Source: a virus | IMG/VR virus record: IMGVR_UViG_3300029787_000001 | Span: 1 to 64,000 of that record | Length of the DNA stretch: 64,000 bases | Direction: 5' to 3' (one strand) | Shown here: one piece after another, positions 1-64,000 of the stretch | Numbering within the stretch: position 1 is the stretch's first letter | Layout: every line of letters begins with the position of its first letter | Notes under the pieces: generated by a model | What the model was told of the DNA's origin: nothing | Database searches by the model: none | Seen by the model: only the letters and a program-made list of their open reading frames with translations | Position numbers and translations under genes: made by a program

Positions 1-123
1 CTTCGCACACACGAAGGGGCACAATGGGAGATCCAAAAGGTTGCCGAGGCTTGCTTGGAGATTGCTACGGATCTGTTCCCTGTGACTGTGGGTGCTTATC
101 GTAGGATTAGGAACGAAGAATGA
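1..123 (+). CDS. thyX: Flavin-dependent thymidylate synthase, C-terminal fragment (cut by window edge)
   Basis: Frame 1 reads LRTHEGAQWEIQKVAEACLEIATDLFPVT, matching the ThyX LR..AQ.EI motif; TGA overlaps the next ATG. Confidence 0.7.
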   Translation, partial: LRTHEGAQWEIQKVAEACLEIATDLFPVTVGAYRRIRNEE

Positions 124-308
124 AAGTAGGCGACCTGATCCGTATAAAGGAAGATCCAAAATGCCGTCCCGGTCAGGAGGAGCATTTTGCTATTATTATT
201 GAAGACCTCGACAACGGCGTGTTTTGGACTTGGGCTTACTACCCAACTATAGGCAACAGGATGGCTTTTTCTGATTCCATTGAGGTGTTAAGTGAAAGTC
301 GGCGATAA
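120..308 (+). CDS. Small MKVGD-family (KOW/SH3-like) protein
   Basis: Starts MKVGDLIRIK; coupled ATGA overlap. Confidence 0.7.
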   Translation: MKVGDLIRIKEDPKCRPGQEEHFAIIIEDLDNGVFWTWAYYPTIGNRMAFSDSIEVLSESRR

Positions 309-516
309 GGTTCAGTATTGTGGCTACGGCACCCTTGGCGCAACAGGCGAGATCATAAGAGAAAAAGAAAAAACTCTTTACTATAGTAAGTGGGAACGCG
401 AAGGTGACGATAGATATTGTATGTGTTATCTTGTAAGATACACAATGCCAAACGGCAAGACTATCAACAATGTTGCGCGACCAGAAGACCTAAAACTATT
501 GGAGAACGAAGAATGA
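292..516 (+). CDS. Small MKVGD-family protein
   Basis: GTG start, MKVGDKVQY..G..G.I KOW-like pattern. Confidence 0.7.
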   Translation: MKVGDKVQYCGYGTLGATGEIIREKEKTLYYSKWEREGDDRYCMCYLVRYTMPNGKTINNVARPEDLKLLENEE

Positions 517-764
517 AAGTCGGTGATCTGATAGCTCCACAAGGAGACAACATCTTTGTTGTTTTCCAAAAGAAGTGGATTATGTCGCGCCCCCGTTATG
601 CAAGTATGGGAGCACCACCCAGTGCCGATTTTTATCCACAAAGCACCACCGAACATCGTGTTGCTGAAGTTGTGGAGGACAATCAAATCTTATTCCAAGG
701 ATTGACTTTGGGTGTTTGGCCAAGCGAAGAGTTTAAGATTACAATAATGGAGAACGAAGAATGA
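513..764 (+). CDS. Small MKVGD-family protein
   Basis: ATG at 513 after GGAGAACGAAGA; MKVGDLI (track ORF 417 is over-extended). Confidence 0.7.
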   Translation: MKVGDLIAPQGDNIFVVFQKKWIMSRPRYASMGAPPSADFYPQSTTEHRVAEVVEDNQILFQGLTLGVWPSEEFKITIMENEE

Positions 765-1123
765 AAATCGAAGGACCACTTTGGATTGAATCCAAGCCCG
801 AAGAGGGCGAATTCAGCGGCAGCACAATTTACATCCAGTTTATCTCTTTTAATGACAAAGAGATAGACTATAAAAATCCCCACCACGCAGCAAAGGTTAT
901 GAGTGCCATGCTAACACCGAATGATGTAGAGACGATGGGCGACAAAGACCCAAGCTCTCTTTTCTCCACCGTTGCCACTACTCGCTGGGCAACAATCCCA
1001 GACTATTTACAGAAAAGCATAGCAGCGCTGAAGGTGTTTGGAGAAGACACAGTAGTCGCTAGGCGCCATTGGTCTCTTGAAGGCGACAACCTTGTTCCTA
1101 TTGTTGTGGAGAGGAATAAATGA
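761..1123 (+). CDS. Hypothetical protein
   Basis: 120 aa ORF, GGAG RBS, coupled on both sides. Confidence 0.7.
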   Translation: MKIEGPLWIESKPEEGEFSGSTIYIQFISFNDKEIDYKNPHHAAKVMSAMLTPNDVETMGDKDPSSLFSTVATTRWATIPDYLQKSIAALKVFGEDTVVARRHWSLEGDNLVPIVVERNK

Positions 1124-1314
1124 AAGTCGGTGACAAAATAATCCAAGTTATCCCACAGACATCAACTACCAGAATAGATGGGATAGAGGCAACAATCATA
1201 GAAGTCAAGGAAGATGGGATCATTGTTGAGTTTTTCCATCCCTACGATAAGAAGATAGTCCAGCAGTTTTGGACCAACTCTCACAAAGTAAGACTACTAG
1301 AGGAAAGCGAATGA
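1120..1314 (+). CDS. Small MKVGD-family protein
   Basis: MKVGDKII; ATGA overlap. Confidence 0.7.
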   Translation: MKVGDKIIQVIPQTSTTRIDGIEATIIEVKEDGIIVEFFHPYDKKIVQQFWTNSHKVRLLEESE

Positions 1315-1472
1315 AAGTTAAAATGATAAAAAATGATGATGAGCACTCGATTGTAATCCCCGAAGAGGTTGTCGAAATGCTTGGCTGGAAAGAAGAAACC
1401 ACCTTGAAGATTGAGGTGGGAAGAGACTTTGAATTAAATGCGACAACAATAGTGATCACGAAAAAAGGCTAA
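1311..1472 (+). CDS. AbrB/MazE-like swapped-hairpin DNA-binding protein
   Basis: SIVIPEEVVEMLGWKEETTLKIEV fits the AbrB pattern. Confidence 0.6.
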   Translation: MKVKMIKNDDEHSIVIPEEVVEMLGWKEETTLKIEVGRDFELNATTIVITKKG

Positions 1473-1495
1473 CTATTTATAGCTGGAGAACAAAA

Positions 1496-2128
1496 ATGAA
1501 AAAAGTTATAACAGAATGGAAGGAATTCCTAACAGAAAGCTCAATAAGCCGCTCCTACGAACACATGCTCAGTCACGACACTGCGTTCATTACAGCATTC
1601 CGTGACGACGCGAAGGATGTAACTAAATGCATGCCCGGTCATAGCAAGAAGTTAGAGAACTTCGAGCGCAACAGGCAATTAAAGGCTGTTCTGCTGAATA
1701 AGGGCTACGGCGTAACTGCTGTTGACGGCACTTATGTGGAGGACTTCGGTACAGAAGCAGCAAAGGAGGTCAAAGAAGACTCTTTCTTTGTTGTGAACTT
1801 GAAAGATGACCCGAAGTTCAAAGACACAATAGAGGCATTATCAGAGCATTTCTGCCAAGATTCATTCCTTTTTGTTCCTCGTGGTGGAGAAGAATCATTT
1901 CTCGTTGGCACAAATGAGGCTGACTTTCCTGGCTATGGCAATGAAGAGGCAGCAGGCGAGTTCCTTGGAGGCAAAGAAGGCGAGTTTATGACCCGCGTTG
2001 GCAAGACAAAGCGCCCTATCAGATTTGCCGAAGGTCTTGAAACCAAAGCCAAGATGCAGAACAACACTAAGTTTCTTATCTCAAAGCTTGCTAAGCAAGT
2101 GCTACAGGAGATGAAGGGGGATAGTTGA
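1496..2128 (+). CDS. Phage protein, DUF3293-like, with N-terminal WKEFLTE tag
   Basis: ITAFR...N..RN..L..L...GY..E.SFFV pattern; ACTATTTA at 1472. Confidence 0.55.
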   Translation: MKKVITEWKEFLTESSISRSYEHMLSHDTAFITAFRDDAKDVTKCMPGHSKKLENFERNRQLKAVLLNKGYGVTAVDGTYVEDFGTEAAKEVKEDSFFVVNLKDDPKFKDTIEALSEHFCQDSFLFVPRGGEESFLVGTNEADFPGYGNEEAAGEFLGGKEGEFMTRVGKTKRPIRFAEGLETKAKMQNNTKFLISKLAKQVLQEMKGDS

Positions 2129-3015
2129 ACCCTTACTACGACGAAATCGTAGTTGGCTCCTCCCTCCGCGCCCTTTTGTTTGCTGCTCTCAACGACTTCC
2201 CTGTGTTCTTTACAACACCAGAGAAACCACACCAGTTTGAGCACTTTCCGACATCTGTTGACTTGTCCAGTTGGGGTCTTCACAACGAGCCTCAGCTTTG
2301 GATGACACCCGCCGGAGAAAAGGCGACAGGACAATCTAAGATTGCACTATGGGAGCACTTGTTGTTTGTTCTTGGACTCAAGGGGCTCGCACCTTTCTCT
2401 GATTTATGTAGCTCACTGCGCATTAATGAAAACAAGTTGACAGGTCACACCGACTATGGTAAGCTAAGAACAATAGAATTTGGTGTGTGTCATTATTTTG
2501 ATGAGCGCGCCACTTATAACCTTTTATCTTGCGAGGATAGCCCCAAGACCTACCAAGTCTACGACACGCTTGCCTTCACAAGAGGTGGTAAACACCATCT
2601 TGATTTGTTGGAAAGCAACGACGAATTTTGTAACAAGATTTGGTTTTATCTCTCACCCAGAATCGATGGCAGGGTGCCTGTCAAAGACGCCTGTGTGCTC
2701 TCGATTTTAACAGACGACCAGATAGACGACTTTGATTTTTCGGAGACCATAGTGCGGCTCACAGCCGTCAGCAAGATGAAGGAACTAGGTCTGAGAGGAC
2801 CAAAAAATGGATGGCAAACAGATGGAACGAGAAGATACAGAAGCTTCAAGGTTGAAGCGCTCAATCGTGATAAATTCCTATCATCTCCTCCAGTTTGGCT
2901 GGAGGCAGATTCGATCAAAGTTCCGAAGATTACTGAAGAAGCACTTCTCCTACAACTCCCCGACATAGCAAGAGTGCAAAAAAGAATTCTGGAGCCATTA
3001 TGGCAAAACATTTAG
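2125..3015 (+). CDS. Hypothetical protein, degenerate Rossmann-like N-terminus
   Basis: 296 aa; IVVGSSLRALLFAA resembles an eroded GxGxxG start. Confidence 0.6.
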   Translation: MNPYYDEIVVGSSLRALLFAALNDFPVFFTTPEKPHQFEHFPTSVDLSSWGLHNEPQLWMTPAGEKATGQSKIALWEHLLFVLGLKGLAPFSDLCSSLRINENKLTGHTDYGKLRTIEFGVCHYFDERATYNLLSCEDSPKTYQVYDTLAFTRGGKHHLDLLESNDEFCNKIWFYLSPRIDGRVPVKDACVLSILTDDQIDDFDFSETIVRLTAVSKMKELGLRGPKNGWQTDGTRRYRSFKVEALNRDKFLSSPPVWLEADSIKVPKITEEALLLQLPDIARVQKRILEPLWQNI

Positions 3016-3884
3016 CAGGCGTCATTCCACTGGCAAACTTTGATGACAACTATAAGTTGCCTTATGATTCTTTTATGCTTCCTATTCAAAATGACTTCAC
3101 TCTCATTCAGAAGTCTGTGTTTGAATGTGCGATGGCAGGATGCTCTACTATTTGGATTGTCGCCAATGATGATCTAGCCCCGATAGTCAAGAAACACATA
3201 GGTGAATGGGTTTATGATCCAGTCTATTTTTGGGACAACTACATAAACAATCACATCGTCCAGCGAAGAACCCACATTCCCATTTACTATGTGCCTATCC
3301 TACCAAAAGACCGAGACAAGCGTGATAGTTATGGCTGGTCTGCCCTGTTTGGGATGCACTCCGCGTGGTGGGTTTCTTACAGAATCTCAAAATGGATAGT
3401 TCCAAAGAAATACTTTGTTTCATTTCCTCATAATGCCTATGATTATTGGTGTTTGCGAGAACATAGAAAAGACCTGTTTAACACCACTAAGAACTTTTTC
3501 TTTACTCACGAGGGCAAAACGATTAAGGACAACCTACCTATTCCTTTCACTATGCGCGGCGAAGACTTTATCCAGTGTCGCAGGGAGGTAAACAAGCTGA
3601 CAACTCGTGATCATTACCCGCTCGGTCCCAACGAGACTTGGCGAGACCTGAAGAAGATGCCAAAGGAAGAGCGCTGGTCAGCACAGCACTTTGATCTGGC
3701 AACAATCTTTGACAAGGTGACTGAGAAAAACTGCTTCCGCCAGGAACTCGACTGGTTCTATGATCTCAGAGAGTGGGATGGCTACCGCGCTTACCTCGCG
3801 TCAGATAATGCTGTGAGATCGCCCAACTGGCGCTTGACTAAGCCGCACCAACTGAATAGATTATGTCAGGAGGAAGAGGAATGA
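3000..3884 (+). CDS. Divergent NTP-transferase-like (sugar-phosphate nucleotidyltransferase fold) protein
   Basis: AGVIPLA...MLPI...LIQKSVFECAMAGCSTIWIV; GxGTR motif absent. Confidence 0.55.
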   Translation: MAKHLAGVIPLANFDDNYKLPYDSFMLPIQNDFTLIQKSVFECAMAGCSTIWIVANDDLAPIVKKHIGEWVYDPVYFWDNYINNHIVQRRTHIPIYYVPILPKDRDKRDSYGWSALFGMHSAWWVSYRISKWIVPKKYFVSFPHNAYDYWCLREHRKDLFNTTKNFFFTHEGKTIKDNLPIPFTMRGEDFIQCRREVNKLTTRDHYPLGPNETWRDLKKMPKEERWSAQHFDLATIFDKVTEKNCFRQELDWFYDLREWDGYRAYLASDNAVRSPNWRLTKPHQLNRLCQEEEE

Positions 3885-4057
3885 AAATCGGTGATCTGGT
3901 AAAACACAGAGACTATCCTTGGTGCTTTGGTGTAGTTCTCTCTTATGATGAGTTCGGGACTAACACTATCAGGTGGCTAACCACCGACACCCCCACGAGA
4001 AGAGGTGCGATTAGCAAACACAACTATCGGATCCTCAAACTACTATCGGAGGCATAA
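3881..4057 (+). CDS. Small MKVGD-family protein
   Basis: MKIGDLVKH; ATG 3881. Confidence 0.7.
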   Translation: MKIGDLVKHRDYPWCFGVVLSYDEFGTNTIRWLTTDTPTRRGAISKHNYRILKLLSEA

Positions 4058-4263
4058 TGAAAGTCGGTGATTTGGTGAGAACCAAGAAGATGTATATTAT
4101 AATGGTAACAGGGGACCTACACCAGACTAATAAATCACTCACACCAAAAATAGACGGGTTCGTCATAGAAAGTTACAACAGAGACGCTAAGGTGTCTTTT
4201 CCTAGTTTGGGCCACATCTCAACATTTCAGAAAACAGATCTCAAACTACTATCGGAGGCATAA
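4057..4263 (+). CDS. Small MKVGD-family protein
   Basis: MKVGDLVRT; ends with the same 27 nt as the previous gene. Confidence 0.7.
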   Translation: MKVGDLVRTKKMYIIMVTGDLHQTNKSLTPKIDGFVIESYNRDAKVSFPSLGHISTFQKTDLKLLSEA

Positions 4264-4280
4264 TGACCACAAGAAAGTGC

Positions 4281-4309
4281 TTGCGCCCACCGCCCTGCCG
4301 TGTTACATT
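4281..4309 (+). promoter_or_regulatory. sigma70-type promoter upstream of dnaE
   Basis: TTGCGC-N17-TACATT. Confidence 0.55.
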
Positions 4310-4358
4310 ATGAATGTAAGCAGCGGCACTGACGCCCCCTACCGACGAAGGACACAGA

Positions 4359-7300
4359 ATGACTGAGAGAACACAGAGCAAGATCAAGTTTGTCGGGCTA
4401 CACGCCCACAGCGTAGCGGGGTCTATCTTCGATGGGCTCGGCTTCCCACAAGACCACATGGACTTCGCCTACCAGAATGGGATGGATGCGCTCGCGCTCA
4501 CTGACCACGGCAACCAGAATGGTCTAGCCTATCAGGTGCTACACGCCAAGAAGATGAAGGCAGAAGGAAAGAACTTCAAGCCAATCTTTGGCTGTGAGGC
4601 TTACTTTATTCCCTCAATCGAGGAGTGGAAAGAAGAGTATGAACAGACAATGCTCGATAAGAAGAAGGCACGAGCAGCAAAGAAGGCTGGCGCGTCTGGT
4701 GCCACTGTCGAAGACGAAGGCGCGAGCAAGGGCAAGAGTAACAGCATTCTACGCCGCCGCCGCCATCTCGTGCTTCTAGCACAGAACCAGAAGGGACTCA
4801 ACAATCTTTTCAAGCTTGTGTCCGAGAGCTACAAAGACGAGAACTTCTACCGCTATCCACGAATGGATTACAAGATGCTCAAGGAGCACGGTGAAGGCAT
4901 TATCGCTTCGTCTGCTTGTCTTGGCGGTGTCTACGCTGGCAACTACTGGGAGAATAGAGATGAAGGACCCGAGGCAGTCCTCAACGCTATGCGTGAGACA
5001 ACTGAAAGAATGGTTGATGTGTTTGGTGATCGCTGGCACGGCGAGATCCAGTGGAACAATGTCCCAGAACAGCACGAACTAAACAAGTTTGTTATTCAGG
5101 TTTGTGATGAGTTCGGTGTTAAGGTTATCTCAACCGCAGACTCACACTATCCAAGCCGTGACGCTTGGAAGGACCGCGAACTCTACAAGCGACTTGGTTG
5201 GCTTGGCAAGGGACGCCCCCAGTGGGCTGACACCGAAAGCGAACTGCCCATCTCTGTTGAAGAGATCGGCTATGAGCTTTATCCCAAGAATGGCGACGAG
5301 ATGTGGGAGAGCTACAAGAGTTACTCGGACATGTGCAAGGCAACTTACGACGATGAACTCGTGCTAAACAGCATTGAAGAGACTCACCGCATTGCGTTTG
5401 AGCGCATTGAAGATTTCTTGCCAGACAACACCGTTCGTCTTCCGTCGTTCGTTGTCCCGGCTGGGCACACTGCGACCGAGGCTTTGATCAAGTTCTCTAT
5501 TGAGGGCTTGAGCAAGCTTGGCTTCGCGGACAACAAAGACTATCTAATGAGACTCAAGAGCGAACTAAAGGTTATTGATGACCGAGGCTTCTCTAAGTAT
5601 TTCTTGACAATGAAAGCTATCGTTGATGTCACGGACACGATGATGCTTGCTGGTCCCGGTCGCGGCTCGGCTGCTGGCTCTCTTGTAGCTTATTGTCTTG
5701 GGATTACGCAGGTTGACCCGATCAAGTATGACCTTCTCTTCTCCCGCTTCTTGCGTTCTGATGCGAAGGACTACCCAGACATTGACTATGACATCTCCCG
5801 TCCGATGGAACTCAAGGATAAATTGATTGAGTTGTGGGGCGAGGATTGTGTTGCACCTATTTCTAACTGGAACACCCTTCAGTTGAAGTCGCTCATCAAG
5901 GACATTTCCAAGCTCTACGGTATTCCGTTTGGTGAGGTTAACTTGGTGACCAATGCAATGATCAAGGAGGCAACCCCACTTGCCAAGCAGAAGCACGGCA
6001 TCAAAGCTGGAATGTATAACCCCACTTGGCAGGAGGTGATGGAGTTCTCTGATTCGCTCAAGAACTTTTTGAACACCTACCCTGATGTTAAGACGCACGT
6101 TCAGTCACTTGTCGGGCAGGTTCGCTCTTGTTCTCGCCACGCTGGTGGCGTTGTGATTGCCGAGGACCTAGACAAGTACATGCCTCTCATCAACTCTAAG
6201 GGTGTCCGACAGACGCCCTGGTCAGAGGGGCAGAATGTCAGGCATCTTGAGCCGATGGGTTTCATTAAGTTCGATCTTCTTGGGCTCTCCACTCTTGCTA
6301 TGATGGAGACTGCGATTGAGCAGATTCTAAAGCGCCACCACGGCATTGAAGAGCCCACCTTCTCACAGGTCAAGGACTTCTATGACAAGAGGCTTCATCC
6401 TGATGTGATTGATCTGAATGACCCAAAAGTCTACAAGAATGTTTTTCACAAGGGCAACTTTGTGGGCACTTTCCAGTTCACCGAGGACGGAGCCCAGAGT
6501 TTCGCAGAGAGAGCGACACCAAATAACATTATTGACATCTCTGCCATTACATCAATCTATCGACCCGGTCCCCTTTCGGCGAATGTCCACGAGGACTTTA
6601 TTGAGGCAAAGAACAGTCCGCATCTCATCAAATACTTGACGCCTGAAGTTCAAGAGATCACCGAAGAAACATTTGGTTTCTTGATCTTTCAGGAACAAAT
6701 CGCCAAGATTGCTCACGCACTGGGCAAGGACCTGTCCCTTGATGAGGGCAACTTGCTCCGCAAGCTTCTAACTAAGAAGGGCACCGGCAAGGGCTTCGAG
6801 GTTAAGGATGCTATTCACAAGAAGTTCATTACTGGTTGTGTGGAGAAGGGTATCGCAAACCGCGAAGCACAGGCTCTTTGGGAGAAGTTTGAATACTTCT
6901 CTGGCTATGGTTTCAACAAGTCCCACGCTGTGTCCTATTCTCTCATCTCTTATCAGTGTGCTTGGCTACTAACTTACTATGAAGCCGAATGGACTGCGGC
7001 TTTCCTATCAAGAGAGCCCGAGAGCAAGAAAGAGAACGCAATTAACATCGCCAAATCCCTTGGCTACCACATTCAGCCAGTCGATGTAAATACATCTGGT
7101 CGTGTGTGGGAGATCGGAGAAGACAATAAGACACTGATTCAGCCACTCACCAGCATCAAGGGCTTCGGTGACTCTGCGATGGATCAGGTGTTGAACAATC
7201 GACCATTCACAGACATCGAGGATCTCCTCTTCCGAGAGGAGATTAAATATGCTAAACTAAACAAGAAGGCACTTGATGCTCTTTGTCGAGCAGGCGCTAT

Positions 7301-7802
7301 GGACAGCCTGATGGATGACAGGTTCACAGGTCGTAAGCACTTCTGGTCAGCGTCAGTCGTAGACCGTCCAAAGACTAAGAAGAAGTTTCACGGCAACATC
7401 GATCTCTATCGTCCAGAGGGAGACTTCTCAGAGGAAGAAATCATCCAGTTCAAGACCGATCTGACTGGCGTGTTTCCGATGTCCTTGGTTGTAAGCCCAG
7501 AGATGATTCAGGATCTACGAGACAAATACATCCCACCTATCTCAGAGTTTGATGAAGGGCTACAAATCTGCTGGTTCATTCCACGCAAGATTATTCCGAA
7601 GAAGACGAAGAAGGGTAAAGACTATTGGATTCTAGAAGTGATTGATTCCAATAACGAGACAGAGAAGATTAGATGTTGGGGAGTTGATGTAAAGAAGGAC
7701 AGAATCCACATCAACCGTCCCTATCTATCACGGTTGAGTTACGATCCTAAGTGGGGCTTCTCCACTAGGTCGGTTTACAGAAACTTTAGAATGCTGGGGT
7801 AA
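4359..7802 (+). CDS. dnaE: DNA polymerase III alpha subunit (family C)
   Basis: PHP (LHAH, TDHG, ADSHY), GPGRGSAAGSLV, PDIDYD, GYGFNKSHA, C-terminal OB fold. Confidence 0.97.
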   Translation: MTERTQSKIKFVGLHAHSVAGSIFDGLGFPQDHMDFAYQNGMDALALTDHGNQNGLAYQVLHAKKMKAEGKNFKPIFGCEAYFIPSIEEWKEEYEQTMLDKKKARAAKKAGASGATVEDEGASKGKSNSILRRRRHLVLLAQNQKGLNNLFKLVSESYKDENFYRYPRMDYKMLKEHGEGIIASSACLGGVYAGNYWENRDEGPEAVLNAMRETTERMVDVFGDRWHGEIQWNNVPEQHELNKFVIQVCDEFGVKVISTADSHYPSRDAWKDRELYKRLGWLGKGRPQWADTESELPISVEEIGYELYPKNGDEMWESYKSYSDMCKATYDDELVLNSIEETHRIAFERIEDFLPDNTVRLPSFVVPAGHTATEALIKFSIEGLSKLGFADNKDYLMRLKSELKVIDDRGFSKYFLTMKAIVDVTDTMMLAGPGRGSAAGSLVAYCLGITQVDPIKYDLLFSRFLRSDAKDYPDIDYDISRPMELKDKLIELWGEDCVAPISNWNTLQLKSLIKDISKLYGIPFGEVNLVTNAMIKEATPLAKQKHGIKAGMYNPTWQEVMEFSDSLKNFLNTYPDVKTHVQSLVGQVRSCSRHAGGVVIAEDLDKYMPLINSKGVRQTPWSEGQNVRHLEPMGFIKFDLLGLSTLAMMETAIEQILKRHHGIEEPTFSQVKDFYDKRLHPDVIDLNDPKVYKNVFHKGNFVGTFQFTEDGAQSFAERATPNNIIDISAITSIYRPGPLSANVHEDFIEAKNSPHLIKYLTPEVQEITEETFGFLIFQEQIAKIAHALGKDLSLDEGNLLRKLLTKKGTGKGFEVKDAIHKKFITGCVEKGIANREAQALWEKFEYFSGYGFNKSHAVSYSLISYQCAWLLTYYEAEWTAAFLSREPESKKENAINIAKSLGYHIQPVDVNTSGRVWEIGEDNKTLIQPLTSIKGFGDSAMDQVLNNRPFTDIEDLLFREEIKYAKLNKKALDALCRAGAMDSLMDDRFTGRKHFWSASVVDRPKTKKKFHGNIDLYRPEGDFSEEEIIQFKTDLTGVFPMSLVVSPEMIQDLRDKYIPPISEFDEGLQICWFIPRKIIPKKTKKGKDYWILEVIDSNNETEKIRCWGVDVKKDRIHINRPYLSRLSYDPKWGFSTRSVYRNFRMLG

Positions 7803-7804
7803 GA

Positions 7805-8875
7805 ATGCCTACTGGTTATAAAAAAACGCAACAAGAAGCATTAGCAGAATTTCGCAAGGTTCATGGCAATCGTTATGATTACTCTAGGGTTATTTATAAA
7901 AATAACTCAAGTAAAGTAAAGATTATTTGTCCTGTTCACGGCGAGTTTGAACAGGTCCCCGGTAGTCACATAAAAGGACATGGTTGCCGAAAGTGCAGCA
8001 ATTGCAGCCCGAAAGGAACCCTTGGTGACTTAATTCGTGATTTTAGAAAAACTCACGGCAATCTTTATGATTATTCTAAAGTTAAGCTTGCCAAGTCTTC
8101 ACAAAAAGTTATAATAACTTGTAAAATTCACGGAGATTTCACTCAAAGAGTAAATTCTCACAAAGGCGGTAAAGGATGCGCGCGATGCGCAACTGAAAAA
8201 AACAGCACACTCTCAGAAGAATACAAATCTATCATAAGAGAAACAGAAAAAAGAAATAATTTTATAGAAACGAAAAATCGAGAACAGAAACAACTAAAAA
8301 AAGCCTGTGGCAATAAAAATTGTGAATTTAGAGGGAAAGAACAGCCGTTAACAAACTTTCATTTTGATAGAAGCAAAAAAGACGGACGCTGCTCAAATTG
8401 TAAAACATGCGCCACCAAAAGAACAAGATTATGGGCAAAAAATAATCCTGAAAAAGTTAAAAAGAAACAAGGCGCCCAAGACCAAGCCCGCGCCACCGCC
8501 CGAGTCGGAGCCCGCAGACACATGAAAAAAGAATTAATGTTAAAACACAATGTCTCTTCGCGAGTACGTGGCGCAATCAAAAAAACAGGAGGACACAAAG
8601 GCGGAAAAACCTTTGAAGCCCTGCCTTACACCCCGCAAGAATTGAGAGAACACATTGAGAATCAGTTTGACGAGAAGATGAATTGGGATAACCACGGAGA
8701 CTATTGGCATATAGACCACATAATTCCCCAAGCAGCGCTACCCTACAAATCATTAGAAGATGAAAACTTCCAGAAATGCTGGGATCTTAAAAATCTACGT
8801 CCTCTGGAAGCAAAAGAGAACATTAGAAAAGGCTCTCTTTATGAAGGAGAGCGACACACCTATGCTAACAAATAA
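7805..8875 (+). CDS. Free-standing HNH homing-endonuclease-like protein
   Basis: Two HG.xYDYS.V...C..HG.F.Q....H..G.GC..C repeats, Cys-rich middle, C-terminal HIDHIIP..NLRPL..EN..K; AT-rich. Confidence 0.85.
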   Translation: MPTGYKKTQQEALAEFRKVHGNRYDYSRVIYKNNSSKVKIICPVHGEFEQVPGSHIKGHGCRKCSNCSPKGTLGDLIRDFRKTHGNLYDYSKVKLAKSSQKVIITCKIHGDFTQRVNSHKGGKGCARCATEKNSTLSEEYKSIIRETEKRNNFIETKNREQKQLKKACGNKNCEFRGKEQPLTNFHFDRSKKDGRCSNCKTCATKRTRLWAKNNPEKVKKKQGAQDQARATARVGARRHMKKELMLKHNVSSRVRGAIKKTGGHKGGKTFEALPYTPQELREHIENQFDEKMNWDNHGDYWHIDHIIPQAALPYKSLEDENFQKCWDLKNLRPLEAKENIRKGSLYEGERHTYANK

Positions 8876-8886
8876 AGGAGGTAAGC

Positions 8887-9027
8887 ATGGCTATTAAGAA
8901 AGCACAGAACAACGCACCCAAGAAAAAGACTACTATTGGGAAGAGTCCGCTAACAAAGCGTAAGCAACCGGGTCCGCACGGCGGAAACAAGGGCTACAAG
9001 AAGCGTTATCGCGGTCAAGGTAAGTGA
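8887..9027 (+). CDS. Small basic phage protein (KKRYRGQGK end)
   Basis: GGAGG RBS; 46 aa read by eye. Confidence 0.65.
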   Translation: MAIKKAQNNAPKKKTTIGKSPLTKRKQPGPHGGNKGYKKRYRGQGK

Positions 9028-9033
9028 AATGAA

Positions 9034-9063
9034 GAACCCCCATTCTATTTAGAATGGGGGTTC
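9034..9063. repeat. Perfect 13-bp inverted repeat
   Basis: GAACCCCCATTCT-ATTT-AGAATGGGGGTTC. Confidence 0.9.
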
Positions 9064-9069
9064 CATGTT

Positions 9070-9756
9070 TTGCGAACAAGAGATTTGGTCAAGTGGCACA
9101 GAGCCGTAAATGAAATCCGCTATAAGCACACCGAATTGGAACTGCTTAAAGAGATGGCAGATGAATATAACCCGATTTTTCATGCCCATGTGAGAGACTA
9201 TTGCGAACAAGTCGGTATAGATCTGGAAGCCTTAAAGAAAAGAGCCGGCTTGTCTGTGGTTAGGGAAAAGAGCGAAGAAGAAGCCGAGAAAGAAGAGGAT
9301 GAAGCAAAACTTTTGCAAGATGGGGAAGCCATCGACGAAGCCTCTGAAGAGCCTGACGGCGAAGAGCAGAAAAAGAAACCGAAAGCCGTGGAGCACGAGA
9401 TGCATGATATCTTCAAGAGGCTTTTCAAAAAACTTGCAGTCCACCTGCACCCAGACAAAGTGATGGGCTTGACAGATCAGGAGAGGCACGATAGATTAGA
9501 GATGTTCAAGGATGCCAAGCAAGCCTTAGATGACGAGCGCTATTTCTTTCTTCTAGATCTTTCAGATCGCTTCAACATCACACTGCCCAACAACTACAAG
9601 CAGCAGACGAGGTGGATGAAATCAAGATCAGTAGAACTTGAGTCTGAAATAAAGTCACAGAAATCAAGCTTTAATTATGCTTATGCTGATTGCGACACAG
9701 ACGAGGCGAGAGAAAAACTTGTGGTAATGTTTTTGAAACAATTTTATGGGCTATAG
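9070..9756 (+). CDS. J-domain-containing protein
   Basis: KRLFKKLAVHLHPDK HPD motif with flanking helices. Confidence 0.7.
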   Translation: MRTRDLVKWHRAVNEIRYKHTELELLKEMADEYNPIFHAHVRDYCEQVGIDLEALKKRAGLSVVREKSEEEAEKEEDEAKLLQDGEAIDEASEEPDGEEQKKKPKAVEHEMHDIFKRLFKKLAVHLHPDKVMGLTDQERHDRLEMFKDAKQALDDERYFFLLDLSDRFNITLPNNYKQQTRWMKSRSVELESEIKSQKSSFNYAYADCDTDEAREKLVVMFLKQFYGL

Positions 9757-9825
9757 ATAAAAAAGAAAAAAGCCATAATCGTTAGAAATTTTTTTGAGCC
9801 AAATTTTCCAGATTTAGGAGGCAAA

Positions 9826-9936
9826 TTGGAACATCTATTTAACTGCCACGGCGAATGGGCAGCATTTTTTACTTGCGTTAGTTCGCTGCCAATGTTAAGG
9901 TATTGGTACAAGTCCAAAAACATGGAGGAAACTTGA
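9826..9936 (+). CDS. Small hypothetical protein (36 aa)
   Basis: AGGAGG RBS, TTG start, TGA overlaps the purA TTG. Confidence 0.5.
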   Translation: MEHLFNCHGEWAAFFTCVSSLPMLRYWYKSKNMEET

Positions 9937-10940
9937 TTACAGACATTGTTATAGGTCTTCAGCACGGAGACGAAGGTAAAGGCAAGGTAACCCACCACCT
10001 TCTTAAGAGTGGCGAATACACACATTGCGTTCGCTTCAATGGTGGCTGCAATGCGGGGCACACGATCTTCCATAATGGAAAAAAGTTTGTTACCCATCAC
10101 ATCCCAGCAGGCGTGTTTTTCGGCGTCAAGTCAGTCATTGGCAATGGTTGTGTGATCGATCCAGTGAAGCTAGAAGAAGAGATAGACTACTTAGAATCCC
10201 ACGGAATCTCTGTGAGGGAAAATCTAAGGATTGCATCAAATGCTCATGTTATCACCCCGTTCCATAAAGCCGAAGACAGCACTGAAGAAAAGATTGGAAC
10301 AACTAGAACCGGTAACGGACCTGCTTACCGTGATAAGTATGGTCGTACTGGCGTTCGCGCCAGTGACATACCTGAATTACAGCATTTTCTGATTGACATT
10401 TACGAAGAGCTTTCAGGCGAGACTACCATCTTAATGGAGGGCGCTCAGGGCTTCTGGTTAGACCCTGACTGGGGTGACTACCCCTATGTCACCTCATCGC
10501 ACACAGGAACGGCAGCCGCCATTCAGAACGGCATTAATCCGCGCTCTATCCGCAATGTGTGGGGTGTCGTCAAGGCTTATGAGACCTACGTGGGCGGTCG
10601 AGAATTCCAACCATCTGATGAAGTTTTTAATCTTATCCAACAGGTCGGACAGGAATTTGGAGCCACTACGGGACGTGTCAGGCAGTGTAACTGGCTAAAC
10701 GTGAGAGAGACCCAGCGCGCCATCGCAATGAATGGGGTCAACCGTCTTATCGTAAACAAGATGGATGTGCTACGCAAACTGGATGCGTGGGGCACCACTG
10801 AAGGTCGCGTTCACGGCGAGCGTCATTTCCGCGACCACCTTACGCAGCAGTTCGGCACCAGCACCGGCATTGATAAGATTTATTTTTCTGACAACCCCCG
10901 CACGATTCACGACGAGAGTGGCTTGACAGTAGCCGCCTGA
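9933..10940 (+). CDS. purA: Adenylosuccinate synthetase, short form
   Basis: GDEGKGK, GG.NAGHT, IGTT..G.GP.Y.DK, EGAQG, YPYVTSS, GATTGR. Confidence 0.95.
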   Translation: MITDIVIGLQHGDEGKGKVTHHLLKSGEYTHCVRFNGGCNAGHTIFHNGKKFVTHHIPAGVFFGVKSVIGNGCVIDPVKLEEEIDYLESHGISVRENLRIASNAHVITPFHKAEDSTEEKIGTTRTGNGPAYRDKYGRTGVRASDIPELQHFLIDIYEELSGETTILMEGAQGFWLDPDWGDYPYVTSSHTGTAAAIQNGINPRSIRNVWGVVKAYETYVGGREFQPSDEVFNLIQQVGQEFGATTGRVRQCNWLNVRETQRAIAMNGVNRLIVNKMDVLRKLDAWGTTEGRVHGERHFRDHLTQQFGTSTGIDKIYFSDNPRTIHDESGLTVAA

Positions 10941-10951
10941 CGGGCTATGTT
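10923..10951 (+). promoter_or_regulatory. sigma70-type promoter for uvsE, inside purA 3' end
   Basis: TTGACA-N17-TATGTT. Confidence 0.75.
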
Positions 10952-10972
10952 ATAGGAGTCGATGGAGGACAC

Positions 10973-11929
10973 ATGCCCAAGAACTATGGCTACGCATGCA
11001 TCAACATGCAGCTTTCTAACCCACAAGACTTCGGTGGTCACAAGAATGATAGAATCACCACTAACCGTTCAATGATCAAGAGAACCTTTCAGCAGAAGGG
11101 CATCGAATACGCTTCATCCCTATCTCTCCTGAATGTCCTAGACCTTCAGAAAATCCTTGAGTGGAATGTCAAGCATGGGGTCAACTTCTTCCGCCTGTCC
11201 TCCAATGTCTTCCCCTGGGCGTCGGAGTACCAGCTTCACGATCTTCCAGATTACGAAGCAATTTGGGAAGCATGCGAAAGTGTCGGCAACTATGTCCGCA
11301 AGCATGGCATTCGCCTCACTTCGCATCCCGGTCCTTTCAACAAGCTGGCGTCGCCCAAAGAGCGCGTGTTTGAGAACACCAAGCGCGACTTGGAAATCCA
11401 CGGTGAGTTCTTCGACATGCTGGGCTTGCCCCGAGATCACTATGCAAAGATCAACATTCACGTTGGTGCAGCTTACGATAACAAGCCCGTCGCACTAGAT
11501 ACATTTGTAAGAAACTTTGAGCGCCTACCAGCCTCAGTAACCTCTAGACTAACGGTGGAAAACGATGATCGCCAAAGCCTATACTCGACTCAAGAGCTTT
11601 ACGACGGGGTGTTTAGTCGCACTGGTATTCCTATTGTTTTTGACTATCATCACCATGTTTTCTGCCAAGGAGACCTTACAGAAAAGCAGGCTCTGGAATT
11701 GGCTATCTCGACTTGGGGCGACATCAAGCCGGTAGTCCATTACTCTGAGTCTCGTGCAGAAGAGAAGAAGGACGCCAAGATCCGCGCTCATGCCCACTCA
11801 GATTACGTCAACGGTCCCGTCGATGACTACGGCTACGACCTCGACGTTATGATTGAGGCGAAGGCTAAGGAGCTTGCCTTGTTCAAGCTCAAGAAAAACG
11901 ACGCTGAGCGCTTGACAGCAGCAGCATAA
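10973..11929 (+). CDS. uvsE: UV damage endonuclease
   Basis: GYACIN, FFRLSS, HPGPF, LTVENDD, FDYHHH, HYSES, IEAKAKE. Confidence 0.95.
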   Translation: MPKNYGYACINMQLSNPQDFGGHKNDRITTNRSMIKRTFQQKGIEYASSLSLLNVLDLQKILEWNVKHGVNFFRLSSNVFPWASEYQLHDLPDYEAIWEACESVGNYVRKHGIRLTSHPGPFNKLASPKERVFENTKRDLEIHGEFFDMLGLPRDHYAKINIHVGAAYDNKPVALDTFVRNFERLPASVTSRLTVENDDRQSLYSTQELYDGVFSRTGIPIVFDYHHHVFCQGDLTEKQALELAISTWGDIKPVVHYSESRAEEKKDAKIRAHAHSDYVNGPVDDYGYDLDVMIEAKAKELALFKLKKNDAERLTAAA

Positions 11930-11940
11930 CCCGTTACACT
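11912..11940 (+). promoter_or_regulatory. sigma70-type promoter for nuclease-MTase pair
   Basis: TTGACA-N17-TACACT. Confidence 0.8.
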
Positions 11941-11964
11941 ACAATACATAACAAGGAGGACACT

Positions 11965-12453
11965 ATGTCCATGACTGCGAAAAACCTTTCGGAACGTGAT
12001 AACTGGCAAAAATATGCTAGAATTATTGGAGATGCAGGAGAAGACAATTTTGTTTCTTTTGTTGCCAAATATTTGCCTGGGCACTACAATATTGTCTATA
12101 AGCCACCAAAGCTCGCAATCTATAGTGATGGTCGTGGAATCAAGCTAGATTCTATGATTGTTAACACAAAGACCGGAAAACGACTTTATGTTGAGAACAA
12201 GACAGGCAACAATGGTGGCAATGCACATGAGCGAGCCTATAAGTTCATCTCTGAGCCACTAAAGGATAGAGTGAGGGAGAACCACCACGGCGCCGATGAG
12301 CCATTTTTTCTGATTTTTTCGGGAGAAACTTTTCAAGGTCAGAAATATCAAGATGAGCTTAATCTGTTGCTCGAAGGAAACAACTATGCCATAATAGAGC
12401 CACACTATGCAAATATTGAACAAGTGGCAAAGCAAATCGTGGAGATCGTATGA
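11965..12453 (+). CDS. Putative type II restriction endonuclease, MunI/EcoRI-like
   Basis: LDSMIVN..TGK.LYVENK catalytic-type motif plus GNAHER recognition-type motif. Confidence 0.65.
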   Translation: MSMTAKNLSERDNWQKYARIIGDAGEDNFVSFVAKYLPGHYNIVYKPPKLAIYSDGRGIKLDSMIVNTKTGKRLYVENKTGNNGGNAHERAYKFISEPLKDRVRENHHGADEPFFLIFSGETFQGQKYQDELNLLLEGNNYAIIEPHYANIEQVAKQIVEIV

Positions 12454-13376
12454 AACCCTTGTTTATGTGGGCTGGCGGGAAAAGCAAGATGATCCCCAAA
12501 TACACAGCCGCAGGCGTTCTTCCATCCACGTTTGATAAATACATTGAGCCCTTTATGGGCGGTGGGGCAATGTTTATTTGGGCTTATAGTAAAAACCCAA
12601 ATGCTGAGTTTGTCATCAATGACTTGAACGCCGGAATCATGTCGATTTACACAGCAATCAAGAATGATGTTCAAACATTTATTAAGCATATGGACGAGAT
12701 GTCTGCCGAATATATGCCTTTAGAGAAGGGAGAGACAAACAAAGCATTAGAGAAAAAACTAGAAAAAGATTGGAAACACTTATATAATTTAAGTCCCTGT
12801 AGGAGGTACTATTATTATCGACTGAGAGACCTCCATGCTTTTGAATATCAAAACTGGGATGCCACGAAAGAAGCGGCAGTGCTATACTTTCTCATGAAGA
12901 CGGGCTTCAACGGCATTTGGCAAGAAAACAAAAACACAAATGGAAGATTTGGCACCCCCGCAGGACTCTTAAATCAAAAACACAAGGTGTTTGATAAGGA
13001 AAATATACTTGAATGGCACACCGCACTTCAGGTTACCGAACTTCTGGCTGGTGATTTTAAGGATACACTATCTCACGCCAGCAAGAGTTCATATGTTTTC
13101 TTAGATCCGCCTTATCGTGGTTCATTTACACAATATGGTGTTGATTTTGATGACCAGATTCAAGAATCTGTTATTGAGTTTCTCAACGATTGTGCCGCCA
13201 AAGGAGCCCATGCAATGATGTCGAACAGAGATGTGGGAGATAGCTTTTTTGAGAAAAGGAAAGGCAATAACAAGATTATCCGGTTTGAAGTAACCTACAC
13301 CGCAGGACGTAGGAAGAAGACAGAAGATGGCTTTGAAGCGAAAAAGGCAGTAGAAATTCTAATGCTTCCTGCTTGA
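12450..13376 (+). CDS. N6-adenine DNA methyltransferase, Dam/D12 class
   Basis: WAGGKS, EPFMGGG, DLN, FLDPPY. Confidence 0.93.
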   Translation: MKPLFMWAGGKSKMIPKYTAAGVLPSTFDKYIEPFMGGGAMFIWAYSKNPNAEFVINDLNAGIMSIYTAIKNDVQTFIKHMDEMSAEYMPLEKGETNKALEKKLEKDWKHLYNLSPCRRYYYYRLRDLHAFEYQNWDATKEAAVLYFLMKTGFNGIWQENKNTNGRFGTPAGLLNQKHKVFDKENILEWHTALQVTELLAGDFKDTLSHASKSSYVFLDPPYRGSFTQYGVDFDDQIQESVIEFLNDCAAKGAHAMMSNRDVGDSFFEKRKGNNKIIRFEVTYTAGRRKKTEDGFEAKKAVEILMLPA

Positions 13377-13401
13377 CAGCAGGAGCGTAACCCGTTACAT
13401 T
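13373..13401 (+). promoter_or_regulatory. sigma70-type promoter
   Basis: TTGACA-N17-TACATT; the upstream stop TGA lies in the -35. Confidence 0.8.
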
Positions 13402-13424
13402 ACAAACATAACAAGGAGGACTAA

Positions 13425-13682
13425 ATGTCTACATCAACCGAAGAGAAGAAGCGCTACGTTCTGGAGTACATCCGGTCACTCGTGGCAATCGAAGAGGCTA
13501 TCGAGCCTTACAAGGAGCAGAAGCGAGAGCTACGCACCGAGTACCGAGAGCAGGGCTGGCTTAACACCGACGAGATCCGTGCGGCTGTGAAGGCTTACCG
13601 TCTGTTCAAGGGCAAGGTAGACATCGAGGATGTTTACGACAACTACAAGATGCTCTCCGGCGGCGACGAGGAGGAAGCGTGA
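13425..13682 (+). CDS. Helical DNA-binding-like protein (DUF2312/GapR- or DsbA-like)
   Basis: IRSLVAIEE.IE.YKEQKREL...G helical pattern; weak call. Confidence 0.45.
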   Translation: MSTSTEEKKRYVLEYIRSLVAIEEAIEPYKEQKRELRTEYREQGWLNTDEIRAAVKAYRLFKGKVDIEDVYDNYKMLSGGDEEEA

Positions 13683-14134
13683 TTATAGAGTATCATCGTC
13701 TTAGCGAGCTTGTAGAGCACCCGATCCGCTCTAACTCTTCTGATGCTGGATTAGATGTGTTTGCTCATCTTGAGGAAACAACGATCATCCCGCCAGGAGG
13801 GAGTGCAATTATTCCAACTGGACTTCGATTTGGGGTTCCACATGGCTACATGCTACAAGTCATGAACCGCTCTAGTGTGGCTGCTAAGCGTAGTCTCGTT
13901 GTGGGAGCACATGTGGTTGATTCTGGCTACGATGGAGAAGTGTTTATTAATCTCCACAACATTGGAACTAAGTCACAGCAGATTAAGACCGGACAGAAGA
14001 TTGCACAACTAGTTATGATCCCAGTTGTTCATTTCCGGGCACTTGAAAGGGTCGATGGGCTAATCTATGATGAGTGTTTCCCCATTACAATTTCAGACCG
14101 TGGACAGGGAGCACTAGGCAGCACAGGAGCATAA
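13679..14134 (+). CDS. dut: Trimeric dUTPase
   Basis: AGLDV, RSS, VVDSGYDGE, IAQLV, RGQGALGSTG. Confidence 0.95.
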   Translation: MIIEYHRLSELVEHPIRSNSSDAGLDVFAHLEETTIIPPGGSAIIPTGLRFGVPHGYMLQVMNRSSVAAKRSLVVGAHVVDSGYDGEVFINLHNIGTKSQQIKTGQKIAQLVMIPVVHFRALERVDGLIYDECFPITISDRGQGALGSTGA

Positions 14135-14135
14135 A

Positions 14136-15656
14136 ATGGCACAGACAATCTTGACAGAAGCAGCGCCTCCCGAGAAAGAGGCATTATATGGAGCTTTGGG
14201 TGTTTATCCAGACAAAAACACTGCAATTGCAGAGTTGATTGATAATTCTGGAGAATATGGCAACACTACTACTATCAAGATTGTCTGCAAGCCAGACCGA
14301 ATTGTCATCAGTGACGATGGCGCTGGCTTGAATCCAGAAACCATGGTGTCTATGTTTCGCATCAAGAGAAACGAACACTCCAAAGGCGAGACAGGCAAGT
14401 TCGGCTATGGGTTCAAGTCAGCCACCAGCTTTCTTGGAGAAGGAACGACTGTTCTTTCTTTGCAAAAAGGGACGTTCACTTGGGGCAAGGCTGAGCCAAA
14501 CAACAACTGGCAATACGAAATAAAGTCAATCCCTCCCGACGACTCAGAGTTTGAGAGCTATAAAGAAGATTGGAATAAAGATAAAGCAGTTGATTCCACG
14601 AGCGGGACCGTAATCATCATTCCAAAACTGAAGGAACAGTTTAGTGATGCAGAGGCAGCCCACCTACAGATGTTCATTTCAACAACCTACGCCCTCAACT
14701 TCAAGCAGAAGAACATAAGAGTAAGTTTGAATGGTGCGGACATCAAGTTCTCAAAGCTATTCGGCAAGCCCGCAATTCAAGAGTTTGACAAAAAGATTGT
14801 AAAGTTCAACGACATTGAATTTGCAGTTTCGATCCTGCTTCGTGATAACGAAGACATGCGATCTGGCTTGACCATTGTGAGAAACGATAGGATTATTGCC
14901 AGCGGTTACACGCTAGGTCTCCCAGGCATTTCGGATCCAGCCATGGCTGAATATCAAGTCGTCTTATGGGGCTCAGACCAGCTTGACGATTCTTTAAAGA
15001 TGACACCGATGAAAACAATCAGCCCCAATCAGGCTATCGATAGAGCCTTCCGCCGCTCTTTCTTTTTCCATTCCGGTCTTGTTGCCGAAATAAAAAAGAT
15101 TATTGAACAAGCCCCGCAGGCAGGCGAAGTGTTTGTCCCACTCTCACAGCACACGCGACTGCTTACCGGATTAGAAGGATTACGCGAGAAACTGCCGCAA
15201 AAATTTTCCTCCTACGTCGCGACAAGGGAGACGGATTTGGCTCAAAAGCCACTCCCGCCAGCAGTCCACAAGGAAAGGGACAAAGTTATCAGCATTGTTT
15301 CCGCGCCAAAATTTCCACCCTCACCACAAACGAAGGTTACAACGACATCGGTAACCTTCACGCAAGGTCTCTTCAACATCGACCTAAAGCCGTTGGGGGC
15401 AAACAACTTCATGTGGGACGTAGAAGAGAGAGTCATCAACAACAAACTACAAATCGTCGCAGTGTTCAACTACGATATCCCGTTTGTTCGTGGCATCATC
15501 TCAGGTCCCCGCAACGAAGTAGCAAAAGACTTCATCAATGACGCCATCGCACAGATAATCTATTCCAAGATTCATGTTGACAGTTCAATCCACAATGGTT
15601 ATAAGAATACATATCGCAACATCTCGCGAATCAAAACACAAATTTTTGGAGAATAA
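14136..15656 (+). CDS. GHKL (MORC/HATPase_c_3-like) ATPase
   Basis: AIAELIDNS, ISDDGAG, TGKFGYGFKSAT. Confidence 0.85.
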   Translation: MAQTILTEAAPPEKEALYGALGVYPDKNTAIAELIDNSGEYGNTTTIKIVCKPDRIVISDDGAGLNPETMVSMFRIKRNEHSKGETGKFGYGFKSATSFLGEGTTVLSLQKGTFTWGKAEPNNNWQYEIKSIPPDDSEFESYKEDWNKDKAVDSTSGTVIIIPKLKEQFSDAEAAHLQMFISTTYALNFKQKNIRVSLNGADIKFSKLFGKPAIQEFDKKIVKFNDIEFAVSILLRDNEDMRSGLTIVRNDRIIASGYTLGLPGISDPAMAEYQVVLWGSDQLDDSLKMTPMKTISPNQAIDRAFRRSFFFHSGLVAEIKKIIEQAPQAGEVFVPLSQHTRLLTGLEGLREKLPQKFSSYVATRETDLAQKPLPPAVHKERDKVISIVSAPKFPPSPQTKVTTTSVTFTQGLFNIDLKPLGANNFMWDVEERVINNKLQIVAVFNYDIPFVRGIISGPRNEVAKDFINDAIAQIIYSKIHVDSSIHNGYKNTYRNISRIKTQIFGE

Positions 15657-16136
15657 ATGGACAAGAACACAAAGCAGGTAATGTTTAGCTCAAAGTCAAA
15701 CGAGTGGGCAACACCCCAATCATTCTTTGACAAGCTTGACCGCATCTATGGACCATTCACGCTTGATGCTGCCGCATCGGCTGATAACTACAAGGTTGCC
15801 AACCATTACACCGAAGCAGACGACTCGCTTTCGCAAAATTGGGGAAGCAACACCGTGTTTCTCAACCCGCCCTACGGTCGCAACCTGAAGGATTGGGTAA
15901 AGAAGTCCTACGAAGAAGGACAAAAGGATGGCACGACCGTTGTCATGCTAATTCCCGCGCGAACCGACACAAAATATTGGCATGACTACGTCATGAAAGC
16001 AGATGAAATCCTCTTCGTTCGAGGACGCATCAAGTTTGGTGACGAGACAAACTCCGCACCATTCCCGTCTGCCGTCGTGGTGTTCCGCAAGACTTCATTC
16101 AACGGACCCCGCATCACCGGAATGGAAAGACCGTGA
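15657..16136 (+). CDS. Phage-type N6-adenine DNA methyltransferase
   Basis: EWATPQ, FTLDAAA, VFLNPPY, LIPARTDTKYW. Confidence 0.9.
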   Translation: MDKNTKQVMFSSKSNEWATPQSFFDKLDRIYGPFTLDAAASADNYKVANHYTEADDSLSQNWGSNTVFLNPPYGRNLKDWVKKSYEEGQKDGTTVVMLIPARTDTKYWHDYVMKADEILFVRGRIKFGDETNSAPFPSAVVVFRKTSFNGPRITGMERP

Positions 16137-16384
16137 ATCGTGCGCAGCGCCGTCTTCTAAAGAAGAAGAACAAAGGCAACGAAAAATTAGTGAAAAAAAT
16201 GGAAACTTTCGGGCATAGACCCGATAAGTGCTCCGCATGCGATGAACCATTTGATAAAAAATCAAAAGAACACGCACAAACTTGGCAGGTAGTCGTAAGA
16301 GAGGACCCAATGCGCGTTTCGCTATTCTGCCCGCAATGCATCAAGAAAACACAGGAGGTGATAGATGCCCACACAGACACCTGA
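16133..16384 (+). CDS. Hypothetical Cys-containing protein
   Basis: MNRAQRR start, CSAC and CPQC. Confidence 0.7.
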   Translation: MNRAQRRLLKKKNKGNEKLVKKMETFGHRPDKCSACDEPFDKKSKEHAQTWQVVVREDPMRVSLFCPQCIKKTQEVIDAHTDT

Positions 16385-16670
16385 TGAGAACCCACACACT
16401 GAAGAGGTTGCTCTCGATTATCTAAACAAAGTAAAGCAAGGACTTGAGGACATCGCTCGTCGCGAAGCTGTCAACCACCCCACGCACTACAACCAAGGTC
16501 ACATCGAAGTAATTGATGCTATCGAAGACTGGGGACTTGACTTTAACTCCGGCAATGTAGTAAAATATGTAGCGAGGCACCAACACAAGGCAGAAGCTCT
16601 TGAGGACCTAAAGAAGGCACGTTGGTATCTTGACCGCATCATAGAGGGGTACGAAAATGACGGTAGCTAG
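16365..16670 (+). CDS. DUF3310 (T7 gp1.7-like) protein
   Basis: VNHPTHY..G.IEVIDAI...GNVVKYV.R...EDLKKARWYL. Confidence 0.9.
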   Translation: MPTQTPDENPHTEEVALDYLNKVKQGLEDIARREAVNHPTHYNQGHIEVIDAIEDWGLDFNSGNVVKYVARHQHKAEALEDLKKARWYLDRIIEGYENDGS

Positions 16671-17019
16671 AATAAATAGAAAAAACCTAGACCAAATTCT
16701 AGGCGGAAAAGTTGACGGCGAACATGAAGTGGTAATCAAGCTCTATGGCTCCAACTGCCACCTATGTCATGCACTAAAGCCACGCTTTGTGGACATCTCC
16801 GATGAATACGACGGCATCCATTTCTATGCTTTCAACATGGAAGATGGCAACGGGCTTGAGAAAAAATATGGCTTTGAAGGTGTCCCTTCAATCTGTTATG
16901 TAAACACTGGTGGAGTTAGACCAAAGGTTCGCTTCATGGATGACCCAAAAAAGCCGCATAAGGAAACTTGGTTTGATCCCACCGGCATTAGAATCTTTAT
17001 TGATAAGAACAGGAACTAA
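16657..17019 (+). CDS. Thioredoxin-like protein
   Basis: CHLC...LKP..., GVPS cis-Pro motif. Confidence 0.8.
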   Translation: MTVARINRKNLDQILGGKVDGEHEVVIKLYGSNCHLCHALKPRFVDISDEYDGIHFYAFNMEDGNGLEKKYGFEGVPSICYVNTGGVRPKVRFMDDPKKPHKETWFDPTGIRIFIDKNRN

Positions 17020-17020
17020 C

Positions 17021-18058
17021 ATGCAAGAGGCTTTGACATATGATGACATTCTCCTCCTTCCACAGTATTCCGATATCCGCAGTCGATCTGAAGTGGATAT
17101 CTCAACTGATTTGGGGAAAGGACTAGAAATAGAACTGCCGATTCTTTCATCTCCGATGGACACGATTACTGGACTCCACATGGCTTCCAGCATCTCCCAT
17201 CAGGGTGCAGGCGCAATTATTCATCGATACAACACGTTCCAAGAACAAGCCGCCATAATTGGCAAGGCTGTTTCTATTGCCGAGCAACACGACAAGCCTC
17301 ATAACATTGGCTTTGCTGTTGGTCTGGGTTCTGATGCTCTTGACAGGGTCCATGCTTGTCTGGATGCGGGTGCAACGTTCGTTTGTGTCGATGTCGCTCA
17401 CGGGCATCATGTTATGATGAAAGAAGGTCTCCAGAACCTAAGAGCTATTTTTGGTGAAAAGCTTCACATTATGGCAGGCAATGTTGCAACCCTTCAGGCA
17501 ATCAACGATCTTGCAGATTGGGGAGCAGATTCTGTTCGTTGCAACATTGGTGGTGGCTCGATTTGCTCTACCCGTGTACAAACAGGACACGGACACCCAG
17601 GGCTTCAAACTATCATTGATTGCGCTAAGACCGACCGTGATGTAACAATCATTGCAGACGGTGGCATACGCAACTCTGGTGACATTGTGAAAGCCCTCGC
17701 GGCAGGAGCCGACGCAGTTATGTTAGGCTCTTTACTTGCTGGAACACGAGAGTCGCCCGGAGAAGTCTTTGTAGACGCCAAGGGCAGCAAGTATAAAACT
17801 TATCGAGGAATGGCGTCGAAAGAAGCCCAGATAAACTGGCGTGGTAAGTATTCTTCTTTTGAAGGAGTCTCCAGCACTGTTCCCTATCGGGGCAAAGTCC
17901 GCAACGTGCTTGTAGATCTTGAGAAGGGCATTCGTTCTGGGCTATCTTATTCTGGCGCTCGTTCAATTGAAGCGCTTCAGAATAACGCCAAGTTTGTTCG
18001 TCAGACCTCCGCAGGTCTGGGTGAGAGCAGGACGCACATTACAAGTCGGAAGTGGTAA
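17021..18058 (+). CDS. guaB: IMP dehydrogenase / GMP reductase family, no CBS domains
   Basis: [48 protein letters not shown]. Confidence 0.9.
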
Positions 18059-18399
18059 TGCCAGACGGTCCAAATTATGGCGAAGATGTAAAGTCTATCC
18101 GCTTTTGGGTTTATGACGATGACCACGCACGACTCTTGATAAGACTAAGACACAGCAACCTTGCAGCATCACAATTCTTTCGTGCTGTTATCGACGGGGT
18201 TCTTCAGGAAGATCCAAACATCATCTCTTTTCTGGATGATTACGCGATTGAACACAAGAAGCTTTCTATGAATAGATTTAAAAAGTCCCTGAAGTTAAGA
18301 AAGAGAGGAAAAGAAGTCCTAGAAGATTATGGGCTACTTGACGATTCAGAAAAACAAAAGCTATTTGATTTAATAGCAGAGGAGTTTCCAGACCTATGA
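18058..18399 (+). CDS. Hypothetical protein (possible ribbon-helix-helix)
   Basis: Short beta then helix-helix pattern; coupled. Confidence 0.6.
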   Translation: MPDGPNYGEDVKSIRFWVYDDDHARLLIRLRHSNLAASQFFRAVIDGVLQEDPNIISFLDDYAIEHKKLSMNRFKKSLKLRKRGKEVLEDYGLLDDSEKQKLFDLIAEEFPDL

Positions 18400-18686
18400 A
18401 TAAAAAAGACCTAATGGTGTGCGCGCAGCAATGCTTAAAAGACAAAGAGTGCTGTGACGCCAAGAAGTGTAGATTTCACATAGACTATGAAGACGAGTTC
18501 AATTGTTCTATGATTTCGATTTATGAGAATGGAACATTGTCTTTGCGGGAAATCGCAAAGCGCGAGGGACTGTCTTTTGCTCGTATAAAACAAATTCAAG
18601 ACAAAGCACTAATTAAGTTAAAGAAAAGATTACCAGACGGCTCAGAATTATTGGCAAGTTCGAGTAAGTCAGACTATTTATTTTGA
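18396..18686 (+). CDS. Cys-rich protein with sigma70 region-4-like HTH
   Basis: LSLREIAKREGLSFARIKQIQDKALIKLK. Confidence 0.75.
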   Translation: MNKKDLMVCAQQCLKDKECCDAKKCRFHIDYEDEFNCSMISIYENGTLSLREIAKREGLSFARIKQIQDKALIKLKKRLPDGSELLASSSKSDYLF

Positions 18687-18710
18687 GTTTTATAAAGGAG
18701 ATTTAAAACT

Positions 18711-19400
18711 ATGGCCCGCAAAACACTATTAACAGAATCCGAGATTCGCCAGTTTATGAAGCTAGCGAACATCCAGCCCCTACAAGAAATGGGTGGCGAA
18801 CTACCAGTTCCCGGCATGAGAGATGACGAGGACGAAGACGAACCCGGCATGCGTGACATGCGCGAAGAAGAGAAAGATGAAGATCCTCCCGGCATGAGAG
18901 ACATGCGTGAAGAGGAAGAGGACGAAGATCCTCCCGGTATGCGCGACATGCGCGAGGAAGAAGAGGAAATGGAAATGGACGCCGAAATGGATGCACCTGC
19001 ACCCGAAGGCGACATGGAAATGGACATGGGCGCTGACATGGACATGGGAGCCGATGGCGGGAAAGAAGAGCAGTTTGCAGACATCGTAGACAAGCTCGCA
19101 GATCTACTCGGTCTCGACGCCGACGTAGAGGTCGGTGAAGGTGAGATGGAAATGGGGGGTGATGCTGAAGACGTAGAAGGTGGTGAACTAAAGGTCGATG
19201 CCGCTCCCGAAGGTGAAGACGAAGAGCCAATGATGGAAGTTGAAGACGACGTGATGAACGAAGACGAAGAGATGAATGAAGAAGAAATTGTACAAGAAGT
19301 TGCTCGTCGTGTTGCAGCCCGCCTTCTTCGTGAACAGAAGCAAGATGCTATGGCGACCAAGCTAGCCGAGAGCATTTTCGCGAGACTCACTTCAAAATAA
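18711..19400 (+). CDS. Highly acidic prohead core/scaffold-like protein
   Basis: D/E/M-rich, repeated MRE and LxE sites, ACTATTTA at 18673. Confidence 0.55.
   Translation: MARKTLLTESEIRQFMKLANIQPLQEMGGELPVPGMRDDEDEDEPGMRDMREEEKDEDPPGMRDMREEEEDEDPPGMRDMREEEEEMEMDAEMDAPAPEGDMEMDMGADMDMGADGGKEEQFADIVDKLADLLGLDADVEVGEGEMEMGGDAEDVEGGELKVDAAPEGEDEEPMMEVEDDVMNEDEEMNEEEIVQEVARRVAARLLREQKQDAMATKLAESIFARLTSK
18810..18960 (+). repeat. In-frame tandem repeat PGMRDMREEEEDEDP
   Basis: CCCGG(C/T)ATG at 18810, 18843, 18888, 18933 (33/45/45 nt spacing). Confidence 0.9.
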
Positions 19401-19404
19401 TAGC

Positions 19405-19433
19405 TTGACAAAAATCTCCTGAGCCGCTATAAT
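19405..19433 (+). promoter_or_regulatory. Consensus sigma70 promoter
   Basis: TTGACA-N17-TATAAT followed by a 10-bp hairpin (19435-19462). Confidence 0.85.
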
Positions 19434-19481
19434 AACCATCTAGGTAACCATGCCTAGGTGGTTATTTTATTTGGAGAGACA

Positions 19482-19904
19482 ATGGAAATTATCGTTAGCA
19501 TAGTAATAGCAGGCAGTTCGTTCTTACTTGGGTGGCTTACTTGTTCTGGCTTATACTTTTTCAAAGCCACAAGACTTACAGCACTTATTGTAAAAATGTC
19601 TTATGCTTTCTACTTGACAATTATTAACAAAGGGTTAGAATATCTACACTATGCACACACAAACAGGCTAGAAGCTCTTCGTAAAAACGGCAAGTCCTAT
19701 GGGCATGAAGAGTATGAGTCTCTTAAAAGAGACAACGATAAAGTCACCGAACGCTACAAAGATAATTCAATCACCTATTTACTCCAGGCACACCCAGATT
19801 TGTTTAAAGACTTTATCGAGTTTGATGATTGGAGGGGGTCACAAAGATTCCTAAACAACAACAAGATGGCAGCCATTATGTTTTCAAAGGAGACAAACAA
19901 ATGA
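19482..19904 (+). CDS. Membrane-anchored hypothetical protein
   Basis: N-terminal hydrophobic segment; GGAG RBS. Confidence 0.7.
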   Translation: MEIIVSIVIAGSSFLLGWLTCSGLYFFKATRLTALIVKMSYAFYLTIINKGLEYLHYAHTNRLEALRKNGKSYGHEEYESLKRDNDKVTERYKDNSITYLLQAHPDLFKDFIEFDDWRGSQRFLNNNKMAAIMFSKETNK

Positions 19905-20590
19905 TGCGTAAGATTATTGGAAAGATTATTGACATGGTGCTCCCTCCTGTAAAGGCAGAAGAAGCATCCAAGGAAGCCAATGGAGAAGCAGAGTCCAAGT
20001 CTGAACTTAAAACAATCAGTCTTGAACAACTACTCGGCGGCGATGCCCCCAAAGAGCCCGACCTTCGAGTTATTGGTCTCTACTCCGCAGTTGAAGACGA
20101 GAAGGTAGCCGAGCTTACACAAGCCCTGATTTACCTAAATGAAGTGAATCGCCTGCTTCCTGAAGACAAAGAAAAGAAGCCTGTTGAATTCTATATCAAC
20201 ACTTATGGCGGCAGCGCAGATGATATGTTTGCTCTTTACGATGTCATGCAAACTGTTATGGAAGAGACAGAAATCCACACCATCGGTGTTGGAAAGGTTA
20301 TGTCCGCTGGAACCCTGCTCCTCGCAGCAGGAACTAAGGGCAAGCGCAAGATTGGCAAGAACTGTCGAATCATGATTCACAATGTCTCTTCAGGAAACTT
20401 TGGCATACTTCCAAACTTAGCAAATGAACTTGAAGCCATACAGCGCTTGCAAGAAGACTACATCGTCGCTATGGTTGAGAACACAAAGTTTACACGCAAG
20501 AAGCTAGAGAAACTACTTAATGAAAAAGTAAACATCTACCTTGATGCTGAAGAAGCGATCAAGTATGGTCTTGCCGACGAAATAATGTAA
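19901..20590 (+). CDS. clpP: ClpP-like protease subunit
   Basis: YINTYGG, GKVMSAGTLLLAAG, IMIH, AEEAIKYGLAD. Confidence 0.92.
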   Translation: MMRKIIGKIIDMVLPPVKAEEASKEANGEAESKSELKTISLEQLLGGDAPKEPDLRVIGLYSAVEDEKVAELTQALIYLNEVNRLLPEDKEKKPVEFYINTYGGSADDMFALYDVMQTVMEETEIHTIGVGKVMSAGTLLLAAGTKGKRKIGKNCRIMIHNVSSGNFGILPNLANELEAIQRLQEDYIVAMVENTKFTRKKLEKLLNEKVNIYLDAEEAIKYGLADEIM

Positions 20591-20599
20591 GGGGTTGTT

Positions 20600-21496
20600 A
20601 TGTCTGATAGTTTGTTGATGCTTCTCGAAATGATCGAGGAGGCTTTAAAAGAAGCCAAAAGAGATGCTGTTCCTGACACACTCGCAAGGCTTGTCCCAAT
20701 TGAGAAAGCCTCGGAGGCAGAGCGTGCAGTCTATGACACAGAGCTACAGACAATTCAAGACCCTGATGGTACGTCTAGAGAGATAGAGGTTGTTAGGATT
20801 CCAATTACGTTGAAAACCAACACTGGTCTTGGCGCCGAGAAGCACCTCAAAGTCTCTTTGGAAACTCATTTCAAATCAAGGGGGCAGCGATTTTCTGACT
20901 ACAAAGTGGGAGATCCTCAGGGATCAGGTCCAAACCCTGACATTGTGGTTTCCGCGCCTACAGAATCTATAGCATTTGAGGTTAAGAACTCTCCAGGCGG
21001 TCTCGTAGATTACGGACAATCTGATTTGTTTTTTAATGGTCAGGAATGGGTTTTGGTTAGCGATAACCCCGAGCTTAGGCGGTCATTTGATTATTTGAAG
21101 AATAAAATTCCAGTCAACCTCGACATTCCCACAAACACCGTTTCTGTCTCAATAGAACAAGCAAAAAGATTAGCTAATGAAGGTCTCAGGGCTTCTGTTA
21201 AGGTTCCTGTTACCAACATAGCAAATTATTACGCACCCAAAAATCGGTTTATCTTTATTAGAAACACTGATTCGGTTTATTGCCTTCGGAAAGACGACCC
21301 GCTAATCAAAGAAGGGATTCCCTATTTTGCAAATAGCGTAAGTGGTGCCATAACATCGTTTAGGATCAAGAATCAAGGTAAAAAAGCATCACCCAACAGA
21401 AGGTTCAGGTTCAAACTAACCCAGAGGATTGCAAGTGATAAAGATATAGAGGCTGGGATGGGTTTGGATGACGCCCTCCCCCTTATCTTCCCTTGA
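20600..21496 (+). CDS. PD-(D/E)XK nuclease-like protein with helical N-terminal extension
   Basis: PDIVV....IAFEVKN; paralog of 21544. Confidence 0.6.
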   Translation: MSDSLLMLLEMIEEALKEAKRDAVPDTLARLVPIEKASEAERAVYDTELQTIQDPDGTSREIEVVRIPITLKTNTGLGAEKHLKVSLETHFKSRGQRFSDYKVGDPQGSGPNPDIVVSAPTESIAFEVKNSPGGLVDYGQSDLFFNGQEWVLVSDNPELRRSFDYLKNKIPVNLDIPTNTVSVSIEQAKRLANEGLRASVKVPVTNIANYYAPKNRFIFIRNTDSVYCLRKDDPLIKEGIPYFANSVSGAITSFRIKNQGKKASPNRRFRFKLTQRIASDKDIEAGMGLDDALPLIFP

Positions 21497-21521
21497 CAGC
21501 ACCCAACAACTCGGTTACACT
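21493..21521 (+). promoter_or_regulatory. sigma70-type promoter
   Basis: TTGACA-N17-TACACT. Confidence 0.8.
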
Positions 21522-21543
21522 ATAAACATAACATGGAGGACTC

Positions 21544-22275
21544 ATGCCCGCAGGACAAGGCGGACGCCACTACGAGCGATTGCTCGTGTCAAAAATCAAC
21601 TACTTCGCTCTACAGCATGGACTAGATCTGGAGTGTTCAGACCCAGCCGGAGCAAACAAGAATGAGAAAGACATCAAGATCACTGGTGTCAAGTCACTCA
21701 CGATTGAGGCAAAGAACACCATCGGCAAGCGTGGTGAGTTTGGACAGTTCCAGCTAAAGTGGGCTGATGGAGAGTGGAAGCTAAAGAAAAGCAAGAACTC
21801 GGACCTGACAAAGAGGATCTTTGATGCTGTTGTCTCAAAACTCCCATCAGTTGAGGGCTATGATGCTCTTAGCTACACCAATCTAAACTTTGAGATTGCA
21901 GATAACCTGCGCAATGCTTGGCTTGGCTCTCGTTTTGAAGATGGCAAGTATGCTGGCTTTGACATTATCGATGTTGATGCCTCCGAGATTGGTCTATCTG
22001 CTTCCGGCATCATCGAAGAATACTATGCCGGTAACGATGCAATCCAGATCGATGGCTATGGGCTATACGGCTTGAGCGAAAAGATTCCAACCAAGTTTTC
22101 AGACGCAGATCCTTGGGTAAAGGTAAAGTTCCGTGTAAAGTATCACGGCGGATTCAAGAAGGGTAAGCCCCGCTACTCCTTCACGGTTGTTCCATTTGTG
22201 GAAGACCTTGCGGCATCTGACCTAGATCTTGAGGATGACGAGACACTAAAGCAAATCTTCATGGAGGAAACTTGA
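21544..22275 (+). CDS. PD-(D/E)XK nuclease-like protein (putative REase)
   Basis: G..YE, KDIKI...LTIEAKN; coupled to an MTase. Confidence 0.6.
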   Translation: MPAGQGGRHYERLLVSKINYFALQHGLDLECSDPAGANKNEKDIKITGVKSLTIEAKNTIGKRGEFGQFQLKWADGEWKLKKSKNSDLTKRIFDAVVSKLPSVEGYDALSYTNLNFEIADNLRNAWLGSRFEDGKYAGFDIIDVDASEIGLSASGIIEEYYAGNDAIQIDGYGLYGLSEKIPTKFSDADPWVKVKFRVKYHGGFKKGKPRYSFTVVPFVEDLAASDLDLEDDETLKQIFMEET

Positions 22276-23033
22276 AATCACCACTACGTTATCCCGGTGG
22301 CAAGACACGAGCAATCAAGCACCTGCTGCCTCACATTCCAGAGGGAGACATCTGCGCCCCATTCATGGGCGGTGGATCGCTGGAACTAAGATTGGCTGAA
22401 GATAGGAAGGTCTATGCTTATGATGCTTTCTACCCTCTCTACAACTTTTGGAATTGCTTGCTCACCGACAAAGAAGAACTAGTAAAAGAAGTTCGTGCGC
22501 TACATCCGGTAGATAAGACTGGCTTCAAGACGCTGCGAGAGCTACTCAAGTCTTACAACAGCAAGCATCTACAGTCTTATGTTGCGGCTGCCGCTTACTT
22601 TGCAATCAATCGCTCTTCGTTTTCAGGCGCAACATTGTCAGGTGGTTATTCAAAGCAAGCAGCCGATGGGCGCTTCAACGAGAATAGCATCAAGAGGTTG
22701 GAGAACTTCGACGCACCCAACTTAACAGTAGGCTTTAAGAGCTTTGAGGAGTCGATAGAGCTTCACAAAAAAGAGTTCTTATACTTGGACCCTCCCTATT
22801 TTCTAGAAGAAAAGAGCAAGCTTTATGGCAAGAACGGAGACATGCATGAAGATTTTGATCATAAATTGTTGCATTCCCTCTTGACAAATCGTCAGAACTG
22901 GTTATTATGTTACAATGATTGTGACTTCATTCGTCAGCATTACTCGGACTGCGAAATAATCCCAGCCGAATGGGCTTACGGAATGAACAAAAGCAAGAAG
23001 TCAAACGAAGTTTTCATTATTTCACGAGGTTAA
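22272..23033 (+). CDS. N6-adenine DNA methyltransferase, Dam/D12 class
   Basis: LRYPGGKT, PFMGGGS, NRSSFSG, YLDPPY. Confidence 0.93.
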   Translation: MKSPLRYPGGKTRAIKHLLPHIPEGDICAPFMGGGSLELRLAEDRKVYAYDAFYPLYNFWNCLLTDKEELVKEVRALHPVDKTGFKTLRELLKSYNSKHLQSYVAAAAYFAINRSSFSGATLSGGYSKQAADGRFNENSIKRLENFDAPNLTVGFKSFEESIELHKKEFLYLDPPYFLEEKSKLYGKNGDMHEDFDHKLLHSLLTNRQNWLLCYNDCDFIRQHYSDCEIIPAEWAYGMNKSKKSNEVFIISRG

Positions 23034-23035
23034 AA

Positions 23036-24616
23036 ATGACAAACAAGATGGTGTTCGCAAACAACGAAGAACTACGGCAGAAGATTCTAAACGGAGCCAA
23101 TAAGCTGGCTGACTATGTTTCTTCTACTCTCGGACCAAAGGGCAGGACCGTTCTCCTCAAAGAGCAGGACAAGTCTGCATTCGCGACCAAAGATGGTGTC
23201 ACGGTCGCCCAGTTCGTTCAGTTGGACGATGAGTTTGAAAACGCTGGCGCGCAGATTATTCGCCAAGCTGCAAACGAAACCAACACAAGCGCAGGCGACG
23301 GGACCACAACGGCTACTGTTCTTGCGAGAGCAATTCTGAACGAAGCACAACGGCACATAGTTGCCGGCGTTTCGCCAATCGAACTACAAAGAGGTATAGA
23401 TGCAACTGTTTCAGAGATCTGCAAGAATTTATCAGAAATGTCGAGACCGGTTACTAGCATTGACGACATCAAGCACATTGCCACGATTTCTGCCAATAAC
23501 GACTCCACTATTGGGGATCTTATTGCTTTGGCTGTGGACAAAGTTGGACAAGATGGTTCTATAACAATCGAAGAGTCTCGCTCAATGGAAACTTCCATCG
23601 ATGTCACAGAAGGCTTCCGCTTTTCCGCTGGCTATTGTGCGTCTGCGTTTGTTAATGATGAACGCAGAAATGTAATGAGCTATGAAGAGCCACTTGTCAT
23701 GGTCACAGACTACAAGATTACACAAGTAGAACAGATACTACCAATTCTTGAGTTGGTTGCAAGAGAGGCGCGTCCCCTTGTTATTATTGCAGAGGACATT
23801 GAAGGTCAAGCCCTCGCAGCGATGATTATGAATGCTATGCGTGGATCTCTGAAGATTGCAGGAATCAAGGCTCCCTTCTATGGAGAAGAGCGCCGACACC
23901 TGCTCTCAGACCTCGCAATGTCTACGGGTGCAACCTTTATTACTAGAGAGTCTGGGCAAAAACTACAGACCACAACCCTTGATCAGCTTGGTTCAGCAAA
24001 ATCTGTTGAGAGCACAAAGGTTGGCACTATTCTTGTCGGAGGAAACTGCGACTATGAGGGAGTAGAGACTCGCATTGAAAGCCTAAAGAACGAAATTGCT
24101 AACACAGATGACTTTGCAGAATGCGAGCGCATCCAGGGACGCATCGTTCGACTATCATCAGGCGTGGCGGTTATTCATGTTGGTGGCGCGACTCAAGTAG
24201 AGATGACAGAACGCAAGCATCGCATTGAAGACGCGCTTGAAGCAGTCCGATCCGCCCAGGAAGAGGGAGTGATTGGTGGCGGTGGCACTGCCTTGTTGCG
24301 TGCGAGCAATTCTATTACAATTGTAACTGACCACAATGAACAGGCAATCGGCATGACTATCGTCAAGGCTGCTTGTCAAGCACCCTTCCGCCAAATGTGC
24401 AGAAACGGAGGCAACAGCGAAGACCTCCTTCTGGCACACGTTCTCGACCAGCCCAATGACATGGGTTATGATTTCCGCACTGGGGGTTTGATTGATCTCT
24501 ATCAGCGTGGTATCCTAGATCCTGTGAGAGTAACTAAGTCCGCGCTAAAGAACGCAGCTTCTTGTGCTGGCACGCTCATCACAACAAACTATGGGATTAT
24601 TGAAGTGCCATCATGA
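23036..24616 (+). CDS. groEL: Chaperonin GroEL-like, no GGM tail
   Basis: TLGPKGR, TKDGVTVA, AGDGTTTATVLA, GGGTAL, ILDP. Confidence 0.96.
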   Translation: MTNKMVFANNEELRQKILNGANKLADYVSSTLGPKGRTVLLKEQDKSAFATKDGVTVAQFVQLDDEFENAGAQIIRQAANETNTSAGDGTTTATVLARAILNEAQRHIVAGVSPIELQRGIDATVSEICKNLSEMSRPVTSIDDIKHIATISANNDSTIGDLIALAVDKVGQDGSITIEESRSMETSIDVTEGFRFSAGYCASAFVNDERRNVMSYEEPLVMVTDYKITQVEQILPILELVAREARPLVIIAEDIEGQALAAMIMNAMRGSLKIAGIKAPFYGEERRHLLSDLAMSTGATFITRESGQKLQTTTLDQLGSAKSVESTKVGTILVGGNCDYEGVETRIESLKNEIANTDDFAECERIQGRIVRLSSGVAVIHVGGATQVEMTERKHRIEDALEAVRSAQEEGVIGGGGTALLRASNSITIVTDHNEQAIGMTIVKAACQAPFRQMCRNGGNSEDLLLAHVLDQPNDMGYDFRTGGLIDLYQRGILDPVRVTKSALKNAASCAGTLITTNYGIIEVPS

Positions 24617-24849
24617 TAAAAGGAGACTTGGTTCATATCCCGCAGGGAACGCTCTTGCTGAGAGAAAGAAACAAGACTTTATGGGATGGCACAGCTTACA
24701 TCAAGTGCGAGAAGCCGATTCGTGCTCTTTTTTGGGAGCGAGATCCAAAAGAACCTCGTTGGGGTTTTATTTACTACAAAGAGACCGTTTGGTCTGTTAA
24801 GATGAGAGAGATTTACCCAATAATACAGGAGATTGGAAATGCTAGTTAG
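24613..24849 (+). CDS. Small KOW-like hypothetical protein
   Basis: MIKGDLVHIP. Confidence 0.65.
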   Translation: MIKGDLVHIPQGTLLLRERNKTLWDGTAYIKCEKPIRALFWERDPKEPRWGFIYYKETVWSVKMREIYPIIQEIGNAS

Positions 24850-25129
24850 ACTAACAGAGATTTGTGGAACCGGCGCCGTTACAACTGGTCGTAAGTATGC
24901 GCTGCGTGAAGTGTTTGTAAATCCAGAGCACGTTGTAATGGTGAGGGAAGAGCACCAACTTAGGCAACTAAACGAGCATGGAATGCTCACCGAGGGGCTC
25001 AATAAAGAGCACCGCTTTTCAAAGATCACTATTGACAAAGGCACGACAGGAACAGAGATCACGGTTGTTGGAGACCCCGACACTGTGGAGAATGCCTTGA
25101 ATAGTCGCAGCCATGTGTTGAAGGGATGA
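24839..25129 (+). CDS. Hypothetical protein
   Basis: AGGAG RBS; VFVNPEHVV.VRE (FlbD-like pattern, weak). Confidence 0.65.
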   Translation: MLVRLTEICGTGAVTTGRKYALREVFVNPEHVVMVREEHQLRQLNEHGMLTEGLNKEHRFSKITIDKGTTGTEITVVGDPDTVENALNSRSHVLKG

Positions 25130-25133
25130 AAAG

Positions 25134-25517
25134 ATGGGACAAAGAGTAAACATTCAGTATTCTGTCGATCTTGGTGATCTAGATGCAGAGGTCAACCGGC
25201 TTTTTGACAATGCAGTCAAACAATTGGCAACGCTTGCTCCCCCTTCTTTCGACTATGTTTCTATGGATCTTAGTGGAATTGAGAGGATTGATGGACTGCG
25301 ACAGAAGTTGGCAAAAATAGACATAGCTCTTGGAGATGTTCAGAACATTGTCGAGGGTTACGTTCACTATAAGACGGCACCACAACAAAAAGTTGAGCCC
25401 GAAGTGACTAATAACTCAGAAGAGTTGGAGATGGAACAACTAGAAGACAGGATAGCTAAGTTTAAGGAGTTGCTTGATGCGCAGTCCAATCAAGAATCTG
25501 AAGAAGCGAACGAATAG
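25134..25517 (+). CDS. Coiled-coil hypothetical protein
   Basis: 127 aa helical ORF in operon. Confidence 0.65.
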   Translation: MGQRVNIQYSVDLGDLDAEVNRLFDNAVKQLATLAPPSFDYVSMDLSGIERIDGLRQKLAKIDIALGDVQNIVEGYVHYKTAPQQKVEPEVTNNSEELEMEQLEDRIAKFKELLDAQSNQESEEANE

Positions 25518-26235
25518 CCTTTCGATAATCAAAGAATTGATGCCAAAAGGCTCAATTATAGAGAGCCATCTGTTCTATGATGGCTCTCTTGAGTTGAATC
25601 TTGCTGAAGATGACAGGTTTGTGGTGGCGAATGCTTCAAAGTATGTTGTCTATGAGTTTTGGGCTTGTGCAATGGAAAACCCAAAGAGAATAGCCGACAT
25701 GGCAAGCCACCTGTTCCCCTCTTTAAACGAACAAACTTTCGACATTCTACAGAAAGATTGGGCTCGTTACAAAGATCCCTATGTTCGATCCGCCTTCTTC
25801 TTCCTTCTCAATAGGTGCAGTGCTCTTGGGATGATTACCCACGGAGAGTTTGACACCAAGAACTATAACCCTTTCGCAACTAACGATTTGCGTCAGTTTG
25901 CTCCAAAAAACTTCCACCTGATTGGGAGTCCAAATAAAAAAATGGAGGAAACCATAGGCGTTGTAGAGGAAGCAACGCACATCTTTATCCACGCTGGCAA
26001 GTTCTCGTTCAACCTATTCGAGCACGGCACAACAGAGTCGTTAGAAGAAACAAAATTTAATCATAATAAACTTCTCGAATCTCTATCTATAAGCGATAAG
26101 AAAGCCGCAGTGGTTTACGATTTTCACCCGAGACTCAAGACTTATAAAAATAAATTTAATTTGACTTTTTTGGATGAATCGGGTAAGATAACAACTGAAC
26201 AAAATGCAAAGGAAATAGTCTTACACAATGCTTAA
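25477..26235 (+). CDS. Catalytically degenerate Dam-like paralog
   Basis: Colinear with 22272 (MRSP/MKSP, GSLEL.LAED, F..NR.S) but GGK, FxGxG and DPPY motifs are lost. Confidence 0.7.
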   Translation: MRSPIKNLKKRTNSLSIIKELMPKGSIIESHLFYDGSLELNLAEDDRFVVANASKYVVYEFWACAMENPKRIADMASHLFPSLNEQTFDILQKDWARYKDPYVRSAFFFLLNRCSALGMITHGEFDTKNYNPFATNDLRQFAPKNFHLIGSPNKKMEETIGVVEEATHIFIHAGKFSFNLFEHGTTESLEETKFNHNKLLESLSISDKKAAVVYDFHPRLKTYKNKFNLTFLDESGKITTEQNAKEIVLHNA

Positions 26236-26575
26236 CAAGCTCCTATTCGCTACCATCCTTTTTGTCATTGGTCAGACCATAACTTGGTTTTCGTCTTATG
26301 GGCAGTTCGTGTGGGTCTGGGCAAAGCAAAATCCCCTGATGATTGCCCTCATAACGGCAATCCCGGCACAATTGTGTTTCATTTACGGCGTTAAGTACGC
26401 TTACAGCTTTTTTGAGAATGGGTGGGGACCAAGGTTCTACATCTTTTCTCTATCATTTGTTGTAATGCCAGTTCTTTTTTGGCATTTTATGGGTGAACAG
26501 TTCTTCACAACAAAAAACATCTTATCGGTTGCTCTTGCAACTGCTATTGTCTACATCCAAATGAGGTTCAAATGA
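26228..26575 (+). CDS. Small multi-pass membrane protein
   Basis: About four hydrophobic segments. Confidence 0.75.
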   Translation: MLNKLLFATILFVIGQTITWFSSYGQFVWVWAKQNPLMIALITAIPAQLCFIYGVKYAYSFFENGWGPRFYIFSLSFVVMPVLFWHFMGEQFFTTKNILSVALATAIVYIQMRFK

Positions 26576-26904
26576 GAAAAGTCGAAAAGAATTGGGGCTA
26601 CGAGATAATCTGGGCTGAAACTAAAGATTATGTCGGTAAGCTACTTCACATCAACGCTGGTCACAGGCTGTCCCTTCAGTACCATGAGGTAAAAGAAGAG
26701 ACGGTTTATGTTGTTTCTGGCACGCTTTACATTTATGATGGCGAAGGCAACATCACCAAACTAAACCCCGGCGAGAGCTTCCATGTAACCCCGCTTCAGG
26801 TCCATCGCTTTGGTGCGAATGAAAGTGCTGTTGAGATTATGGAAGTAAGCACTCCGCATCTTGATGACGTAGTTAGACTAGAAGACGACTATGGCAGGAA
26901 ATAG
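26572..26904 (+). CDS. Cupin (mannose-6-P-isomerase-like)
   Basis: VEKNWGYE, LSLQYH..KEET, PLQVHRF, EVST. Confidence 0.85.
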   Translation: MRKVEKNWGYEIIWAETKDYVGKLLHINAGHRLSLQYHEVKEETVYVVSGTLYIYDGEGNITKLNPGESFHVTPLQVHRFGANESAVEIMEVSTPHLDDVVRLEDDYGRK

Positions 26905-26942
26905 AAAAAACAAAACTATTTATAGCGTAATAGGAGAATAGA

Positions 26943-29891
26943 ATGTCTTTTGCGACTGATAAATGGTTTAAGCACCTACACGAAGAGTTACTAACAGAGG
27001 GTCTTGGAGACATCGGGTTATCCGAGTTGATGATAAACTTGATACGTGCGGCAATGCCTGATGCTTCCGAGAAAGGCAGGGTATGGGTTGGCAACGCTTG
27101 GAAGTCAGAAGACCCCGTAATGCTTAGGAGAAGCGGACCGCAGTTTTGGGTAGACGCTATGGAAATGTTGGAGAAAATCTCTAAGTCCGATGCCTTTGCA
27201 CAGTCAAGGTATGATGACGACCGAAACCCAGACGAAATCCCACCAAATGAGGCTGATAAAAATAACATCTTGGACAACGCCATAGAGACTTACAGACGCA
27301 GGGGCATGAGCAATTGGTCTAAAGCCCGCCGTAAGTTTATAAAGAAGGCAAGTCAAGCAAATATTCCAGATGAAGTGGTGATCAAAGCTGTCGCAGCACT
27401 TGATGATCTTGAGAGAGGCACTTGGGAAGACTTCAGTAACAGAAAAATAAGTAATGTCATCACGACTCTCAACCAAAACCCTAACAATTACGACATGATT
27501 AAGTCAATCCCGCCCGATGACTGGGATGAAGCTGAGATGGATTGTTATCAATTTCAGCAAGAACAAGAAGACCCGGATCAAATTATGCACACATTTGACG
27601 ATGGGTCTTATTGGTATGATCTTCAGTCTAGTAACTGCTCGGTCGAAGGGGACAGAATGGGGCATTGCGGCTCAGACCAACGAGGTACACTATACTCTCT
27701 ACGCAAGAAAGATGAGAATAAAAAGTTCTCAAGTTCCTATGTTACGATTGCTTATAACTCCTACGACAAGACCATTTACCAAATTAAAGGAAGAGCCAAC
27801 GAGGCTCCTCCCGAATCCGTTTGGGGACACATTGCTTGGTTTATCGACAAGACGGAGACCGTGAGGGTCGAAGAAAGAGGTGAATACTCTAACGACCAAG
27901 GAGGCTTCGATAGGATGACCGCTGGACTGATAGAGCGCACACGCGGAGTAGAGTTCCCAAACAGCCCTGAAGAAAGAGCCAAAGAATTACTCGAAGAGTG
28001 CGAAAACGTCCGAGAAAGATATTACAACACTGACAGACTAGAGGGCGTCAACTTGAACGGAGTTTGGGTCGATGACGACGACGGCGAAGAATACATGTTC
28101 TGGTACGACCAAGTTCGTGAGATTATAGTCCCGTTCATAGACATTGAGATGACGGAGGTGCTGGCTGCCAAGATCAACAAAAACGAAGGGGGCATCAAAG
28201 AGGCAATCATAGACATTATCAACGAAGAAGACCGGAACGACATCTTCGATCAACGGCAGTGGGAAGTAGAAATTGTTTCTGCGGTCGGTGCCGAGCCTTG
28301 GCTTGATGGGTTGGAAGATGCTCAGCGCCCCGATGAAGCAAGCTACTATTATGCCTTTTATGATCTTAGTGGAATTCAGGACTACTTTATGTATAGCAAC
28401 GGGAACAACATGGAGCCCGCTGGCTACGAAGAATTTTTAGACATAGCTTCAGAATTTGTCCAAGATATTTACGACGCGCAGGACGACATCCAAAGTCTCT
28501 TGATAGAAAGAAAGCTACTGAACCGATCGGGCGTAATGGACTACGCTGACAAAGTTAAACAAGAATTCAACAACTTCCGAGTCGTAGAGGGTGTTCGGAG
28601 CAATGAAATTGATGTTGTGTCTTCGGGTGTTCTGTTTAACACCACATTAGACGAGATGGACACCATTCTCTTCGCACTCAACTTCGCAGATCACCCTACA
28701 ATAAGAGGGGGCTTGAAACTCAATCGCTACGCATCAACTCCTGTTTTCAGGAAAGAGATAATAAAAGAGTTAGCCAAATCAGAAAAGGCTGCCGCAGATT
28801 TTGCCAAAAAGCAAATGAAGCTGAACTATGGTCCAGAATACGAGAAAAAGATCGACAGCATATGGGACACAGCAAGACTTTCAGAATTCTTTGAGTCTAA
28901 TTTGTTTGCTGGCATCAGAATTATTCGCAGCAAAACTGCTGATAACCCACGCCCCGCTCAAAAATTAGACTCTACCGTAAACCGATTTGACTACAAGTTC
29001 TCACTGAAGATCACAGGCGGCACATTGCCAGCCTTTGGTCCCTTTATGGAATATTATGACAACAATTTTGAGTTAATCACAAATGCCTTTTCAAAAGTAG
29101 TCAAGACAATGATTGCCGATAGGCTGAAAGACTTCAAAGCTAAGACAGGCAGCGACACAAACTTGCCTCTACAAGAGGCGCGCCCCAATCCAATTGATGT
29201 GCGAGTCTACGAAATTGATTTTGTTATGTCTTACCCCCTCGGTCAGGGCTTTGAAATCACCGACATCCACAACATCATTCGTGCGATTCCAGATGTGACA
29301 ACCGTTCGTTCAGTTGGCAACGCCAAGAAGTCCCAAGGCAACAGAACTATCACCTTACAGAAACTAAAGTTTGCTTTACGAGGACAGAAAAACAGAATGG
29401 AGTGGGTCAGGCAGATTTTGCTCCCACAGATCCACAAGATTAACAGCAGCATTCGCATCCACAAAGTTGATCGTGCTGATTTGGTTACTTCAAGCAAAGC
29501 TAGACTTGAGGAAACTTACTACAATTCAACCATGCGACAGTCGCCCGGCAGAACAACTCCCGTCCCTTCTATTCAAAGCTTGATTGATGATTGGGTAGAG
29601 GGCGGTGTCATGTACGATCAGCCAGTAAACCAAAACCTAACTCGCTACAGCGTGATGATGCCAGTGAAAGATCTGGAGCACCTTTGCGGTCGCGAAGCTC
29701 GCAAACATGGAAATCATTTTGATGCTGGTTACGAAAACTTTATTCAGAATGGTCCACGCGACCCTATTTACTTAGCGATTGGCAAAAATGGGAGAGCGAA
29801 GATTACTGGAAATGAAGACGATTTGCGTTATGCAATCAAAGCAGGAGTAGAAGAGGTCCCAGTGTTTATCTCTTATCAGCGCCAAGTTTAG
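26943..29891 (+). CDS. Large multi-domain probable virion protein (982 aa), C-terminal ParB/Srx-like segment
   Basis: ACTATTTA at 26915; W..L.EELLTE start; PIYL..G...ITGNE...A...G..EVPV end. Confidence 0.7.
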   Translation: MSFATDKWFKHLHEELLTEGLGDIGLSELMINLIRAAMPDASEKGRVWVGNAWKSEDPVMLRRSGPQFWVDAMEMLEKISKSDAFAQSRYDDDRNPDEIPPNEADKNNILDNAIETYRRRGMSNWSKARRKFIKKASQANIPDEVVIKAVAALDDLERGTWEDFSNRKISNVITTLNQNPNNYDMIKSIPPDDWDEAEMDCYQFQQEQEDPDQIMHTFDDGSYWYDLQSSNCSVEGDRMGHCGSDQRGTLYSLRKKDENKKFSSSYVTIAYNSYDKTIYQIKGRANEAPPESVWGHIAWFIDKTETVRVEERGEYSNDQGGFDRMTAGLIERTRGVEFPNSPEERAKELLEECENVRERYYNTDRLEGVNLNGVWVDDDDGEEYMFWYDQVREIIVPFIDIEMTEVLAAKINKNEGGIKEAIIDIINEEDRNDIFDQRQWEVEIVSAVGAEPWLDGLEDAQRPDEASYYYAFYDLSGIQDYFMYSNGNNMEPAGYEEFLDIASEFVQDIYDAQDDIQSLLIERKLLNRSGVMDYADKVKQEFNNFRVVEGVRSNEIDVVSSGVLFNTTLDEMDTILFALNFADHPTIRGGLKLNRYASTPVFRKEIIKELAKSEKAAADFAKKQMKLNYGPEYEKKIDSIWDTARLSEFFESNLFAGIRIIRSKTADNPRPAQKLDSTVNRFDYKFSLKITGGTLPAFGPFMEYYDNNFELITNAFSKVVKTMIADRLKDFKAKTGSDTNLPLQEARPNPIDVRVYEIDFVMSYPLGQGFEITDIHNIIRAIPDVTTVRSVGNAKKSQGNRTITLQKLKFALRGQKNRMEWVRQILLPQIHKINSSIRIHKVDRADLVTSSKARLEETYYNSTMRQSPGRTTPVPSIQSLIDDWVEGGVMYDQPVNQNLTRYSVMMPVKDLEHLCGREARKHGNHFDAGYENFIQNGPRDPIYLAIGKNGRAKITGNEDDLRYAIKAGVEEVPVFISYQRQV

Positions 29892-29899
29892 GAGAACAA

Positions 29900-30634
29900 A
29901 TGAAGAAATCAATCCGTAGCATAGGGTCTATATTATTTGGAGTCATCTTCGGGTTGTTTCTTGTGACGTTGCTGACATTGCATCCACAGCCTGAGAACCC
30001 TCATAGTTATGAGACGACTTCTAAACACTACGACATAAGCCAGAAGCAGGCAATCAAGAGATCTGTGAATTCAGCAGTTCGTGTAATCTCAATGAATCTC
30101 AAGAGTGGCAATGTGTCCTCCCTAAGCGGCACCTACTTTGCTTTCGAGGGTAAGTTTTATGTTTTAACTTCTGCCCACGGGATTATTAGCGAATGCGATA
30201 GTTTAGTAATCTTTCACATACAAGAGCACAAAAGTTGCATAAAACTTGTTAAAATTGATCGTAATTCTGACTATGCCATCTTTGAGGTTGAAGAGATGCC
30301 ATCGAGAACAGCAATTAAGATCCCCAAGGCTCTTGGAACTTGGAAAAAGAGTTACAACCTACTTGACAAGACATACTACACAGGTTATCCTAATAGCATA
30401 GGACCCACCACTTGGACCGGAAACATCTCTGGCTTTACTGGAGACTACTTAGTGGTGCAGACTTACGCTTGGTCCGGGGCATCCGGCTCAGGTGTATTTG
30501 ACGAAAGAGGAGAACTAATCGGAATTATCATGGCACTTGATGTGGGGGCAAATGAGTATGGTTACCAAGTATTGAACAACTTTGTGATTGTAGTTCCTAT
30601 CTGGCAAATTGATTTCGGTTCCCTATTGGAGTAA
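29900..30634 (+). CDS. Trypsin-like serine protease with N-terminal TM/signal
   Basis: LTSAH, DYAI, GASGSGVF triad motifs. Confidence 0.85.
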   Translation: MKKSIRSIGSILFGVIFGLFLVTLLTLHPQPENPHSYETTSKHYDISQKQAIKRSVNSAVRVISMNLKSGNVSSLSGTYFAFEGKFYVLTSAHGIISECDSLVIFHIQEHKSCIKLVKIDRNSDYAIFEVEEMPSRTAIKIPKALGTWKKSYNLLDKTYYTGYPNSIGPTTWTGNISGFTGDYLVVQTYAWSGASGSGVFDERGELIGIIMALDVGANEYGYQVLNNFVIVVPIWQIDFGSLLE

Positions 30635-30639
30635 AAAAA

Positions 30640-30873
30640 ATGTCAGATAAAGATGATAAAAATAGCCCCTATGAACAGGTGGCATGCAAACTAGATACTA
30701 TTGACTTTTGCTTGCACAAAGCGCAGCAAGAGATAGCCGAACTAGTTAAAAGAATGAGAGAGGACCCTGAGATTTGTCCTGACGAAGAAGAATCCGATCA
30801 GGCACTCCAAGATGCACTCGACAGTTATTTCGTCAACGACTTACTAAAGCAAAAACCCGTAGGAGAAGCTTAA
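30640..30873 (+). CDS. Hypothetical protein
   Basis: ORF in operon. Confidence 0.6.
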   Translation: MSDKDDKNSPYEQVACKLDTIDFCLHKAQQEIAELVKRMREDPEICPDEEESDQALQDALDSYFVNDLLKQKPVGEA

Positions 30874-31235
30874 TGTCAGAAGCCATAGCGGCTGTCAGCA
30901 CCGAGGTAGAAGACCTCAAGCCTAAGAAGCTGACCAACAAAGCCCCGCAGGGCATGACTACCTTTACTGTGTGTCGTCAAAGCGACGAGACAGGGATTTC
31001 TGGTGAAGGCGTTGTTATTGAAGGCTGCCTGTTCGCGACAGGACACACGGTGATACACTGGCTTACGCCAGCACCCCGTGGCTCAATCGCTTTCTTTGAT
31101 AATTTTGATGACTTTATCAAGATTCATGTTAGTTCTCACCCCACAAATGGGACAATTATCACCTATGATGATGGGCGACAGACTATTTACACTGCTACAG
31201 GAGAGGTAAAAAAGAATGAGCCAGAAGAAAGTTGA
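30873..31235 (+). CDS. Hypothetical phage protein
   Basis: R..DETGISG.G.V.EG..F.TG motif. Confidence 0.7.
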   Translation: MSEAIAAVSTEVEDLKPKKLTNKAPQGMTTFTVCRQSDETGISGEGVVIEGCLFATGHTVIHWLTPAPRGSIAFFDNFDDFIKIHVSSHPTNGTIITYDDGRQTIYTATGEVKKNEPEES

Positions 31236-32139
31236 TCAACGCAAGAGCCCAGAGCCATCACAAATAACTGGTAACGCTGCACAAAGAGCTTATAGAGATC
31301 AACGCCGTGCTAACGGTAAAATGTATACCCAAGCAGGCGGACTTAAAAACAAAGCAAGCGGCAGCCCATACAGCACTAATGTCAAGCCTTTTGGCACTGA
31401 CAAGTATCGATTTGAAGAGGTTTTAGAAGTAGATCCCGAGGGCTTTCAAATTAATGACCAATTGGAGCCTCGCATCTGGAAAGATGAGAAGCTTCGCCCA
31501 TTCATTAAAAAGAAGCTAATGGAAATCGTAAATGACTTCATCGATGGGCTTCCCTTTCCCGCAACCGTTCAAGATGTTCGTTTCACCGGTTCTCTTGCCA
31601 ACTATAACTGGTCTAAATACTCTGACATCGATCTACACATCGTGATAGACTTTACAGAGTTGGACGACAACAAAGAGTTGGTTAAAGAAATGTTTGATGC
31701 AAAACGTCTGCGCTGGAATGAACACCATGACATAACCATCAAAGGCTATGAAGTTGAGTTGTATGTTGAAGACGAAGGTGAGGAGCACTCTTCCTCCGGC
31801 ATTTACTCTGTCATGGAAGATGAATGGGTGAATCATCCTGAACGCATAGACCGCACCGTCGATCTCGACACGGCAAAAAAGAAGGCATCCGACATAGAAC
31901 AGCAGATAGCCTCTATTGACGCCATGTTTGACCGTGGTCAGTTTGAAAAAGTAATCAAGCATGTTGACCGCTTGAAGAAAAAGATTCGCTCTATGAGGCA
32001 AGCAGGGCTTGACACGGAGGCTATGGAATTCAGCCCCGAGAACATTGCATTCAAACTCTTGCGCCGTAACGATCTCCTTGATACACTAACCAAGCTCAAG
32101 TACAAGGCTTACGACCAATCTATGACTTTGGATGATTGA
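31216..32139 (+). CDS. Pol-beta-superfamily nucleotidyltransferase
   Basis: FTGSLANYNW..YSDIDLHI and VELYVED. Confidence 0.85.
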   Translation: MSQKKVDQRKSPEPSQITGNAAQRAYRDQRRANGKMYTQAGGLKNKASGSPYSTNVKPFGTDKYRFEEVLEVDPEGFQINDQLEPRIWKDEKLRPFIKKKLMEIVNDFIDGLPFPATVQDVRFTGSLANYNWSKYSDIDLHIVIDFTELDDNKELVKEMFDAKRLRWNEHHDITIKGYEVELYVEDEGEEHSSSGIYSVMEDEWVNHPERIDRTVDLDTAKKKASDIEQQIASIDAMFDRGQFEKVIKHVDRLKKKIRSMRQAGLDTEAMEFSPENIAFKLLRRNDLLDTLTKLKYKAYDQSMTLDD

Positions 32140-32369
32140 TGGAATTCTACGAAATCACTGAGGATGTCTTTCCTCACCCCGGAGAGTACATCCTTTATGT
32201 TCCAGCACAATCGATTGTGTTGTGTGGTGCCTACACTGGCGACCGGATTAAAGCCTTGCACAACGGACGTGTTCTTGAGGATAAAGTTGAGAACTTCAAG
32301 AAGATAAAGGTTGGCACGAAAGAAAGGAAGCAGAAGTTTGTGTCAAGGTGCAAAGCGTGTGGTAAATGA
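32136..32369 (+). CDS. Hypothetical protein
   Basis: Coupled ORF. Confidence 0.6.
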   Translation: MMEFYEITEDVFPHPGEYILYVPAQSIVLCGAYTGDRIKALHNGRVLEDKVENFKKIKVGTKERKQKFVSRCKACGK

Positions 32370-32629
32370 CCAAAATCTACACCTATTGCCTTTTCGATGG
32401 CGATGACACATTCCATGGCGTTTACTCATCACTCGCCGCAGTTTATCGTGATGCGATTAAGATTGCCAACCAGGGGCAAAGCCGCGTGGTGCTTCAGACA
32501 GAAAACGGATGGGTCGATCCTGACTTGACAACGCTCCGCAACGTGTTATATTCAAAGTGCGATGTGGTGGTGCTCCTACAAGGGGGACGCCATAAAGCAA
32601 AAATACTCAAAACAAGACTAAAGGAGTGA
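32366..32629 (+). CDS. Hypothetical protein
   Basis: Coupled ORF. Confidence 0.6.
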   Translation: MTKIYTYCLFDGDDTFHGVYSSLAAVYRDAIKIANQGQSRVVLQTENGWVDPDLTTLRNVLYSKCDVVVLLQGGRHKAKILKTRLKE

Positions 32630-32783
32630 CTATGACCGACAATGACCACAATGCTTTCCTCTCTATGCACAATGATACAGATTGTGAAAATCCGTTTGAA
32701 GAAAACTTCTCATGGGATCCAGACGATTGGGAAGACTGGAACGATTGGCAAGAAGAAACAAACTCTCGTTACTGGTGGGTCTG

Positions 32784-33032
32784 ATGTATGAGATCTATGG
32801 CGTAACAGATTGCCCTCATTGCCTACGCGCACAAGCGTTATGTATGGAAAAGGACGTTGACTACGCTTGGGTGATGATGGATTGGTCCAAGGACTATCGC
32901 GAAAAGGTAAAGAAAGAGTTTGGCTGGGAAACCTACCCAATTATTGTCAAGATTGATTTCGACTCTTTAGAGGAAAAGTTGATCGGAGGTTTCAACGAAC
33001 TCATGCGCGAACTGCTTTCAGCCAAAGAGTAG
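32784..33032 (+). CDS. Glutaredoxin
   Basis: YGVTDCPHC, TYPII, IGGFNEL. Confidence 0.88.
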   Translation: MYEIYGVTDCPHCLRAQALCMEKDVDYAWVMMDWSKDYREKVKKEFGWETYPIIVKIDFDSLEEKLIGGFNELMRELLSAKE

Positions 33033-33044
33033 CATAGTTACTAT

Positions 33045-33284
33045 GTGGAAGAACTATCACCCGGCGACCTCGTAAGATGGATCATAGATTATAAAGTCTT
33101 TGAGGCACAAGAGAATGGTGAAGTGTTCCCCATAGATGCTGTTTGGGCATACGGAATCATCATTGAGGTTTCCTATGAAGACCCAATGTCAGTCGTGTTG
33201 GTGAGACTGGACACAAAAACACATCAAATTTTACACATGATACACGACGGCTTCGTTGTCGTCAGCAAAGCCACCGGAGGATAA
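33045..33284 (+). CDS. Small KOW-like protein
   Basis: LSPGDLVRW...YGIIIEV. Confidence 0.6.
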   Translation: MEELSPGDLVRWIIDYKVFEAQENGEVFPIDAVWAYGIIIEVSYEDPMSVVLVRLDTKTHQILHMIHDGFVVVSKATGG

Positions 33285-33746
33285 ATGGCAAAAAGAATCA
33301 CAGAAGGCTCACTCGTCTGCACTAATCGCAATGTAGAGGGCTTAGGTTTGGTCTTGAAAAGAATAAGAGACATCAATCAGTACACCGAGTTTGATCTTTC
33401 AGAGTCTTTTGCTAAGCTTTTTGATGACGATCACCCAGAATATTTATTCAAAAGCATGGAAAGTTACATTCTTGTCAGCCTACGAGGCGACGCAATTGAA
33501 AGCATTAACGAACAAATTGTCAGGAACAAGCCGGATGTAGAACTTGACGCCCTTCAGGTCTTCTGGAATCACAACAGGGCTTATTCTGTCACCTACTCTC
33601 CAAGAAAGAGAGTAAAAAAAGCCAAGGTTGATTTTTGCCTTGTTCACTGGACAAAAGCACCATCAGACTACGGTAGTAGACCATCAAGCTGGTACCAAAG
33701 AAAGAAGGCAGTTTGGATGACAACGAGTTCTGTTAAGAACAAATAA
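33285..33746 (+). CDS. Hypothetical protein
   Basis: GGAGG RBS, 153 aa. Confidence 0.7.
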   Translation: MAKRITEGSLVCTNRNVEGLGLVLKRIRDINQYTEFDLSESFAKLFDDDHPEYLFKSMESYILVSLRGDAIESINEQIVRNKPDVELDALQVFWNHNRAYSVTYSPRKRVKKAKVDFCLVHWTKAPSDYGSRPSSWYQRKKAVWMTTSSVKNK

Positions 33747-33804
33747 CGCCCAGCCCTTGACAGCAGGCGATCACCCGGATAGTCTATCTATACAGGGAGA
33801 GACA

Positions 33805-34251
33805 ATGTGTAGCCTACCCAAAGAGTATGACACGGGACCATTCGCCGAGAGGACGATGGTTTATCGAGGACGCAACTCGCGCTACTTCAACATCGCTCGC
33901 AAGGCTGCACTCTGCTCTGAGCAGACTGATTACAAGCACGGCGCCGTGTTGGTGAAGGGGGGCTCCGTAATCAACACAAGTTGCAATAAGAATCGGCTTG
34001 TCTCCTTTGGCTCCCGTTTCTGCACTGAGCACGAGGGAACACCAACTCTGCATGCGGAGTTGGGAGCTATTCTCGGACTTGACCGGAGCATCACAGAAGG
34101 CGCTTCTATCTATGTCTGCCGTGTTGGGAAAGATAATGGCTTTCGCCTTTCAAAGCCCTGCTCCATGTGTCACCAAGCAATGATTCATGTTGGGATCAAA
34201 AGGGTGTTTTGGTCTATTGATAACTACTCTTGCGCCATGGGGAAACTATGA
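33805..34251 (+). CDS. Zn-dependent cytidine/dCMP deaminase-like protein
   Basis: HGAVLV, HAE, KPCSMC. Confidence 0.85.
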   Translation: MCSLPKEYDTGPFAERTMVYRGRNSRYFNIARKAALCSEQTDYKHGAVLVKGGSVINTSCNKNRLVSFGSRFCTEHEGTPTLHAELGAILGLDRSITEGASIYVCRVGKDNGFRLSKPCSMCHQAMIHVGIKRVFWSIDNYSCAMGKL

Positions 34252-34646
34252 GACGTTGCGGCATTTGCGGCGAGCCCGGTCATTACCGAAGCACCTGCAC
34301 CAATAAAAGCACGGCAGGCAGCAAGCCCTCGATCAAGAAGGCAAAGTCTGTCAAGCCCATTGCTGACGAGTTTGAAGAGGACGACGGAGATTACGAAGAG
34401 ACTCTTTGTGATGAGTTTTGGCGTCCACTCAAGAAGGAAAAGAAGAAGAAAGTCATCCTCTGTTCTGTTTGTGGAGATGAAGGGCACAATGCGGCAACCT
34501 GCTATTACAGCAAGCCACCGCCTGATGTTCTTGGACCCACGATTATGGAATGTGGACACTTTACTTGGTGGATGGAAGACGGTGAATGCTCTCGCTGCAA
34601 CCAACGCCAGAAGCTAAGAGAACAATCCTATGAAGCAGCAGCATAA
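34248..34646 (+). CDS. Protein with two CCHC zinc knuckles
   Basis: CGICGEPGHYRSTC and CSVCGDEGHNAATC. Confidence 0.8.
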   Translation: MRRCGICGEPGHYRSTCTNKSTAGSKPSIKKAKSVKPIADEFEEDDGDYEETLCDEFWRPLKKEKKKKVILCSVCGDEGHNAATCYYSKPPPDVLGPTIMECGHFTWWMEDGECSRCNQRQKLREQSYEAAA

Positions 34647-34759
34647 GGAGAACTAACAATGAGCTTTTGTAAAAATTGCCAATTGAAAACAATCCACATT
34701 GTTGGAATTGTATTTGCTCTTGGTGTTATGTTGCTTGAATTTATTTAGGAGAACGAAGA

Positions 34760-34951
34760 ATGAAAGTCGGTGACCTTGTTAAACTTTCTCACATTGACTA
34801 CCCTCAGTACGTGAACCTGAAGGGGATTTTGATGGAAGAGGTTTTTCCACAAAAGTGGAAGGTTTACATCAAGGGCAAGATGCATCCTTACCTCGTCCAT
34901 CAAGTAAGCTTCGCCAACCACTGGAGAACGAATGATTCACATCACAGGTAA
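34760..34951 (+). CDS. Small MKVGD-family protein
   Basis: MKVGDLVKL after GGAGAACGAAGA. Confidence 0.7.
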   Translation: MKVGDLVKLSHIDYPQYVNLKGILMEEVFPQKWKVYIKGKMHPYLVHQVSFANHWRTNDSHHR

Positions 34952-35528
34952 GATCCCAAGAAGAGTTGCTGTCGCTGTAAGTGGCGGCATTGACTCTATG
35001 GCAGCCCTCGACTTTCTTCGCAGGGCTCATGATGTTGTTGTGTTGCACTACAACCACGGCACACCTTATGCTCCAAAGGCAGAGGCTCTTGTTCGTGCCT
35101 ATTGCATGAAGCACAAACTAACCATCGTCATCGGAAGATGCGAGGAAGAGATGCCCGATGGCGTTTCCCCTGAAGCGTGGTGGCGAGAAAAACGTTACAA
35201 GTTCTTTGAAGAAGCAACAACTTCGCCCATTGTCACGGCACACCACCTTGACGATCAGGTTGAGAACTGGATCTTCACAAGTCTCAATGGTAACCCATTC
35301 TTGATCCCGCACAAGCGCGATCAGTTCATCCGACCTTTCTTGACCACAGAGAAGCGAGACTTTACGATGTGGTGCATTCGCAAAGAAGTGCCAACGATCA
35401 GCGATCCCAGCAATGGAGACTATCGCTACAGGCGCAACTACATTCGCAATGTAATGATGCCGCACGTCACACACATCAATCCCGGCATCAAGAAAGTAGT
35501 GAAGAAGAAAGTCCTTGACAGCATGTGA
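34932..35528 (+). CDS. tilS: tRNA(Ile)-lysidine synthase-like, PP-loop domain only
   Basis: AVSGGIDS, HHLDDQVE, RPFL, DPSN...RRNYIR; 198 aa. Confidence 0.85.
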   Translation: MIHITGKIPRRVAVAVSGGIDSMAALDFLRRAHDVVVLHYNHGTPYAPKAEALVRAYCMKHKLTIVIGRCEEEMPDGVSPEAWWREKRYKFFEEATTSPIVTAHHLDDQVENWIFTSLNGNPFLIPHKRDQFIRPFLTTEKRDFTMWCIRKEVPTISDPSNGDYRYRRNYIRNVMMPHVTHINPGIKKVVKKKVLDSM

Positions 35529-35565
35529 TCGCCCGGTTAAGTTACAAGAGTAAGGAGAGAGACAC

Positions 35566-35736
35566 ATGACCACTGACGAACTGCGACACAACTATGCCGA
35601 CGCCTTCATCGCCCTTGTGATGGATGGTGCTGAGGGAAGCGCCCTCGATGTTCATCACCGCGATGCGATCATTCTCGCACTACAGGATGCGATCGAGTTC
35701 TTCTCGGCGGCTGAATACGGCACCGAGATTTCTTAA
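35566..35736 (+). CDS. Small early protein
   Basis: Own promoter and AAGGAG RBS; 56 aa. Confidence 0.65.
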   Translation: MTTDELRHNYADAFIALVMDGAEGSALDVHHRDAIILALQDAIEFFSAAEYGTEIS

Positions 35737-35807
35737 ATAAATCCTTGACAGCAGACGACCACCCGGTTAGATTAACAGAGTCCCAAGAGGACAAGGAGAC
35801 AAAGCAA

Positions 35808-35957
35808 ATGAGCATCGAACTTATGCAGCAGATTTCTAACATTCTCACCACCACTATCCTTTTCTATGCCACCCTGATTGGCATGTGCTCCCTTGTCATT
35901 GTGCATGAGGCGCGGAAGTTCATCAATGGACTCCCGACTCCCCGTCAGATTTCTTAA
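35808..35957 (+). CDS. Small single-TM early protein
   Basis: Own promoter, AAGGAG RBS. Confidence 0.6.
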   Translation: MSIELMQQISNILTTTILFYATLIGMCSLVIVHEARKFINGLPTPRQIS

Positions 35958-36086
35958 AAAAACACTTGACAGCCGCTACCCTGTCGGTTAGATTACAGGG
36001 GTAAGGAGGAAGACAGCGACCTCCCGACGCAAAAAAAACGCACTTGACAAGCCGCGCCCTCCCGGTTACAATAGGAGGGACACCAC

Positions 36087-36163
36087 GGGGAGATAGCTCA
36101 ATTGGTCAGAGCATCAGTCTCATAAACTGCCGGTTCCGAGTTCAAGTCTCGGTCTCCCTACCA
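36087..36163 (+). tRNA. tRNA-CAT (Ile2 or elongator Met; not initiator)
   Basis: Cloverleaf, loop CTCATAA, encoded CCA, no GGG/CCC anticodon stem. Confidence 0.92.
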
Positions 36164-36225
36164 TCTTAACACTATAGGTGTTGTCCCTACCTTAAAAGGG
36201 GCGCTCATAACTACAAGGAGAAAAT

Positions 36226-36429
36226 ATGAGTACCACTATCACCAGCAGCCTTATCCGCGAGGCAACCTTCGACGCCAACAGCCGCACGCTTACGGTCGTC
36301 CTCAACAGCGGTCGCGAGTACACCTATCAGGGTGTCGATCAGTCAGTCTACCAGGGTCTCGTCTCTGCTGACTCTGCCGGTCGCTTCTTCAACAAGAACA
36401 TTGTTGGTAAGTTCACGACCTCTTCCTGA
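36226..36429 (+). CDS. KTSC domain protein
   Basis: SS.I...FD....L.V....G..Y.Y.GV....Y..L..A.S.G.FFN..I. Confidence 0.9.
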   Translation: MSTTITSSLIREATFDANSRTLTVVLNSGREYTYQGVDQSVYQGLVSADSAGRFFNKNIVGKFTTSS

Positions 36430-36468
36430 TAAAGGAAAGCCCCGCCCCCGGCTTTGTAGGGGGCTCAC

Positions 36469-36544
36469 GCACCTATAGCTCAATTGGAAGAGCATCGGTT
36501 TTCTACACCGAGGGTTGAGGGTTCGAGTCCTTCTGGGTGTACCA
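36469..36544 (+). tRNA. tRNA-Arg(TCT)
   Basis: TCGGT-TTTCTAC-ACCGA, GTTCGAG T-loop, CCA. Confidence 0.93.
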
Positions 36545-36597
36545 TTTAGCCGACTCTGGGCTTTATCAGAGAACAAATAAAAAGGAAACAGAAAGTA

Positions 36598-36750
36598 ATG
36601 CGTAACATTATGATTCTCGCAGCCGCCATCATGGTAGGTTGTGGAGACAAGGACGAGGACACTGGCAGCGACACTGCCGAGGCTCAGGACACCGACGATG
36701 GTGGAGAGCCAGAAGACACTGGTGGGGAAGACACCGCTGTCGTAGAGTAA
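36598..36750 (+). CDS. Small acidic lipoprotein-like protein
   Basis: MRNIMILAAAIMVG-C lipobox, then DT(G/A/D) repeats. Confidence 0.7.
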   Translation: MRNIMILAAAIMVGCGDKDEDTGSDTAEAQDTDDGGEPEDTGGEDTAVVE

Positions 36751-36758
36751 GTAAGAAG

Positions 36759-36787
36759 CCGCTGGCACACCGGTTAAAGTGTGCCAC
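36759..36787 (+). repeat. Hairpin repeat copy 1
   Basis: CCGCTGGCACACCGGTTAAAGTGTGCCAC, 8-bp stem. Confidence 0.95.
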
Positions 36788-36990
36788 ACATGCTCACCAC
36801 CAACATAGGGTCCGAGTAGGTACAGGGAACTGGCTTCAGCGCTAATGCTGACTAAGATGATCCAGTAACGGAAACAACGCTCACCCGTGAGCGGGTCATG
36901 CTAATGATGTTGGAAACAATGTATAGGACAAGTTGATCACTTGTCCGAAAAGACGCCTAACAGAGATTAGGAGTGTCCCTGACATTGCAA
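36788..36990 (+). ncRNA. Candidate structured RNA between two hairpin repeats
   Basis: At least six complementary stems, no RBS/ORF. Confidence 0.5.
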
Positions 36991-37019
36991 CCGCTGGCAC
37001 ACCGGTTAAAGTGTGCCAC
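36991..37019 (+). repeat. Hairpin repeat copy 2
   Basis: Identical 29-mer, 5 nt before tRNA-Gln. Confidence 0.95.
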
Positions 37020-37024
37020 TTTAT

Positions 37025-37100
37025 TGGGACGTGGCGCAATTGGTAGCGCATCGGTTTTTGGCACCGAGGGTTGTAGGTTCGAGTCCTACCGTCCCAGCCA
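37025..37100 (+). tRNA. tRNA-Gln(TTG)
   Basis: U1-A72, G73, loop TTTTGGC, CCA. Confidence 0.9.
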
Positions 37101-37266
37101 CTTAAGAGGAAATAACATGAGCACAGTAGAGTTATGTTTTGGAATTTTGATTTCTGCAACGGTCATTATTGCCGTGATTCAGTACAAACTTTCAGAGTCT
37201 CCCGATCGTCGTAAATAAAAACACTTGACACCCGCACCTCTCCGGGTTACAATAGAGAGGACACAA

Positions 37267-37352
37267 GCCAGCGTGGTGGAATGGTATACACAGCAGACTC
37301 AAAATCTGCCGGTCTTATGACCTTGCGAGTTCGAGTCTCGCCGCTGGTACCA
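37267..37352 (+). tRNA. tRNA-Leu(CAA)
   Basis: GCAGA-CTCAAAA-TCTGC, long variable arm, CCA. Confidence 0.94.
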
Positions 37353-37375
37353 CTTTTCAAACAGGATAAAGCAAA

Positions 37376-37768
37376 ATGGGCATTTTTATCGTAACAGCAA
37401 CTCACACGGACGACGATTATAAGCGTCCCCACGTAAGCAGTGAAACTGCGATGGCCACTTCTCACGAAGACGCTGTTGTGCGTGCAGTAGAGTTCTATCT
37501 TGAAAGGCTCGATGGTGGCTATTCTTTCGATTACCACAATCCATCAGGGTTCAATAAGGTAATCGAGCAGCACCGAAACAGCCCACAGACTCTATTCTCA
37601 GCACTTTACGATTACTTTGAGAGCAACCCAGAAGGAATGTTTACTGGCGAGTTTGTCCCAGAAACCCTAAATGTGACCATTAGCGAAAACGAACACGTCC
37701 CGCTTGATACAAAGCCAATCCTATCTATGGTTGACGAGGTTTCTCGTTACATCAGAGAGGAAATGTAA
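37376..37768 (+). CDS. Hypothetical protein
   Basis: 130 aa ORF between tRNAs. Confidence 0.7.
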   Translation: MGIFIVTATHTDDDYKRPHVSSETAMATSHEDAVVRAVEFYLERLDGGYSFDYHNPSGFNKVIEQHRNSPQTLFSALYDYFESNPEGMFTGEFVPETLNVTISENEHVPLDTKPILSMVDEVSRYIREEM

Positions 37769-37782
37769 CAATAGAATATTTT

Positions 37783-37858
37783 GGGTCTATAGCTCAATTG
37801 GCAGAGCATCGGACTTTTAATCCGCAGGTTCTGGGTTCGATTCCCAGTGGACCCACCA
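37783..37858 (+). tRNA. tRNA-Lys(TTT)
   Basis: Loop CTTTTAA, CCA. Confidence 0.94.
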
Positions 37859-37877
37859 TTTAAAATAAGGAGAAGAG

Positions 37878-38402
37878 ATGTTTAAGAAAGTTTTGGCATG
37901 CATATTGTGCCTGGGGTTGTCAACAGCCGCATACGCTCAGGCGCCCGTAGCCGAGGATGCAGACGCATCTAAGATGGACTGGAATACTCGCAAGGGCATC
38001 CGGTTTGGATACAACTATGCAAACAAGGCAGATGAGTCAGACAAGCTTCAGAGCCCACACATGTTTGTGATTGGCTTTGAGATGCAGCAGACAATGGACG
38101 GCGATTCGTGGCTCGACTTGCTTTTTATTCAGAACTTGACCATCAGTGGTTTGGACCAAAGTGTTGTTCTTCCATCTGGAAACGCGCTTGTCGGATTTGA
38201 AATCAAAGATGCACTACAGTTGGCAGTGGGCGCTAACGCCACTATCGTTGATCCTTCTGATGAGGACCACTATGTACATCTTGTTACTGCGGTCGGGTGG
38301 ACGCAGGATGCGGGAATCTTCAGCGTCCCAGTTCATCTTATCTTTGTCCCAGATGTCAATGACTATTATAGGGTTGCAGTTACTACCGGGATTAACTGGT
38401 AG
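37878..38402 (+). CDS. Secreted/outer-membrane beta-rich protein
   Basis: Signal peptide ending AYA, alternating beta strands, aromatic C-terminal W. Confidence 0.7.
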   Translation: MFKKVLACILCLGLSTAAYAQAPVAEDADASKMDWNTRKGIRFGYNYANKADESDKLQSPHMFVIGFEMQQTMDGDSWLDLLFIQNLTISGLDQSVVLPSGNALVGFEIKDALQLAVGANATIVDPSDEDHYVHLVTAVGWTQDAGIFSVPVHLIFVPDVNDYYRVAVTTGINW

Positions 38403-38422
38403 TCATTGTAAATAACCGCAGG

Positions 38423-38446
38423 GAGGCACGGGTTTACAGGTGCCTC
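38423..38446 (+). repeat. Variant of the GGCAC..GTGCC hairpin
   Basis: GAGGCAC-GGGTTTACAG-GTGCCTC, 7 nt before tRNA-Glu. Confidence 0.65.
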
Positions 38447-38453
38447 AACTTTT

Positions 38454-38528
38454 GCTCCCATAGTTTAGCGGTTAGAATGCCGGCTTTTCACGCCGGAGGT
38501 CGGGGTTCGATTCCCCGTGGGAGTACCA
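38454..38528 (+). tRNA. tRNA-Glu(TTC)
   Basis: CCGGC-TTTTCAC-GCCGG, CCA. Confidence 0.92.
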
Positions 38529-38533
38529 TTTTT

Positions 38534-38609
<76 letters not shown>

Positions 38610-38670
38610 CTTTCCACTTGACACCGTCAGCCCCTCCGGTTACAATAGAGGGGAGGCACAGAACACTTAT

Positions 38671-38745
38671 CGAGAACAACGCGCGGGGTGTGCGGCCAGT
38701 TTTGGGTACTGGAAGTGCCGGGTTCAACTCCCGGGTTCTCGACCA
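38671..38745 (+). tRNA. Atypical tRNA-Pro(TGG)
   Basis: C1-G72, A73, CCA, CCAGT-TTTGGGT-ACTGG, T-arm intact; non-canonical positions 8/14 and D-loop. Confidence 0.75.
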
Positions 38746-38774
38746 TTTAACCTTTATTGAGATTGAGATAACAA

Positions 38775-38996
38775 ATGAGCAAGATTAGTATCCCACTCAC
38801 ATCACTGCTCCTGGCAGGATGCCCAGTAGCAATGGCTTTCGATCAGCCCACACTACCAGAATGCGTAATCGATCGGTGTGAAGAAAAAGTTTGCACAGTC
38901 GAGACACCAGAGGGCACAGTCGAGATTGCCAAGAAGAGGCACTATCAAGAGGGCACGCCAGTTGTGTGTCCGCTTTGGCTGATTGACCCCCGGTGA
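38775..38996 (+). CDS. Small Cys-rich exported/lipoprotein-like protein
   Basis: LLLAGC, five more Cys. Confidence 0.6.
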   Translation: MSKISIPLTSLLLAGCPVAMAFDQPTLPECVIDRCEEKVCTVETPEGTVEIAKKRHYQEGTPVVCPLWLIDPR

Positions 38997-39058
38997 CATT
39001 CCGTGACTTGACAGGCGCCCTCCAACGAGCTACATTACAAGAGTAACAGGGAGACAGA

Positions 39059-39265
39059 ATGTTTAAGGTCGGCGATGTCGTAAGAGGCAACACAGTTGAC
39101 ACCAGTCTATCAACTGCGTCCCAGAGAGCCTCCACTGGAATCATCACCAAGATCGATGAATGTGGTGCGATTTCGCTGTGTTGGCTTTTTGGTAAAGTCA
39201 AGTGCAAGGGCAAAGAGTTTGGCGGCTTTAGGAAACAAGAACTTGAACTGGTGAGCGAAGCATGA
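39059..39265 (+). CDS. Small MKVGD-family protein
   Basis: MFKVGDVVRG. Confidence 0.7.
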   Translation: MFKVGDVVRGNTVDTSLSTASQRASTGIITKIDECGAISLCWLFGKVKCKGKEFGGFRKQELELVSEA

Positions 39266-39444
39266 AAGTCGGTGACCTTGTGAAGTTTACTGCCGGGTTC
39301 GCTGGCGCTGAGCGCCGGCAACGCGGCATTGTCGTTTGTTTTGATAATGACAATGACCCAGTGGTTTTGTGGCTTGGTTCAGGGTGGAACGGCTACCGTG
39401 AGGCAAATTTTCGCAATCACATTGCAGTGCTTTCTGAGGCGTAG
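39262..39444 (+). CDS. Small MKVGD-family protein
   Basis: MKVGDLVKF. Confidence 0.7.
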   Translation: MKVGDLVKFTAGFAGAERRQRGIVVCFDNDNDPVVLWLGSGWNGYREANFRNHIAVLSEA

Positions 39445-39580
39445 CGAACTACTTATTGCCTCAAAGTAGGAGAGTAAAATGGACAGAGACCTCATGGCTG
39501 ATATCGGCGTAGTAGCCACAGTAATCAGCATGTTTTTCATTGTAACAATCTTTATGTGCTGATTGAAAACTATTTAGGTT

Positions 39581-40405
39581 ATGTGGCGCTCTGTTGTTTT
39601 AACCTTACTACTACAATCACAACCAAGTTGGCTGGAAATAGGCGACGCTCAATCGCGCTGTAGCCTCCAAGGTTGTCTTGTTGAGGCAACAACAACAAAG
39701 CCAATCCCACAAACAATCGAGAACATAGTAAAAGAACAAACATCGGTTTTCTATGAAGAAGACCGATTTTTTCTACATTATGATCTCCGCAAAAGGATTA
39801 GAGATTTCTTACAGGAACACCCAAACCAAACAAGATTCATCATTACAGGCTGGACTGATGGCTGCGGAGAACACGATTACAACAAAGAGCTATCCAGAAA
39901 GAGAGCAGATGAAGTTGCACGTTACATAATGCAACTTAGAAGGGGTGCTCTTGTAGAGTTGCGCTGGGTTGGAGAAGCAACTGGAAAACACACGATTAGA
40001 GCCCGTAGAGTGGATGTCGCTGTGCTGAAAAAAGCACAACAAACAATCACACCCCCCAAGATTATTTATGATTATTATTTGATCGATGCAAGTGGCTCTA
40101 TGTCCGGTCCTAAATGGAATAAGTGGACTAACGCTATCGCTTATTGGCGAAAGCCGACCTCCAAAGTTTATGTTTCTTCTTCTGGCTACATTCCTGCTTG
40201 GAGCATTCTACAAAACATTGGACCTTATGGTTCTACCGAGATTTGGCTGTCCTTGTGGAGCGTTCTTGATGAAATGAGCGCTGGGCAGACTTTGGTTGTG
40301 ATCAGCGACTTTAACTCTGAAGTTCCGCTTTCTGGACGAGAGCGTGAAAGGATCAGCCAGAAGGCACGCACCAGAGGGGTGAGGATCGACTACGTGAGAC
40401 TGTGA
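39581..40405 (+). CDS. Exported OmpA-like peptidoglycan-binding domain fused to vWA-like domain
   Basis: ITGWTD..G...YN..LS..RA..V and LIDASGSMS. Confidence 0.8.
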   Translation: MWRSVVLTLLLQSQPSWLEIGDAQSRCSLQGCLVEATTTKPIPQTIENIVKEQTSVFYEEDRFFLHYDLRKRIRDFLQEHPNQTRFIITGWTDGCGEHDYNKELSRKRADEVARYIMQLRRGALVELRWVGEATGKHTIRARRVDVAVLKKAQQTITPPKIIYDYYLIDASGSMSGPKWNKWTNAIAYWRKPTSKVYVSSSGYIPAWSILQNIGPYGSTEIWLSLWSVLDEMSAGQTLVVISDFNSEVPLSGRERERISQKARTRGVRIDYVRL

Positions 40406-40470
40406 CAAAGATCGTAGCGATTAGCCCTTGACAGACTCGACCCGGTCGGTTACATTATGAGGGAGGAGCA

Positions 40471-40665
40471 GTGGTGGAGCAGATTTCGTTTGTTATCCCC
40501 TTTGGCGACACCAGCGACCCCGAACAGATCGCCGCCCGCATCGCCAAAGAGCTACAGTTTCTCTCTTGGTTTGTGAAACAAGAAGAAAAGAATAATGACG
40601 ACGATGGCGTCGCAGCAACAACATTTACTTTGTCCGGCTGGACTACAAAATGGCAGGTAGAATGA
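40471..40665 (+). CDS. Small early protein
   Basis: Own promoter, GGAGG RBS, GTG start. Confidence 0.55.
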   Translation: MVEQISFVIPFGDTSDPEQIAARIAKELQFLSWFVKQEEKNNDDDGVAATTFTLSGWTTKWQVE

Positions 40666-40925
40666 AAGTAGCAGAACTAAAGGTCGGAGAACTTTACAAG
40701 ATTCGCTCAGATCGAGAGACACATGTCGCTATTCGGCGTGGATTTCTTGATGTTCATTTGGGCAGTGGGCTTTTCCAAACCGAAGGCGCAAAGATTCGCC
40801 CAATGGACCATCTTATCTATCTTGGACAAGATCGCCACAACACACGCTGGGTCAACTATCGTGGCAAGAAGCTGCGCGCCTATCCCAACATCTGGCAACA
40901 CATTACGCTACTGGAAGAGGGATGA
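40662..40925 (+). CDS. Small MKVGD-family protein
   Basis: MKVAELKVGELY. Confidence 0.65.
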   Translation: MKVAELKVGELYKIRSDRETHVAIRRGFLDVHLGSGLFQTEGAKIRPMDHLIYLGQDRHNTRWVNYRGKKLRAYPNIWQHITLLEEG

Positions 40926-41098
40926 AGACGGGCGACTTGGTAAAAGATGAGCACTATGGTGTTGGGATTGTTATCGAAGACTGGAAAGAAGACACTACCC
41001 ACTTAAACTGGCGAATCTACTTTATGCAAGATAGTACGTTGCTGCATGTGTGCGAAACTACAAAGTGTTTTATCGAGGTGCTCAGTGAAAGTAGGTGA
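40922..41098 (+). CDS. Small MKVGD-family protein
   Basis: MKTGDLVKD...VLSESR; 58 aa read by eye. Confidence 0.65.
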   Translation: MKTGDLVKDEHYGVGIVIEDWKEDTTHLNWRIYFMQDSTLLHVCETTKCFIEVLSESR

Positions 41099-41318
41099 TT
41101 TTATCCAGTCCTCAGCGTTTGTTGATCAGAACGGAATCATTCTGGAAACTGATGTTATCTCAAACCACCCGGATAATGAAACTTGGTTTCTTGTCCATTG
41201 GTTTACGACGATGTCCGGTCTCTCAATGAAAAAGGGTCGTCAAGAATGGCTGAGATCTTGGGAAATCGAACTGCGTGACTTGACAGATGCCTCCCAGCGA
41301 GCTACATTCCAAGAGTAA
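41085..41318 (+). CDS. Small MKVGD-family protein
   Basis: GTG start MKVGDFIQ. Confidence 0.65.
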   Translation: MKVGDFIQSSAFVDQNGIILETDVISNHPDNETWFLVHWFTTMSGLSMKKGRQEWLRSWEIELRDLTDASQRATFQE

Positions 41319-41329
41319 GAGGAGACAGA

Positions 41330-41575
41330 ATGGCTAACGGCTATGCCCTTTTTAAGAGCCTTCATCCTGTCGGCGGTCTCTATCGCTACAAGGCGCCGTA
41401 TGCTCCACAGGGCTTAAACCCTTGGAGTGACGGCAAGGTCTATCTCCTAACAAAGTGGGAAAGACCAGAGGGCATAGACAAAAAGTCCCCTCTTCTCAAC
41501 GCTTTCTTCCTTGTTAATGGAACGGAGCATTGTGTTGACATTTCTTTCTTCAAGTATCTTAAGGCAGTAGAATGA
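41330..41575 (+). CDS. Small early protein
   Basis: Own promoter (41280), AGGAG RBS. Confidence 0.7.
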   Translation: MANGYALFKSLHPVGGLYRYKAPYAPQGLNPWSDGKVYLLTKWERPEGIDKKSPLLNAFFLVNGTEHCVDISFFKYLKAVE

Positions 41576-41757
41576 AAGTCGGTGATCTGGTAAAGTATGC
41601 TTCAAATGATTCACCACTGGGTCTCTTTAGACGGAGCGGCGGCATTGTCACTGCCCAAAATAACAATCTTTTTGGTACTATTGTTTACTGGTTCAGAGAT
41701 AAACAGCGTACAGAAGAACAGGAAAAATACTTGGTGGTGATCAGTGAAAGTAGGTGA
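41572..41757 (+). CDS. Small MKVGD-family protein
   Basis: MKVGDLVKY...VISESR. Confidence 0.7.
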   Translation: MKVGDLVKYASNDSPLGLFRRSGGIVTAQNNNLFGTIVYWFRDKQRTEEQEKYLVVISESR

Positions 41758-41926
41758 TTTGGTAAAGCGGAAGACCCCTCCACCTCCAATGGGCTCCATC
41801 TGGAAAGGAATCATTATTGGAATGGGAGAAGAAAGCAACTTTGAGTGGATGGTTTACGACTTCTACGAGTCTTTTATTTGGTACGCCGATGCCGACGAGT
41901 TGGAGGTGATCAGTGAATGTGGGTGA
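41744..41926 (+). CDS. Small MKVGD-family protein
   Basis: MKVGDLVKR...VISECG. Confidence 0.7.
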   Translation: MKVGDLVKRKTPPPPMGSIWKGIIIGMGEESNFEWMVYDFYESFIWYADADELEVISECG

Positions 41927-42143
41927 TTTGGTAATGTGGAGGCATCCAGGCGATCGCAGCAAGCCAGAGTTTGGAATGATTATTGCGTTGCGTCCTTATC
42001 TGAAGCCACGCTTGGAGATCAAAGTTGTTGATCTTTGTGGAGAGCGCCAAGGCGGCACAGACTGGTGGGATGCGGGAGACTGGGAGGTAATCTCAGAAAT
42101 AGACTTGACAGATGACGCTGAACCGGCTACATTAAAAGAATAA
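41913..42143 (+). CDS. Small MKVGD-family protein
   Basis: MNVGDLVMW. Confidence 0.7.
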   Translation: MNVGDLVMWRHPGDRSKPEFGMIIALRPYLKPRLEIKVVDLCGERQGGTDWWDAGDWEVISEIDLTDDAEPATLKE

Positions 42144-42152
42144 GGAGACACG

Positions 42153-42836
42153 ATGGACTTGACCGATGAACAGATCGTCACGCGCTTGGGTGCTGTCAAG
42201 AGCCTGCCGACTTGCACTCAGTGGGCTACTGGTTTCGCTGAATCGATCATCGAACAGAGCAGCAAGGGTCGGATGCTCTCCGACCGACAGAAGGTGATCT
42301 GCTATAAGATCCTGAAGGAAAACAACGAAGAAGCACAGCAGTCGCTTGCTAACTGGGAGACCGAGTACAAGACAAAGCACGAGAAACAAGCTAAGCAGAT
42401 TGCAAACTATTACAGCGCCCAGGCTGCTGGCTACTTTGGTGATGTGGTCAAGGTTGTCTTGGCTGACGAAGTTCCCCCACGCGCCAAGTACCTTAAAATG
42501 CGTAACAACAAGTACGCAAAGAAGGTTCTTTCTGAGCTTGAGCGCAAGCCGCGCTTTAGCACAGATGATCACATCGTCCCAAATAGCAAGTTTCTTGCTG
42601 GCTATTCCCATAGCATGTCTATGATGGAGACTCGTGAAGGAAGGGCTCCAGCCAGCGCAGTTCGAGCGGACTTCAAGAGGCGCGGGGGAATCATTCTTTT
42701 TGTGGACGACAAGATTAAGTCTGCTGCCAAAGGTTCTAAGCGTTACCTTGTGTTGCCTTTTGGTTCTGCTGAGACTTACTGGTGTGAGGAGAGGTACCTC
42801 AAAATCAAGCCAAAGGCAAAGAAGGTGAAAAAGTGA
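42153..42836 (+). CDS. Hypothetical early protein
   Basis: Own promoter, AAGGAG RBS, 227 aa. Confidence 0.8.
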   Translation: MDLTDEQIVTRLGAVKSLPTCTQWATGFAESIIEQSSKGRMLSDRQKVICYKILKENNEEAQQSLANWETEYKTKHEKQAKQIANYYSAQAAGYFGDVVKVVLADEVPPRAKYLKMRNNKYAKKVLSELERKPRFSTDDHIVPNSKFLAGYSHSMSMMETREGRAPASAVRADFKRRGGIILFVDDKIKSAAKGSKRYLVLPFGSAETYWCEERYLKIKPKAKKVKK

Positions 42837-43018
42837 GAGTTTTGCCTGTTCCGCCTGTCGTGTTTGTTCCAAAAAAGACGGATAAGGTCCAAAATGACCC
42901 TGAACGTCGCAAGATCAAGAAGAAAAAGGCTTGACGGCTGACGATCGGTAGGTTATGTTATTGGAAAGGGAGCGAGCCGCGTTCCTTGCGAGAACACAAA
43001 AACAAAAAGAGGTGAATC

Positions 43019-43195
43019 TTGTGCTGGACCGCTATTGTTGTTAATGAAGAAGGAGGCTTCAGCCATTCTTTCTCTTTTATTGGCTCTCACGACAAGAGAG
43101 TAGCTTTTGAAGACGCACAGAGTCAGACCCCTTTATTGGTGGTCGCGATCGTCGCTGGCGATCATCCCGTCTACAACCCTGTTCTCGACTCGTGA
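43019..43195 (+). CDS. Small protein ending AIVAGDHPVYNPVLDS
   Basis: GAGGTG RBS, TTG start, 58 aa read by eye. Confidence 0.55.
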   Translation: MCWTAIVVNEEGGFSHSFSFIGSHDKRVAFEDAQSQTPLLVVAIVAGDHPVYNPVLDS

Positions 43196-43256
43196 CATTT
43201 GGTGACTTGATCTTCTGACGCAACCGGTTACATTATAGAAGAACCAAGGAGAGCAC

Positions 43257-44096
43257 ATGCGGTGCGGATATTGTTATCAGGAGGGACACAACAAGCGGAC
43301 GTGTCCCGCCCTTACCAAACGACTGAAGGAGCGCCACGATCACGACATCGAGGCGGGTCATACAAATACTTGGGCGATTCAACGATACAAAGATCGGATC
43401 GCCCCCAAGGGCAAGAAGGTCAGCAGCCAGCAGTGTGGCTATTGTGGAGAATATGGCCATACTCGACGCAAGTGCGAAATGCTCCGAAAGGACAAGGAGT
43501 GGTTTGTTGTTCATCACAATGCTCACCTGCGCGTAGCACATGATTACATTGTGCAAAGCCCCGTTGGTATTGGGTCACTTTTCGGGTGGAAGAAGCAAGA
43601 ATACAACTACAATACTGGCGAGTATGATACCAGCCACGAAATGTTGGTGCTTACTGGCTTCTCGGTGGCTCCAGTTATCAAGCAGGATGGTTTCAAGATT
43701 CTTGCTACTTTGCAGCACCCGAACAAAGGTTGGAAGCAGACGATCGATGTCCGTCAATATGTCCGCAACCCCGAATACGCGACAAGTTGGCGTTCTGAAC
43801 CGACCCTCCTGTCTCCTTCTCGTGGCGTTGTTCCCTCAGACTGGATTGGGGGCCAAAGTATCACACTTGATGCTGCAAGCAAACTTGACTACTTCAAGCG
43901 CATTGGCAGAAAGAACGACGATCGTCGTGACTGGGCTTTCAACAACATTGATCGCACCCGCGAGATCATCAAAAAGTATCCTCCTTCTGCTGATGACCGA
44001 TACGACCATCATGGTCGCGCCAAGGCAGAGTTGGCAGGATACACGCCCGAACACAATCGTGTCAAGTTGTTCGAGGACTTCAAAAGTGGGGAGTAA
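43257..44096 (+). CDS. Double CCHC zinc-knuckle protein, paralog 1
   Basis: CGYCYQEGHNKRTC and CGYCGEYGHTRRKC. Confidence 0.85.
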   Translation: MRCGYCYQEGHNKRTCPALTKRLKERHDHDIEAGHTNTWAIQRYKDRIAPKGKKVSSQQCGYCGEYGHTRRKCEMLRKDKEWFVVHHNAHLRVAHDYIVQSPVGIGSLFGWKKQEYNYNTGEYDTSHEMLVLTGFSVAPVIKQDGFKILATLQHPNKGWKQTIDVRQYVRNPEYATSWRSEPTLLSPSRGVVPSDWIGGQSITLDAASKLDYFKRIGRKNDDRRDWAFNNIDRTREIIKKYPPSADDRYDHHGRAKAELAGYTPEHNRVKLFEDFKSGE

Positions 44097-44187
44097 GATC
44101 CGCACGCTGGCTTTCGCCCCCCTGTATGTAGCAGGGTGGGCGATCGTCGCTGGCGATCATCCCGTCTACAACCCAGACATCTCGTGA
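44086..44187 (+). CDS. Chimeric 33-aa ORF (possible duplication scar)
   Basis: N-half resembles 45069 ORF; C-half has 35 nt identical to the 43019 ORF end. Confidence 0.45.
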   Translation: MGSKIRTLAFAPLYVAGWAIVAGDHPVYNPDIS

Positions 44188-44260
44188 CAAAGATCGTAGC
44201 CGATCAGCCTTGACAGATTGAATGTGAGCGGTTACATTATCTGAGTAATGAGGAGGAAGC

Positions 44261-45076
44261 ATGGCACGCTGTAGTTACTGTTACCAACATGGGCACAACA
44301 AGCGCACCTGTCCGAAGTTGACCGCCAAGCTGAAGGAGCGTGCGGACGCAGCAATCGCTGCTGGCGACCCTGACGCATGGGTGGTCGAGAAGTACAAAGA
44401 GCGTATCGCGCCAAAGAAGAAGAAGGGGCAGAAGCTCAGCAACATGGTTTGTGGCTATTGCTTTGACGTAGGGCACACTCGCCGCAAGTGTGATGCCATG
44501 GAGAGAGATAAGGTCATTTACGAAAAGCACCATAACATGGTCTTGCGGGTCGTCCGCGATTACATCTCTTCGTGTCCGATTGGCATCGGATCTCTCTTCA
44601 GCCAGAGTCGCGATGTTTGGACAGACACGGGATATGAGAGAAAAGAACGAAAGCTGGTAGTGGTGGGCTTTGACATTAGCAGTGATCTAATGATTTTCAA
44701 CCCGCGCCCTTGGCTGGAAATGATTGACTTTGTCACAGGTGAGAAAGTTCCCAAGAGCCTGCGAGCCTTTACTTCTGGACGTGGCGACACTTCCTACTAC
44801 AACCCAGTAAGATTGATTTCCGCAGAAGCGAGTCCGATCCCTGATGATTGGGTTGAAAAGAAGATGGTAAGAATCGAAATGCTTGCAAAGCACAGGTACT
44901 TTAAACGCTCTGGAAACAAGTCAGATGATTGCCGTGAGTGGGCTTTTAACACCATAGAGCGGTACGAGAAGTGTACTCCCGATAGCCCCACCTATGCTGA
45001 AGCCCAGCGCAACCTCGCGGCGTGGTCTGAGAAGTCTATCCGTGAAAACATTATCAAGATTCATGCCCATGCGTAG
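44261..45076 (+). CDS. Double CCHC zinc-knuckle protein, paralog 2
   Basis: CSYCYQHGHNKRTC and CGYCFDVGHTRRKC. Confidence 0.85.
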   Translation: MARCSYCYQHGHNKRTCPKLTAKLKERADAAIAAGDPDAWVVEKYKERIAPKKKKGQKLSNMVCGYCFDVGHTRRKCDAMERDKVIYEKHHNMVLRVVRDYISSCPIGIGSLFSQSRDVWTDTGYERKERKLVVVGFDISSDLMIFNPRPWLEMIDFVTGEKVPKSLRAFTSGRGDTSYYNPVRLISAEASPIPDDWVEKKMVRIEMLAKHRYFKRSGNKSDDCREWAFNTIERYEKCTPDSPTYAEAQRNLAAWSEKSIRENIIKIHAHA

Positions 45077-45278
45077 CAAGATCCGCTCTGCCTTGATCGC
45101 CCCCCTGTTTATCGCAGGGTGGGCACTCGTCGCGGGTGTCGTCGTGGTCTGCTCTTTCGCCAAGTGCGACAAGTCGAGACAAAAAAAGAGTGGCAAAGAT
45201 CCGCCAGACGGTTACATTACAAGAGCAACAGGGAGAGAGCATGGGAGCGAAGTTTACACTTGTCCTCGACACGGATGA
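45069..45278 (+). CDS. Small single-TM protein
   Basis: MRSKIRSALIAPLFIAGWALVAGVVVV. Confidence 0.45.
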   Translation: MRSKIRSALIAPLFIAGWALVAGVVVVCSFAKCDKSRQKKSGKDPPDGYITRATGREHGSEVYTCPRHG

Positions 45279-45504
45279 CCCACAGGGTCTTCGCGATGCG
45301 CTGGACATCGCCTTACTGCTCAACAAGAACCACGGCACCGGCTACGAGTCGAGGATGCCGAAGGCAAAGATTGGAAAGATCGCCCTGATCAAGCTGGTTC
45401 GCACCGTCGCGAAGCGGGTTGAAGAGGGAAAGCAGAACGCCTCCCTCCACTCTTCCAAGAACTTTGTGGATGAAAGGTGGGATCATTTGGTTCACAACTC
45501 TTAG
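45241..45504 (+). CDS. Protein with bL12 C-terminal-domain-like segment
   Basis: KIALIKLVR.....SLHSSKNFVD resembles KI.VIK.VR....GL.EAK.LV. Confidence 0.5.
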   Translation: MGAKFTLVLDTDDPQGLRDALDIALLLNKNHGTGYESRMPKAKIGKIALIKLVRTVAKRVEEGKQNASLHSSKNFVDERWDHLVHNS

Positions 45505-45512
45505 GAGAAAGA

Positions 45513-45722
45513 ATGGCTCGCATCACTATTGGATCACTTGTCCGTCACCGAGTTTTCGGAGAACTTGGAATCGTCATCGAGCACACGATGTACGATGGCG
45601 ACTGGGGCGGTTTCCGCGTCAAGTTCAACAGACCCGTGAACCGTGGCGCTACCAAGAATCTGAAGATGCTCTTCGATCGTGCCGATCGTTGGGAACTCGT
45701 CTCAGGTTCCGACAACCAGTAA
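45513..45722 (+). CDS. Small SH3/KOW-like protein
   Basis: ITIGSLVRHRVFGELGIV. Confidence 0.7.
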   Translation: MARITIGSLVRHRVFGELGIVIEHTMYDGDWGGFRVKFNRPVNRGATKNLKMLFDRADRWELVSGSDNQ

Positions 45723-45922
45723 CAAAGATCGTAGCAGAAAGTGCTTGACAGATCGAGCCCGTCAGGTTACATTACAAGGGTGAGGGAGACGATAGTCGTT
45801 TCCTCCGAGAACTGAAAAAGATAAATAAAAAAACTGCTTGACAAACATCGGCAGAGTAGTTACATTATAGGGGTGAGAGGGATAGACCTTCTCACCAAAT
45901 AACAAGAGAAAGAGAGTTCAGC

Positions 45923-47005
45923 ATGGCGTTCGACTTCGCAACCTTCCTGACCACCGTTCCCTGCATCCTCGATGCCAAGCTCCCCGTGCTGGTCCGTGGT
46001 CGCCACGGCGTCGGCAAGTCCGAGGTGGTGTACAGCATCGCCAAGGAGCGCGGGCTGCCTGTTGTGGAGCGCCGCGCAAGCCAGATGACCGAGGGCGACC
46101 TCCTTGGTCTGCCTGACACTGCCGACCTCTCCGATGGTCGCAAGGCTACGACGTGGAACGCCCCAGACTGGCTGGTGACGGCTTGCACTGAGCCTGTGGT
46201 CCTCTTTCTCGACGAGGTTGACCGCGCTACGATGGAGGTCCGTCAGGGTCTCTTCGAGCTTACTGACAGTCGCAAGATCAACGGGTGGCACCTGCACCCT
46301 GAGACCCTGATCGTCGCTGCCGTCAATGGTGGTGAGCACGGGTCGCAGTACCAAGTCGGTGAGATGGACCCGGCTGAGTTGGATCGCTGGACTGTGTTTG
46401 ACGTGGAGCCCTCCGTCGAGGATTGGCTCTCATGGTCCTCCGGCAAGGTCGATGGTGTCCTGTGGGACTTCATTAACGGCAACCGCCAGCACCTTGAGCA
46501 CACCGACGACTACGAGCCCAACAAGGTTTACCCGTCTCGTCGTTCTTGGGTTAGGTTTGCTCGCACTGTCGAGCCTCTCGCCCTGTTCGCTGAAGAAGCC
46601 GACCGAGACCTGCTTCTCAACCTTGCCACTGGCTTCGTTGGCTTTGAGGCTGCCGTGTCTCTTCGTGATTTCGTGCAGAAGTACGAATATCAGGTCAGCA
46701 TCGCAGACCTCCTCGATGATGGCTCTTTCGACAAGATCGAGAAGTGGGGCATCAACGACCACGCTGCTATGGTTGAGAAGATGGAGCACGCCTCCACTTT
46801 CAGCGAGACCCTGAGTGACTCGCAGGTTACCAACCTTGCAACGTGGTTTGTCTCCATGCCTTCCGAGATCTGCATGAAGCTCTGGTCAGCGATCGGCGAT
46901 TGTGAGGACGAGAACGGCACTAACGCCATTCGTCTCCACAAGGCTACCGCCGCAGACGGCACCCGTGTGAGTGAGCACATGGTCACAATCCTTCGCGGGT
47001 CGTGA
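45923..47005 (+). CDS. MoxR/dynein-related AAA+ ATPase
   Basis: GRHGVGKS Walker A, LFLDEVDRA Walker B, MDPAELDRW. Confidence 0.92.
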   Translation: MAFDFATFLTTVPCILDAKLPVLVRGRHGVGKSEVVYSIAKERGLPVVERRASQMTEGDLLGLPDTADLSDGRKATTWNAPDWLVTACTEPVVLFLDEVDRATMEVRQGLFELTDSRKINGWHLHPETLIVAAVNGGEHGSQYQVGEMDPAELDRWTVFDVEPSVEDWLSWSSGKVDGVLWDFINGNRQHLEHTDDYEPNKVYPSRRSWVRFARTVEPLALFAEEADRDLLLNLATGFVGFEAAVSLRDFVQKYEYQVSIADLLDDGSFDKIEKWGINDHAAMVEKMEHASTFSETLSDSQVTNLATWFVSMPSEICMKLWSAIGDCEDENGTNAIRLHKATAADGTRVSEHMVTILRGS

Positions 47006-47008
47006 TTC

Positions 47009-47209
47009 ATGGAGCCTGCCCTCCGGGTCGGTGATCTGGTCACCCCTGCCAGTGCTACAAGTCCTGCCTTCAAGCAGAAGCACGGGTTCGGGGTGATCAT
47101 CGAGATCGATCGCAAGGATTCCTGGGATGTTATCGTCTACGTTGTAAAGTTCACCAAGTCGCAGCGCATCTATAGGTTTAGTTTCGATGGTGTGAGGCGT
47201 TATGAATAG
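47009..47209 (+). CDS. Small KOW-like protein
   Basis: LRVGDLV. Confidence 0.65.
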   Translation: MEPALRVGDLVTPASATSPAFKQKHGFGVIIEIDRKDSWDVIVYVVKFTKSQRIYRFSFDGVRRYE

Positions 47210-47444
47210 GACCGACAACATTAAAGAAGGTGACCTTGTTGTCCGCAGAGGAGACAAAAAGCCCTACATTGTGTTGGAGGTCAAGAGATATCAAAGAAAA
47301 GTCTACGGAGCAGGACCATCGGGAAATCGCAGAAAGAAGTTCTTACTACTTTCTCCTGACGGGCGGCAAAGTTGGAAGATTGACACAGCGATGAAAGTTG
47401 AGTTTTATCTGCCCGGTAGCCCCTACTTCGATGACATCCGTTGA
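47202..47444 (+). CDS. Small KOW-like protein
   Basis: IKEGDLVV. Confidence 0.65.
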   Translation: MNRTDNIKEGDLVVRRGDKKPYIVLEVKRYQRKVYGAGPSGNRRKKFLLLSPDGRQSWKIDTAMKVEFYLPGSPYFDDIR

Positions 47445-47514
47445 CAAAGATCGTAGCCGTCCAGCCTTGACAAACAGGGCTGGGCGTGTTACATTATAGA
47501 AGTAAGGAGGCACC

Positions 47515-48747
47515 ATGCCTGACAACAAGAAGCCATTTGACCTAAACCTGCACACAGCGCGGCTTCTCATGAGGGAACCATTTTTTGCTGCACTCTCACG
47601 GCGCATCGACAAGATCCGCACTGACAGTGTGCCGACTGCCGGTGTGCGGGTCAACCCTGACACCGCTCAGTTTGAGCTTTTCTACAACCCAGACTTCATG
47701 AGTTCTTTGTCTGACGACCACAAGATGGGCGTGCTCATGCACGAGTTCTATCATCTTGTTTTCGAGCATGTGACGACTCGCAAGCCAGAAGGCGGCATTC
47801 GCCAGATCGATAACATTGCCATGGATCTCTCGATCAACGGCATCTCCGAGATGCGTGGAAAGTTGCCCTGTGAGGCTTCTCCCGGTCCCGTCGTCACTCC
47901 CGGCGGTGAGCCGATGAAGGCGTGTCTGCCCGGCGAGGGCAAGTTTGCTGACCTGCCCGCCAATCAGACCTATGAGTGGTACCTCGCTGCTCTTGAGAAG
48001 ATGCAGGAAGAGGCAGAGAAGAACGGCGAGGGCAATCCTTTCGGTGACGCTGACTCGTTCGATGACCACGACGGCTTCGGCGAGGGCGGTGGCAATCAGG
48101 CAGCCAACGAGATCGCGAAGGAGCGCATGAAGGATGCGATCCGCAAGGCAGCAGAAGAAGCCGACAAGGCGGGCTCCTGGGGCTCCGTGTCCTCCTCGAT
48201 GCGGAAGTCTATCAAGGAGCGTCTCGCCACGAAGGTAGATTGGAAGAAGATGCTTCGCTACTTTGTACGCACAAGTCAGCGCGCCGACAAGCGGTCTACT
48301 CCGCGTCGTCTCAACAAGCGGTTCCCAAAGATTCACCCCGGCAAGCGGGTGCGTCGTCAGGCAAAGATCGCCATCTCCATCGACCAGTCCGGTTCTGTGG
48401 ATGATGGGATGCTCGCTGCGTTCTACTCTGAGTTGGACAACCTCGCACAGTTTGCCGAGTTTACTGTCATCCCGTTTGACACGGAAGTTGCGACCGACAA
48501 GGTTTATGTGTGGAAGAAGGGCGAGCGCCGGAAGGCTGAGCGTGTCCTGCATGGCGGAACCTGCTTCGATGCCCCCACACGGTTCGTCAATGATGGCAAG
48601 TTCGACGGACACATCGTGCTCACCGACATGATGGCTCCCAAGCCAATCGCCAGCAAGTGTCAGAGGATGTGGATGACGACCAGCGAGTACGCCCACAACC
48701 CCTACTTTTCCACAAGAGAGGTCGTGGTGGCGATTGACCGCAAGTGA
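47515..48747 (+). CDS. HExxH metallopeptidase-like plus vWA domain protein (DUF2201-type)
   Basis: HEFYH, NIAMDLSIN, IDQSGSV, GGT.F, LTD. Confidence 0.9.
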   Translation: MPDNKKPFDLNLHTARLLMREPFFAALSRRIDKIRTDSVPTAGVRVNPDTAQFELFYNPDFMSSLSDDHKMGVLMHEFYHLVFEHVTTRKPEGGIRQIDNIAMDLSINGISEMRGKLPCEASPGPVVTPGGEPMKACLPGEGKFADLPANQTYEWYLAALEKMQEEAEKNGEGNPFGDADSFDDHDGFGEGGGNQAANEIAKERMKDAIRKAAEEADKAGSWGSVSSSMRKSIKERLATKVDWKKMLRYFVRTSQRADKRSTPRRLNKRFPKIHPGKRVRRQAKIAISIDQSGSVDDGMLAAFYSELDNLAQFAEFTVIPFDTEVATDKVYVWKKGERRKAERVLHGGTCFDAPTRFVNDGKFDGHIVLTDMMAPKPIASKCQRMWMTTSEYAHNPYFSTREVVVAIDRK

Positions 48748-48832
48748 GACATCTGAAGACAAAGATCGTAGCGATTGACACTTGACAGACTCACCCCAGC
48801 AGGTTACATTACAAGAGTAACAGGGAGAGATA

Positions 48833-49018
48833 ATGTTTCTCAACATCCACCACCGCCACCTCCGTCCCCCGCCAGAGCCGGTGGTGTTCTTCTGCCGCCA
48901 CTGCGGGCACGGCTCCAAGAGGGACGGCGAGCGCATTCGCAAGGGCTCGTGGGCTGCTCACTGGGGCGGCGAGGGTTGCCCTGATTGCGGTACCTCCACT
49001 CCCCCCAAGAAGTGGTAA
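48833..49018 (+). CDS. Small Zn-ribbon protein
   Basis: CRHC...CPDC; own promoter. Confidence 0.7.
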   Translation: MFLNIHHRHLRPPPEPVVFFCRHCGHGSKRDGERIRKGSWAAHWGGEGCPDCGTSTPPKKW

Positions 49019-49022
49019 GCAA

Positions 49023-49223
49023 GTGACTGACGATGAAAGGATTGTAAATGCGTTTGTCAATCACTGGGGACTCACTTTAGAGGAAGCCCGCAAGGAGTTG
49101 ACAAAGGCAAAGGCGGACGCCAAGAAGAAGGCATGCCGACGAGAGGCTGAAAAGCAGTCACTCTGGAACAACGACAAGGATTGGGACTACTACCCAACCT
49201 TCCCAGAAAAGAAGGAACAATGA
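49023..49223 (+). CDS. Small hypothetical protein
   Basis: Operon ORF. Confidence 0.6.
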   Translation: MTDDERIVNAFVNHWGLTLEEARKELTKAKADAKKKACRREAEKQSLWNNDKDWDYYPTFPEKKEQ

Positions 49224-49405
49224 AGCATCCTTTCAAAGTTGGTGATCTTTTGCGAAGCAGGATGAACCGAGAAAACCTCGCCATCGTTTTGCAAGTTTAC
49301 ACAATGGACGGGCGCCCTTATTTGGATGTGAAATATCTCCGTGGCGATGTAGTCCCTTGTGTGCCTCTCCAGCGTTTTACCCTTATTTCGAGAGCAGAAC
49401 AATGA
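49220..49405 (+). CDS. Small MKVGD-family protein
   Basis: MKHPFKVGDLL. Confidence 0.65.
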   Translation: MKHPFKVGDLLRSRMNRENLAIVLQVYTMDGRPYLDVKYLRGDVVPCVPLQRFTLISRAEQ

Positions 49406-49593
49406 AGCCCATTCTCAAGACAATCGCCAAGGACATCATCGTCCTGTCCGCCCAGGCTCTCGCCTTTCGACTGGCAGCGCCCCAGGATCAGCAGCAGGAC
49501 ATCGTTTTCGCTGCTGTCCCAACGAAGGGCTCCACCGCGCTCAAGGCACTTCCCGCCGATGATGAGCCACAGGCACGCAAGGTCGGCTTCTGA
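49402..49593 (+). CDS. Small hypothetical protein
   Basis: Coupled ATGA. Confidence 0.6.
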   Translation: MKPILKTIAKDIIVLSAQALAFRLAAPQDQQQDIVFAAVPTKGSTALKALPADDEPQARKVGF

Positions 49594-50150
49594 GACATTC
49601 CAAGACAAAGATCGTAGCAGAAACACCTTGACAGATTGGCTCTAACAGATTACATTACAAGAGTAACAGAGACGGAGAAAGAACATGGAAGACCTGACCC
49701 CCCTGGACATCGCGCTTGAGACCACTGACCGAGTGATCGCAGCCATCACGACGCAGGCGACAGCAGCCCTGATTCCAGAGAACTCCGAGACGTTCCTGAT
49801 CGCCTACTGTGCCATGCTCGCTCCGGCAGAAGCATGAGCCAGGATCTCCGATTCCAGTGCGACGTGATTATGCTCTGCGCTGCTGGGATCTTGATCTGTG
49901 TCCTGCTCGCCTCAATCTTCCAAGAGTTCGGATGGACACTGTAGGCTGCCCCAGCCCGGACTATTTACTTTCGAGGTCCACCATGGCAAAGCGCAAGAAC
50001 AAGACCCCCAAGGGTCGCAACGTGATCGCCGTCGCTGCGATCACCCGTTCAGGCTGCAAGAAGCTCTGAGACGCTCAAAAAAAAGATAACAGAAAGACCT
50101 TGACAGATAAGACATAGCAGGTTACTTTGTAGAAGTAACAAGGAGAGCGA

Positions 50151-50357
50151 ATGTTCACTATCGGCAATCACATCCAGTTCACCTCCACCGGCTGTCGCGG
50201 TCTGGTGGTCAAGATCACCAAGCACGAGGGCGGCTGCGATGGTCGCGGCACTGAGTTCGTTCACGTCCTCTGCGGACCTGACGCTGACGGCGAGCACGGA
50301 GGTGAGACCATCGGCTTCCCGCGCCTGCATCTCGAAATGGTCGCAGAGGTCCTGTAG
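50151..50357 (+). CDS. Small KOW-like early protein
   Basis: Own promoter; FTIGNHI...G.RG.V. Confidence 0.7.
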   Translation: MFTIGNHIQFTSTGCRGLVVKITKHEGGCDGRGTEFVHVLCGPDADGEHGGETIGFPRLHLEMVAEVL

Positions 50358-50552
50358 ACCAGAGATTTCAGAAACAATCAAAAAAGCCCTTGACAGAAAC
50401 CCCCTGCCGCATTACATTACAAGAGTAACAAGGAGAGTGAGAGATGACCACCAGACAGAAGATGGCTGCTGCCGTAGTTGTTGACTATGCCTGCTGGTTC
50501 TCGCTTGGCTTTGTTGTTGGCTACTTCGTACTCTGAACACAAAGAGGATAAT

Positions 50553-50825
50553 ATGACTCGCAATGATTCCGTCGTCTCCGCTTTCGCCTCCGGTCGCCCT
50601 GCTCGTGCAGGAGCACTCCGCACCGATGGTCGCTCCCTCTACTCCTACGATCTGAAGATCGCCGAGAAGACCCTCGCCGGTGTGGTCGTCAGTGACTACA
50701 CCTCTGGTGGTGGACTGTTCGTCTCGCAGACCACGAGCCGCCACGTCGGGCTCGCAAGGCGCGTCGCAGACACAGTGATGCTCCCAGAGCAGTTCAAGGC
50801 ACTCTTCGTCAAGATGCCCTTCTGA
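50553..50825 (+). CDS. Small early protein
   Basis: GAGG RBS; LYSYDLKIA, TTSRHV. Confidence 0.7.
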   Translation: MTRNDSVVSAFASGRPARAGALRTDGRSLYSYDLKIAEKTLAGVVVSDYTSGGGLFVSQTTSRHVGLARRVADTVMLPEQFKALFVKMPF

Positions 50826-51007
50826 TGGGCGTTCTCGTCTCACTCTGCGAACACCGCGCCAAGCTCCGGCAGGAGGAGCAGGCGAAAACGCAGGAAGAAC
50901 TTGATCAGTTGAAGATTCTGGTGCGTGCCTGGGCGAATGCCATGGGAGATCCAGAGGTCAAGCCCTACTTCCTTCCCCTTGACGATCACCTGACAGAAAG
51001 TCCTTGA
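50825..51007 (+). CDS. Small early protein
   Basis: TGATG coupling; stop lies in next -35. Confidence 0.6.
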   Translation: MGVLVSLCEHRAKLRQEEQAKTQEELDQLKILVRAWANAMGDPEVKPYFLPLDDHLTESP

Positions 51008-51051
51008 CAGATTAGGCTCCTCAGGTTACATTACATGCATAAGAAGGAGAG

Positions 51052-51276
51052 ATGATGCTTCGCACTTCGCTGCCGCCCGGCACACTTGTCGAGATTCCTA
51101 CCGCGCATGGTCGTGGGTGGTTCCGCGCCCTCGTTCTCTCTGACTGGTTTCCGCGCGGTGGGGCTCACTGGTTCACGATCAGCGCCCTTGAAGCCGTCCC
51201 CGCCGCCTTTATTGAAAAGGGCGCGGTGCTCGACATCATGGACGACCCGCTCGATTTTCGTGTAGTTTCTGCTTGA
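51052..51276 (+). CDS. Small early protein
   Basis: Own promoter and RBS. Confidence 0.7.
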   Translation: MMLRTSLPPGTLVEIPTAHGRGWFRALVLSDWFPRGGAHWFTISALEAVPAAFIEKGAVLDIMDDPLDFRVVSA

Positions 51277-51323
51277 CAGAACACGATCACCGGACTACAC
51301 TACACGCACAAGAGGGAGAGAGA

Positions 51324-51557
51324 ATGAAGAAGAAGAAGCTGACCCCAAGCCTCCACGGCGACATTGGAATCGACACCCGCTCCAACCGCCAGCCCCGCAA
51401 CGTGATCGGCTACGCAGCCGAGCCCGCTGGAATCAGCGGCGGTCGCGTGTGGCGCCTGCACAAGGGGCAGCGCAAGTCCTGGCTGTGTGACACGGTGTTG
51501 CTCTCGACTGCCGAGAACATGGCAGCAGACGGCAATCTCGCCATCACGGAGAAGTAG
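51324..51557 (+). CDS. Small early protein
   Basis: Own promoter and RBS. Confidence 0.65.
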   Translation: MKKKKLTPSLHGDIGIDTRSNRQPRNVIGYAAEPAGISGGRVWRLHKGQRKSWLCDTVLLSTAENMAADGNLAITEK

Positions 51558-51633
51558 AAATAAAAGATCGCAGCAGAAAGTGCTTGACAACTCGCCCTGA
51601 GCGAGTTACATTACATGCAAGAAAGGAGAGCAC

Positions 51634-51864
51634 ATGAACGACCCCCGTGCGCAGTTCCGCGCACTTCGCCCGCCCACTGTTGGTTCGATGGTTATGCTGC
51701 CGGACCCGGACGAGACTGGCGAGACCCTCCACACTGTCATCCGTCGCGTTCGCGGCTCTGTGTACCGACTGGAGCACGATGACACCGGTGAGGAGGTCAC
51801 CGCCGACCTCGCCCAGAAGGGCACTGTCTGGACGGTCGGCTCGACCACCTACCGAATCGACTGA
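51634..51864 (+). CDS. Small SH3-like early protein
   Basis: Own promoter and RBS. Confidence 0.7.
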   Translation: MNDPRAQFRALRPPTVGSMVMLPDPDETGETLHTVIRRVRGSVYRLEHDDTGEEVTADLAQKGTVWTVGSTTYRID

Positions 51865-51942
51865 ACATTCTTTCCCGTTTCCCCTTGACAAGTGGAGCGG
51901 GACAGGTTACATTACAAGAGTAACAAGAAAGGAGAGATAACA

Positions 51943-52092
51943 ATGTTCCCCTACTTCCACCACTTCGCCGCTGTCATCTTCAACGATGTCCTCCTGAACC
52001 GCAACGATGCGGGTCTGCGGCAGAATCTCCGGTACCTCGCGCAGGACCTCGGCATCATCCCCGTCGATGACTGGGCGAGCAGCACCGACTGA
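51943..52092 (+). CDS. Small early protein
   Basis: Own promoter and RBS. Confidence 0.6.
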   Translation: MFPYFHHFAAVIFNDVLLNRNDAGLRQNLRYLAQDLGIIPVDDWASSTD

Positions 52093-52173
52093 GCGAACTT
52101 TCCTTCCACTTTCCCCTTGACAGAAGAACCCAGACAGGTTACATTACAAGAGTAACAAGAAGGGAGAGAAAAG

Positions 52174-52392
52174 ATGAACCAGATCGAAGCCCTCGACGTG
52201 CTCACGATGCACGATCTCTTCGGAGACGGCAGGCGCGACACCCTCACCGCCGCCATCGCGGTGATCGAGCCCATCGCCACCCGCCGCGCCCACAACGGGA
52301 CCGGCGACAGCATCGACTTCATGCTGGAGATGGTGCAGGGCGCCCGCGAGGATCTGTCTCGCATGGCTCCGTGCCCGTCCGGTCGCTGGTAG
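52174..52392 (+). CDS. Small early protein
   Basis: Own promoter and RBS. Confidence 0.7.
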   Translation: MNQIEALDVLTMHDLFGDGRRDTLTAAIAVIEPIATRRAHNGTGDSIDFMLEMVQGAREDLSRMAPCPSGRW

Positions 52393-52490
52393 CGCACACT
52401 GCTGAGAGGGCAGCGGGTTCGACTCCCGCACGGGTTAGCATCTGGCCGGCTGGTTGCTTCATGGGTTCGAGTCCCATGACCGGTAGCTCT
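52372..52490 (+). ncRNA. Tandem tRNA-like T-arm elements
   Basis: GCGGG-TTCGACT-CCCGC (52413-52429) and ATGGG-TTCGAGT-CCCAT (52461-52477); no full cloverleaf or CCA. Confidence 0.5.
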
Positions 52491-52627
52491 GCACGGACCC
52501 GTAGGGCGGCGACTCCCTCTCACTTTCCTTCCACTTTCCCCTTGACAGACTGACCCTAACGGGTTACATTACAAGAGTGAGAGGGAGACAGACTCCCCTC
52601 CAATCCCCAAGCAAGTGAGTTGACACC

Positions 52628-53038
52628 ATGGCTAACCTCTTCGTCCTGAACCTCGTCGGAACCACCGCCCCCCTCGCCGCAGACAAGAACGCCAACCGCC
52701 TGATCGCTCTCGCGGTCGATATGCTCGCAGGCGACAGTGCCCCGGAGCCGGTCGAGGTCCCCGACACCGACGCCCTCCGCGCTGCCCTGTTCACCCGCGT
52801 CGCCACTGGTGAGGTCTCCCCGGCAGACTGCGCCGCCGAACTGAAGGCAATCGATCAGCAGGTCGCTGACGCTGCGAAGGCTGCGAAGGCTGACCCGCCC
52901 GTGCTCTCGCTCGCTGGCACGCCGGCGTCCGCTGCGATGATTAAGAGGGCGTTTCGCGGAGCGGAGTCCGGCACGAGCGTGGAGGTCGCAAGCCTCGACG
53001 GCGAGCGCGTCGGTTCGATCACAATGTTTCGTTGTTAG
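52628..53038 (+). CDS. Ala-rich early protein
   Basis: Own promoter, 136 aa. Confidence 0.7.
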   Translation: MANLFVLNLVGTTAPLAADKNANRLIALAVDMLAGDSAPEPVEVPDTDALRAALFTRVATGEVSPADCAAELKAIDQQVADAAKAAKADPPVLSLAGTPASAAMIKRAFRGAESGTSVEVASLDGERVGSITMFRC

Positions 53039-53118
53039 GAATGTTCCGGGTCTGAGACTCCAAAAAAAGATAACAGAAAGCCCTTGACAGGTGAGCCCAT
53101 CCGGGTTACATTATAAGG

Positions 53119-53289
53119 GTAACAAGCGACAAGAGGTCCGCGACATGAAAGGTCCGAACTGAACATTCATGCATAGGCTGGGAGGCGTCCCACCTGTGAG
53201 CAGTAGCAAGAGCGACGCACAGAGGTGAACCTGACCCGAACGGGAGGGAACCTGCCTCTTCAAACACGACAGCAATAGTCCAACCCAGC
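53119..53289 (+). ncRNA. Candidate structured RNA from promoter 53084
   Basis: No RBS/ORF; nested stems GGCTGGG/CCCAGCC, GCGTC/GACGC, AGAGG/CCTCT, CATGAA/TTCATG. Confidence 0.55.
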
Positions 53290-53315
53290 CCGCTGGCACA
53301 CCGGTTAAAGTGTGC
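53290..53315 (+). repeat. Hairpin repeat copy 3
   Basis: CCGCTGGCACACCGGTTAAAGTGTGC. Confidence 0.95.
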
Positions 53316-53325
53316 TCCCCTTTCT

Positions 53326-53511
53326 ACGAGAGCCGATCACCTCGCGCCAACGAGAAGCATCGGAGACATTGCACAGGTTTGGCGACCTGTGACGTGTGGG
53401 GCATAAGGTGCCCCGATGGCTTGACCGAACCTCGCAACCCACGCCACCAACGAAGGCGCAGGAGCGACAAGTAGCCGGTCATCTCTGCGGGTTCAACTCC
53501 CGCCTCTCGTT
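53326..53511 (+). ncRNA. About 185-nt RNA closed by tRNA-like acceptor stem and T-arm
   Basis: ACGAGAG/CTCTCGT 7-bp stem stacked on GCGGG-TTCAACT-CCCGC; at least five internal stems. Confidence 0.65.
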
Positions 53512-53604
53512 TCCTTTACAGTCCGAGACAGCAAAAAAAGATAACCCTAACCCCTTGACAGACTAACGGCAGCGCGTTACATTACATGTAAGAAGGGAGA
53601 GACA

Positions 53605-53766
53605 ATGTTCGCACTGATTACCTGGGAAAGCATCACTGGTCCCTGGACCGTCCGCGAGGGTCTGCCCTTCGCCTTCGCAATGTCGATGGCAAGGAATGGC
53701 GGCTTCGCCCGTGCGCAGGTCATCGACGAGCACGATCAGATCATGGCAGAGTTCAAGGCTGCCTGA
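53605..53766 (+). CDS. Small early protein
   Basis: Own promoter and RBS, 53 aa. Confidence 0.6.
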   Translation: MFALITWESITGPWTVREGLPFAFAMSMARNGGFARAQVIDEHDQIMAEFKAA

Positions 53767-54056
53767 GCCTTCCTTCCGAGAACTCATAAAAAGATAAACA
53801 CTATCCCCTTGACAAGAAGAAGAGGATAGGTTACATTACCAGTAAGAAGAGAGATAGACAATGGAAGACATGATTCACATGCTCATTTTGATTGTCCTTG
53901 TCCTTCTGACTATGTTGGTGGTAGAGGTAGCTAAGAGCACTGACACCATTTGACCCCTGCATGACCCTTGTGATCCACTAAGTGTCACAGGTTAATGAAA
54001 GTTATTTGACATTCTTTACTATTGGTGTTATGCGGTGTCATAGAGCCGCGCTGGCA

Positions 54057-54094
54057 TGTGAGGGGGTTGGGCGTTGTGATCTGGCCCCCTCACA
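54057..54094. terminator. GC-rich hairpin (terminator-like or structural)
   Basis: TGTGAGGGGG / CCCCCTCACA 10-bp stem; no clear U-tract. Confidence 0.45.
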
Positions 54095-54191
54095 CGCAAA
54101 CTGTCAAGGACAATAATCGTCCGCATTACCGTGCAGCACGGCATTGACAGCAAGTCCGCCACGTGTTACATTACACACCAGAGGAGCCCCC

Positions 54192-54356
54192 ATGTGGATT
54201 ATGACCTACGACTGTGCAGACCGCGACCGGCAGACGATGCGCTTCGCATCGCTCCAGGCAGCAACCGACGCTGCCCTGCGTGCCCAGTGCGGTGGATGGA
54301 CCGTCTACAGCATCCATCAGGCAGAAATGCCCAAAAACAAGAATGCCCACCAGTAG
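54192..54356 (+). CDS. Small early protein
   Basis: Own promoter, GAGGAG RBS. Confidence 0.65.
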   Translation: MWIMTYDCADRDRQTMRFASLQAATDAALRAQCGGWTVYSIHQAEMPKNKNAHQ

Positions 54357-54457
54357 CGCATTCATATAGGCACTTTGCTTATACGAGAGATAAAAATAAA
54401 ACAGCTTGACAAGCACCCGCTTTCAGGTTACATTACTTGTGTAATGAGGGAGAACTA

Positions 54458-54670
54458 ATGAGCTACAACCGCGTCCTCGAAACCCGTGAGCACCCCGTGT
54501 GGGACTGCGTCCAGAAGGACTACCCCGAGGCTAAGCTCATCGCAGTGCGGACGGACGCCATCAACTTCGCAGTCGGTCGCCGCATCTGGCTGGCACACTT
54601 CGACTACAATCAGACGGATGTCGAGTGGTACGAGGACGTGACCCGGTTCGTGCCAGACGCTCTCCGATAG
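54458..54670 (+). CDS. Small early protein
   Basis: Own promoter and RBS. Confidence 0.7.
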   Translation: MSYNRVLETREHPVWDCVQKDYPEAKLIAVRTDAINFAVGRRIWLAHFDYNQTDVEWYEDVTRFVPDALR

Positions 54671-54739
54671 TTAGCACTTTCCCCTTGACAGCAACAGCAT
54701 AACAGGTTACATTAGTTGGGTAGCCAGCAAGGAGCCCAC

Positions 54740-54997
54740 ATGACCATTCGCCACCACCTCGGCATGCCCCTCGTCGCCCGCAACGTCAAGCGCCTGGGAG
54801 AGTTCGCCATGTGGGACGAGCACACCTGCGAGCTTCGCACCACCACCGGCACCTTCGTGCTCTGGTTCCCGATCGGCAAGGACACGACGGACGATGAGAT
54901 GATCGCCATGTGCCGTGACGCCCTGAGCGGTCACGTCTACGAGGGCAACCGGATCGTCACGAGGACTGCGCCCCCCATGATCAAGCGCGCACGATAG
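54740..54997 (+). CDS. Small early protein
   Basis: Own promoter and RBS. Confidence 0.7.
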   Translation: MTIRHHLGMPLVARNVKRLGEFAMWDEHTCELRTTTGTFVLWFPIGKDTTDDEMIAMCRDALSGHVYEGNRIVTRTAPPMIKRAR

Positions 54998-55055
54998 CCC
55001 TTGACAGCAAGGGCAGAACAGGTTACATTAGTTGGGTAATCAGAAAGGAGCCGAT

Positions 55056-55256
55056 ATGCCGACGACGAAGCTGAAGTACGATGTCGAGATTGTCTACTCA
55101 ATCCTCGGTGACGGCACTACGGGTGTTCACCGTCTGCGTTGCCGCTTGGAGGAGCTGGACAGTGCCCACACTTGGGGGGCTCTCCAGCGCGCCGGGAAGT
55201 CCCGCGCGGAGGTCCACTGTGTGCGCTGGCTCAACCGCCCGCGTCCACAGGGATAG
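55056..55256 (+). CDS. Small early protein
   Basis: Own promoter and RBS. Confidence 0.65.
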   Translation: MPTTKLKYDVEIVYSILGDGTTGVHRLRCRLEELDSAHTWGALQRAGKSRAEVHCVRWLNRPRPQG

Positions 55257-55325
55257 GGCGAAGAAGCCGCTTGACAGCCCGCCTCTGGCGGGTTACATTA
55301 CTTGTGTAATCAGACAGGAGAACTC

Positions 55326-55514
55326 ATGAAGCACCCCTTCGATGTCACCATCGCATTCCGCAAGAACATTGGTCGCCACAACGGTCCTGCCGTGTGGGAG
55401 CAGCGCGAGCGTGTCGAGCGCGTGTTCGCCGACAGCATCTGCGAAGCCCTCCACCTCGGAGAAGTTCGCTCCGGTGGTCGTGCCATTGCGTGCAAGTGTT
55501 TGTGGGATCGTTAG
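55326..55514 (+). CDS. Small early protein
   Basis: Own promoter and RBS. Confidence 0.65.
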   Translation: MKHPFDVTIAFRKNIGRHNGPAVWEQRERVERVFADSICEALHLGEVRSGGRAIACKCLWDR

Positions 55515-55522
55515 TTTGCATA

Positions 55523-55550
55523 GGGGGGCACCCCCCCCCTCCCCCCCCGG
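55523..55550. other. G6-CA-C9-T-C8 tract at a compositional boundary
   Basis: GGGGGGCACCCCCCCCCTCCCCCCCCGG; GC-rich to the left, AT-rich to the right. Confidence 0.8.
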
Positions 55551-55650
55551 AGGATAAGTCCCTTAGAACCTGGGTTATCGAGCAGGTTGCGCAAGTACAT
55601 TCACAATCACCGCCAAAAATTTCCAGAATTAAAAAACCCGGAGTAAAAAA

Positions 55651-55839
55651 ATGCCAGATATACAAATAGGAGACCTCGTGAAAGTAGAGAACAAACACTT
55701 AGAAGCGAGTCATAAATTGAGATCGAAGAATTGTTGGCTAGTTGTGGAAACAAAAGTAACCTACCAGATAGATGTGGCGTTATGCATACAAGGAAGCAGA
55801 AAGGAATGGATTAGCTTTGGCATATTGGAGAAAGTATGA
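55651..55839 (+). CDS. Small KOW-like protein
   Basis: IQIGDLVKV. Confidence 0.65.
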   Translation: MPDIQIGDLVKVENKHLEASHKLRSKNCWLVVETKVTYQIDVALCIQGSRKEWISFGILEKV

Positions 55840-55958
55840 TACAAATAGGAGACCTTGTAAGAGTAGATAAAAACTCCGGTAAAAAATTTCCCACATTTGC
55901 ACCCGAGAACAAAATAAAAACTAGTTACATCGTAAGCCAACAAAGGCAGGAGACAATT

Positions 55959-56327
55959 ATGAAGATTACAAAGGCAAGATTGAAGGAAATAATCAAGGAA
56001 GAACTTGAGAATCTAAACGAAAGCCTAACCGGCACTATGGATGCAGAACGCAGATTGGCTATGGACCAAGGTCCCCGCGCATCAATGGCTAGAAAGAGCC
56101 AAGGCGCAGAGCTAAGAAGACTAGCTAGAAGCAAAGGAGAAGAGTCTCCCGAAGTTGCAGCCGCTAGACAACAATTGGTAGACAAGGGCATGCTCGACGC
56201 TCGCACGGGCAGATCTTTAACGCGCGGCAATAGCATAAATGACGTAGAAGACGCTCTTAAGGCTATGAACACCGATGCGGCTACTATGGATGCTATCATA
56301 CGCAAGCTAGAAGCCCTCTACAGGTAG
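55959..56327 (+). CDS. MKITK-tagged protein
   Basis: AGGAG RBS; MKITKARLKEIIKEELENLNE; ACTAGTTA at 55920. Confidence 0.75.
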   Translation: MKITKARLKEIIKEELENLNESLTGTMDAERRLAMDQGPRASMARKSQGAELRRLARSKGEESPEVAAARQQLVDKGMLDARTGRSLTRGNSINDVEDALKAMNTDAATMDAIIRKLEALYR

Positions 56328-56357
56328 TGTAAAAAAACAAGTAGCACACTTTACCGC

Positions 56358-56600
56358 ATGCCAAGAATTCCATCATCCCCGCTCCGTTACAAGGTCGGGG
56401 ATTTGGTTTGTCTATCGTATGACGAGTTTAAGTTGTATGGCTACGGCATAGTGATGGAAGGTCTGCCGAATAGCCTCTATAGAGTCTACTGGTTTAAAGA
56501 AAAATCCACTGAAATAGAGACGACCTTCGACATTCTGCCCGCTGAGTTGCCGGAAGGCTGGATGCAAAGCTCACACGAGACACATGTCGAGAACACGTGA
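56358..56600 (+). CDS. Small KOW-like protein
   Basis: YKVGDLV...GYGIV. Confidence 0.65.
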   Translation: MPRIPSSPLRYKVGDLVCLSYDEFKLYGYGIVMEGLPNSLYRVYWFKEKSTEIETTFDILPAELPEGWMQSSHETHVENT

Positions 56601-56802
56601 ATCTTCAGCATCGATAGCAGTCGGTGATTTAGTCGTGTTAAAACACGATTATTTCCGGCAAGTAGGCTACGGAATAGTATTGCATCCCAGCATTATGCCC
56701 CACAGGTGCTCGGTGTACTGGATAGGGCTGGACATGACCCTGGTAGAATTCTACAACGATTTAGAAAAGCCACCTTGCGGTCCCCACGCGCGGGCGTTAT
56801 AA
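56584..56802 (+). CDS. Small KOW-like protein
   Basis: IAVGDLV...GYGIV. Confidence 0.65.
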   Translation: MSRTRESSASIAVGDLVVLKHDYFRQVGYGIVLHPSIMPHRCSVYWIGLDMTLVEFYNDLEKPPCGPHARAL

Positions 56803-56838
56803 TACGGGTGTAAGCCAAATAATTTCTTTGGAGGCACT

Positions 56839-57162
56839 GTGACGTGGAAAACTTTTTTAATTGCATTCTCGGTAGGCTGTGCGGGCGACATTGCCCATTA
56901 TGATAGTGCAGAACCGCTGTATCCTATCGAGGAATGGACGTGTTCTCACAATGAGTCCCGTTTTTCCGCCCATGTGGAGGCATCTACCATTGATTTGGAA
57001 GAGTGGTCGGCAATAGACTTCTTTATTCATGACCATGATAGCAGCTATAGCTTGCCAATGAAGAAGCACGAAGATGGCTCCTGGCGAACCTACGGGAATA
57101 TCTATGAGCTTGACTGCAATTCTGATAACTTGGGTACCTCCTGGGTCTACTACGAATTGTAA
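56839..57162 (+). CDS. Lipoprotein-like protein
   Basis: GGAGG RBS; FLIAFSVG-C lipobox. Confidence 0.65.
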   Translation: MTWKTFLIAFSVGCAGDIAHYDSAEPLYPIEEWTCSHNESRFSAHVEASTIDLEEWSAIDFFIHDHDSSYSLPMKKHEDGSWRTYGNIYELDCNSDNLGTSWVYYEL

Positions 57163-57372
57163 TGTTTAATGTGTTTTGAGAATGCGCCTGTAGTGGTGGT
57201 TTTGACGATGCGGAGGTGGAAACTTTTAGCGCAAGAAAAAGTTGCGGAAAAATAGGCGGCAAAGCAAGATAATTTTTTTGCGCGTTTTGGTTACGGGCAT
57301 AGGGGTTTGCGGACTATTTAAGTGTGCTCCCGTTGTTATGTGTGTGGGAGTTTATAAAGGAACTCTCACAAC

Positions 57373-58134
57373 ATGTTTAAACTAAAATCTATTTTATTCG
57401 CTCTCGTTTTTGCCTTGGGTGGTGTCGCTTATGCTAAAGACGCCAACTCTGGACCGCTCACTAACCAAACTGTGTCCATAATCGTATCCGACGCAAGCAT
57501 GTCCATGACTGAACGCAAGGTTCGTGATGCGGCTGTTCGTGTGTTTACTGCGGGGGGCGGACATGGTTCTGGCTCTTACATCAAGCATAAGGACTTTTAT
57601 TTTGTTTTGACGGCTCAGCACGTAGCAGATGGTGCTCTTTATTCTGATTACAGAGTGAAGAAGGGCTCAGAAATCAAGAAGGCAATCCTTGTTTGGTCTG
57701 ATAAAACAGCCGACATCGCTGTTCTTGCTCTAACAAGCGAGTTTGAGACCATTTCTCCAATGGCTTTCAAGACAACATCTGACATTCCTGAGGTAGGAAC
57801 GGAGATTTCTTACTCTGGTTACCCCTCAAGGCACCAATTGATGTCTATTCGTGGTAGAGTTGCTGGTTATGAGCAGAAAATTGGGGCGGGGACGCAGATA
57901 ATGCTTCACACCTACGGGTGGTTTGGCTGCTCTGGTTCTGTGATCTACAATAAAAAAGAAGAAATCATTGGAGTTTTGTGGGGAGTTGATGTAGAATACT
58001 ACCCTGGCATGGCTGTTGTCGAAGAGATGGTCTGGGTTATCCCAGTTCAGAAACTAAAAGTAGACGAAGTTGTGGAAAACACATGCAAAATAAAAGGAAT
58101 GAAGCAACAATTGTCCCGCTTCTGTAGGAAGTGA
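57373..58134 (+). CDS. Exported trypsin-like serine protease
   Basis: Signal peptide, LTAQH, DIAVL, GCSGS. Confidence 0.85.
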   Translation: MFKLKSILFALVFALGGVAYAKDANSGPLTNQTVSIIVSDASMSMTERKVRDAAVRVFTAGGGHGSGSYIKHKDFYFVLTAQHVADGALYSDYRVKKGSEIKKAILVWSDKTADIAVLALTSEFETISPMAFKTTSDIPEVGTEISYSGYPSRHQLMSIRGRVAGYEQKIGAGTQIMLHTYGWFGCSGSVIYNKKEEIIGVLWGVDVEYYPGMAVVEEMVWVIPVQKLKVDEVVENTCKIKGMKQQLSRFCRK

Positions 58135-58135
58135 A

Positions 58136-58825
58136 TTGAAGCTACTAATTGAAAATTGGAGAAAGTTTGTCAACGAAGGCGTGAATTCTAATTTCACTGT
58201 CTCGATGGACCCTCAAGACTTTTTGACCCTAACTTATCAGGACGATGCCGACATTGAAGGCAGATCCGACTACATTCTTGGAATGCCGGGCGGATTTGAT
58301 AAGACAAAAGCCGGCAAATTGTCTCTTGTTATCAAGAAATGCTGGGATGATGGCGTAGATAAGGTTATTTCCCACGCTGGACGTGCTCGCTCTATGGCTG
58401 CTATGAAGTCTGGGGTGAAGCAGATGCCAGTAATCTTGACTTTTGTTAACTGCGACGAGAAGCCCGTGCGCGGAATGCCAAGTCTGAATTTTATTTCTGA
58501 TAGATTGGAAGGTCAATTTGATAATTCTTCTATCTCAGTAGATAAGATAGGCAAATACGAATCCCAAAGGGCTCTTGATCTTGGCACAAGAACAGAAATG
58601 TCAACAGGAGAACTGTTAAAAACCCTACGAATCACTTTTCTAGAGAAAGCTACAAATGATTATAGAATGGCTGATTTTGTTTCGGACCTAAATAAAGAAT
58701 ATAATTTTATGCTCTCAGGCGAACCCGAACAGGTGAAGGTTATGGTAAAAGATGGACTGCGCTTTCCGGGGTTTGAGTCGGATCCTCCCGAAGATTCCAA
58801 TGTAAAGGTGTTAAATAAAGAATAA
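58136..58825 (+). CDS. MKLLxENW-tagged protein with ParB/Srx-like segment
   Basis: MKLLIENWRKFVNE; SHAGRAR.MAA...G....PV. Confidence 0.75.
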   Translation: MKLLIENWRKFVNEGVNSNFTVSMDPQDFLTLTYQDDADIEGRSDYILGMPGGFDKTKAGKLSLVIKKCWDDGVDKVISHAGRARSMAAMKSGVKQMPVILTFVNCDEKPVRGMPSLNFISDRLEGQFDNSSISVDKIGKYESQRALDLGTRTEMSTGELLKTLRITFLEKATNDYRMADFVSDLNKEYNFMLSGEPEQVKVMVKDGLRFPGFESDPPEDSNVKVLNKE

Positions 58826-58827
58826 CA

Positions 58828-59469
58828 ATGAAACTACTGCTTGAAAATTGGCGCGCTTATCTGGATGAAGAGCAGATAAACGAAAAAATGATGCTGAAAC
58901 CCGGTCCGCAGGGCTGGGATCTCTACGCACAGTTGGTTGGCGATGCCTATTTGGCTGCTCCCAAGTTTGAACAGAGGGCAGTCCCGCATTTTCAAGCTAT
59001 GACACCCTTTCTGGAAAAAATGTTTAAGAGGATCTCAAGCAGAGTAGACATAGAATTCGTTGATTACCACCCCTATAACACAGCAGCAGAGCTAAGAGAT
59101 GCAGTAAACAGCACTGGAAAGATGAAAGTTGCTACAATTGACGCCGAACATGATGTGTTTGACGAAATTACGAACGCAAAATTCAGAGCGGTCCACGATT
59201 ACATGTCCCACATTCAGGCAATCGGCTCACGAGGAACCGAATTTGATTTGAGAGGGGAACTTGCCTCTTATAATGCTCACCTCAAAACAATGCCACAGGA
59301 GTCTATTCCTGCCTTATTTACCGAGATTGTCGGACAGACTTGTGCTTACCACGCTGGTGGCGGCACTTTCGCAGAACAGAAGATCTGTCTATTAGATGGC
59401 TTTGATTACATCAATCTTGGTGTTGTCGAAGGCTATGACATAGTTAATAAGGAATTGGTAAAGAAATGA
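58828..59469 (+). CDS. MKLLxENW-tagged protein
   Basis: MKLLLENWRAYLDE; FRAVHDYMSH. Confidence 0.8.
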   Translation: MKLLLENWRAYLDEEQINEKMMLKPGPQGWDLYAQLVGDAYLAAPKFEQRAVPHFQAMTPFLEKMFKRISSRVDIEFVDYHPYNTAAELRDAVNSTGKMKVATIDAEHDVFDEITNAKFRAVHDYMSHIQAIGSRGTEFDLRGELASYNAHLKTMPQESIPALFTEIVGQTCAYHAGGGTFAEQKICLLDGFDYINLGVVEGYDIVNKELVKK

Positions 59470-60119
59470 AACTACTACTTGAAAATTGGCGAAAGTTCTT
59501 GACTGAAAATGAGGCGGCTTACTTCCCTTGGCTAGAAGAATTAGAAGCGCAAGGTGGAGAAGCCCTTATGGGTCCTGATTTTCAACAAGCAGGCTCAGGA
59601 GCATTCCGTGTTGTCTTCAAGCCAAAAGGAGATGAGGACCATGTCATCAAGCTATCGAAAGATCCTCGCAACAATTGGATGAACAAGATAGAGTCCGAAA
59701 CAGCCAATTCTTACCCCGATTTGTTTCCAAAGACATTTGCTCATGCTGATGATTGGGAATGGATTGTCCAAGAGGCTGTCGAAGTGCTGACCCGAAGAAA
59801 CGAGCAGCAAATGCGTGTTATGTTGCAGAAGACTTTTCCAAACATCTATGTTGTCTTCAAGGGTGCAACTCTAAAAGATCATGAGCTTTCTGGCTTATGG
59901 AGCGACATTGTTGATGCAGCAAGGGGTCCTTACGCAACAAAAGACCAGAAGATTTTTGATTTTGGAATAAAGAACGAAAAAGCCTTCATCCAGCTTGCTT
60001 CAGCTATCTCTAAATTTAAGATAGACAGCGAAGATCTGGGTTATGGCAACATAGGAATAAATGAACAAGGACAATTAAGGATCTTAGATGCCTCTGTGCT
60101 TCTCAGACCAAAGGAATAA
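59466..60119 (+). CDS. MKLLxENW-tagged kinase-like (PK/APH fold) protein
   Basis: GSGAFRVVF, VIKL, ED.GYGNIG, ILDAS. Confidence 0.7.
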   Translation: MKLLLENWRKFLTENEAAYFPWLEELEAQGGEALMGPDFQQAGSGAFRVVFKPKGDEDHVIKLSKDPRNNWMNKIESETANSYPDLFPKTFAHADDWEWIVQEAVEVLTRRNEQQMRVMLQKTFPNIYVVFKGATLKDHELSGLWSDIVDAARGPYATKDQKIFDFGIKNEKAFIQLASAISKFKIDSEDLGYGNIGINEQGQLRILDASVLLRPKE

Positions 60120-60121
60120 TT

Positions 60122-60601
60122 ATGAAACTACTACTTGAAAATTGGCGTCAATTTATGAATGAGGATGTGCGAGTCACATTTAAAAAAGCAATTGATTTGG
60201 TCTGCCCCCCAGCAACACAGGACTTGGAACTTAACACGAAGAACCGTGATTCCGCAATTCATGCTGAACACATTCAGTACGGTCCTCTGAATGTCGGAAT
60301 GCCCGGTGACTACTGGGAAGAAATCGCCGACTACTGGAACACAACTGAAGAGGCAGCCGAAGCTTCTAACTGTGGGGTTTGCACTGCTTTTGACATTTCT
60401 CCTAGAATGTTGGAATGCATGCCCGGCGAAACATCCGATGAAGACGGTGTTCTCGGCTATTGCTGGATGCATAACTTCAAGTGTCACTCTGCGCGTGCTT
60501 GTAGAACTTGGGCAAAGGGTGGACCCATAGAGGAAGATTCAGTTTCTGCTGATTGGCAGGAGCGCTCAAACATAGGTAAAGAGAATGAAACTACTGATTG
60601 A
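60122..60601 (+). CDS. MKLLxENW-tagged Cys-rich protein
   Basis: CGVC...F, GYCWMHNFKCHSARACRTW. Confidence 0.8.
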   Translation: MKLLLENWRQFMNEDVRVTFKKAIDLVCPPATQDLELNTKNRDSAIHAEHIQYGPLNVGMPGDYWEEIADYWNTTEEAAEASNCGVCTAFDISPRMLECMPGETSDEDGVLGYCWMHNFKCHSARACRTWAKGGPIEEDSVSADWQERSNIGKENETTD

Positions 60602-61271
60602 AAACTGGCGTAAGTTCTTGGCTGAAGAAGAAGTTCTAGTTGAGAAATGCTGGGACGGCTACAGACAAGCTGGGCTTAAAAAGAAAGGTGACCGAATGGT
60701 CCCCAACTGTGTCCCAATTGGTGGAAAGAAAGACGAAGCAATGGAGATAAATGAAGAGCAAGGTCAATACATCGGCACTATTGACGATGTGGGCTCTGAC
60801 CTTTATCGCATCTCCAAGCGCTATGGAGACAAGGGCGACAATTATGAACGATTTCAGAAGGGAGCCAAGGTCATAAGGTCCCGTAACACGTCCGCAGATG
60901 ACCAGCAGCCCTATCTAAATTCTGATGGAGACCCAGAGCATAGGATTTATTTTTTCGGCTCTGGAGACGACGCTAAGGCTGCTATGATGTCCGACACACA
61001 AGAGTTGGAAGCAATCGTCGGCGACTTTTCTGACGCAGACAAGGAAAAAGGCATCAATGAGAATTTGTTGTTAGTCCGCATTTCGATGAACCAAGTTCCA
61101 AAAGAGGTTGAATTCTTCACCGATTACGAATTGGAAGGAACTCCCTACGATGCTATTTATGGTGCGTACCCAGATGGTCGGGCTTGGACTCTCGCCCCCA
61201 AATCAAATGACATTCAGTTAGCGACCGATCTACTTAACTATGAAGAGGACGATTACTATGAAGATTACTAA
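60585..61271 (+). CDS. MKLLxENW-tagged protein with CWDGY..VPNCVP module
   Basis: MKLLIENWRKFLAE; CWDGYRQAGLKKKGDRMVPNCVP. Confidence 0.8.
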   Translation: MKLLIENWRKFLAEEEVLVEKCWDGYRQAGLKKKGDRMVPNCVPIGGKKDEAMEINEEQGQYIGTIDDVGSDLYRISKRYGDKGDNYERFQKGAKVIRSRNTSADDQQPYLNSDGDPEHRIYFFGSGDDAKAAMMSDTQELEAIVGDFSDADKEKGINENLLLVRISMNQVPKEVEFFTDYELEGTPYDAIYGAYPDGRAWTLAPKSNDIQLATDLLNYEEDDYYEDY

Positions 61272-61482
61272 AGAAAGACTAAAGCAAATTATCAAGGAAG
61301 AGCTTGAGAATGTTATGGAAGTTGAGCGCGCGTGGTGCGTTGGCTTTGAAAAAGACGGCAAAATGCACCACGAACAGGTCAATGCTGACGCTGGTGGAGT
61401 TGCCGAGAGAAAAATAAAAAAGAAGCACGATGTGGGCGATGCCGCAATCAAGAGCACCAAAGAAGGTAAGTGTCCTCGATGA
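61258..61482 (+). CDS. MKITK-tagged small protein
   Basis: MKITKERLKQIIKEEL; TCTACTTA at 61229. Confidence 0.75.
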   Translation: MKITKERLKQIIKEELENVMEVERAWCVGFEKDGKMHHEQVNADAGGVAERKIKKKHDVGDAAIKSTKEGKCPR

Positions 61483-61700
61483 AAATTACAAAGACAAGAC
61501 TAAGGCAGATCATCAAGGAAGAACTCACCCGTCAAGACAAAGCCGATGTTAAGAAGATGGTCCAAGACGAACTTGGCAAGCTCCTTAAGAAGAAGGATGC
61601 TAAGGACCAAGTGGGCGAGATCGTAAAGAAGATTATGAAGAAGCTTTACAAGGATCTGTCACTAGAACACCCCTACATCATTGACAGGATTAAGATCTGA
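61479..61700 (+). CDS. MKITK-tagged small protein
   Basis: MKITKTRLRQIIKEEL. Confidence 0.75.
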   Translation: MKITKTRLRQIIKEELTRQDKADVKKMVQDELGKLLKKKDAKDQVGEIVKKIMKKLYKDLSLEHPYIIDRIKI

Positions 61701-61715
61701 GGTTAAATTAAGGCT

Positions 61716-61919
61716 GTGAGAGAGGACAACATCGATCCCTTCGCAGCCCAGTTTCCACAGGCAACTGTTGATGAGTGGGTTTATTATCCTAAAACCAAAT
61801 TATGTGGACTAGTTATTGGTGTTGACAACCAAACTGGTTTCATGCAGGTTCATTGTTTCGAAACTATGGATCTAAGATGGCTAACCATTTATAATTTTGG
61901 TCAATATTTGGTTTTATGA
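61716..61919 (+). CDS. Small SH3-like protein
   Basis: G.VIGVD pattern; GTG start. Confidence 0.55.
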   Translation: MREDNIDPFAAQFPQATVDEWVYYPKTKLCGLVIGVDNQTGFMQVHCFETMDLRWLTIYNFGQYLVL

Positions 61920-62098
61920 ATGAAGGTGATCTAGTTAGACTCAAAACACGGTATCCAATTTGGTTATATTCTTATGGTCTCTCTGACGGAGACTTCGGAA
62001 TTATAACCAAAATTGGCGAAGAAGAGGTGGTGGTCTACTGGCTAAAAATCAGAAGACTGTGTTCTGTAAAACCAAATCTCATTGAAGTTGTTCAATAG
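61916..62098 (+). CDS. Small KOW-like protein
   Basis: MNEGDLVRL...FGII. Confidence 0.65.
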   Translation: MNEGDLVRLKTRYPIWLYSYGLSDGDFGIITKIGEEEVVVYWLKIRRLCSVKPNLIEVVQ

Positions 62099-62107
62099 GA
62101 GAACATA

Positions 62108-62410
62108 ATGAAAGACAAATTTATTATTGGATTGTTTATGGTGAGTGCCTGCTTGACAGCGCTCTCGCTCCACTACAGGCTTAACTCAATCAACACAGAA
62201 GTGAAAAGAGTTCACGTAGAATCAATTGTTTCTTCTGGAAAGGCAATTTATTTGCCTGGAAGTGTGTGCGTGTTAAAAGCCACTTCTGAGATCGATGTAA
62301 GCAAAATGCGCGAATTTGCGGCTGCCTGCATCAACTCACATCAAGAATGGTTGCTAATCAACAACGGCAAAACTAATTACAGTGATGCCACTGAGAAAAC
62401 ACAGCCCTAG
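62108..62410 (+). CDS. Exported/TM hypothetical protein
   Basis: AGGAG RBS, hydrophobic N-terminus. Confidence 0.65.
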   Translation: MKDKFIIGLFMVSACLTALSLHYRLNSINTEVKRVHVESIVSSGKAIYLPGSVCVLKATSEIDVSKMREFAAACINSHQEWLLINNGKTNYSDATEKTQP

Positions 62411-62648
62411 TGATTTAAAAGCTGGAATTTTAATCCAAGATATCCAAACAGGAGATCTCGCCCTGTTAATCAAAAGGGTTGACTTATTTGAGTTTGTCGA
62501 AGACGAACAGCCTTTGTGGATTTGGGAAATAACTTGGACAGGTCCAGCCACAGATTCCTATAATCGACACATGCCTTTTATTGAAGAGGCGGTGCTGGGT
62601 CTCCTAGACGGTGGTGTCTGGGAAATAAAAGGCGATGACGGACATTAG
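62382..62648 (+). CDS. Small SH3-like protein
   Basis: Resembles the next ORF (WxITW); ACTAATTA at 62372. Confidence 0.6.
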   Translation: MMPLRKHSPSDLKAGILIQDIQTGDLALLIKRVDLFEFVEDEQPLWIWEITWTGPATDSYNRHMPFIEEAVLGLLDGGVWEIKGDDGH

Positions 62649-62913
62649 TGACTTGCGTGATGCCGCTTCACATGTTATCTTACGTGTGGGTGACATGATT
62701 TATGATGTCCGCACTAAATCACGAGGGTTTCTACGCAAACGAGAAAGAAGAATAGACATCGTGGAAGATGACATCTTCATTTGGTGGATCACTTGGTTTT
62801 CTCAGGACCAAGACACCGGGTTCAACAACGTTGAATACATTGAAGAAGAAGGTCTCAAGATGTCGATTATAATAGGACTCGTAGAAATCAACAGCATCAA
62901 ACAAGGAGAATAA
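62635..62913 (+). CDS. Small KOW-like protein
   Basis: LRVGDMI...WWITW. Confidence 0.65.
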   Translation: MTDISDLRDAASHVILRVGDMIYDVRTKSRGFLRKRERRIDIVEDDIFIWWITWFSQDQDTGFNNVEYIEEEGLKMSIIIGLVEINSIKQGE

Positions 62914-62914
62914 G

Positions 62915-63349
62915 ATGCCCAACTGGAATGTTTACAAGGTGTTTGCTAGCGGCAAAAGGGCTAAAAGTCCTTACACAACTTTCGAAGCTGACAAGGCTCA
63001 GCATTTTTTTGAAAACATTCTTCCCACGCTCACACCAAAGCTGAAGAAGTCTAGCTGGGTCATTCTTGATGTAGAGGCATCACAGGAGCGCCCAGAAGGT
63101 GGCACGATGACCGAAGAGGACTTGGTTACAAAAAAGCGTAATCGCTTTCTAACTGGCATCGCCGTAGAAAAATTCCCAGACATCGCTGATAAGGGCGTCT
63201 CCACCTGTCTTATGATGAATGAGGGGACAGATTGGAAATGGGCTTGGTGCTTGGCTGAAGGGGCTACCCATAAGTTTATTGGCTTCTTGTCTGAAAAGTT
63301 TGACACTAGAAAGGAGGCTGTTGCGTGGATAGAGGAGGTTGGCACTTAG
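62915..63349 (+). CDS. Hypothetical protein
   Basis: AAGGAG RBS, 144 aa. Confidence 0.7.
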   Translation: MPNWNVYKVFASGKRAKSPYTTFEADKAQHFFENILPTLTPKLKKSSWVILDVEASQERPEGGTMTEEDLVTKKRNRFLTGIAVEKFPDIADKGVSTCLMMNEGTDWKWAWCLAEGATHKFIGFLSEKFDTRKEAVAWIEEVGT

Positions 63350-63561
63350 CCCACAAAATAGGAGACCTAATAAAAGTGGTGGAAAGAACTACAATAAACC
63401 TTCATAATGTAACCACAGAAATTGGTGATTTGGGAGTTGTTGTAAGTTGCCCAAAAGAAACAAGAGGAATCTTGTTTGTTGAAGTCTACATGGTTAGGAC
63501 AGGCACAGTGCGATGGTTCTCGCCACAAGAAATAGATATAATTTCCAACATAGACGAGTAG
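63325..63561 (+). CDS. Small KOW-like protein
   Basis: KIGDLIKV...IGDLGVV; start uncertain. Confidence 0.55.
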   Translation: MDRGGWHLAHKIGDLIKVVERTTINLHNVTTEIGDLGVVVSCPKETRGILFVEVYMVRTGTVRWFSPQEIDIISNIDE

Positions 63562-63591
63562 CTCTCTATTTATTAATAGAGGGTTTTCGCA

Positions 63592-63759
63592 ATGAAGCAG
63601 ACCAATAGTTTTGTCGATTCCATGTCTCTGACATGTGTTTTGATAAACATTGGTCTGTTCTTATTTGCGTGCTGGTCTGGCTATTTACAAATACAACTAC
63701 TAGCACTATTTAATGTTGCTTGTTTTTTATTGTATTTTCTTATACTGGGGCGTAAATAA
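63592..63759 (+). CDS. Small two-TM protein
   Basis: TCTATTTA at 63565; 55 aa hydrophobic. Confidence 0.6.
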   Translation: MKQTNSFVDSMSLTCVLINIGLFLFACWSGYLQIQLLALFNVACFLLYFLILGRK

Positions 63760-64000
63760 TGTATCAAAAATTTTGGAACCAGTTCTTGGTTGAGCAAGAT
63801 GAGCTTGCTAGACCCACATTTAATGTAAGTGATGTCGCGTCTACAAGACCAGAGCCCGCACCAACACGTTCTTATCCATCTCCCTACACCACAGGTGTTG
63901 GGGCTTATTTGCTTTCCAAGGGTTATGATCTAGACAGCAAACTTGGTGGTGGCTTCGATGGAGAGGTCTACGCAGCGATAAATAAAAAAACAGGACAGAA
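63759..64000 (+). CDS. Ser/Thr protein kinase-like, N-terminal part (cut by window edge)
   Basis: MYQKFWNQFLVE tag, then YDLDSKLGGGFDGEVYAAINKKTG (subdomain I). Confidence 0.7.
   Translation, partial: MYQKFWNQFLVEQDELARPTFNVSDVASTRPEPAPTRSYPSPYTTGVGAYLLSKGYDLDSKLGGGFDGEVYAAINKKTGQ

Follow-up and report, generated by a model that had tools for sequence, protein, structure and literature searches.

The window analyzed here is the 64,000-nucleotide stretch that opens the 191-kb genome of an IMG/VR virus (IMGVR_UViG_3300029787_000001). Its source is an uncultured marine T4-like myovirus with only 36–47% identity to its nearest cultured relatives, and a Pfam Gp23 match at 161.4–163.1 kb of the genome (E = 7e-60) indicates the presence of a gp23-type major capsid gene. 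Positions 33757–55299 (21,543 bp) constitute a hyperplastic region of ORFans, tRNAs, and small RNAs, in which 35 units of the form cTTGACA-N17-TACATT are arrayed on one strand (Table 1), with an additional weak 36th site at 42931.

Table 1. Cassettes of the array, with features of the promoter, upstream element, or leader, the genes that follow, and the state of the site in the relatives G001, L106, L137, and L154.
Cassette	Position	Strand	Promoter, upstream element, leader	Downstream genes	Relatives
1	33757..33804	+	TTGACA-N17-TAGTCT, GGGAGAG leader	dCMP-deaminase-like 33805-34251, Zn-knuckle ORF, MKVGDLV ORF, PP-loop/TilS-like gene 34932-35528	positional counterpart in G001 at 9584
2	35515..35565	+	within last codons of TilS-like gene	ORF56 (35566-35736)	counterpart G001 11393, followed by different ORF
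3	35745..35807	+		ORF49 (35808-35957)	
4	35966..36043	+	leader a GGAGG/CCTCC hairpin, then A-run	no ORF	
5	36044..36086	+	TACAAT; spacer complementary to initial transcript	tRNA-Met (36087-36163), downstream units	
6	37225..37266	+	TACAAT	tRNA-Leu (37267-37352), ORF130, tRNA-Lys, ORF174, tRNA-Glu, tRNA-Asn	
7	38618..38670	+	TACAAT, class C	tRNA-Pro (38671-38745), ORF73	
8	39008..39058	+	G001-type GTGAC upstream	ORF68, ORF60, OmpA-domain ORF274	
9	40428..40470	+	class A	ORF64 (GTG start), ORF91, ORF58, ORF77	
10	41280..41329	+	within ORF77 3' end	ORF81, two MKVGDLV ORFs	
11	42105..42152	+	within ORF76 3' end	ORF227	ORF227 conserved in 60/80 relatives
12	43207..43256	+	TTGATC-N16-TACATT, GTGACATTTGGTGAC upstream	Zn-finger ORF279	whole unit 43179-44135 missing from L106 and L154
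13	44210..44260	+	class A	Zn-finger ORF271, paralogous to ORF279	
14	45190..45240	+	degenerate -35 GTGGCA	ORF87, ORF69	
15	45745..45837	+	class A; hairpin leader, then A-rich tract	no ORF	
16	45838..45922	+	class B-like, hairpin leader	MoxR-like AAA ATPase (45923-47005), two small ORFs	
17	47467..47514	+	class A	DUF2201 VWA/metallopeptidase-like ORF410	
18	48782..48832	+	class A	ORF61, three further ORFs	L106, L154: two cassettes with extra ORF between
19	49628..49684	+	class A	ORF50, ORF45	
20	50100..50150	+	class B, TACTTT	ORF68	ORF68 missing in L106
21	50390..50443	+		ORF30, ORF90, ORF60	ORF90 conserved in 37/80 relatives
22	51004..51054	+	TGA of TTGACA is ORF60 stop	ORF73	ORF73 missing in L106
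23	51273..51323	+	TACACT; ORF73 stop within TTGACA	ORF77	
24	51584..51633	+		ORF76	missing in G001 and L137
25	51885..51942	+	class C	ORF49	missing in G001 and L137
26	52117..52173	+	class C	ORF72	missing in G001 and L137
27	52542..52627	+	class C, hairpin leader	ORF136	
28	53084..53554	+	class B	~430 nt without ORF, structured RNA candidate	whole unit missing in L137, crossover in AAAAAAAGATAAC upstream element
29	53555..53604	+	class B	ORF53	
30	53809..53860	+	class B	ORF30	L137 homology stops within leader
31	54144..54191	+		ORF54	
32	54406..54457	+		ORF70	
33	54685..54739	+	class C	ORF85	homologues 77-89% identical in marine metagenomes
34	55001..55055	+		ORF66	
35	55271..55325	+	last of array	ORF62	

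A search of the window for TTGACA-N17-TACATT with at most one mismatch returned 36 matches, every one of them on the + strand, where shuffled sequence gave an expectation of 0.41; of the 36, 31 lie in 35745–55299. Across the 191 kb the exact motif occurs 26 times in the forward and once in the reverse orientation, with 24 occurrences in 39.0–55.3 kb. The total of 35 also counts sites with weaker -10 boxes at 33757 (TAGTCT) and 35515 (TAAGTT), as well as those at 43207 (N16, TTGATC) and 45190 (GTGGCA); TTGACA is perfect in 33 of the 35. The original prediction of about 36 promoter-RBS cassettes in 33757–55299 with fixed 17-bp spacing therefore holds, at 35 plus the weak 36th where about 0.4 would arise by chance and with that spacing in 34/35 sites, the exception being the N16 at 43207. 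At 48.8–55.3 kb, 18 cassettes occupy 6.5 kb (one per 362 bp). Hardly any of the 80 relatives examined have so dense an array.

Conservation of the cassettes reaches past the -35 and -10 boxes, with high information content at C-1, TTGACA, G+1, C+18, GGT, TACATT, and the following A of the array alignment, and at G.GTAA..AAGGAG in the leader. A GGAG-type Shine–Dalgarno sequence with ATG or GTG is found in 28/35 units, 19–29 nt separating the -10 box from the start codon in 25 of these 28, and the remaining units serve tRNAs or noncoding leaders. The leaders are short and, with an MFE of -6.1 against -8.9 for background, carry less structure. The several upstream subclasses that had been proposed are real in the aligned cassettes, namely class A (stop-CAAAGATCGTAGC-N9), class B (GAGAC-N3-AAAAAAAGATAAC), and class C (CACTTTCCCC). 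An A-run within -25..-1 was found in 12/34 cassettes (class B), and neither class A nor class C is AT-rich. Overlap of the -35 box with the end of the preceding gene, also predicted, was confirmed at eight sites: 35515 (PP-loop/TilS-like gene), 41280, 42105, 51004, and 51273, where at the last two the stop of the preceding gene is the TGA within TTGACA, and, upstream of the array, 10923 (purA), 11912 (UvdE), and 13373 (methyltransferase).

No stem-loop terminator was found before the promoters of the array, and the upstream -50..-1 sequences have less structure than 50-mers drawn at random from the region (mean MFE -7.6 vs -10.4, p = 1e-4). Terminator-like sites number 26 against 19.6 +/- 4.5 expected, none of them placed before a -35 box, and a T-run occurs in the upstream region of just 1/34 cassettes.

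None of the 19 small ORFs scanned had a PHROG or Pfam match, and only 6–7 of the ~70 ORFs in the region are widely conserved in the 80 relatives, many cassette-flanked ORFs being missing from G001, L106, or L137. The small ORFs are nevertheless under purifying selection (pN/pS = 0.30, window vs L106). The proposal that they are host-takeover genes is conjecture.

Comparison with close relatives showed that genes are deleted, inserted, and swapped in nature by crossovers inside cassettes. The metagenomic contig L106 is 96.5% identical to window positions 40400–52483 and differs from it by seven structural events, three of which cross over inside cassettes although cassette cores make up 8.8% of the sequence (p = 0.018 under the uniform null of all our breakpoint tests; viable indels must be intergenic, however, and nearly all intergenic DNA here is cassette). 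At one of these sites L106 has a single chimeric cassette composed of cassette 22 on its 5' side up to ACATGCATAAGA and cassette 23 on its 3' side from GGGAGAGAGAATG. At a second its cassette combines an upstream element from cassette 20 with the -35, spacer, and -10 of cassette 21, and at the third L106 has an extra ORF between two cassettes where the window has only cassette 18. About half of the events lie elsewhere: one in a 40-bp gene-end repeat abutting cassettes, and three or four without a cassette, among them an event at a 22-bp repeat coding for MKVGDLVK, the exact loss of one gene, and an insertion of 232 bp. The proposal that the cassettes act as a recombination scaffold is thus upheld by the chimeric cassettes, but does not account for all gene turnover in the region.

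Further relatives gave similar junctions. Two or three additional ones are located in cassettes of L137 (85% identical to the window), which lacks unit 53089–53521 through a crossover within the class B upstream element. The relative G001 carries a nonhomologous ORF in the same cassette-flanked slot (window 51004/51273, G001 27377/27698), three extra promoter–ORF units separate conserved genes in the window compared with G001, and genes variable between the two are weakly enriched for a cassette of their own (odds ratio 2.35, p = 0.13). For L036 and L041, a pair ~90% identical to each other from another branch of the family, homology ends in cassettes in 9/20 and 12/19 cases against a cassette coverage of 7.5–9.8% (p = 6e-6 and 2e-8, same null and caveat). 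The expected enrichment of breakpoints at cassettes was therefore found for L106 and for L036/L041, but not for divergence change-points between the window and L106 (p = 0.31) nor in the more divergent pair L024/L031, which gave no breakpoint signal at cassettes.

We consider it probable that the array consists of co-directional expression cassettes in a hyperplastic, presumably early region, and that these double as homologous crossover points. Each cassette would be a near-consensus promoter of the host sigma-70 type (cTTGACAg, a 17-bp spacer ending in GGT, and -10 TACATT), followed by a discriminator and start region rich in A and by a 12–22-nt unstructured leader with a GGAG Shine–Dalgarno sequence and ATG, and would drive a group of tRNAs, a structured RNA, or between one and four small ORFs. 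Since there are no terminators between units, transcripts would be nested and read through. Crossovers would remove, add, or exchange the genes lying between cassettes because the cassettes are direct repeats of 60–100 bp in a recombination-proficient phage. Cassette families are partly homogenised within a lineage. The shuffling may be of selective benefit. Promoter activity and recognition by host sigma-70 holoenzyme are suggested by these features. Early expression is suggested by the promoter sequence together with the distribution of early-type sites in the genome: 32/53 forward matches fall within 30–60 kb, and such sites are nearly absent from 100–170 kb, where the gp23 capsid gene and the long ORFs are located.

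A simpler account is that strong promoters are kept alike by selection for one optimum and that crossovers are incidental to any repeat of at least 30 bp in a T4-like phage, adding no more gene flux than other repeats. The use of the MKVGDLVK-coding gene starts and the 40-bp gene-end repeat, the weak enrichment of own promoters among variable genes, and the negative change-point test are all in its favor. We nevertheless regard it as unlikely, given that three of seven events fall in so small a fraction of the sequence and that the L036/L041 enrichment is strong. Moreover, paralogous cassettes have in common spacer and upstream sequence that sigma-70 recognition does not need and that differs from the G001 counterparts; between 45.7 and 52.5 kb, cassettes in 10/13 pairs are closer to paralogues in the same genome than to their G001 positional counterparts, in which the spacer is 16 bp rather than 17 bp.

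Regulated promoters, either middle-type or factor-dependent, with upstream elements that bind phage or host factors, would explain the conserved lineage-specific upstream elements of the window and the extra -35-like boxes precisely phased at -15 and -26 in 42/49 related loci. The near-perfect -35 and -10 boxes at 17-bp spacing leave an activator unneeded, however, the lineage of the window has largely lost the extra boxes and kept the array, and a search run without a positive control detected no AsiA, RegB, or RegA homologues in this virus, all of which makes such regulation highly improbable. Least credible of all is a mobile element, MITE-like or integron-like, moved by a dedicated recombinase. 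It would fit the homogenised families and the differing positions of units in the close relatives L036 and L041, but terminal inverted repeats and target duplications are absent at the junctions examined, no attC-like palindromes were seen, and the upstream regions are, as noted, poorly structured. The crossover position also varies among the -35, leader, and upstream element, as general homologous recombination predicts.

Early promoters of T4 are strong promoters for host RNA polymerase that cluster before small nonessential early genes and are conserved well beyond the two hexamers, and the array resembles them in both clustering and extended conservation. T4 uses a GTTTAC-type -35 box, whereas the array uses TTGACA, and combines it with A/T-rich UP elements and control by AsiA, MotA, and RegB. 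The host-takeover module of the Bacillus phage SPO1, an unrelated lineage, is likewise a dense co-oriented run of early promoters, strong ribosome sites, and many small genes, although we know of no evidence that its promoters act as recombination points. The marine T4-like cyanophage S-PM2 has a deletable ORFan block, the "ORFanage," in which the authors of that study detected a single host-like early promoter, judging a mechanism based on promoter-early stem-loop (PeSL) cassettes unlikely (PMC4503421); the present family has a dense cassette array instead.

PeSL cassettes are known from the T4-type phages RB49/phi1, T4/PST, and KVP40/nt-1 (Arbiol et al. 2010, PMC2839356; Comeau et al. 2014, PMC4122927). 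Like the array, they place a sigma-70-like promoter (TTGACA-N17-TATAAT in RB49) before a Shine–Dalgarno sequence and start codon, are repeated in intergenic spaces of hyperplastic ORFan regions, and flank ORFs that differ between close relatives. Crossovers between the -10 box and the Shine–Dalgarno sequence or ATG, as in two events here, and degraded, multiple -35 copies near shuffled sites are also common to both. PeSLs further have an AT-rich stretch ahead of the -35 box, a position at which the array has A-runs in its class B cassettes, and they form excised mini-circles in the course of infection. In contrast to PeSLs, the array has a TACATT -10 box and lineage-specific classes of upstream element, some of its cassettes drive tRNAs or noncoding RNAs, and the gap from stop codon to -35 is often just 9–50 nt, several -35 boxes overlapping the preceding gene. 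The prediction of a higher density is supported, 18 cassettes in 6.5 kb comparing with eight PeSLs in ~5 kb of RB49 and, in nt-1, with six successive PeSL-bearing ORFs over ~5 kb. The proposed analogy holds for crossover behavior, as seen in the chimeric cassettes, but because the stem-loop terminator is absent the array is a PeSL analogue rather than a full member.

It is conceivable, though in our estimation improbable, that the cassette is a self-homogenising exchangeable module of a terminator-less gene-cassette system, in which three ancestral phased -35-like boxes (0, -15, and -26) could attract either additional sigma-70 holoenzyme or a factor of the phage, as an RNA polymerase antenna or sink, and that the lineage of the window swapped this platform for new upstream elements, multiplying the cassette to one per ~360 bp. 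Cassette-based shuffling has been described before in T4 relatives that infect coliform bacteria and vibrios (coliphages and vibriophages); the array presents it in a variant that lacks the usual terminator hairpin.

The virus from which the window derives (IMG/VR record of 191,359 bp, judged complete) carries all its long ORFs on the plus strand, with DNA polymerase, a GroEL-like gene, purA and UvdE within the first 30 kb. In the Gp23 capsid protein its closest cultured relatives are Microcystis phage Mel-JY01, the Flavobacterium 'immuto' phages and RM378, at 36-47% identity, and a Megablast search of the array region against 50,697 phage records gave no match. No enrichment was seen for the T4 late motif TATAAATA (4 forward, 4 reverse). 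Pfam models for AsiA, RegB and RegA had no match in the genome and had none in the control genomes either, so this result does not show their absence.

Allowing up to one mismatch, a search for TTGACA-N17-TACATT finds 36 sites in the window where 0.41 would be expected, every one of them on the plus strand, and the original prediction of about 36 copies of a promoter and ribosome-binding-site unit was accurate. Genome-wide there are 27 exact copies of the motif, and 24 fall between 39.0 and 55.3 kb. When two degenerate sites and those with a weaker -10 box are counted too, the total is 35 cassettes within 33757-55299, most of them comprising a predicted promoter, a short leader and a start codon. 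Their median spacing is 425 bp, and the last 6.5 kb contains 18 of them. Among 53 forward matches, 32 lie in the 30-60 kb interval and few in the 100-170 kb span, where the capsid gene and long ORFs are located. Judging from the sequence and location of the sites, these promoters are probably active, recognised by the host sigma-70 factor and early.

In an alignment on the -35 box, the high-information positions are C-1, TTGACA, the next G, C+18, GGT, TACATT, an A and then G.GTAA..AAGGAG. In 25 of 28 coding units the start codon lies 19-29 nt downstream of the -10 box, and leaders have less structure than background. As anticipated, the -35 box at several cassettes lies within the end of the preceding gene, including two where the TGA inside TTGACA is the stop codon of that gene; the several upstream subclasses that had been proposed number three (classes A, B and C). 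Three TACAAT cassettes are predicted to drive tRNA groups, and four or five cassettes open with a hairpin or a long non-coding stretch where an ORF would normally follow. Two local structures and other features of the region are listed in the table. Hairpin-leader cassettes have counterparts in the related genomes G001 and G002, and two of them lack an ORF before the next promoter.

Coordinates of features in the window (unless another sequence is named)
Feature	Position	Remarks
MunI-like restriction-enzyme fragment (162 aa, E = 1.4e-5) and D12/Dam-class adenine methyltransferase (308 aa)	11965-13376	One unit; flanked by early-type predicted promoters at 11912 and 13373
MKVGDLV-type gene starts	120, 513, 3863, 4057, 34760, 39059, 39262, 41572, 41744, 47009	MKVGDLV-like N-termini in ten small ORFs (60-83 aa); no Pfam match
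tRNA-driving TACAAT promoters with spacer complementary to first transcribed bases	36044-36072, 37225-37253, 38618-38646; also genome 183915	E.g. CCCTCC ... GGAGGG; inverted repeat across -10 box
5'-proximal hairpin, GAGAGGGAG-loop-CTCCC type	35966-36043, 45745-45837, 45838-45922, 52542-52627	Replaces or precedes ribosome site
Weak extra cassette site	42931	
TGA stop inside TTGACA	51004, 51273	
Zn-finger paralogues	43257-44096, 44261-45076	Tandem, 36% identical, own cassette each
MoxR-like ATPase gene	45923-47005	
Right half of array	44000-56000	G+C 52-58% vs genome average of about 44%
Gp23 capsid match (Pfam)	Genome 161.4-163.1 kb	
Event c (cassette 12 and Zn-finger gene)	43179-44135	Missing in L106 and L154; crossover in a 40-bp repeat that abuts cassettes 12 and 13 on the upstream side
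Event e (gene)	49023-49223	Precisely lost; no repeat
Event f2 (232-bp ORF)	50054	Inserted
Unit absent from L137	53089-53521	Join in class-B element
Three units absent from L137	51584-52522	
Slot of non-homologous ORF73 and ORF84	Between counterparts of 50825 and 51324	Window vs G001
Three additional promoter-ORF units	Between 51324 and 52628	Window vs G001
Differing slots without flanking cassettes	Before 40471 and 41330	Window vs G001
Triple-box promoters	L036:8500-8620, L041:8140-8560, L021:12750-12830	Examples; form found in L014-L049 and others
L070 (IMGVR_UViG_3300007538_000076)	1-15118	About 25 cassettes in 15 kb; nearly identical 16-bp spacers (GATTCTCATAGTCGGT recurs)

The larger genes of the region include, besides the MoxR-like ATPase and the Zn-finger paralogues, a dCMP-deaminase-like gene, a PP-loop/TilS-like gene, an OmpA-domain ORF and a DUF2201 VWA-like protein. 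None of the 19 small ORFs tested had a match in PHROGs or Pfam, and metagenome homologues of ORF85 are 77-89% identical. ORFs of 100 aa or less have a pN/pS of 0.30 between the window and its 96.5% relative L106, so that, taken together, they are genuine genes under constraint. In several of the relatives examined, the most frequent 9-mers come from the MKVGDLV coding motif. A single Zn-finger copy is present in G001 and G002, and the first copy is absent in L106 and L154; one paralogue is closer to the G001 gene and the other to the G002 gene, the pattern expected had unequal exchange brought two alleles together. The rise in G+C in the right half of the array is common to the close relatives L011 (53%), L012 (50%) and L019 (51%) and not found in the more distant L018, L021 and L052, which suggests that the genes of this half were acquired by the lineage from a higher-GC source.

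Relatives of the MoxR-like ATPase were located on 226 viral contigs, from which 80 loci were fetched. The exact cassette of the window was in none of them, each lineage having its own flavour. Cassette density by one uniform detector is 1.13/kb in the window versus about 0.4/kb in most relatives; only L070 is denser, and its array is also more homogenised than the window's. Predicted promoters of the relatives carry additional -35-like boxes at -15/-14 (285/396) and at -26/-25 (281/396), a pattern seen in 42 of 49 loci with four or more promoters; the window lineage has mostly lost them (2-4 of 26), with elements of class A, B or C in their place. The triple-box form is TTGACAT-N4-TTGACAA-N8/9-TTGACT, the additional boxes being placed exactly 15 and 26 bp before the true -35. 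These phased boxes of the relatives are the least explained feature.

Metagenome contigs scanned for the window-specific class-A element yielded 82 loci, the majority of which are homologues of the region; the sole match among viral contigs, L096, was an unrelated chance hit. L106 is 96.5% identical to the window over 40400-52483, with seven structural events. In event g, cassette 22, ORF73 and cassette 23 of the window correspond to a single L106 cassette that is cassette 22 as far as the leader and cassette 23 from the SD. In event d, a cassette, an extra ORF and a second cassette in L106 and L154 correspond to a single window cassette, with the join in the leader. In event f, the upstream element of cassette 20 has become fused in L106 to the cassette 21 core (-35, spacer and -10), and ORF68 is absent from L106. 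Event a is a 150-bp deletion between two MKVGDLVK-encoding gene starts; events c, e and f2 are given in the table. The 85% relative L137 lacks several units, and its homology to the window stops within the cassette 30 leader; past that point it has 2.3 kb of different DNA in place of 2.7 kb of window ORFans. In the pair L036/L041, about 90% identical and from a different branch, units have been translocated.

The proposal that cassettes act as a recombination scaffold is supported by the chimeric cassettes and by the placement of three of the seven L106 events in cassette cores, which make up 8.8% of the sequence (p = 0.018; 4/7 in 100-bp cassette intervals, p = 0.014), but not by events a, e and f2, which lie elsewhere. 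Breakpoints are likewise enriched at cassettes in the L036/L041 pair (9/20 and 12/19 homology ends versus 7.5-9.8% coverage), but enrichment was not significant in the pairs L024/L031 and L020/L066, and divergence change-points between the window and L106 were not enriched (p = 0.31). The chimeric cassettes are stronger evidence than the event and breakpoint tests, which use a uniform null. MITEs or integrons were discounted as an explanation, given the lack of palindromes and, at the examined junctions, of inverted repeats and target duplications.

G001 is colinear with the window (ATPase 94%, DNA 72-80% identical), and the two gene maps share a few conserved anchors among many lineage-specific ORFs. 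Several differences, the ORF73/ORF84 slot among them, are cassette-flanked in both genomes and some have no flanking cassettes; behind the TilS-like gene ORFs have been replaced. Genes absent from G001 have their own cassette in 16/27 cases versus 13/34 for the others, a weak and not significant association (OR 2.35, p = 0.13). Between 45.7 and 52.5 kb the window's cassettes are closer to same-genome paralogues than to their positional counterparts in G001, spacers are 17 bp in the window versus 16 bp in G001, and the class-A element is absent at the G001 positions, which together indicate that cassettes have probably been homogenised or turned over within lineages.

Four elements make up the published promoter-early stem-loop (PeSL) cassettes of T4-type phages: an AT-rich segment, a terminator in stem-loop form, a sigma-70-like promoter, and SD plus ATG. 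These cassettes are concentrated in hyperplastic regions, with crossovers mapped between the -10 and the SD/ATG (PMC2839356, PMC4122927). The array shares the sigma-70-like promoter, the SD/ATG and the hyperplastic setting, and the analogy originally drawn with PeSLs extends to crossovers in cassettes but fails for the stem-loop terminator. Folding of the 110 nt upstream of each -35 gave no recurrent hairpin, terminator-like sites are not enriched and precede no cassette, and the 50 nt ahead of the cassettes have significantly less structure than 50-mers drawn at random from the region, so an upstream stem-loop or terminator was rejected. The gaps from stop codon to -35 are also mostly too short for a terminator. 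The array thus works like a PeSL array yet lacks one of its defining features. It is a real and very dense set of leader cassettes with predicted promoters that are also recombination points, and represents a version of the PeSL system without terminators, from a new lineage of marine T4-like phages.

Gene shuffling by promoter cassettes, earlier documented in coliphage, Yersinia-phage and vibriophage pairs, is now extended to an abundant, uncultured marine T4-like lineage and does not need a terminator hairpin. Natural recombinants can be read straight from metagenomes, with 82 marine contigs carrying the lineage-specific element. The array offers about 35 ready-made units of a predicted strong promoter, ribosome-binding site and leader, together with a catalogue of selected small, putatively early proteins of no known function.

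Follow-up and report, generated by a model that had tools for sequence, protein, structure and literature searches.

A predicted 28-nt pseudoknot at the gene and RNA boundaries of uncultured phages

The window analyzed here (positions 1 to 64,000 of the IMG/VR virus record IMGVR_UViG_3300029787_000001, 64,000 nt) contains a short hairpin that recurs between genes and close to tRNAs, which raises the question of what such a repeat marks. A sequence-only reading had proposed a dedicated tag that releases mature RNAs. From its fold and its contexts in other phages, we infer that the element is a 3′-boundary RNA module of the unit upstream of it and also a recombination junction; we put the probability of this reading at roughly 0.55.

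Copies in the window and their predicted fold

The three copies reported at 36759, 36991, and 53290 were confirmed: the exact 22-mer TGGCACACCGGTTAAAGTGTGC occurs on the + strand at 36763, 36995, and 53294 (0 of 100 shuffles with a match), and a search of both strands of the whole 191,359-bp phage genome returned no exact copies beyond these three. The stretch of identity is 29 nt between copies 1 and 2 and 26 nt for copy 3. As had been noted, no copy lies inside any plausible coding sequence. All three have the features that define the family, namely, a 7-bp stem, a loop of 8 or 9 nt, CT, and TAAA, together with an intergenic, sense-strand position shortly past an upstream unit (Table 1).

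Sequence comparison supports well the conclusion that the repeat is more than a hairpin and that its sense strand forms an H-type pseudoknot of 28 nt. In the predicted fold, stem S1 (4 bp) joins CCG and the base in front of it to CGGN, with which the loop begins; CU crosses as L1; S2 is a G+C-rich stem of 7 bp that stacks on S1; and NAAA closes the structure as L3. The hairpin energy is about −10.8 kcal/mol. All four S1 pairs are present in copies 1 and 2, and three of the four are present in copy 3. The frameshift signal of BWYV is a 28-nt minimal viral H-type pseudoknot with stems of 5 + 3. The element resembles it in size, in its 2-nt loop 1, and in an A-rich loop 3 in the S1 groove; unlike it, the element has the stem lengths swapped (4 + 7 versus 5 + 3) and lies after stop codons, at spacings not divisible by three, and is followed by no extended frame.

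Copies in IMG/VR show compensated variants of S2 (GGCACAC/GTGTGCC, GGCAGAC/GTCTGCC, GGCAGAT/ATCTGCC, GGTATAC/GTATACC, and GACACAC/GTGTGTC). In alignment A4, which was selected on S2 pairing and on the three inner S1 pairs, 98% of cells were paired (slid controls, 22 to 37%) and the covariation score was 0.252 versus 0.067, a score reached by 0 of 500 shuffles (alignment count). The only unbiased evidence for the structure comes from the flank-loop pair and from the fourth S1 pair. At 10 of the 11 IMG/VR loci where flank position 1 is not C, the loop base is complementary (forms GCG/CGC and ACG/CGT), and at 10 of 10 loci where loop position 3 is not G, the flank is complementary; the GCG/CGC form is also found in Xanthomonas phage XAJ2. 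The fourth S1 pair, never a selection criterion, was paired in 70 of 88 independent contexts, compared with 41.6 ± 4.2 in shuffles, and by five pair types. T8 and A21 to A23 were invariant in 88 sequences.

Table 1. Coordinates of the element and of neighboring features in the window
Feature	Position	Strand	Remarks
Sigma-70-like promoter	36044..36072	+	TTGACA-17-TACAAT
Candidate divergent member	36176..36203	+	S1 AGGT/ACCT; L1 GT; S2 TGTCCCT/AGGGGCG; L3 TAAA
Small acidic lipoprotein ORF, 50 aa	36598..36750	+	directly upstream of copy 1
Pseudoknot copy 1	36758..36785	+	S1 G-CCG 36758-36761 with CGG-T 36771-36774; L1 CT; L3 TAAA; S2 GGCACAC 36764-36770 with GTGTGCC 36779-36785
ncRNA-1, 204 nt	36786..36989	+	ORF-free; bracketed by copies 1 and 2
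Pseudoknot copy 2	36990..37017	+	core as in copy 1; fourth S1 pair A-T; closes ncRNA-1
tRNA-Gln	37025..37100	+	7 nt downstream of copy 2
Degenerate variant	38416..38446	+	CCGC-AGG-GAGGCAC-GGGTTTACAG-GTGCCTC; 7 nt before tRNA-Glu
ORF-free block	53119..53288	+	between sigma-70-like promoter 53084-53112 and copy 3
Pseudoknot copy 3	53289..53316	+	fourth S1 pair C/T mismatch; S2 closing pair G-U
RNA candidate, 185 nt	53326..53510	+	7-bp acceptor-like stem stacked on canonical T-arm

Family spread and genomic context

The family is large, spanning hundreds of uncultured phages, and is almost confined to phage contigs. We found 186 distinct copies, versus 5 in reversed or complemented controls, at 1 to 5 copies per genome and on podo-, sipho-, and myovirus-like contigs alike. 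Members occupy intergenic spacers, and their orientation always follows that of the genes. Contexts were counted over 88 independent ones from IMG/VR. A forward ORF ended ≤20 nt upstream in 55 of these 88, and the usual place of the element was 6 to 14 nt past a stop codon or at the 3′ end of a noncoding RNA. The genes upstream are usually those for abundant products (SSB, major capsid, major tail, and small lipoproteins): across 54 contexts, the upstream gene encoded SSB in 18 (phrog_1192, 9002, 7011, and 112), capsid in 3, and tail in 2, with small lipoprotein genes found there too. On podovirus-like contigs, it is found between the genes for the capsid and the tail-tubular protein, the position that T-phi has in T7. 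T-phi is the intrinsic terminator that follows the T7 capsid gene.

On the downstream side, most copies are followed by a ribosome-binding site (18 to 39 nt away), a promoter, or a tRNA, and the genes there often encode UvsX-like recombinases, exonucleases, or polymerases. A promoter followed in 5 of 88 contexts, and some copies have a TTGACA...TAnnnT promoter directly behind them. The tail has a purine at +1, C at +2, 41 to 62% T at +4 to +9, and 0 to 5% G at +2 to +6; TTT lies ≤9 nt away in 50 of 88 contexts, and a U-tract is missing in about 40%. Copy 2, with the tail ACTTTAT running up to tRNA-Gln, was the sole one of the three window copies called terminator-like by a consensus scan; copy 1 has no U-rich tail, and the tail of copy 3, CCCCTTTCT, is C/U rich.

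Units closed by the element and mosaic junctions

In the window, copy 1 lies 8 nt past the stop codon of a small lipoprotein ORF, and homologous genes adjoin family members in about 20 other loci. The noncoding block of about 200 nt that copy 1 was said to open is indeed present (ncRNA-1); it has no Rfam match and contains two long invariant islands common to loci L010 and L019. It is bracketed by the element on both sides in two phages, and its 3′ copy is kept in three (the window, L010, and L019). Because ncRNA-1 keeps this 3′ copy at L019, where there is no 5′ copy and where a promoter rather than a tRNA follows, the conserved linkage of the element is to the upstream unit and not to the following tRNA. 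In the window, copy 1 looks like the older element, at which a cassette made up of ncRNA-1 and copy 2 was inserted.

The distance reported for copy 2 needed correction, to 7 nt from 5 nt before tRNA-Gln; copy 3 ends 9 nt before the acceptor-like stem, which was found at 53326. That stem belongs to an RNA candidate with a fold z-score of −3.4, for which we found no homolog; the promoter-driven ORF-free block that copy 3 closes folds no better than shuffles (z-score of −0.8). Copies 1 and 2 have a single strong consensus-grade promoter (TTGACA as −35, at least 10/12 matches) upstream of them, at 36044 to 36072; the next is at 37225, and the gap from copy 2 to tRNA-Gln has none. Copies 1 to 3 neither contain nor abut a promoter, and no SSB gene is next to any copy in the window. 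That the copies punctuate a polycistronic early transcript is supported. The variant reported near 38423 is real, and its distance to tRNA-Glu was as described; it retains CCGC and the 7-bp hairpin, and CGG..AAA is gone from its loop. It shares both flanks with a canonical copy in a related phage (L034) and is therefore a diverged (decayed) ortholog.

Homology between phages often stops exactly at the element: 35 pairs of contexts share the upstream flank only, and 14 share the downstream flank only. One locus reads A-PK-B (L231) and another A-PK-X-PK-B (L247). Since the same ~27 nt recur at many boundaries, they would serve as a short homology patch for the swapping of gene and RNA cassettes. 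PeSL (promoter-early stem-loop) cassettes of T4-type phages (Arbiol et al. 2010, PMC2839356) are comparable: they too are short, strongly conserved regulatory modules that stand at gene boundaries where early regions are plastic, and recombination between their copies shuffles small genes; copies 1 and 2 flank ncRNA-1 in the same manner. Unlike PeSLs, the element has no strong sigma-70 early promoter of its own fused to it, forms a pseudoknot with a defined loop-flank helix, and is common to unrelated phage types rather than to one lineage. The PeSL stem-loop acts as a terminator, a role that the element may share; mini-circles are a PeSL trait.

Boundary function and alternatives

As a 3′-boundary module, the element could work as a partial (attenuating) intrinsic terminator, as a compact 3′-end cap, or as both. 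A cap would block 3′-to-5′ exonucleases at an end that termination, RNase E, or RNase P had produced. In the window, the units closed by the element would be the lipoprotein part of the message, ncRNA-1, and the promoter-driven RNA 53119-53288; where a tRNA begins 7 nt on, cleavage by RNase P would give an upstream RNA that ends in the pseudoknot. Like intrinsic (Rho-independent) terminators, the element has a G+C-rich stem of 7 to 8 bp, an A-rich 5′ side, a tail that is U rich in about 60% of contexts, and a place directly after highly expressed genes; unlike them, it has a loop locked to the 5′ flank with invariant loop and flank bases, and many copies lack a U-tract or, in some cases, are followed by a separate canonical terminator. 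Termination cannot be its universal activity, because copy 1 and so many other contexts have no U-tract. At copy 2, an efficient terminator would silence tRNA-Gln, given the lack of a strong promoter between them, and at L024, where a canonical terminator follows, the element alone is insufficient. Moreover, a terminator or cap leaves unexplained the near-invariant CU, AAA, and stem sequence across unrelated phages, which points to a tertiary fold, a binding partner, or homogenization by recombination.

A bolder version, which we consider doubtful, holds that the element is a portable, protein-independent gene-boundary RNA across phage families that seals RNA 3′ ends against exonucleases or senses SSB and is an integrase-free site of cassette exchange. 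Small genes, tRNAs, and noncoding RNAs would then be traded in an integron-like manner via an invariant 27 nt. If the boundary reading itself holds, the 28-nt fold, which is in no catalogue, would rank among the cis-acting RNA elements that are most widespread in uncultured phages. Simple reporters could in that case be used to ask how steps in expression are set within long phage operons, how abundant messages and small RNAs are shielded, and how small genes, tRNAs, and noncoding RNAs pass between unrelated phages. For annotators, the element would be a marker of cassette boundaries, and for synthetic biology, it could give a very small insulating or terminating part.

By analogy with the T4 gene 32 leader, the element might instead be an SSB-sensing operator: free SSB would nucleate at the pseudoknot and spread along the G-poor, U-rich tail, so that the ribosome-binding site of the next gene is blocked or message stability is changed. 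The T4/T2 gene 32 mRNA operator (PMC3014915) is likewise a compact H-type fold with two coaxial stems that is associated with a phage SSB gene, and gp32 of T4 recognizes the pseudoknot and then an A+U-rich stretch (PMC3014915). The element too is followed by an unstructured, G-depleted, A/U-rich stretch reaching the ribosome-binding site, and the SSB genes directly upstream, of four PHROG families, and the recombination and replication genes often found downstream agree with such a role. We nevertheless regard it as unlikely and rejected a gene 32-type operator, since the element stands on the 3′ side of ssb and not in the 5′ leader, with no ssb adjacent in the window. It also differs in sequence and in its 4-bp S1; it follows capsid, tail, and lipoprotein genes and noncoding RNAs as well; copies before tRNAs or promoters have no ribosome-binding site to block; and unrelated SSB families, whose binding is putative, would need to recognize one invariant RNA. 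The STAXI RNA motif (RF01728; Weinberg et al. 2010, PMC2864571) also comprises small pseudoknots near genes for SSB and other DNA-handling proteins on mobile DNA. It consists of two or three pseudoknots in tandem, with UUCG loops, and occurs in Enterobacteria, whereas the units of the element are single, and membership was rejected because no copy matched any Rfam covariance model, even at E up to 10.

The tag proposed by the sequence-only reading, which would be bound by a phage KTSC, CCHC, or KOW protein and release tRNAs and noncoding RNAs, appears quite improbable. It is true that tRNA-adjacent elements are always upstream and never just downstream of the tRNA, with a tight gap of 6 to 9 nt in the window and in five of six such copies elsewhere (16 nt in the sixth, L014), that ncRNA-1 is bracketed in two phages, and that a sequence-specific binder would be well served by the invariant bases of loop and flank. 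A tRNA leader or processing signal would, however, be consistently linked to RNAs downstream, and a tRNA follows the element in 5 of 88 independent contexts (about 6%), while 28 of the 157 loci in the tRNA tally have any tRNA. Most copies lie between protein genes and in very different phage types, and ncRNA-1 at L019 carries the 3′ copy only. A homolog of the KTSC protein was found in the closest relative alone (L009). What stands of the proposal is a structured, sense-strand element that almost certainly acts as RNA; its specificity for tRNAs and noncoding RNAs is not supported, and no dedicated binder is indicated.

We give little credence to an element acting at the DNA level, whether as a site of recombination or insertion, as a structure in single-stranded DNA, or as a hairpin promoter of a phage-specific kind. 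Coinciding mosaic breakpoints, a near-invariant sequence amid unrelated flanks, the closeness of SSB and recombinase genes, and the low copy number per genome would fit it. G-U wobbles, seen in S2 (GGCAGGC/GTCTGCC) and, in 23 of 88 contexts, at the fourth S1 pair, fit the sense strand only and thus argue against it, as do the constant orientation with the genes and the several copies followed by their own sigma-70 promoters. N4-type hairpin promoters have 3-nt loops, which the 8-nt loop of the element does not fit, and a sigma-54 promoter (TGGCAC-N5-TTGC) was rejected, the GC at −12, ten bases after GG, being absent (the element reads TGGCAC-ACCGG-TTAA). A very small ligand-sensing riboswitch, with the pseudoknot controlling a terminator stem, is very improbable: the compact H-type fold, which resembles the guanidine-III and preQ1 classes in topology, the invariant unpaired bases, and a stem doubling as terminator hairpin are set against neighbor genes without a common metabolic theme, copies that precede tRNAs and promoters, and no alternative anti-terminator pairing.

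The window also contains a candidate divergent member (36176 to 36203) that the earlier reading had missed, with tRNA-Met 12 nt upstream and the KTSC ORF 22 nt downstream. A strict structural scan gave no match on the minus strand, in reversed or complemented sequence, or in 30 block shuffles; its matches in the genome were this candidate and copies 1 and 2 only, the candidate having the fold of the copies with a wholly different sequence.

A pseudoknot recurs in the phage genome and in a wider family

The 22-mer TGGCACACCGGTTAAAGTGTGC occurred exactly at three sites of the window, all on the + strand, and matched in none of 100 shuffles (0/100), which bears out the three-site repeat claimed by the sequence-only reading. 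No further copy was present on either strand of the whole 191,359-bp IMG/VR record, which begins with the 64 kb of the window and is that of a myovirus-like phage (tail sheath, portal, DnaE-like polymerase and GroEL). Each copy folds as an H-type pseudoknot of 28 nt, in which a 4-bp helix between the 5' flank and the loop (S1) is followed by L1 (CU), a 7-bp stem (S2), no spacer, and L3 (N-AAA); the S2 hairpin alone accounts for about -10.8 kcal/mol. When the genome was scanned strictly by structure, only copies 1 and 2 and a single new site came up, the last with the same architecture in a wholly different sequence. The minus strand, the reversed and the complemented sequence and 30 block shuffles all gave no matches; copy 3 was missed through its fourth S1 pair alone. 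The diverged variant hairpin and a canonical copy in a related locus (L034) share their flanks, and the variant is thus a decayed ortholog rather than an independent motif. Of the spacings read earlier, the 7 nt between the variant and tRNA-Glu stood, while the distance from copy 2 to tRNA-Gln measured 7 nt rather than 5, and that from copy 3 to an acceptor-like stem 9 nt rather than 10.

Coordinates of the element and of other features (window positions unless a locus is named)
Feature	Position	Remarks
Copy 1	36758-36785	+ strand; 22-mer at 36763
Copy 2	36990-37017	+ strand; 22-mer at 36995
Copy 3	53289-53316	+ strand; 22-mer at 53294
New structural match	36176-36203	S1 AGGU/ACCU
Variant hairpin	38416-38446	
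Eight tRNAs	36087-38745	
Small lipoprotein ORF	36598-36750	
ncRNA-1	36786-36989	ORF-free
ncRNA-1 in two other phages	L010:3317-3545; L019:1940-2181	about 200 nt, ORF-free
Promoter driving the stretch closed by copy 3	53084	
Candidate tRNA-like RNA	53326-53510	185 nt; fold z -3.4; canonical T-arm with a perfect 7-bp acceptor-like stem stacked on it
Promoter-dense regions	35745-39036; 52542-54172	TTGACA-17-TACAAT/TACATT
DNA polymerase and HNH/endonuclease VII-like genes	4359-8875	polymerase of 1147 aa; phrog_405
PurZ-like ORF	9903-10940	phrog_1211
GroEL-like chaperonin gene	22970-24616	

The exact 21-mer core was found in 19 further IMG/VR stretches with unrelated flanks, and all 19 carried CCGC(T/A) upstream of the core, a flank that lay outside the search pattern. 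Scans of IMG/VR with relaxed loops and relaxed stems yielded many more copies, for which the counts are those of the matches listed and hence lower bounds: at least 186 distinct copies were collected, compared with 5 in controls, and these fell into 88 independent flank contexts among the matches listed. The same matches included compensated S2 variants (GGCACAC/GTGTGCC, GGCAGAC/GTCTGCC, GGCAGAT/ATCTGCC, GGTATAC/GTATACC and GACACAC/GTGTGTC) and gave the loop consensus CGG-NN-AAA(A).

On an alignment selected on S2 and the three inner S1 pairs, 98% of cells were paired and the covariation score was 0.252 versus 0.067, a score matched by 0 of 500 shuffles, with slid controls 22-37% paired. Because those helices were selection criteria, the unbiased tests of pairing are the flank/loop and fourth-pair counts. 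Among the matches listed, where flank position 1 was not C, loop base 3 was complementary in 10 of 11 loci (GCG/CGC, ACG/CGT), and where loop base 3 was not G, the flank was complementary in 10 of 10. The fourth S1 pair (the base before CCG with loop base 4), which is free of any use in selection, formed in 70 of the 88 contexts listed versus 41.6 +/- 4.2 in shuffled ones, as A-U, C-G, G-U, U-A or G-C. The G-U pairs and the constant co-orientation with genes, read from sequence, point to an element that acts as RNA and not as duplex DNA.

No Rfam family matched at any copy in the window or in the multi-copy loci at gathering or permissive thresholds; this includes ribozymes and STAXI, a known pseudoknot motif near ssb genes (PMC2864571). 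Sequence strings of the element met only chance primer matches in the literature, with no paper containing the sequence found, and a catalogue of structured RNAs from IMG/VR lists candidates upstream of gp32 without it.

The element lies at gene ends and at mosaic junctions

Among the matches listed, a forward ORF ended within 20 nt upstream of the element in 55 of 88 contexts (mode, 6-12 nt), and an RBS with a start codon followed in 43, mostly 18-39 nt away. A TTGAC...TAnnnT promoter came after it in 5 of the 88 and a canonical terminator in one (L024). The tail beyond S2 was non-random in the same matches, with a purine at +1, C at +2, 41-62% T at +4 to +9 and 0-5% G at +2 to +6, and about 40% of contexts had no U-run. 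Upstream ORFs of 80 aa or more were present in 54 of the listed contexts, and here the upstream gene encoded an SSB in 18 (four PHROG families, six BLAST clusters), a major head protein in 3 and a tail protein in 2. Genes on the 3' side include UvsX-like recombinases, exonucleases, polymerases, tail-tubular proteins and methyltransferases. Five podovirus-like contigs (L174, L213, L218, L229 and L239) carry the element between the major capsid and tail-tubular genes; in T7, this interval is occupied by the T-phi terminator. Copy number is low, from 1 in a 395-kb genome to 5 in a 47-kb fragment.

Sequence similarity often broke at the element. Among the matches listed, 35 context pairs shared the 150 nt upstream and nothing downstream, and 14 shared the downstream side but not the upstream one. 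Locus L231 has the form A-element-B, whereas L247 reads A-element-X-element-B, with X as a cassette that has gone in between two copies; the window has this form too, with ncRNA-1 enclosed by copies 1 and 2, which are identical over 29 nt. In about 20 loci (e.g., L121, L231, L247 and L242), a homolog of the small lipoprotein ORF adjoins a family member. This gene (signal peptide, lipobox Cys, acidic or Thr-rich tail) is a cassette flanked by the element in many marine phage contigs.

Only two of the 50,697 GenBank phage records in INPHARED carry the element: the cultured Xanthomonas phage XAJ2 (KU197014), in the compensated GCG/CGC form at about 32,485-32,513 on the complement strand, and an uncultured gut phage. 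In bacterial genomes, the window's stem variant had no matches and the commoner stem matched 14 contigs, mostly Victivallales/Lentisphaerae MAGs, which are probably mobile DNA. On Victivallales/Lentisphaerae contigs (L268:3300-3437; L270, L271, L273, L275, L279), the element and a U-run end a conserved non-coding stretch of 60-110 nt, which could be a further small RNA that shares this 3' module and may reside on mobile DNA.

ncRNA-1 and neighboring RNAs

The ORF-free block between copies 1 and 2, ncRNA-1, is conserved in two other phages and had no Rfam match. Two long invariant islands, around ATGCTCACCACCAACATAGGGTCCGAG and TCACCCGTGAGCGGGTC..GCTAATGATGTTGGAAA, are common to the three phages. 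The element stands at the 3' end of ncRNA-1 in all three (3/3), and L019 lacks a copy in front, so the stable association is that of ncRNA-1 with its 3' element. What follows this 3' copy in L019 is a U-rich tail with a sigma-70 promoter, where the window has tRNA-Gln.

No strong consensus-grade promoter was found between 36044 and 37225, and therefore tRNA-Met, the KTSC ORF, tRNA-Arg, the lipoprotein ORF, copy 1, ncRNA-1, copy 2, tRNA-Gln and a small ORF would form one transcript. Copy 3 closes an ORF-free stretch with its own promoter and is followed by the candidate tRNA-like RNA, on which the intron mode of ARAGORN made only weak calls, judged unreliable; searches of IMG/VR by its T-arm and acceptor (3' end) found no homologs. 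Two regions of the window are dense in near-consensus sigma-70 promoters, and a AAAAAAGATAAC-like tract upstream and CCGGTTA ahead of the -10 are common to many of them. Every one has a small gene, tRNA or RNA downstream; the result is a PeSL-like early region.

Inferred function and competing explanations

Beyond its fold, family, positions, gene associations and breakpoints, we infer a function for the element as a 3'-boundary module. It would work as a terminator that attenuates transcription and/or as a cap proof against exonucleases, placed after units whose products are required in quantity. Where a tRNA lies downstream, RNase P cleavage would leave the 3' end of the upstream RNA just beyond the pseudoknot. 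The element may also be reused as a short patch of homology for cassette exchange, as has been described for PeSLs (PMC2839356). Several points weigh against this reading: many copies, copy 1 among them, have no U-tract; efficient termination at copy 2 would rule out expression of tRNA-Gln; and a simple terminator does not account for CU, AAA and the stem being nearly invariant.

The main rival, by analogy with the T4 gene 32 leader (PMC3014915), is an SSB-sensing operator. The linkage to SSB genes and the G-poor tail speak for it; it is weakened by the large number of contexts that lack an SSB gene or an RBS. A dedicated tag releasing tRNAs and noncoding RNAs and bound by a phage protein, as the sequence-only reading proposed, suits a minority of copies: among the matches listed, a tRNA followed 6 of 186 copies (5 of 88 contexts; five at 6-9 nt, one at 16 nt), and none of the 186 lay shortly after a tRNA. 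A phage-specific or sigma-54-type promoter is at odds with the flank-loop covariation, the absent -12 GC and the promoters that follow some copies, and was rejected. So was a CRISPR-like solitary repeat, since no conservation extends beyond the 3' side of the hairpin and spacing is irregular, and so was a stop-codon read-through or frameshift signal, since the spacers come in every length and lead into no extended frame. Long reverse-strand ORFs called naively across the element start just past it and are shadow frames.

Other genes of the window were also recorded. One ORF matches a PHROGs family labelled '2-aminooxy adenylosuccinate synthetase', and this PurZ-like match hints at 2-aminoadenine (Z) DNA in the phage. 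The phage also encodes a GroEL-like chaperonin, and its DNA polymerase gene is directly followed by an HNH/endonuclease VII-like gene.

What the first reader, a model, noticed from the sequence alone, without database searches (positions are those of the whole stretch)
53084..53511. About 400-nt non-coding early transcript ending in a large tRNA-like RNA
A full early promoter drives no ORF. Domain A (53119-53290) is a multi-stem fold. After the repeat hairpin, domain B has a 7-bp ACGAGAG/CTCTCGT stem stacked on a perfect T-arm (GCGGG-TTCAACT-CCCGC). It encloses about 150 nt of stems: CCGAT/ATCGG, CTCG/CGAG, CACAGGT/ACCTGTG, GGGGCA/TGCCCC, TGACCG/CGGTCA and CGCC/GGCG. The geometry is tmRNA/Y-RNA-like, but there is no G3:U70, CCA, tag ORF or anticodon arm. 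This is the strongest candidate here for an undescribed phage RNA class (decoy for tRNA-sensing defence, ribosome modulator or scaffold).
Basis: partly seen in the sequence, partly recalled or inferred. Interest (0 to 1): 0.8.

Follow-up and report, generated by a model that had tools for sequence, protein, structure and literature searches.

The report
Modular phage tRNA-mimic RNA cassette
A marine virus of bacteria places, among its host-takeover genes, a mix-and-match string of small folded RNAs that ends in a conserved 185-base tRNA look-alike unable to read codons; it matches no catalogued RNA family and its job is untested.

Summary
Real and conserved, but a cassette of three separable modules rather than one 400-nt RNA.

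B (53326-53510) has tRNA topology: a 6-bp conserved acceptor, a two-arm kissing-loop insert, a D-like hairpin with GG, a variable arm in the anticodon position, a 4-nt variable loop and a T arm. In 32 distinct homologs 98.3% of cells pair, with repeated compensatory changes. Distant homologs occur in two other phages (one shares 42% DnaE identity).

A (53133-53258) is not ORF-free: it opens with a Shine-Dalgarno site, AUG and a 5-codon ORF, followed by covarying helices. A small hairpin, probably a pseudoknot (53290-53316), precedes B as it precedes real tRNAs. Relatives shuffle, duplicate or drop the modules.

There is no Rfam match, and it is not tmRNA or YrlA. The closest design is T4 RNA C (function unknown). 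Relatives appear in two metatranscriptome assemblies (weak evidence).

Best reading (0.4): an RNase P-excised, non-decoding tRNA mimic acting early as a decoy for host tRNA-binding factors. This scan has noted other kissing-loop tRNA mimics and similar pseudoknots in other phages.

The parts
53084..53112 (+). Early sigma70-type promoter (-35 TTGACA, 17 nt, -10 TACATT); start site inferred near 53119
   Evidence: It sits directly before the cassette only in some relatives; in others the cassette follows the upstream ORF with no promoter between
53133..53150 (+). Module head: Shine-Dalgarno-like GAGGT, 7-nt spacer, ATG AAA. Repeated at the head of every A-type module in relatives
   Evidence: An ATG-blind matrix scan found 61 ATG, 1 GTG and 1 TTG at this position; 1-3 tandem copies per locus
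53145..53162 (+). 5-codon mini-ORF MKGPN*
   Evidence: Window-type modules stop at codon 6 (12 sequences, TGA or TAA) or codon 11 (14 sequences), always at or before the foot of the first helix
53170..53218 (+). Domain A, first helical domain (53170-76 with 53195-202, capped by a hairpin), with a probable loop pseudoknot 53185-89/53214-18
   Evidence: The pseudoknot partners change together (GCG/CGC in 11 sequences, GCA/UGC in 14), but this is essentially one clade split, so support is weak
53222..53258 (+). Domain A, second hairpin with a conserved internal loop (GGUGAA and GAACCU)
   Evidence: 3 pairs with changes on both sides
53290..53316 (+). Repeat hairpin HP: covarying 7-bp stem plus an invariant CCG/CGG, probably an H-type pseudoknot; placed just 5' of B and of true tRNAs
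   Evidence: It lies 9-12 nt before B in 23/33 sequences and 7-8 nt before four tRNAs, 17 nt before a fifth. The 3-bp pseudoknot stem never varies, so it is inferred
53326..53510 (+). Domain B, 185-nt tRNA-like RNA: acceptor helix 53326-32/53504-10
53333..53391 (+). B: two-arm insert P2 (53333-63) and P3 (53372-91) whose loops pair (53345-50 with 53379-84)
   Evidence: 6/6 kissing pairs intact in 32/32; one pair has three compensated states (AU 16, CG 13, UA 3) and 3 coincident changes on the tree; a held-out distant homolog adds three more compensations
53398..53414 (+). B: P4, D-arm-like hairpin with GG in or at the edge of its small loop
   Evidence: 33/33 sequences plus L214. Docking on the T loop is inferred from tRNA
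53416..53482 (+). B: P5, long variable arm in the anticodon position (31-65 nt inside), with GAA/AGUA loop-E-like strands and no anticodon loop
   Evidence: 4-bp closing helix 100% paired; both strands present in 28/33
53483..53503 (+). B: 4-nt variable loop and canonical T arm
   Evidence: variable loop 4 nt in 33/33, T loop UUCRANY in 33/33
52628..53038 (+). Upstream 136-aa ORF of unknown function; used as the synteny anchor, not an obligate partner
   Evidence: 160 homologs, no Pfam family; present without the cassette in L025, L035, L037

Best explanation
The promoter makes an early precursor carrying three independent RNA modules. The host tRNA-processing machinery cuts B out: RNase P at 53326, then 3' trimming, with or without CCA addition (inferred). 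B folds as a tRNA body, with the acceptor stacked on the T arm and the T loop docked on the GG of P4. A kissing-loop domain is bolted in between the acceptor and D-like arms, and a swappable arm sits in place of the anticodon. It cannot decode and is probably not aminoacylated. Its most likely job is a stable tRNA decoy that occupies or blocks a host factor recognising the tRNA elbow or acceptor end (a tRNA-targeting defence effector or sensor) during host takeover. The Shine-Dalgarno/AUG head loads a ribosome on a throw-away mini-ORF that stops before A's fold, most simply to shield the RNA's 5' end. HP caps the end left by the cut in front of B. Shown here: structure, conservation, modularity and the absence of decoding features. 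Inferred: processing, tertiary docking, translation of the mini-ORF and every statement of function.
For: Covariation score 0.405 against 0.171 shuffled, and 34-48% paired when partners are slid. About 25 compensatory events on the tree with no broken pair in those helices. Class-I tRNA geometry is kept in 33/33. HP sits at a similar distance before B as before true tRNAs. B is kept near the MoxR gene in a phage whose DnaE is only 42% identical and in a third phage. It lies in the early-promoter region. Gain, loss and reshuffling across 62 loci, in over 40 module orders, resemble accessory anti-host genes. In two metatranscriptomes from different studies, only 53133-53510 of a 3-kb stretch is covered (weak). 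Initiating ribosomes at a strong Shine-Dalgarno site are known to block RNase J1 (PMC5737220).
Against: No target, host or binding partner was identified, and no isolated relative exists. The tRNA body could be only a chassis for the kissing domain or P5. Two variants (L053, L056) lack the kissing domain and have an altered T loop. Many known tRNA-targeting defences cut anticodon loops or act on CCA ends (own knowledge), and B has neither encoded. The RNA data are contigs of relatives at depth 2-7, with no strand or end information, from runs chosen because they hold this stretch. Whether the host has a 5'-3' exonuclease is unknown.
Confidence: 0.4

Rival explanations
1. Natural tRNA scaffold: the tRNA body only gives precise processing and stability, and the working parts are the kissing domain and the loop-E arm, which bind or tether a host or phage protein, as Y RNA tethers Ro60 to PNPase.
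For: The invariant bases cluster in the insert (CGCC.A loop, GGAGA joint) as much as in the tRNA body. P5 carries many unrelated payloads behind a kept loop-E-like motif.
Against: No co-occurring partner gene was seen; there is no Ro60/TROVE in three genomes. The kissing domain is lost in L053/L056, and the P5 payload can shrink to about 30 nt.
Confidence: 0.25
2. Ribosome modulator: the tandem Shine-Dalgarno/AUG heads followed by pseudoknots capture or pause host ribosomes, and B binds the ribosome through its elbow, shifting translation to the phage.
For: Up to three heads per array. Only valid start codons are tolerated. Lys at codon 2 in 34/36 and Pro at codon 4 in 27/36, with synonymous changes. 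A pseudoknot begins about 22 nt after the AUG in the sister module.
Against: The phage needs the same ribosomes. The window-type module terminates before its structure. The AUG lies in a weak hairpin, so structure could explain part of the conservation. There are only two non-ATG variants, so the statistic is thin.
Confidence: 0.15
3. Punctuation only: B is a mascRNA-like processing signal that makes the 3' end of the upstream modules or mRNA and has no role in trans.
For: B is usually last in the array and follows HP as tRNAs do.
Against: A plain tRNA would do the job. The insert is conserved far beyond need. B stands alone after a gene in L112, and many arrays keep A without B.
Confidence: 0.1
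4. An aberrant tmRNA or Y RNA (YrlA).
For: T arm plus acceptor with a long irregular arm in the anticodon position; a mini-ORF and pseudoknots nearby.
Against: G3-C70 in 32/32, no CCA, and the ORF lies outside the tRNA-like domain with its own start. Rfam's tmRNA model matches the 17-nt T arm only. No SmpB or Ro60 gene. The arm order is not permuted as in YrlA, and the GNCGAA motif is in 2/33 (PMC4201824).
Confidence: 0.03
5. Decayed tRNA pseudogenes or neutral debris.
For: The cassette is dispensable in some relatives.
Against: Compensatory changes in every helix, including the tertiary kissing pair, across phages with 42% DnaE identity.
Confidence: 0.02

Closest known systems
Phage T4 RNA C (rnaC, species 1 RNA; NC_000866 70908-71046)
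   Same: Phage-encoded, anticodon-less, with a T arm and short 3' helix. Two long arms follow the 5' end, and their loops are complementary over 6 bp (checked here). No CCA is encoded. Function unknown (PMC9697503).
   Different: No detectable homology: model R1 hits only its T arm, 9.8 bits. B has two more arms (GG-loop P4, loop-E P5). RNA C lies in the tRNA cluster and is classed as late (PMC9697503); B is behind an early promoter in a modular array.
tmRNA (Rfam RF00023)
   Same: Acceptor + T arm with a long non-anticodon arm; pseudoknots and a short reading frame in the same transcript.
   Different: No G3:U70, no CCA and no internal resume frame; the mini-ORF has its own SD and AUG and lies upstream; stemmed arms replace the stemless D loop; no SmpB gene.
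YrlA / bacterial Y RNA (RF02553; PMC4201824)
   Same: Non-coding tRNA mimic found in phages; one member is cut by RNase P and receives CCA.
   Different: Not permuted (the RNA ends form the acceptor), no Ro60-binding stem, no Ro60 gene in the three genomes tested.
Canonical class I tRNA (RF00005)
   Same: Order of arms, 4-nt variable loop, T loop, GG in the D-position loop, placement after the HP leader.
   Different: A 59-nt kissing insert, no anticodon loop, unconserved first pair and discriminator, and no encoded CCA although this phage's eight window tRNAs encode it.
Coremin / xrRNA-C (for HP only; PMC10321173)
   Same: Compact hairpin or H-type knot with a UUAAA linker.
   Different: No YGAD tetraloop, no CUAC spacer, and a 7-bp Watson-Crick second stem. 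Nuclease resistance was not tested.

Membership tests
tmRNA | G3:U70 alanine identity | tested here: not met
   G3-C70 in 32/32
tmRNA | Internal tag frame without start codon, between pseudoknots | tested here: not met
   P5 interior is 31-65 nt and unalignable; no ARAGORN tmRNA call at default score
tmRNA | Match to RF00023 | tested here: not met
   T arm only, 17 bits against a cut-off of 47
YrlA / Y RNA | Encoded next to Ro60 (TROVE) | tested here: not met
   0 of 3 genomes (one is 64% complete); a host Ro60 cannot be excluded
YrlA / Y RNA | Permuted T-acceptor-D order and GNCGAA motif | tested here: not met
   the RNA ends form the acceptor; motif in 2/33
tRNA | Acceptor + T arm + 4-5 nt variable loop | tested here: met
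tRNA | Anticodon stem with 7-nt loop | tested here: not met
   no call by ARAGORN at default score or by Rfam
tRNA | CCA end and aminoacylation | tested here: inconclusive
   CCA encoded in 0/32, CC at 74-75 in 20/32, discriminator A/U/C. Host CCA addition cannot be tested; the phage encodes no such enzyme
T4 RNA C type | Two kissing arms inside an acceptor/T-arm frame, no anticodon | tested here: met
T4 RNA C type | Sequence or model homology to rnaC | tested here: not met
T4 RNA C type | Stable, discrete RNA in infected cells | not testable with these tools
   only assembled contigs of relatives
GOLLD, ROOL, IMES and other Rfam 15 motifs | Covariance-model match | tested here: not met
Coremin xrRNA-C (HP) | YGAD loop, CUAC spacer, second hairpin | tested here: not met
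Coremin xrRNA-C (HP) | Blocks a 5'-3' exonuclease | not testable with these tools
   needs an in vitro assay

The most novel reading that the evidence does not exclude
These phages run a recombining library of RNA effectors. Each unit is headed by a shared ribosome-loading repeat that also serves as the recombination joint, is processed by host tRNA enzymes, and the string ends in a tRNA decoy. This would be an RNA-only counterpart of the variable early anti-defence protein arrays, with B directly neutralising a tRNA-targeting immune system.
Probability: 0.2. Interest if true: 0.9.

Novelty: new variant of a known kind. Interest (0 to 1): 0.7.

Why it matters
T4's stable RNAs C and D still have no known function (PMC9697503, 2022). 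This family shows the same design, an anticodon-less tRNA frame with kissing arms, in an unrelated marine lineage. It comes with 30+ natural variants, natural deletions of single domains (no kissing domain, minimal P5) and an early-gene context, which makes structure-function tests straightforward. The Shine-Dalgarno/AUG-headed, freely shuffled RNA modules have no counterpart that I could find in Rfam or in the papers searched. If they act against host defences or ribosomes, they would add RNA to the host-takeover toolkit usually assigned to small proteins.

Tried and rejected
- Rfam at gathering and at E-value thresholds: nothing but tRNAs and a bare T-arm hit.
- blastn of the window's cassette and of the other subfamily against 50,697 phage records: no match.
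- Exact-motif scans of IMG/VR for the window's 3' end and for domain A: none.
- Prokaryote genomes: 94 stretches matched the pattern; the 80 returned have no R1 match, so they are chance hits.
- ARAGORN at a relaxed score gave 202 junk calls and was ignored.
- Single-sequence folding of A is no better than shuffles.
- Resemblances of A to c-di-GMP and SAM riboswitches, SRP RNA and RNase P RNA were recalled from memory and dropped for lack of any Rfam match.
- Conserved peptide function was rejected: sister-module ORFs end anywhere from 9 to 60 codons.
- Host identification failed: the best DnaE match among isolates is about 31%.
- Runs X1 and X2 cover ORFs and cassette alike at depth 2-5 and may include DNA. 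Lack of cover on the flanking genes in X4 and X5 proves nothing about their expression. The high depth of the 31-nt HP contig (165 and 65) reflects a word shared by many phages.
- Pairs 11-207, 61-74, 103-181 and 189-201 change only once on the tree and are confounded with clade splits.
- Literature searches found no description of this RNA. The 10,006 candidate viral RNA models of PMC10690425 could not be searched, so overlap with one of them is not excluded.

Full report
Setting. The window is the first third of a 191-kb virus record with no close isolate; homologous loci come from marine metagenomes. Between about 39 and 55 kb lie roughly 25 near-identical sigma70-type promoters, each in front of one to three small genes, the layout of a host-takeover region. 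The promoter at 53084-53112 is one of them. No long ORF follows it before the next promoter at 53555.

Finding homologs. Searches of annotated phages and of Rfam found nothing. The upstream 136-aa ORF has 160 homologs, and an alignment of them fetched 80 metagenome loci chosen without regard to the RNA. These gave 32 distinct full-length copies of domain B, with mean pairwise identity 64% and minimum 41%. A pattern scan and a covariance model added two copies from other large phages. L112 lies in a 281-kb phage whose DnaE is 42% and MoxR 38% identical to ours, 2.7 kb from its MoxR gene. L214 lies in a third phage. No cellular copy was found.

Domain B is a real structured RNA. On 34 named pairs, 98.3% of cells pair, 14 pairs show changes on both sides, and the covariation score is 0.405 against 0.171 in shuffles; slid controls pair at 34-48%. 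The homologs split into two clades, so I counted changes on a tree. Pairs 17-44, 18-43, 20-42 and 32-66 change 5, 3, 3 and 3 times, always together; some others change once and prove little. It occurs as A-U, C-G and U-A. L214, which was not used to build the model, has different but still complementary loops, CUGCCA and UGGCAG.

Read in tRNA order, B is: acceptor 5' strand; the P2/P3 kissing insert; P4, a short hairpin with GG in or at the edge of its loop in 33/33; P5, a 4-bp helix enclosing 31-65 variable bases with GAA and AGUA strands in 28/33; a 4-nt variable loop in 33/33; the T arm; and the acceptor 3' strand. So the D-like and anticodon-position arms are retained, and the kissing domain is an addition. 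That P4's GG docks on the T loop is inferred from tRNA. The first pair forms in only 15/32, position 3:70 is G-C in all, the discriminator varies and CCA is never encoded, whereas the window's eight real tRNAs encode it. Two variants lack the kissing insert altogether.

Domain A is not ORF-free. It begins with GAGGT, seven bases and ATG AAA, then reads MKGPN and stops. The same head starts every upstream module in relatives, one to three in tandem. A scan blind to the start codon found ATG 61 times, GTG once and TTG once. A similar GAGGTCCAC precedes a called small gene in L025 and its counterpart at 49983 here. In the window's module type the frame always closes at codon 6 or 11, at or before the first helix, with TGA, TAA or TAG. 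In a sister type the frame length runs from 9 to 60 codons, so the peptide itself is not conserved. The AUG also lies in a weak hairpin, so structure may explain part of this pattern. Behind the stop, A has two covarying helical domains (99.5% paired, 5 pairs changed on both sides) and a possible loop pseudoknot with weaker support. Alone it folds no better than shuffles.

The hairpin HP recurs exactly at 36759 and 36991 and in 19 IMG/VR loci. Its 7-bp stem covaries, and an invariant CCG/CGG could close an H-type pseudoknot. It sits 7-8 nt before four real tRNAs and 9-12 nt before B, which suggests that B is handled like a tRNA. It does not meet the published coremin definition.

Modularity. 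Among 62 distinct anchored loci there are over 40 module orders (some loci are cut short): A without B, B without A, doubled heads, extra modules, tandem T-arm RNAs in place of B, or no cassette at all. The promoter stands directly before the cassette only in some. The '400-nt RNA' is therefore one arrangement of interchangeable parts.

Expression. In two metatranscriptomes from different studies, the only contigs laid on a 3-kb stretch cover 53133-53510. Contigs in two runs stop at 53509-53510, the predicted end of the acceptor. These are relatives at depth 2-7, unstranded, from runs picked for holding the stretch, so this is a hint only.

Mechanism. Most likely the host's RNase P and 3' trimming release B as a stable, non-decoding, probably uncharged tRNA mimic that acts early as a decoy for a host factor recognising the tRNA body (0.4). 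Rivals are a scaffold presenting the kissing and loop-E domains (0.25), ribosome capture (0.15) and pure punctuation (0.1). The module head most simply loads a ribosome that shields the 5' end, a known effect in Bacillus (PMC5737220). None of these functions was tested.

Comparison. It fails the tests for tmRNA and YrlA (PMC4201824). Following a lead from earlier scan notes, I fetched T4 rnaC. It also has two long arms with 6-bp complementary loops and a T arm, and its function is unknown (PMC9697503). However, the model sees only its T arm, it lacks P4 and P5, and it is late. B shares the design of RNA C but is not a member by homology. I found the kissing pair before consulting those notes. 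The scan has reported other kissing-loop tRNA mimics and UAAA pseudoknots in other phages; these are unchecked leads, and I did not test whether they are homologous to B or HP.

Verdict. Observation largely right, with corrections; a new, well-supported RNA family of a known but unexplained kind, inside an unusual modular array. Interest 0.7.

Noticed in passing
window 36785-36990: A second non-coding element of about 200 nt between two HP copies in the tRNA cluster; folds at z -2.4 and is partly conserved in L007, L016 and L003.
   Followed up: partly
window 52388-52492: Two tandem T-arm hairpins after a stop codon, conserved in about 9 loci. A similar nested double T-arm RNA lies just upstream of the B homolog in L214.
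   Followed up: partly
L064:663-776, L073:760-875: A different tRNA-like RNA with its own early promoter (7-bp acceptor, T arm, no anticodon loop; z -2.35).
   Followed up: partly
L025:263-444: Another T-arm-ending non-coding stretch in the early region of a relative that lacks the cassette.
   Followed up: no
L057, L060, L062 downstream of HP: Two or three tandem T-arm RNAs stand where B would be.
   Followed up: no
L043, L066, L067, L072, L095, L106 between A and HP: A further recurrent hairpin module starting AGAGAUAGGAA, sometimes doubled, absent from the window.
   Followed up: no
L020:6500-6620 and 28 others (alignment A5): Sister module with the same SD/AUG head followed by an H-type pseudoknot about 22 nt after the AUG; both stems covary.
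   Followed up: partly
window 34932-35528: PP-loop (TilS-like) gene just before the tRNA cluster, whose first tRNA has a CAT anticodon and may be a lysidine-modified tRNA-Ile (inference).
   Followed up: no
window 45923-48747: MoxR-type AAA ATPase with a DUF2201 VWA/metallopeptidase partner inside the early region; the ATPase gene also lies near B in the 281-kb phage.
   Followed up: partly
window 58136-61271: Five consecutive ORFs share an N-terminal MKLL.ENW tag; already followed up elsewhere in the scan.
   Followed up: no
genome ends (G000): The last ~60 bases repeat the first ~60 with one mismatch, suggesting a complete circular assembly although the record is classed as linear.
   Followed up: no
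runs X4 and X5, window 53258-53326: RNA contigs of a relative join A to B with 8 other bases, that is, a variant without HP.
   Followed up: no
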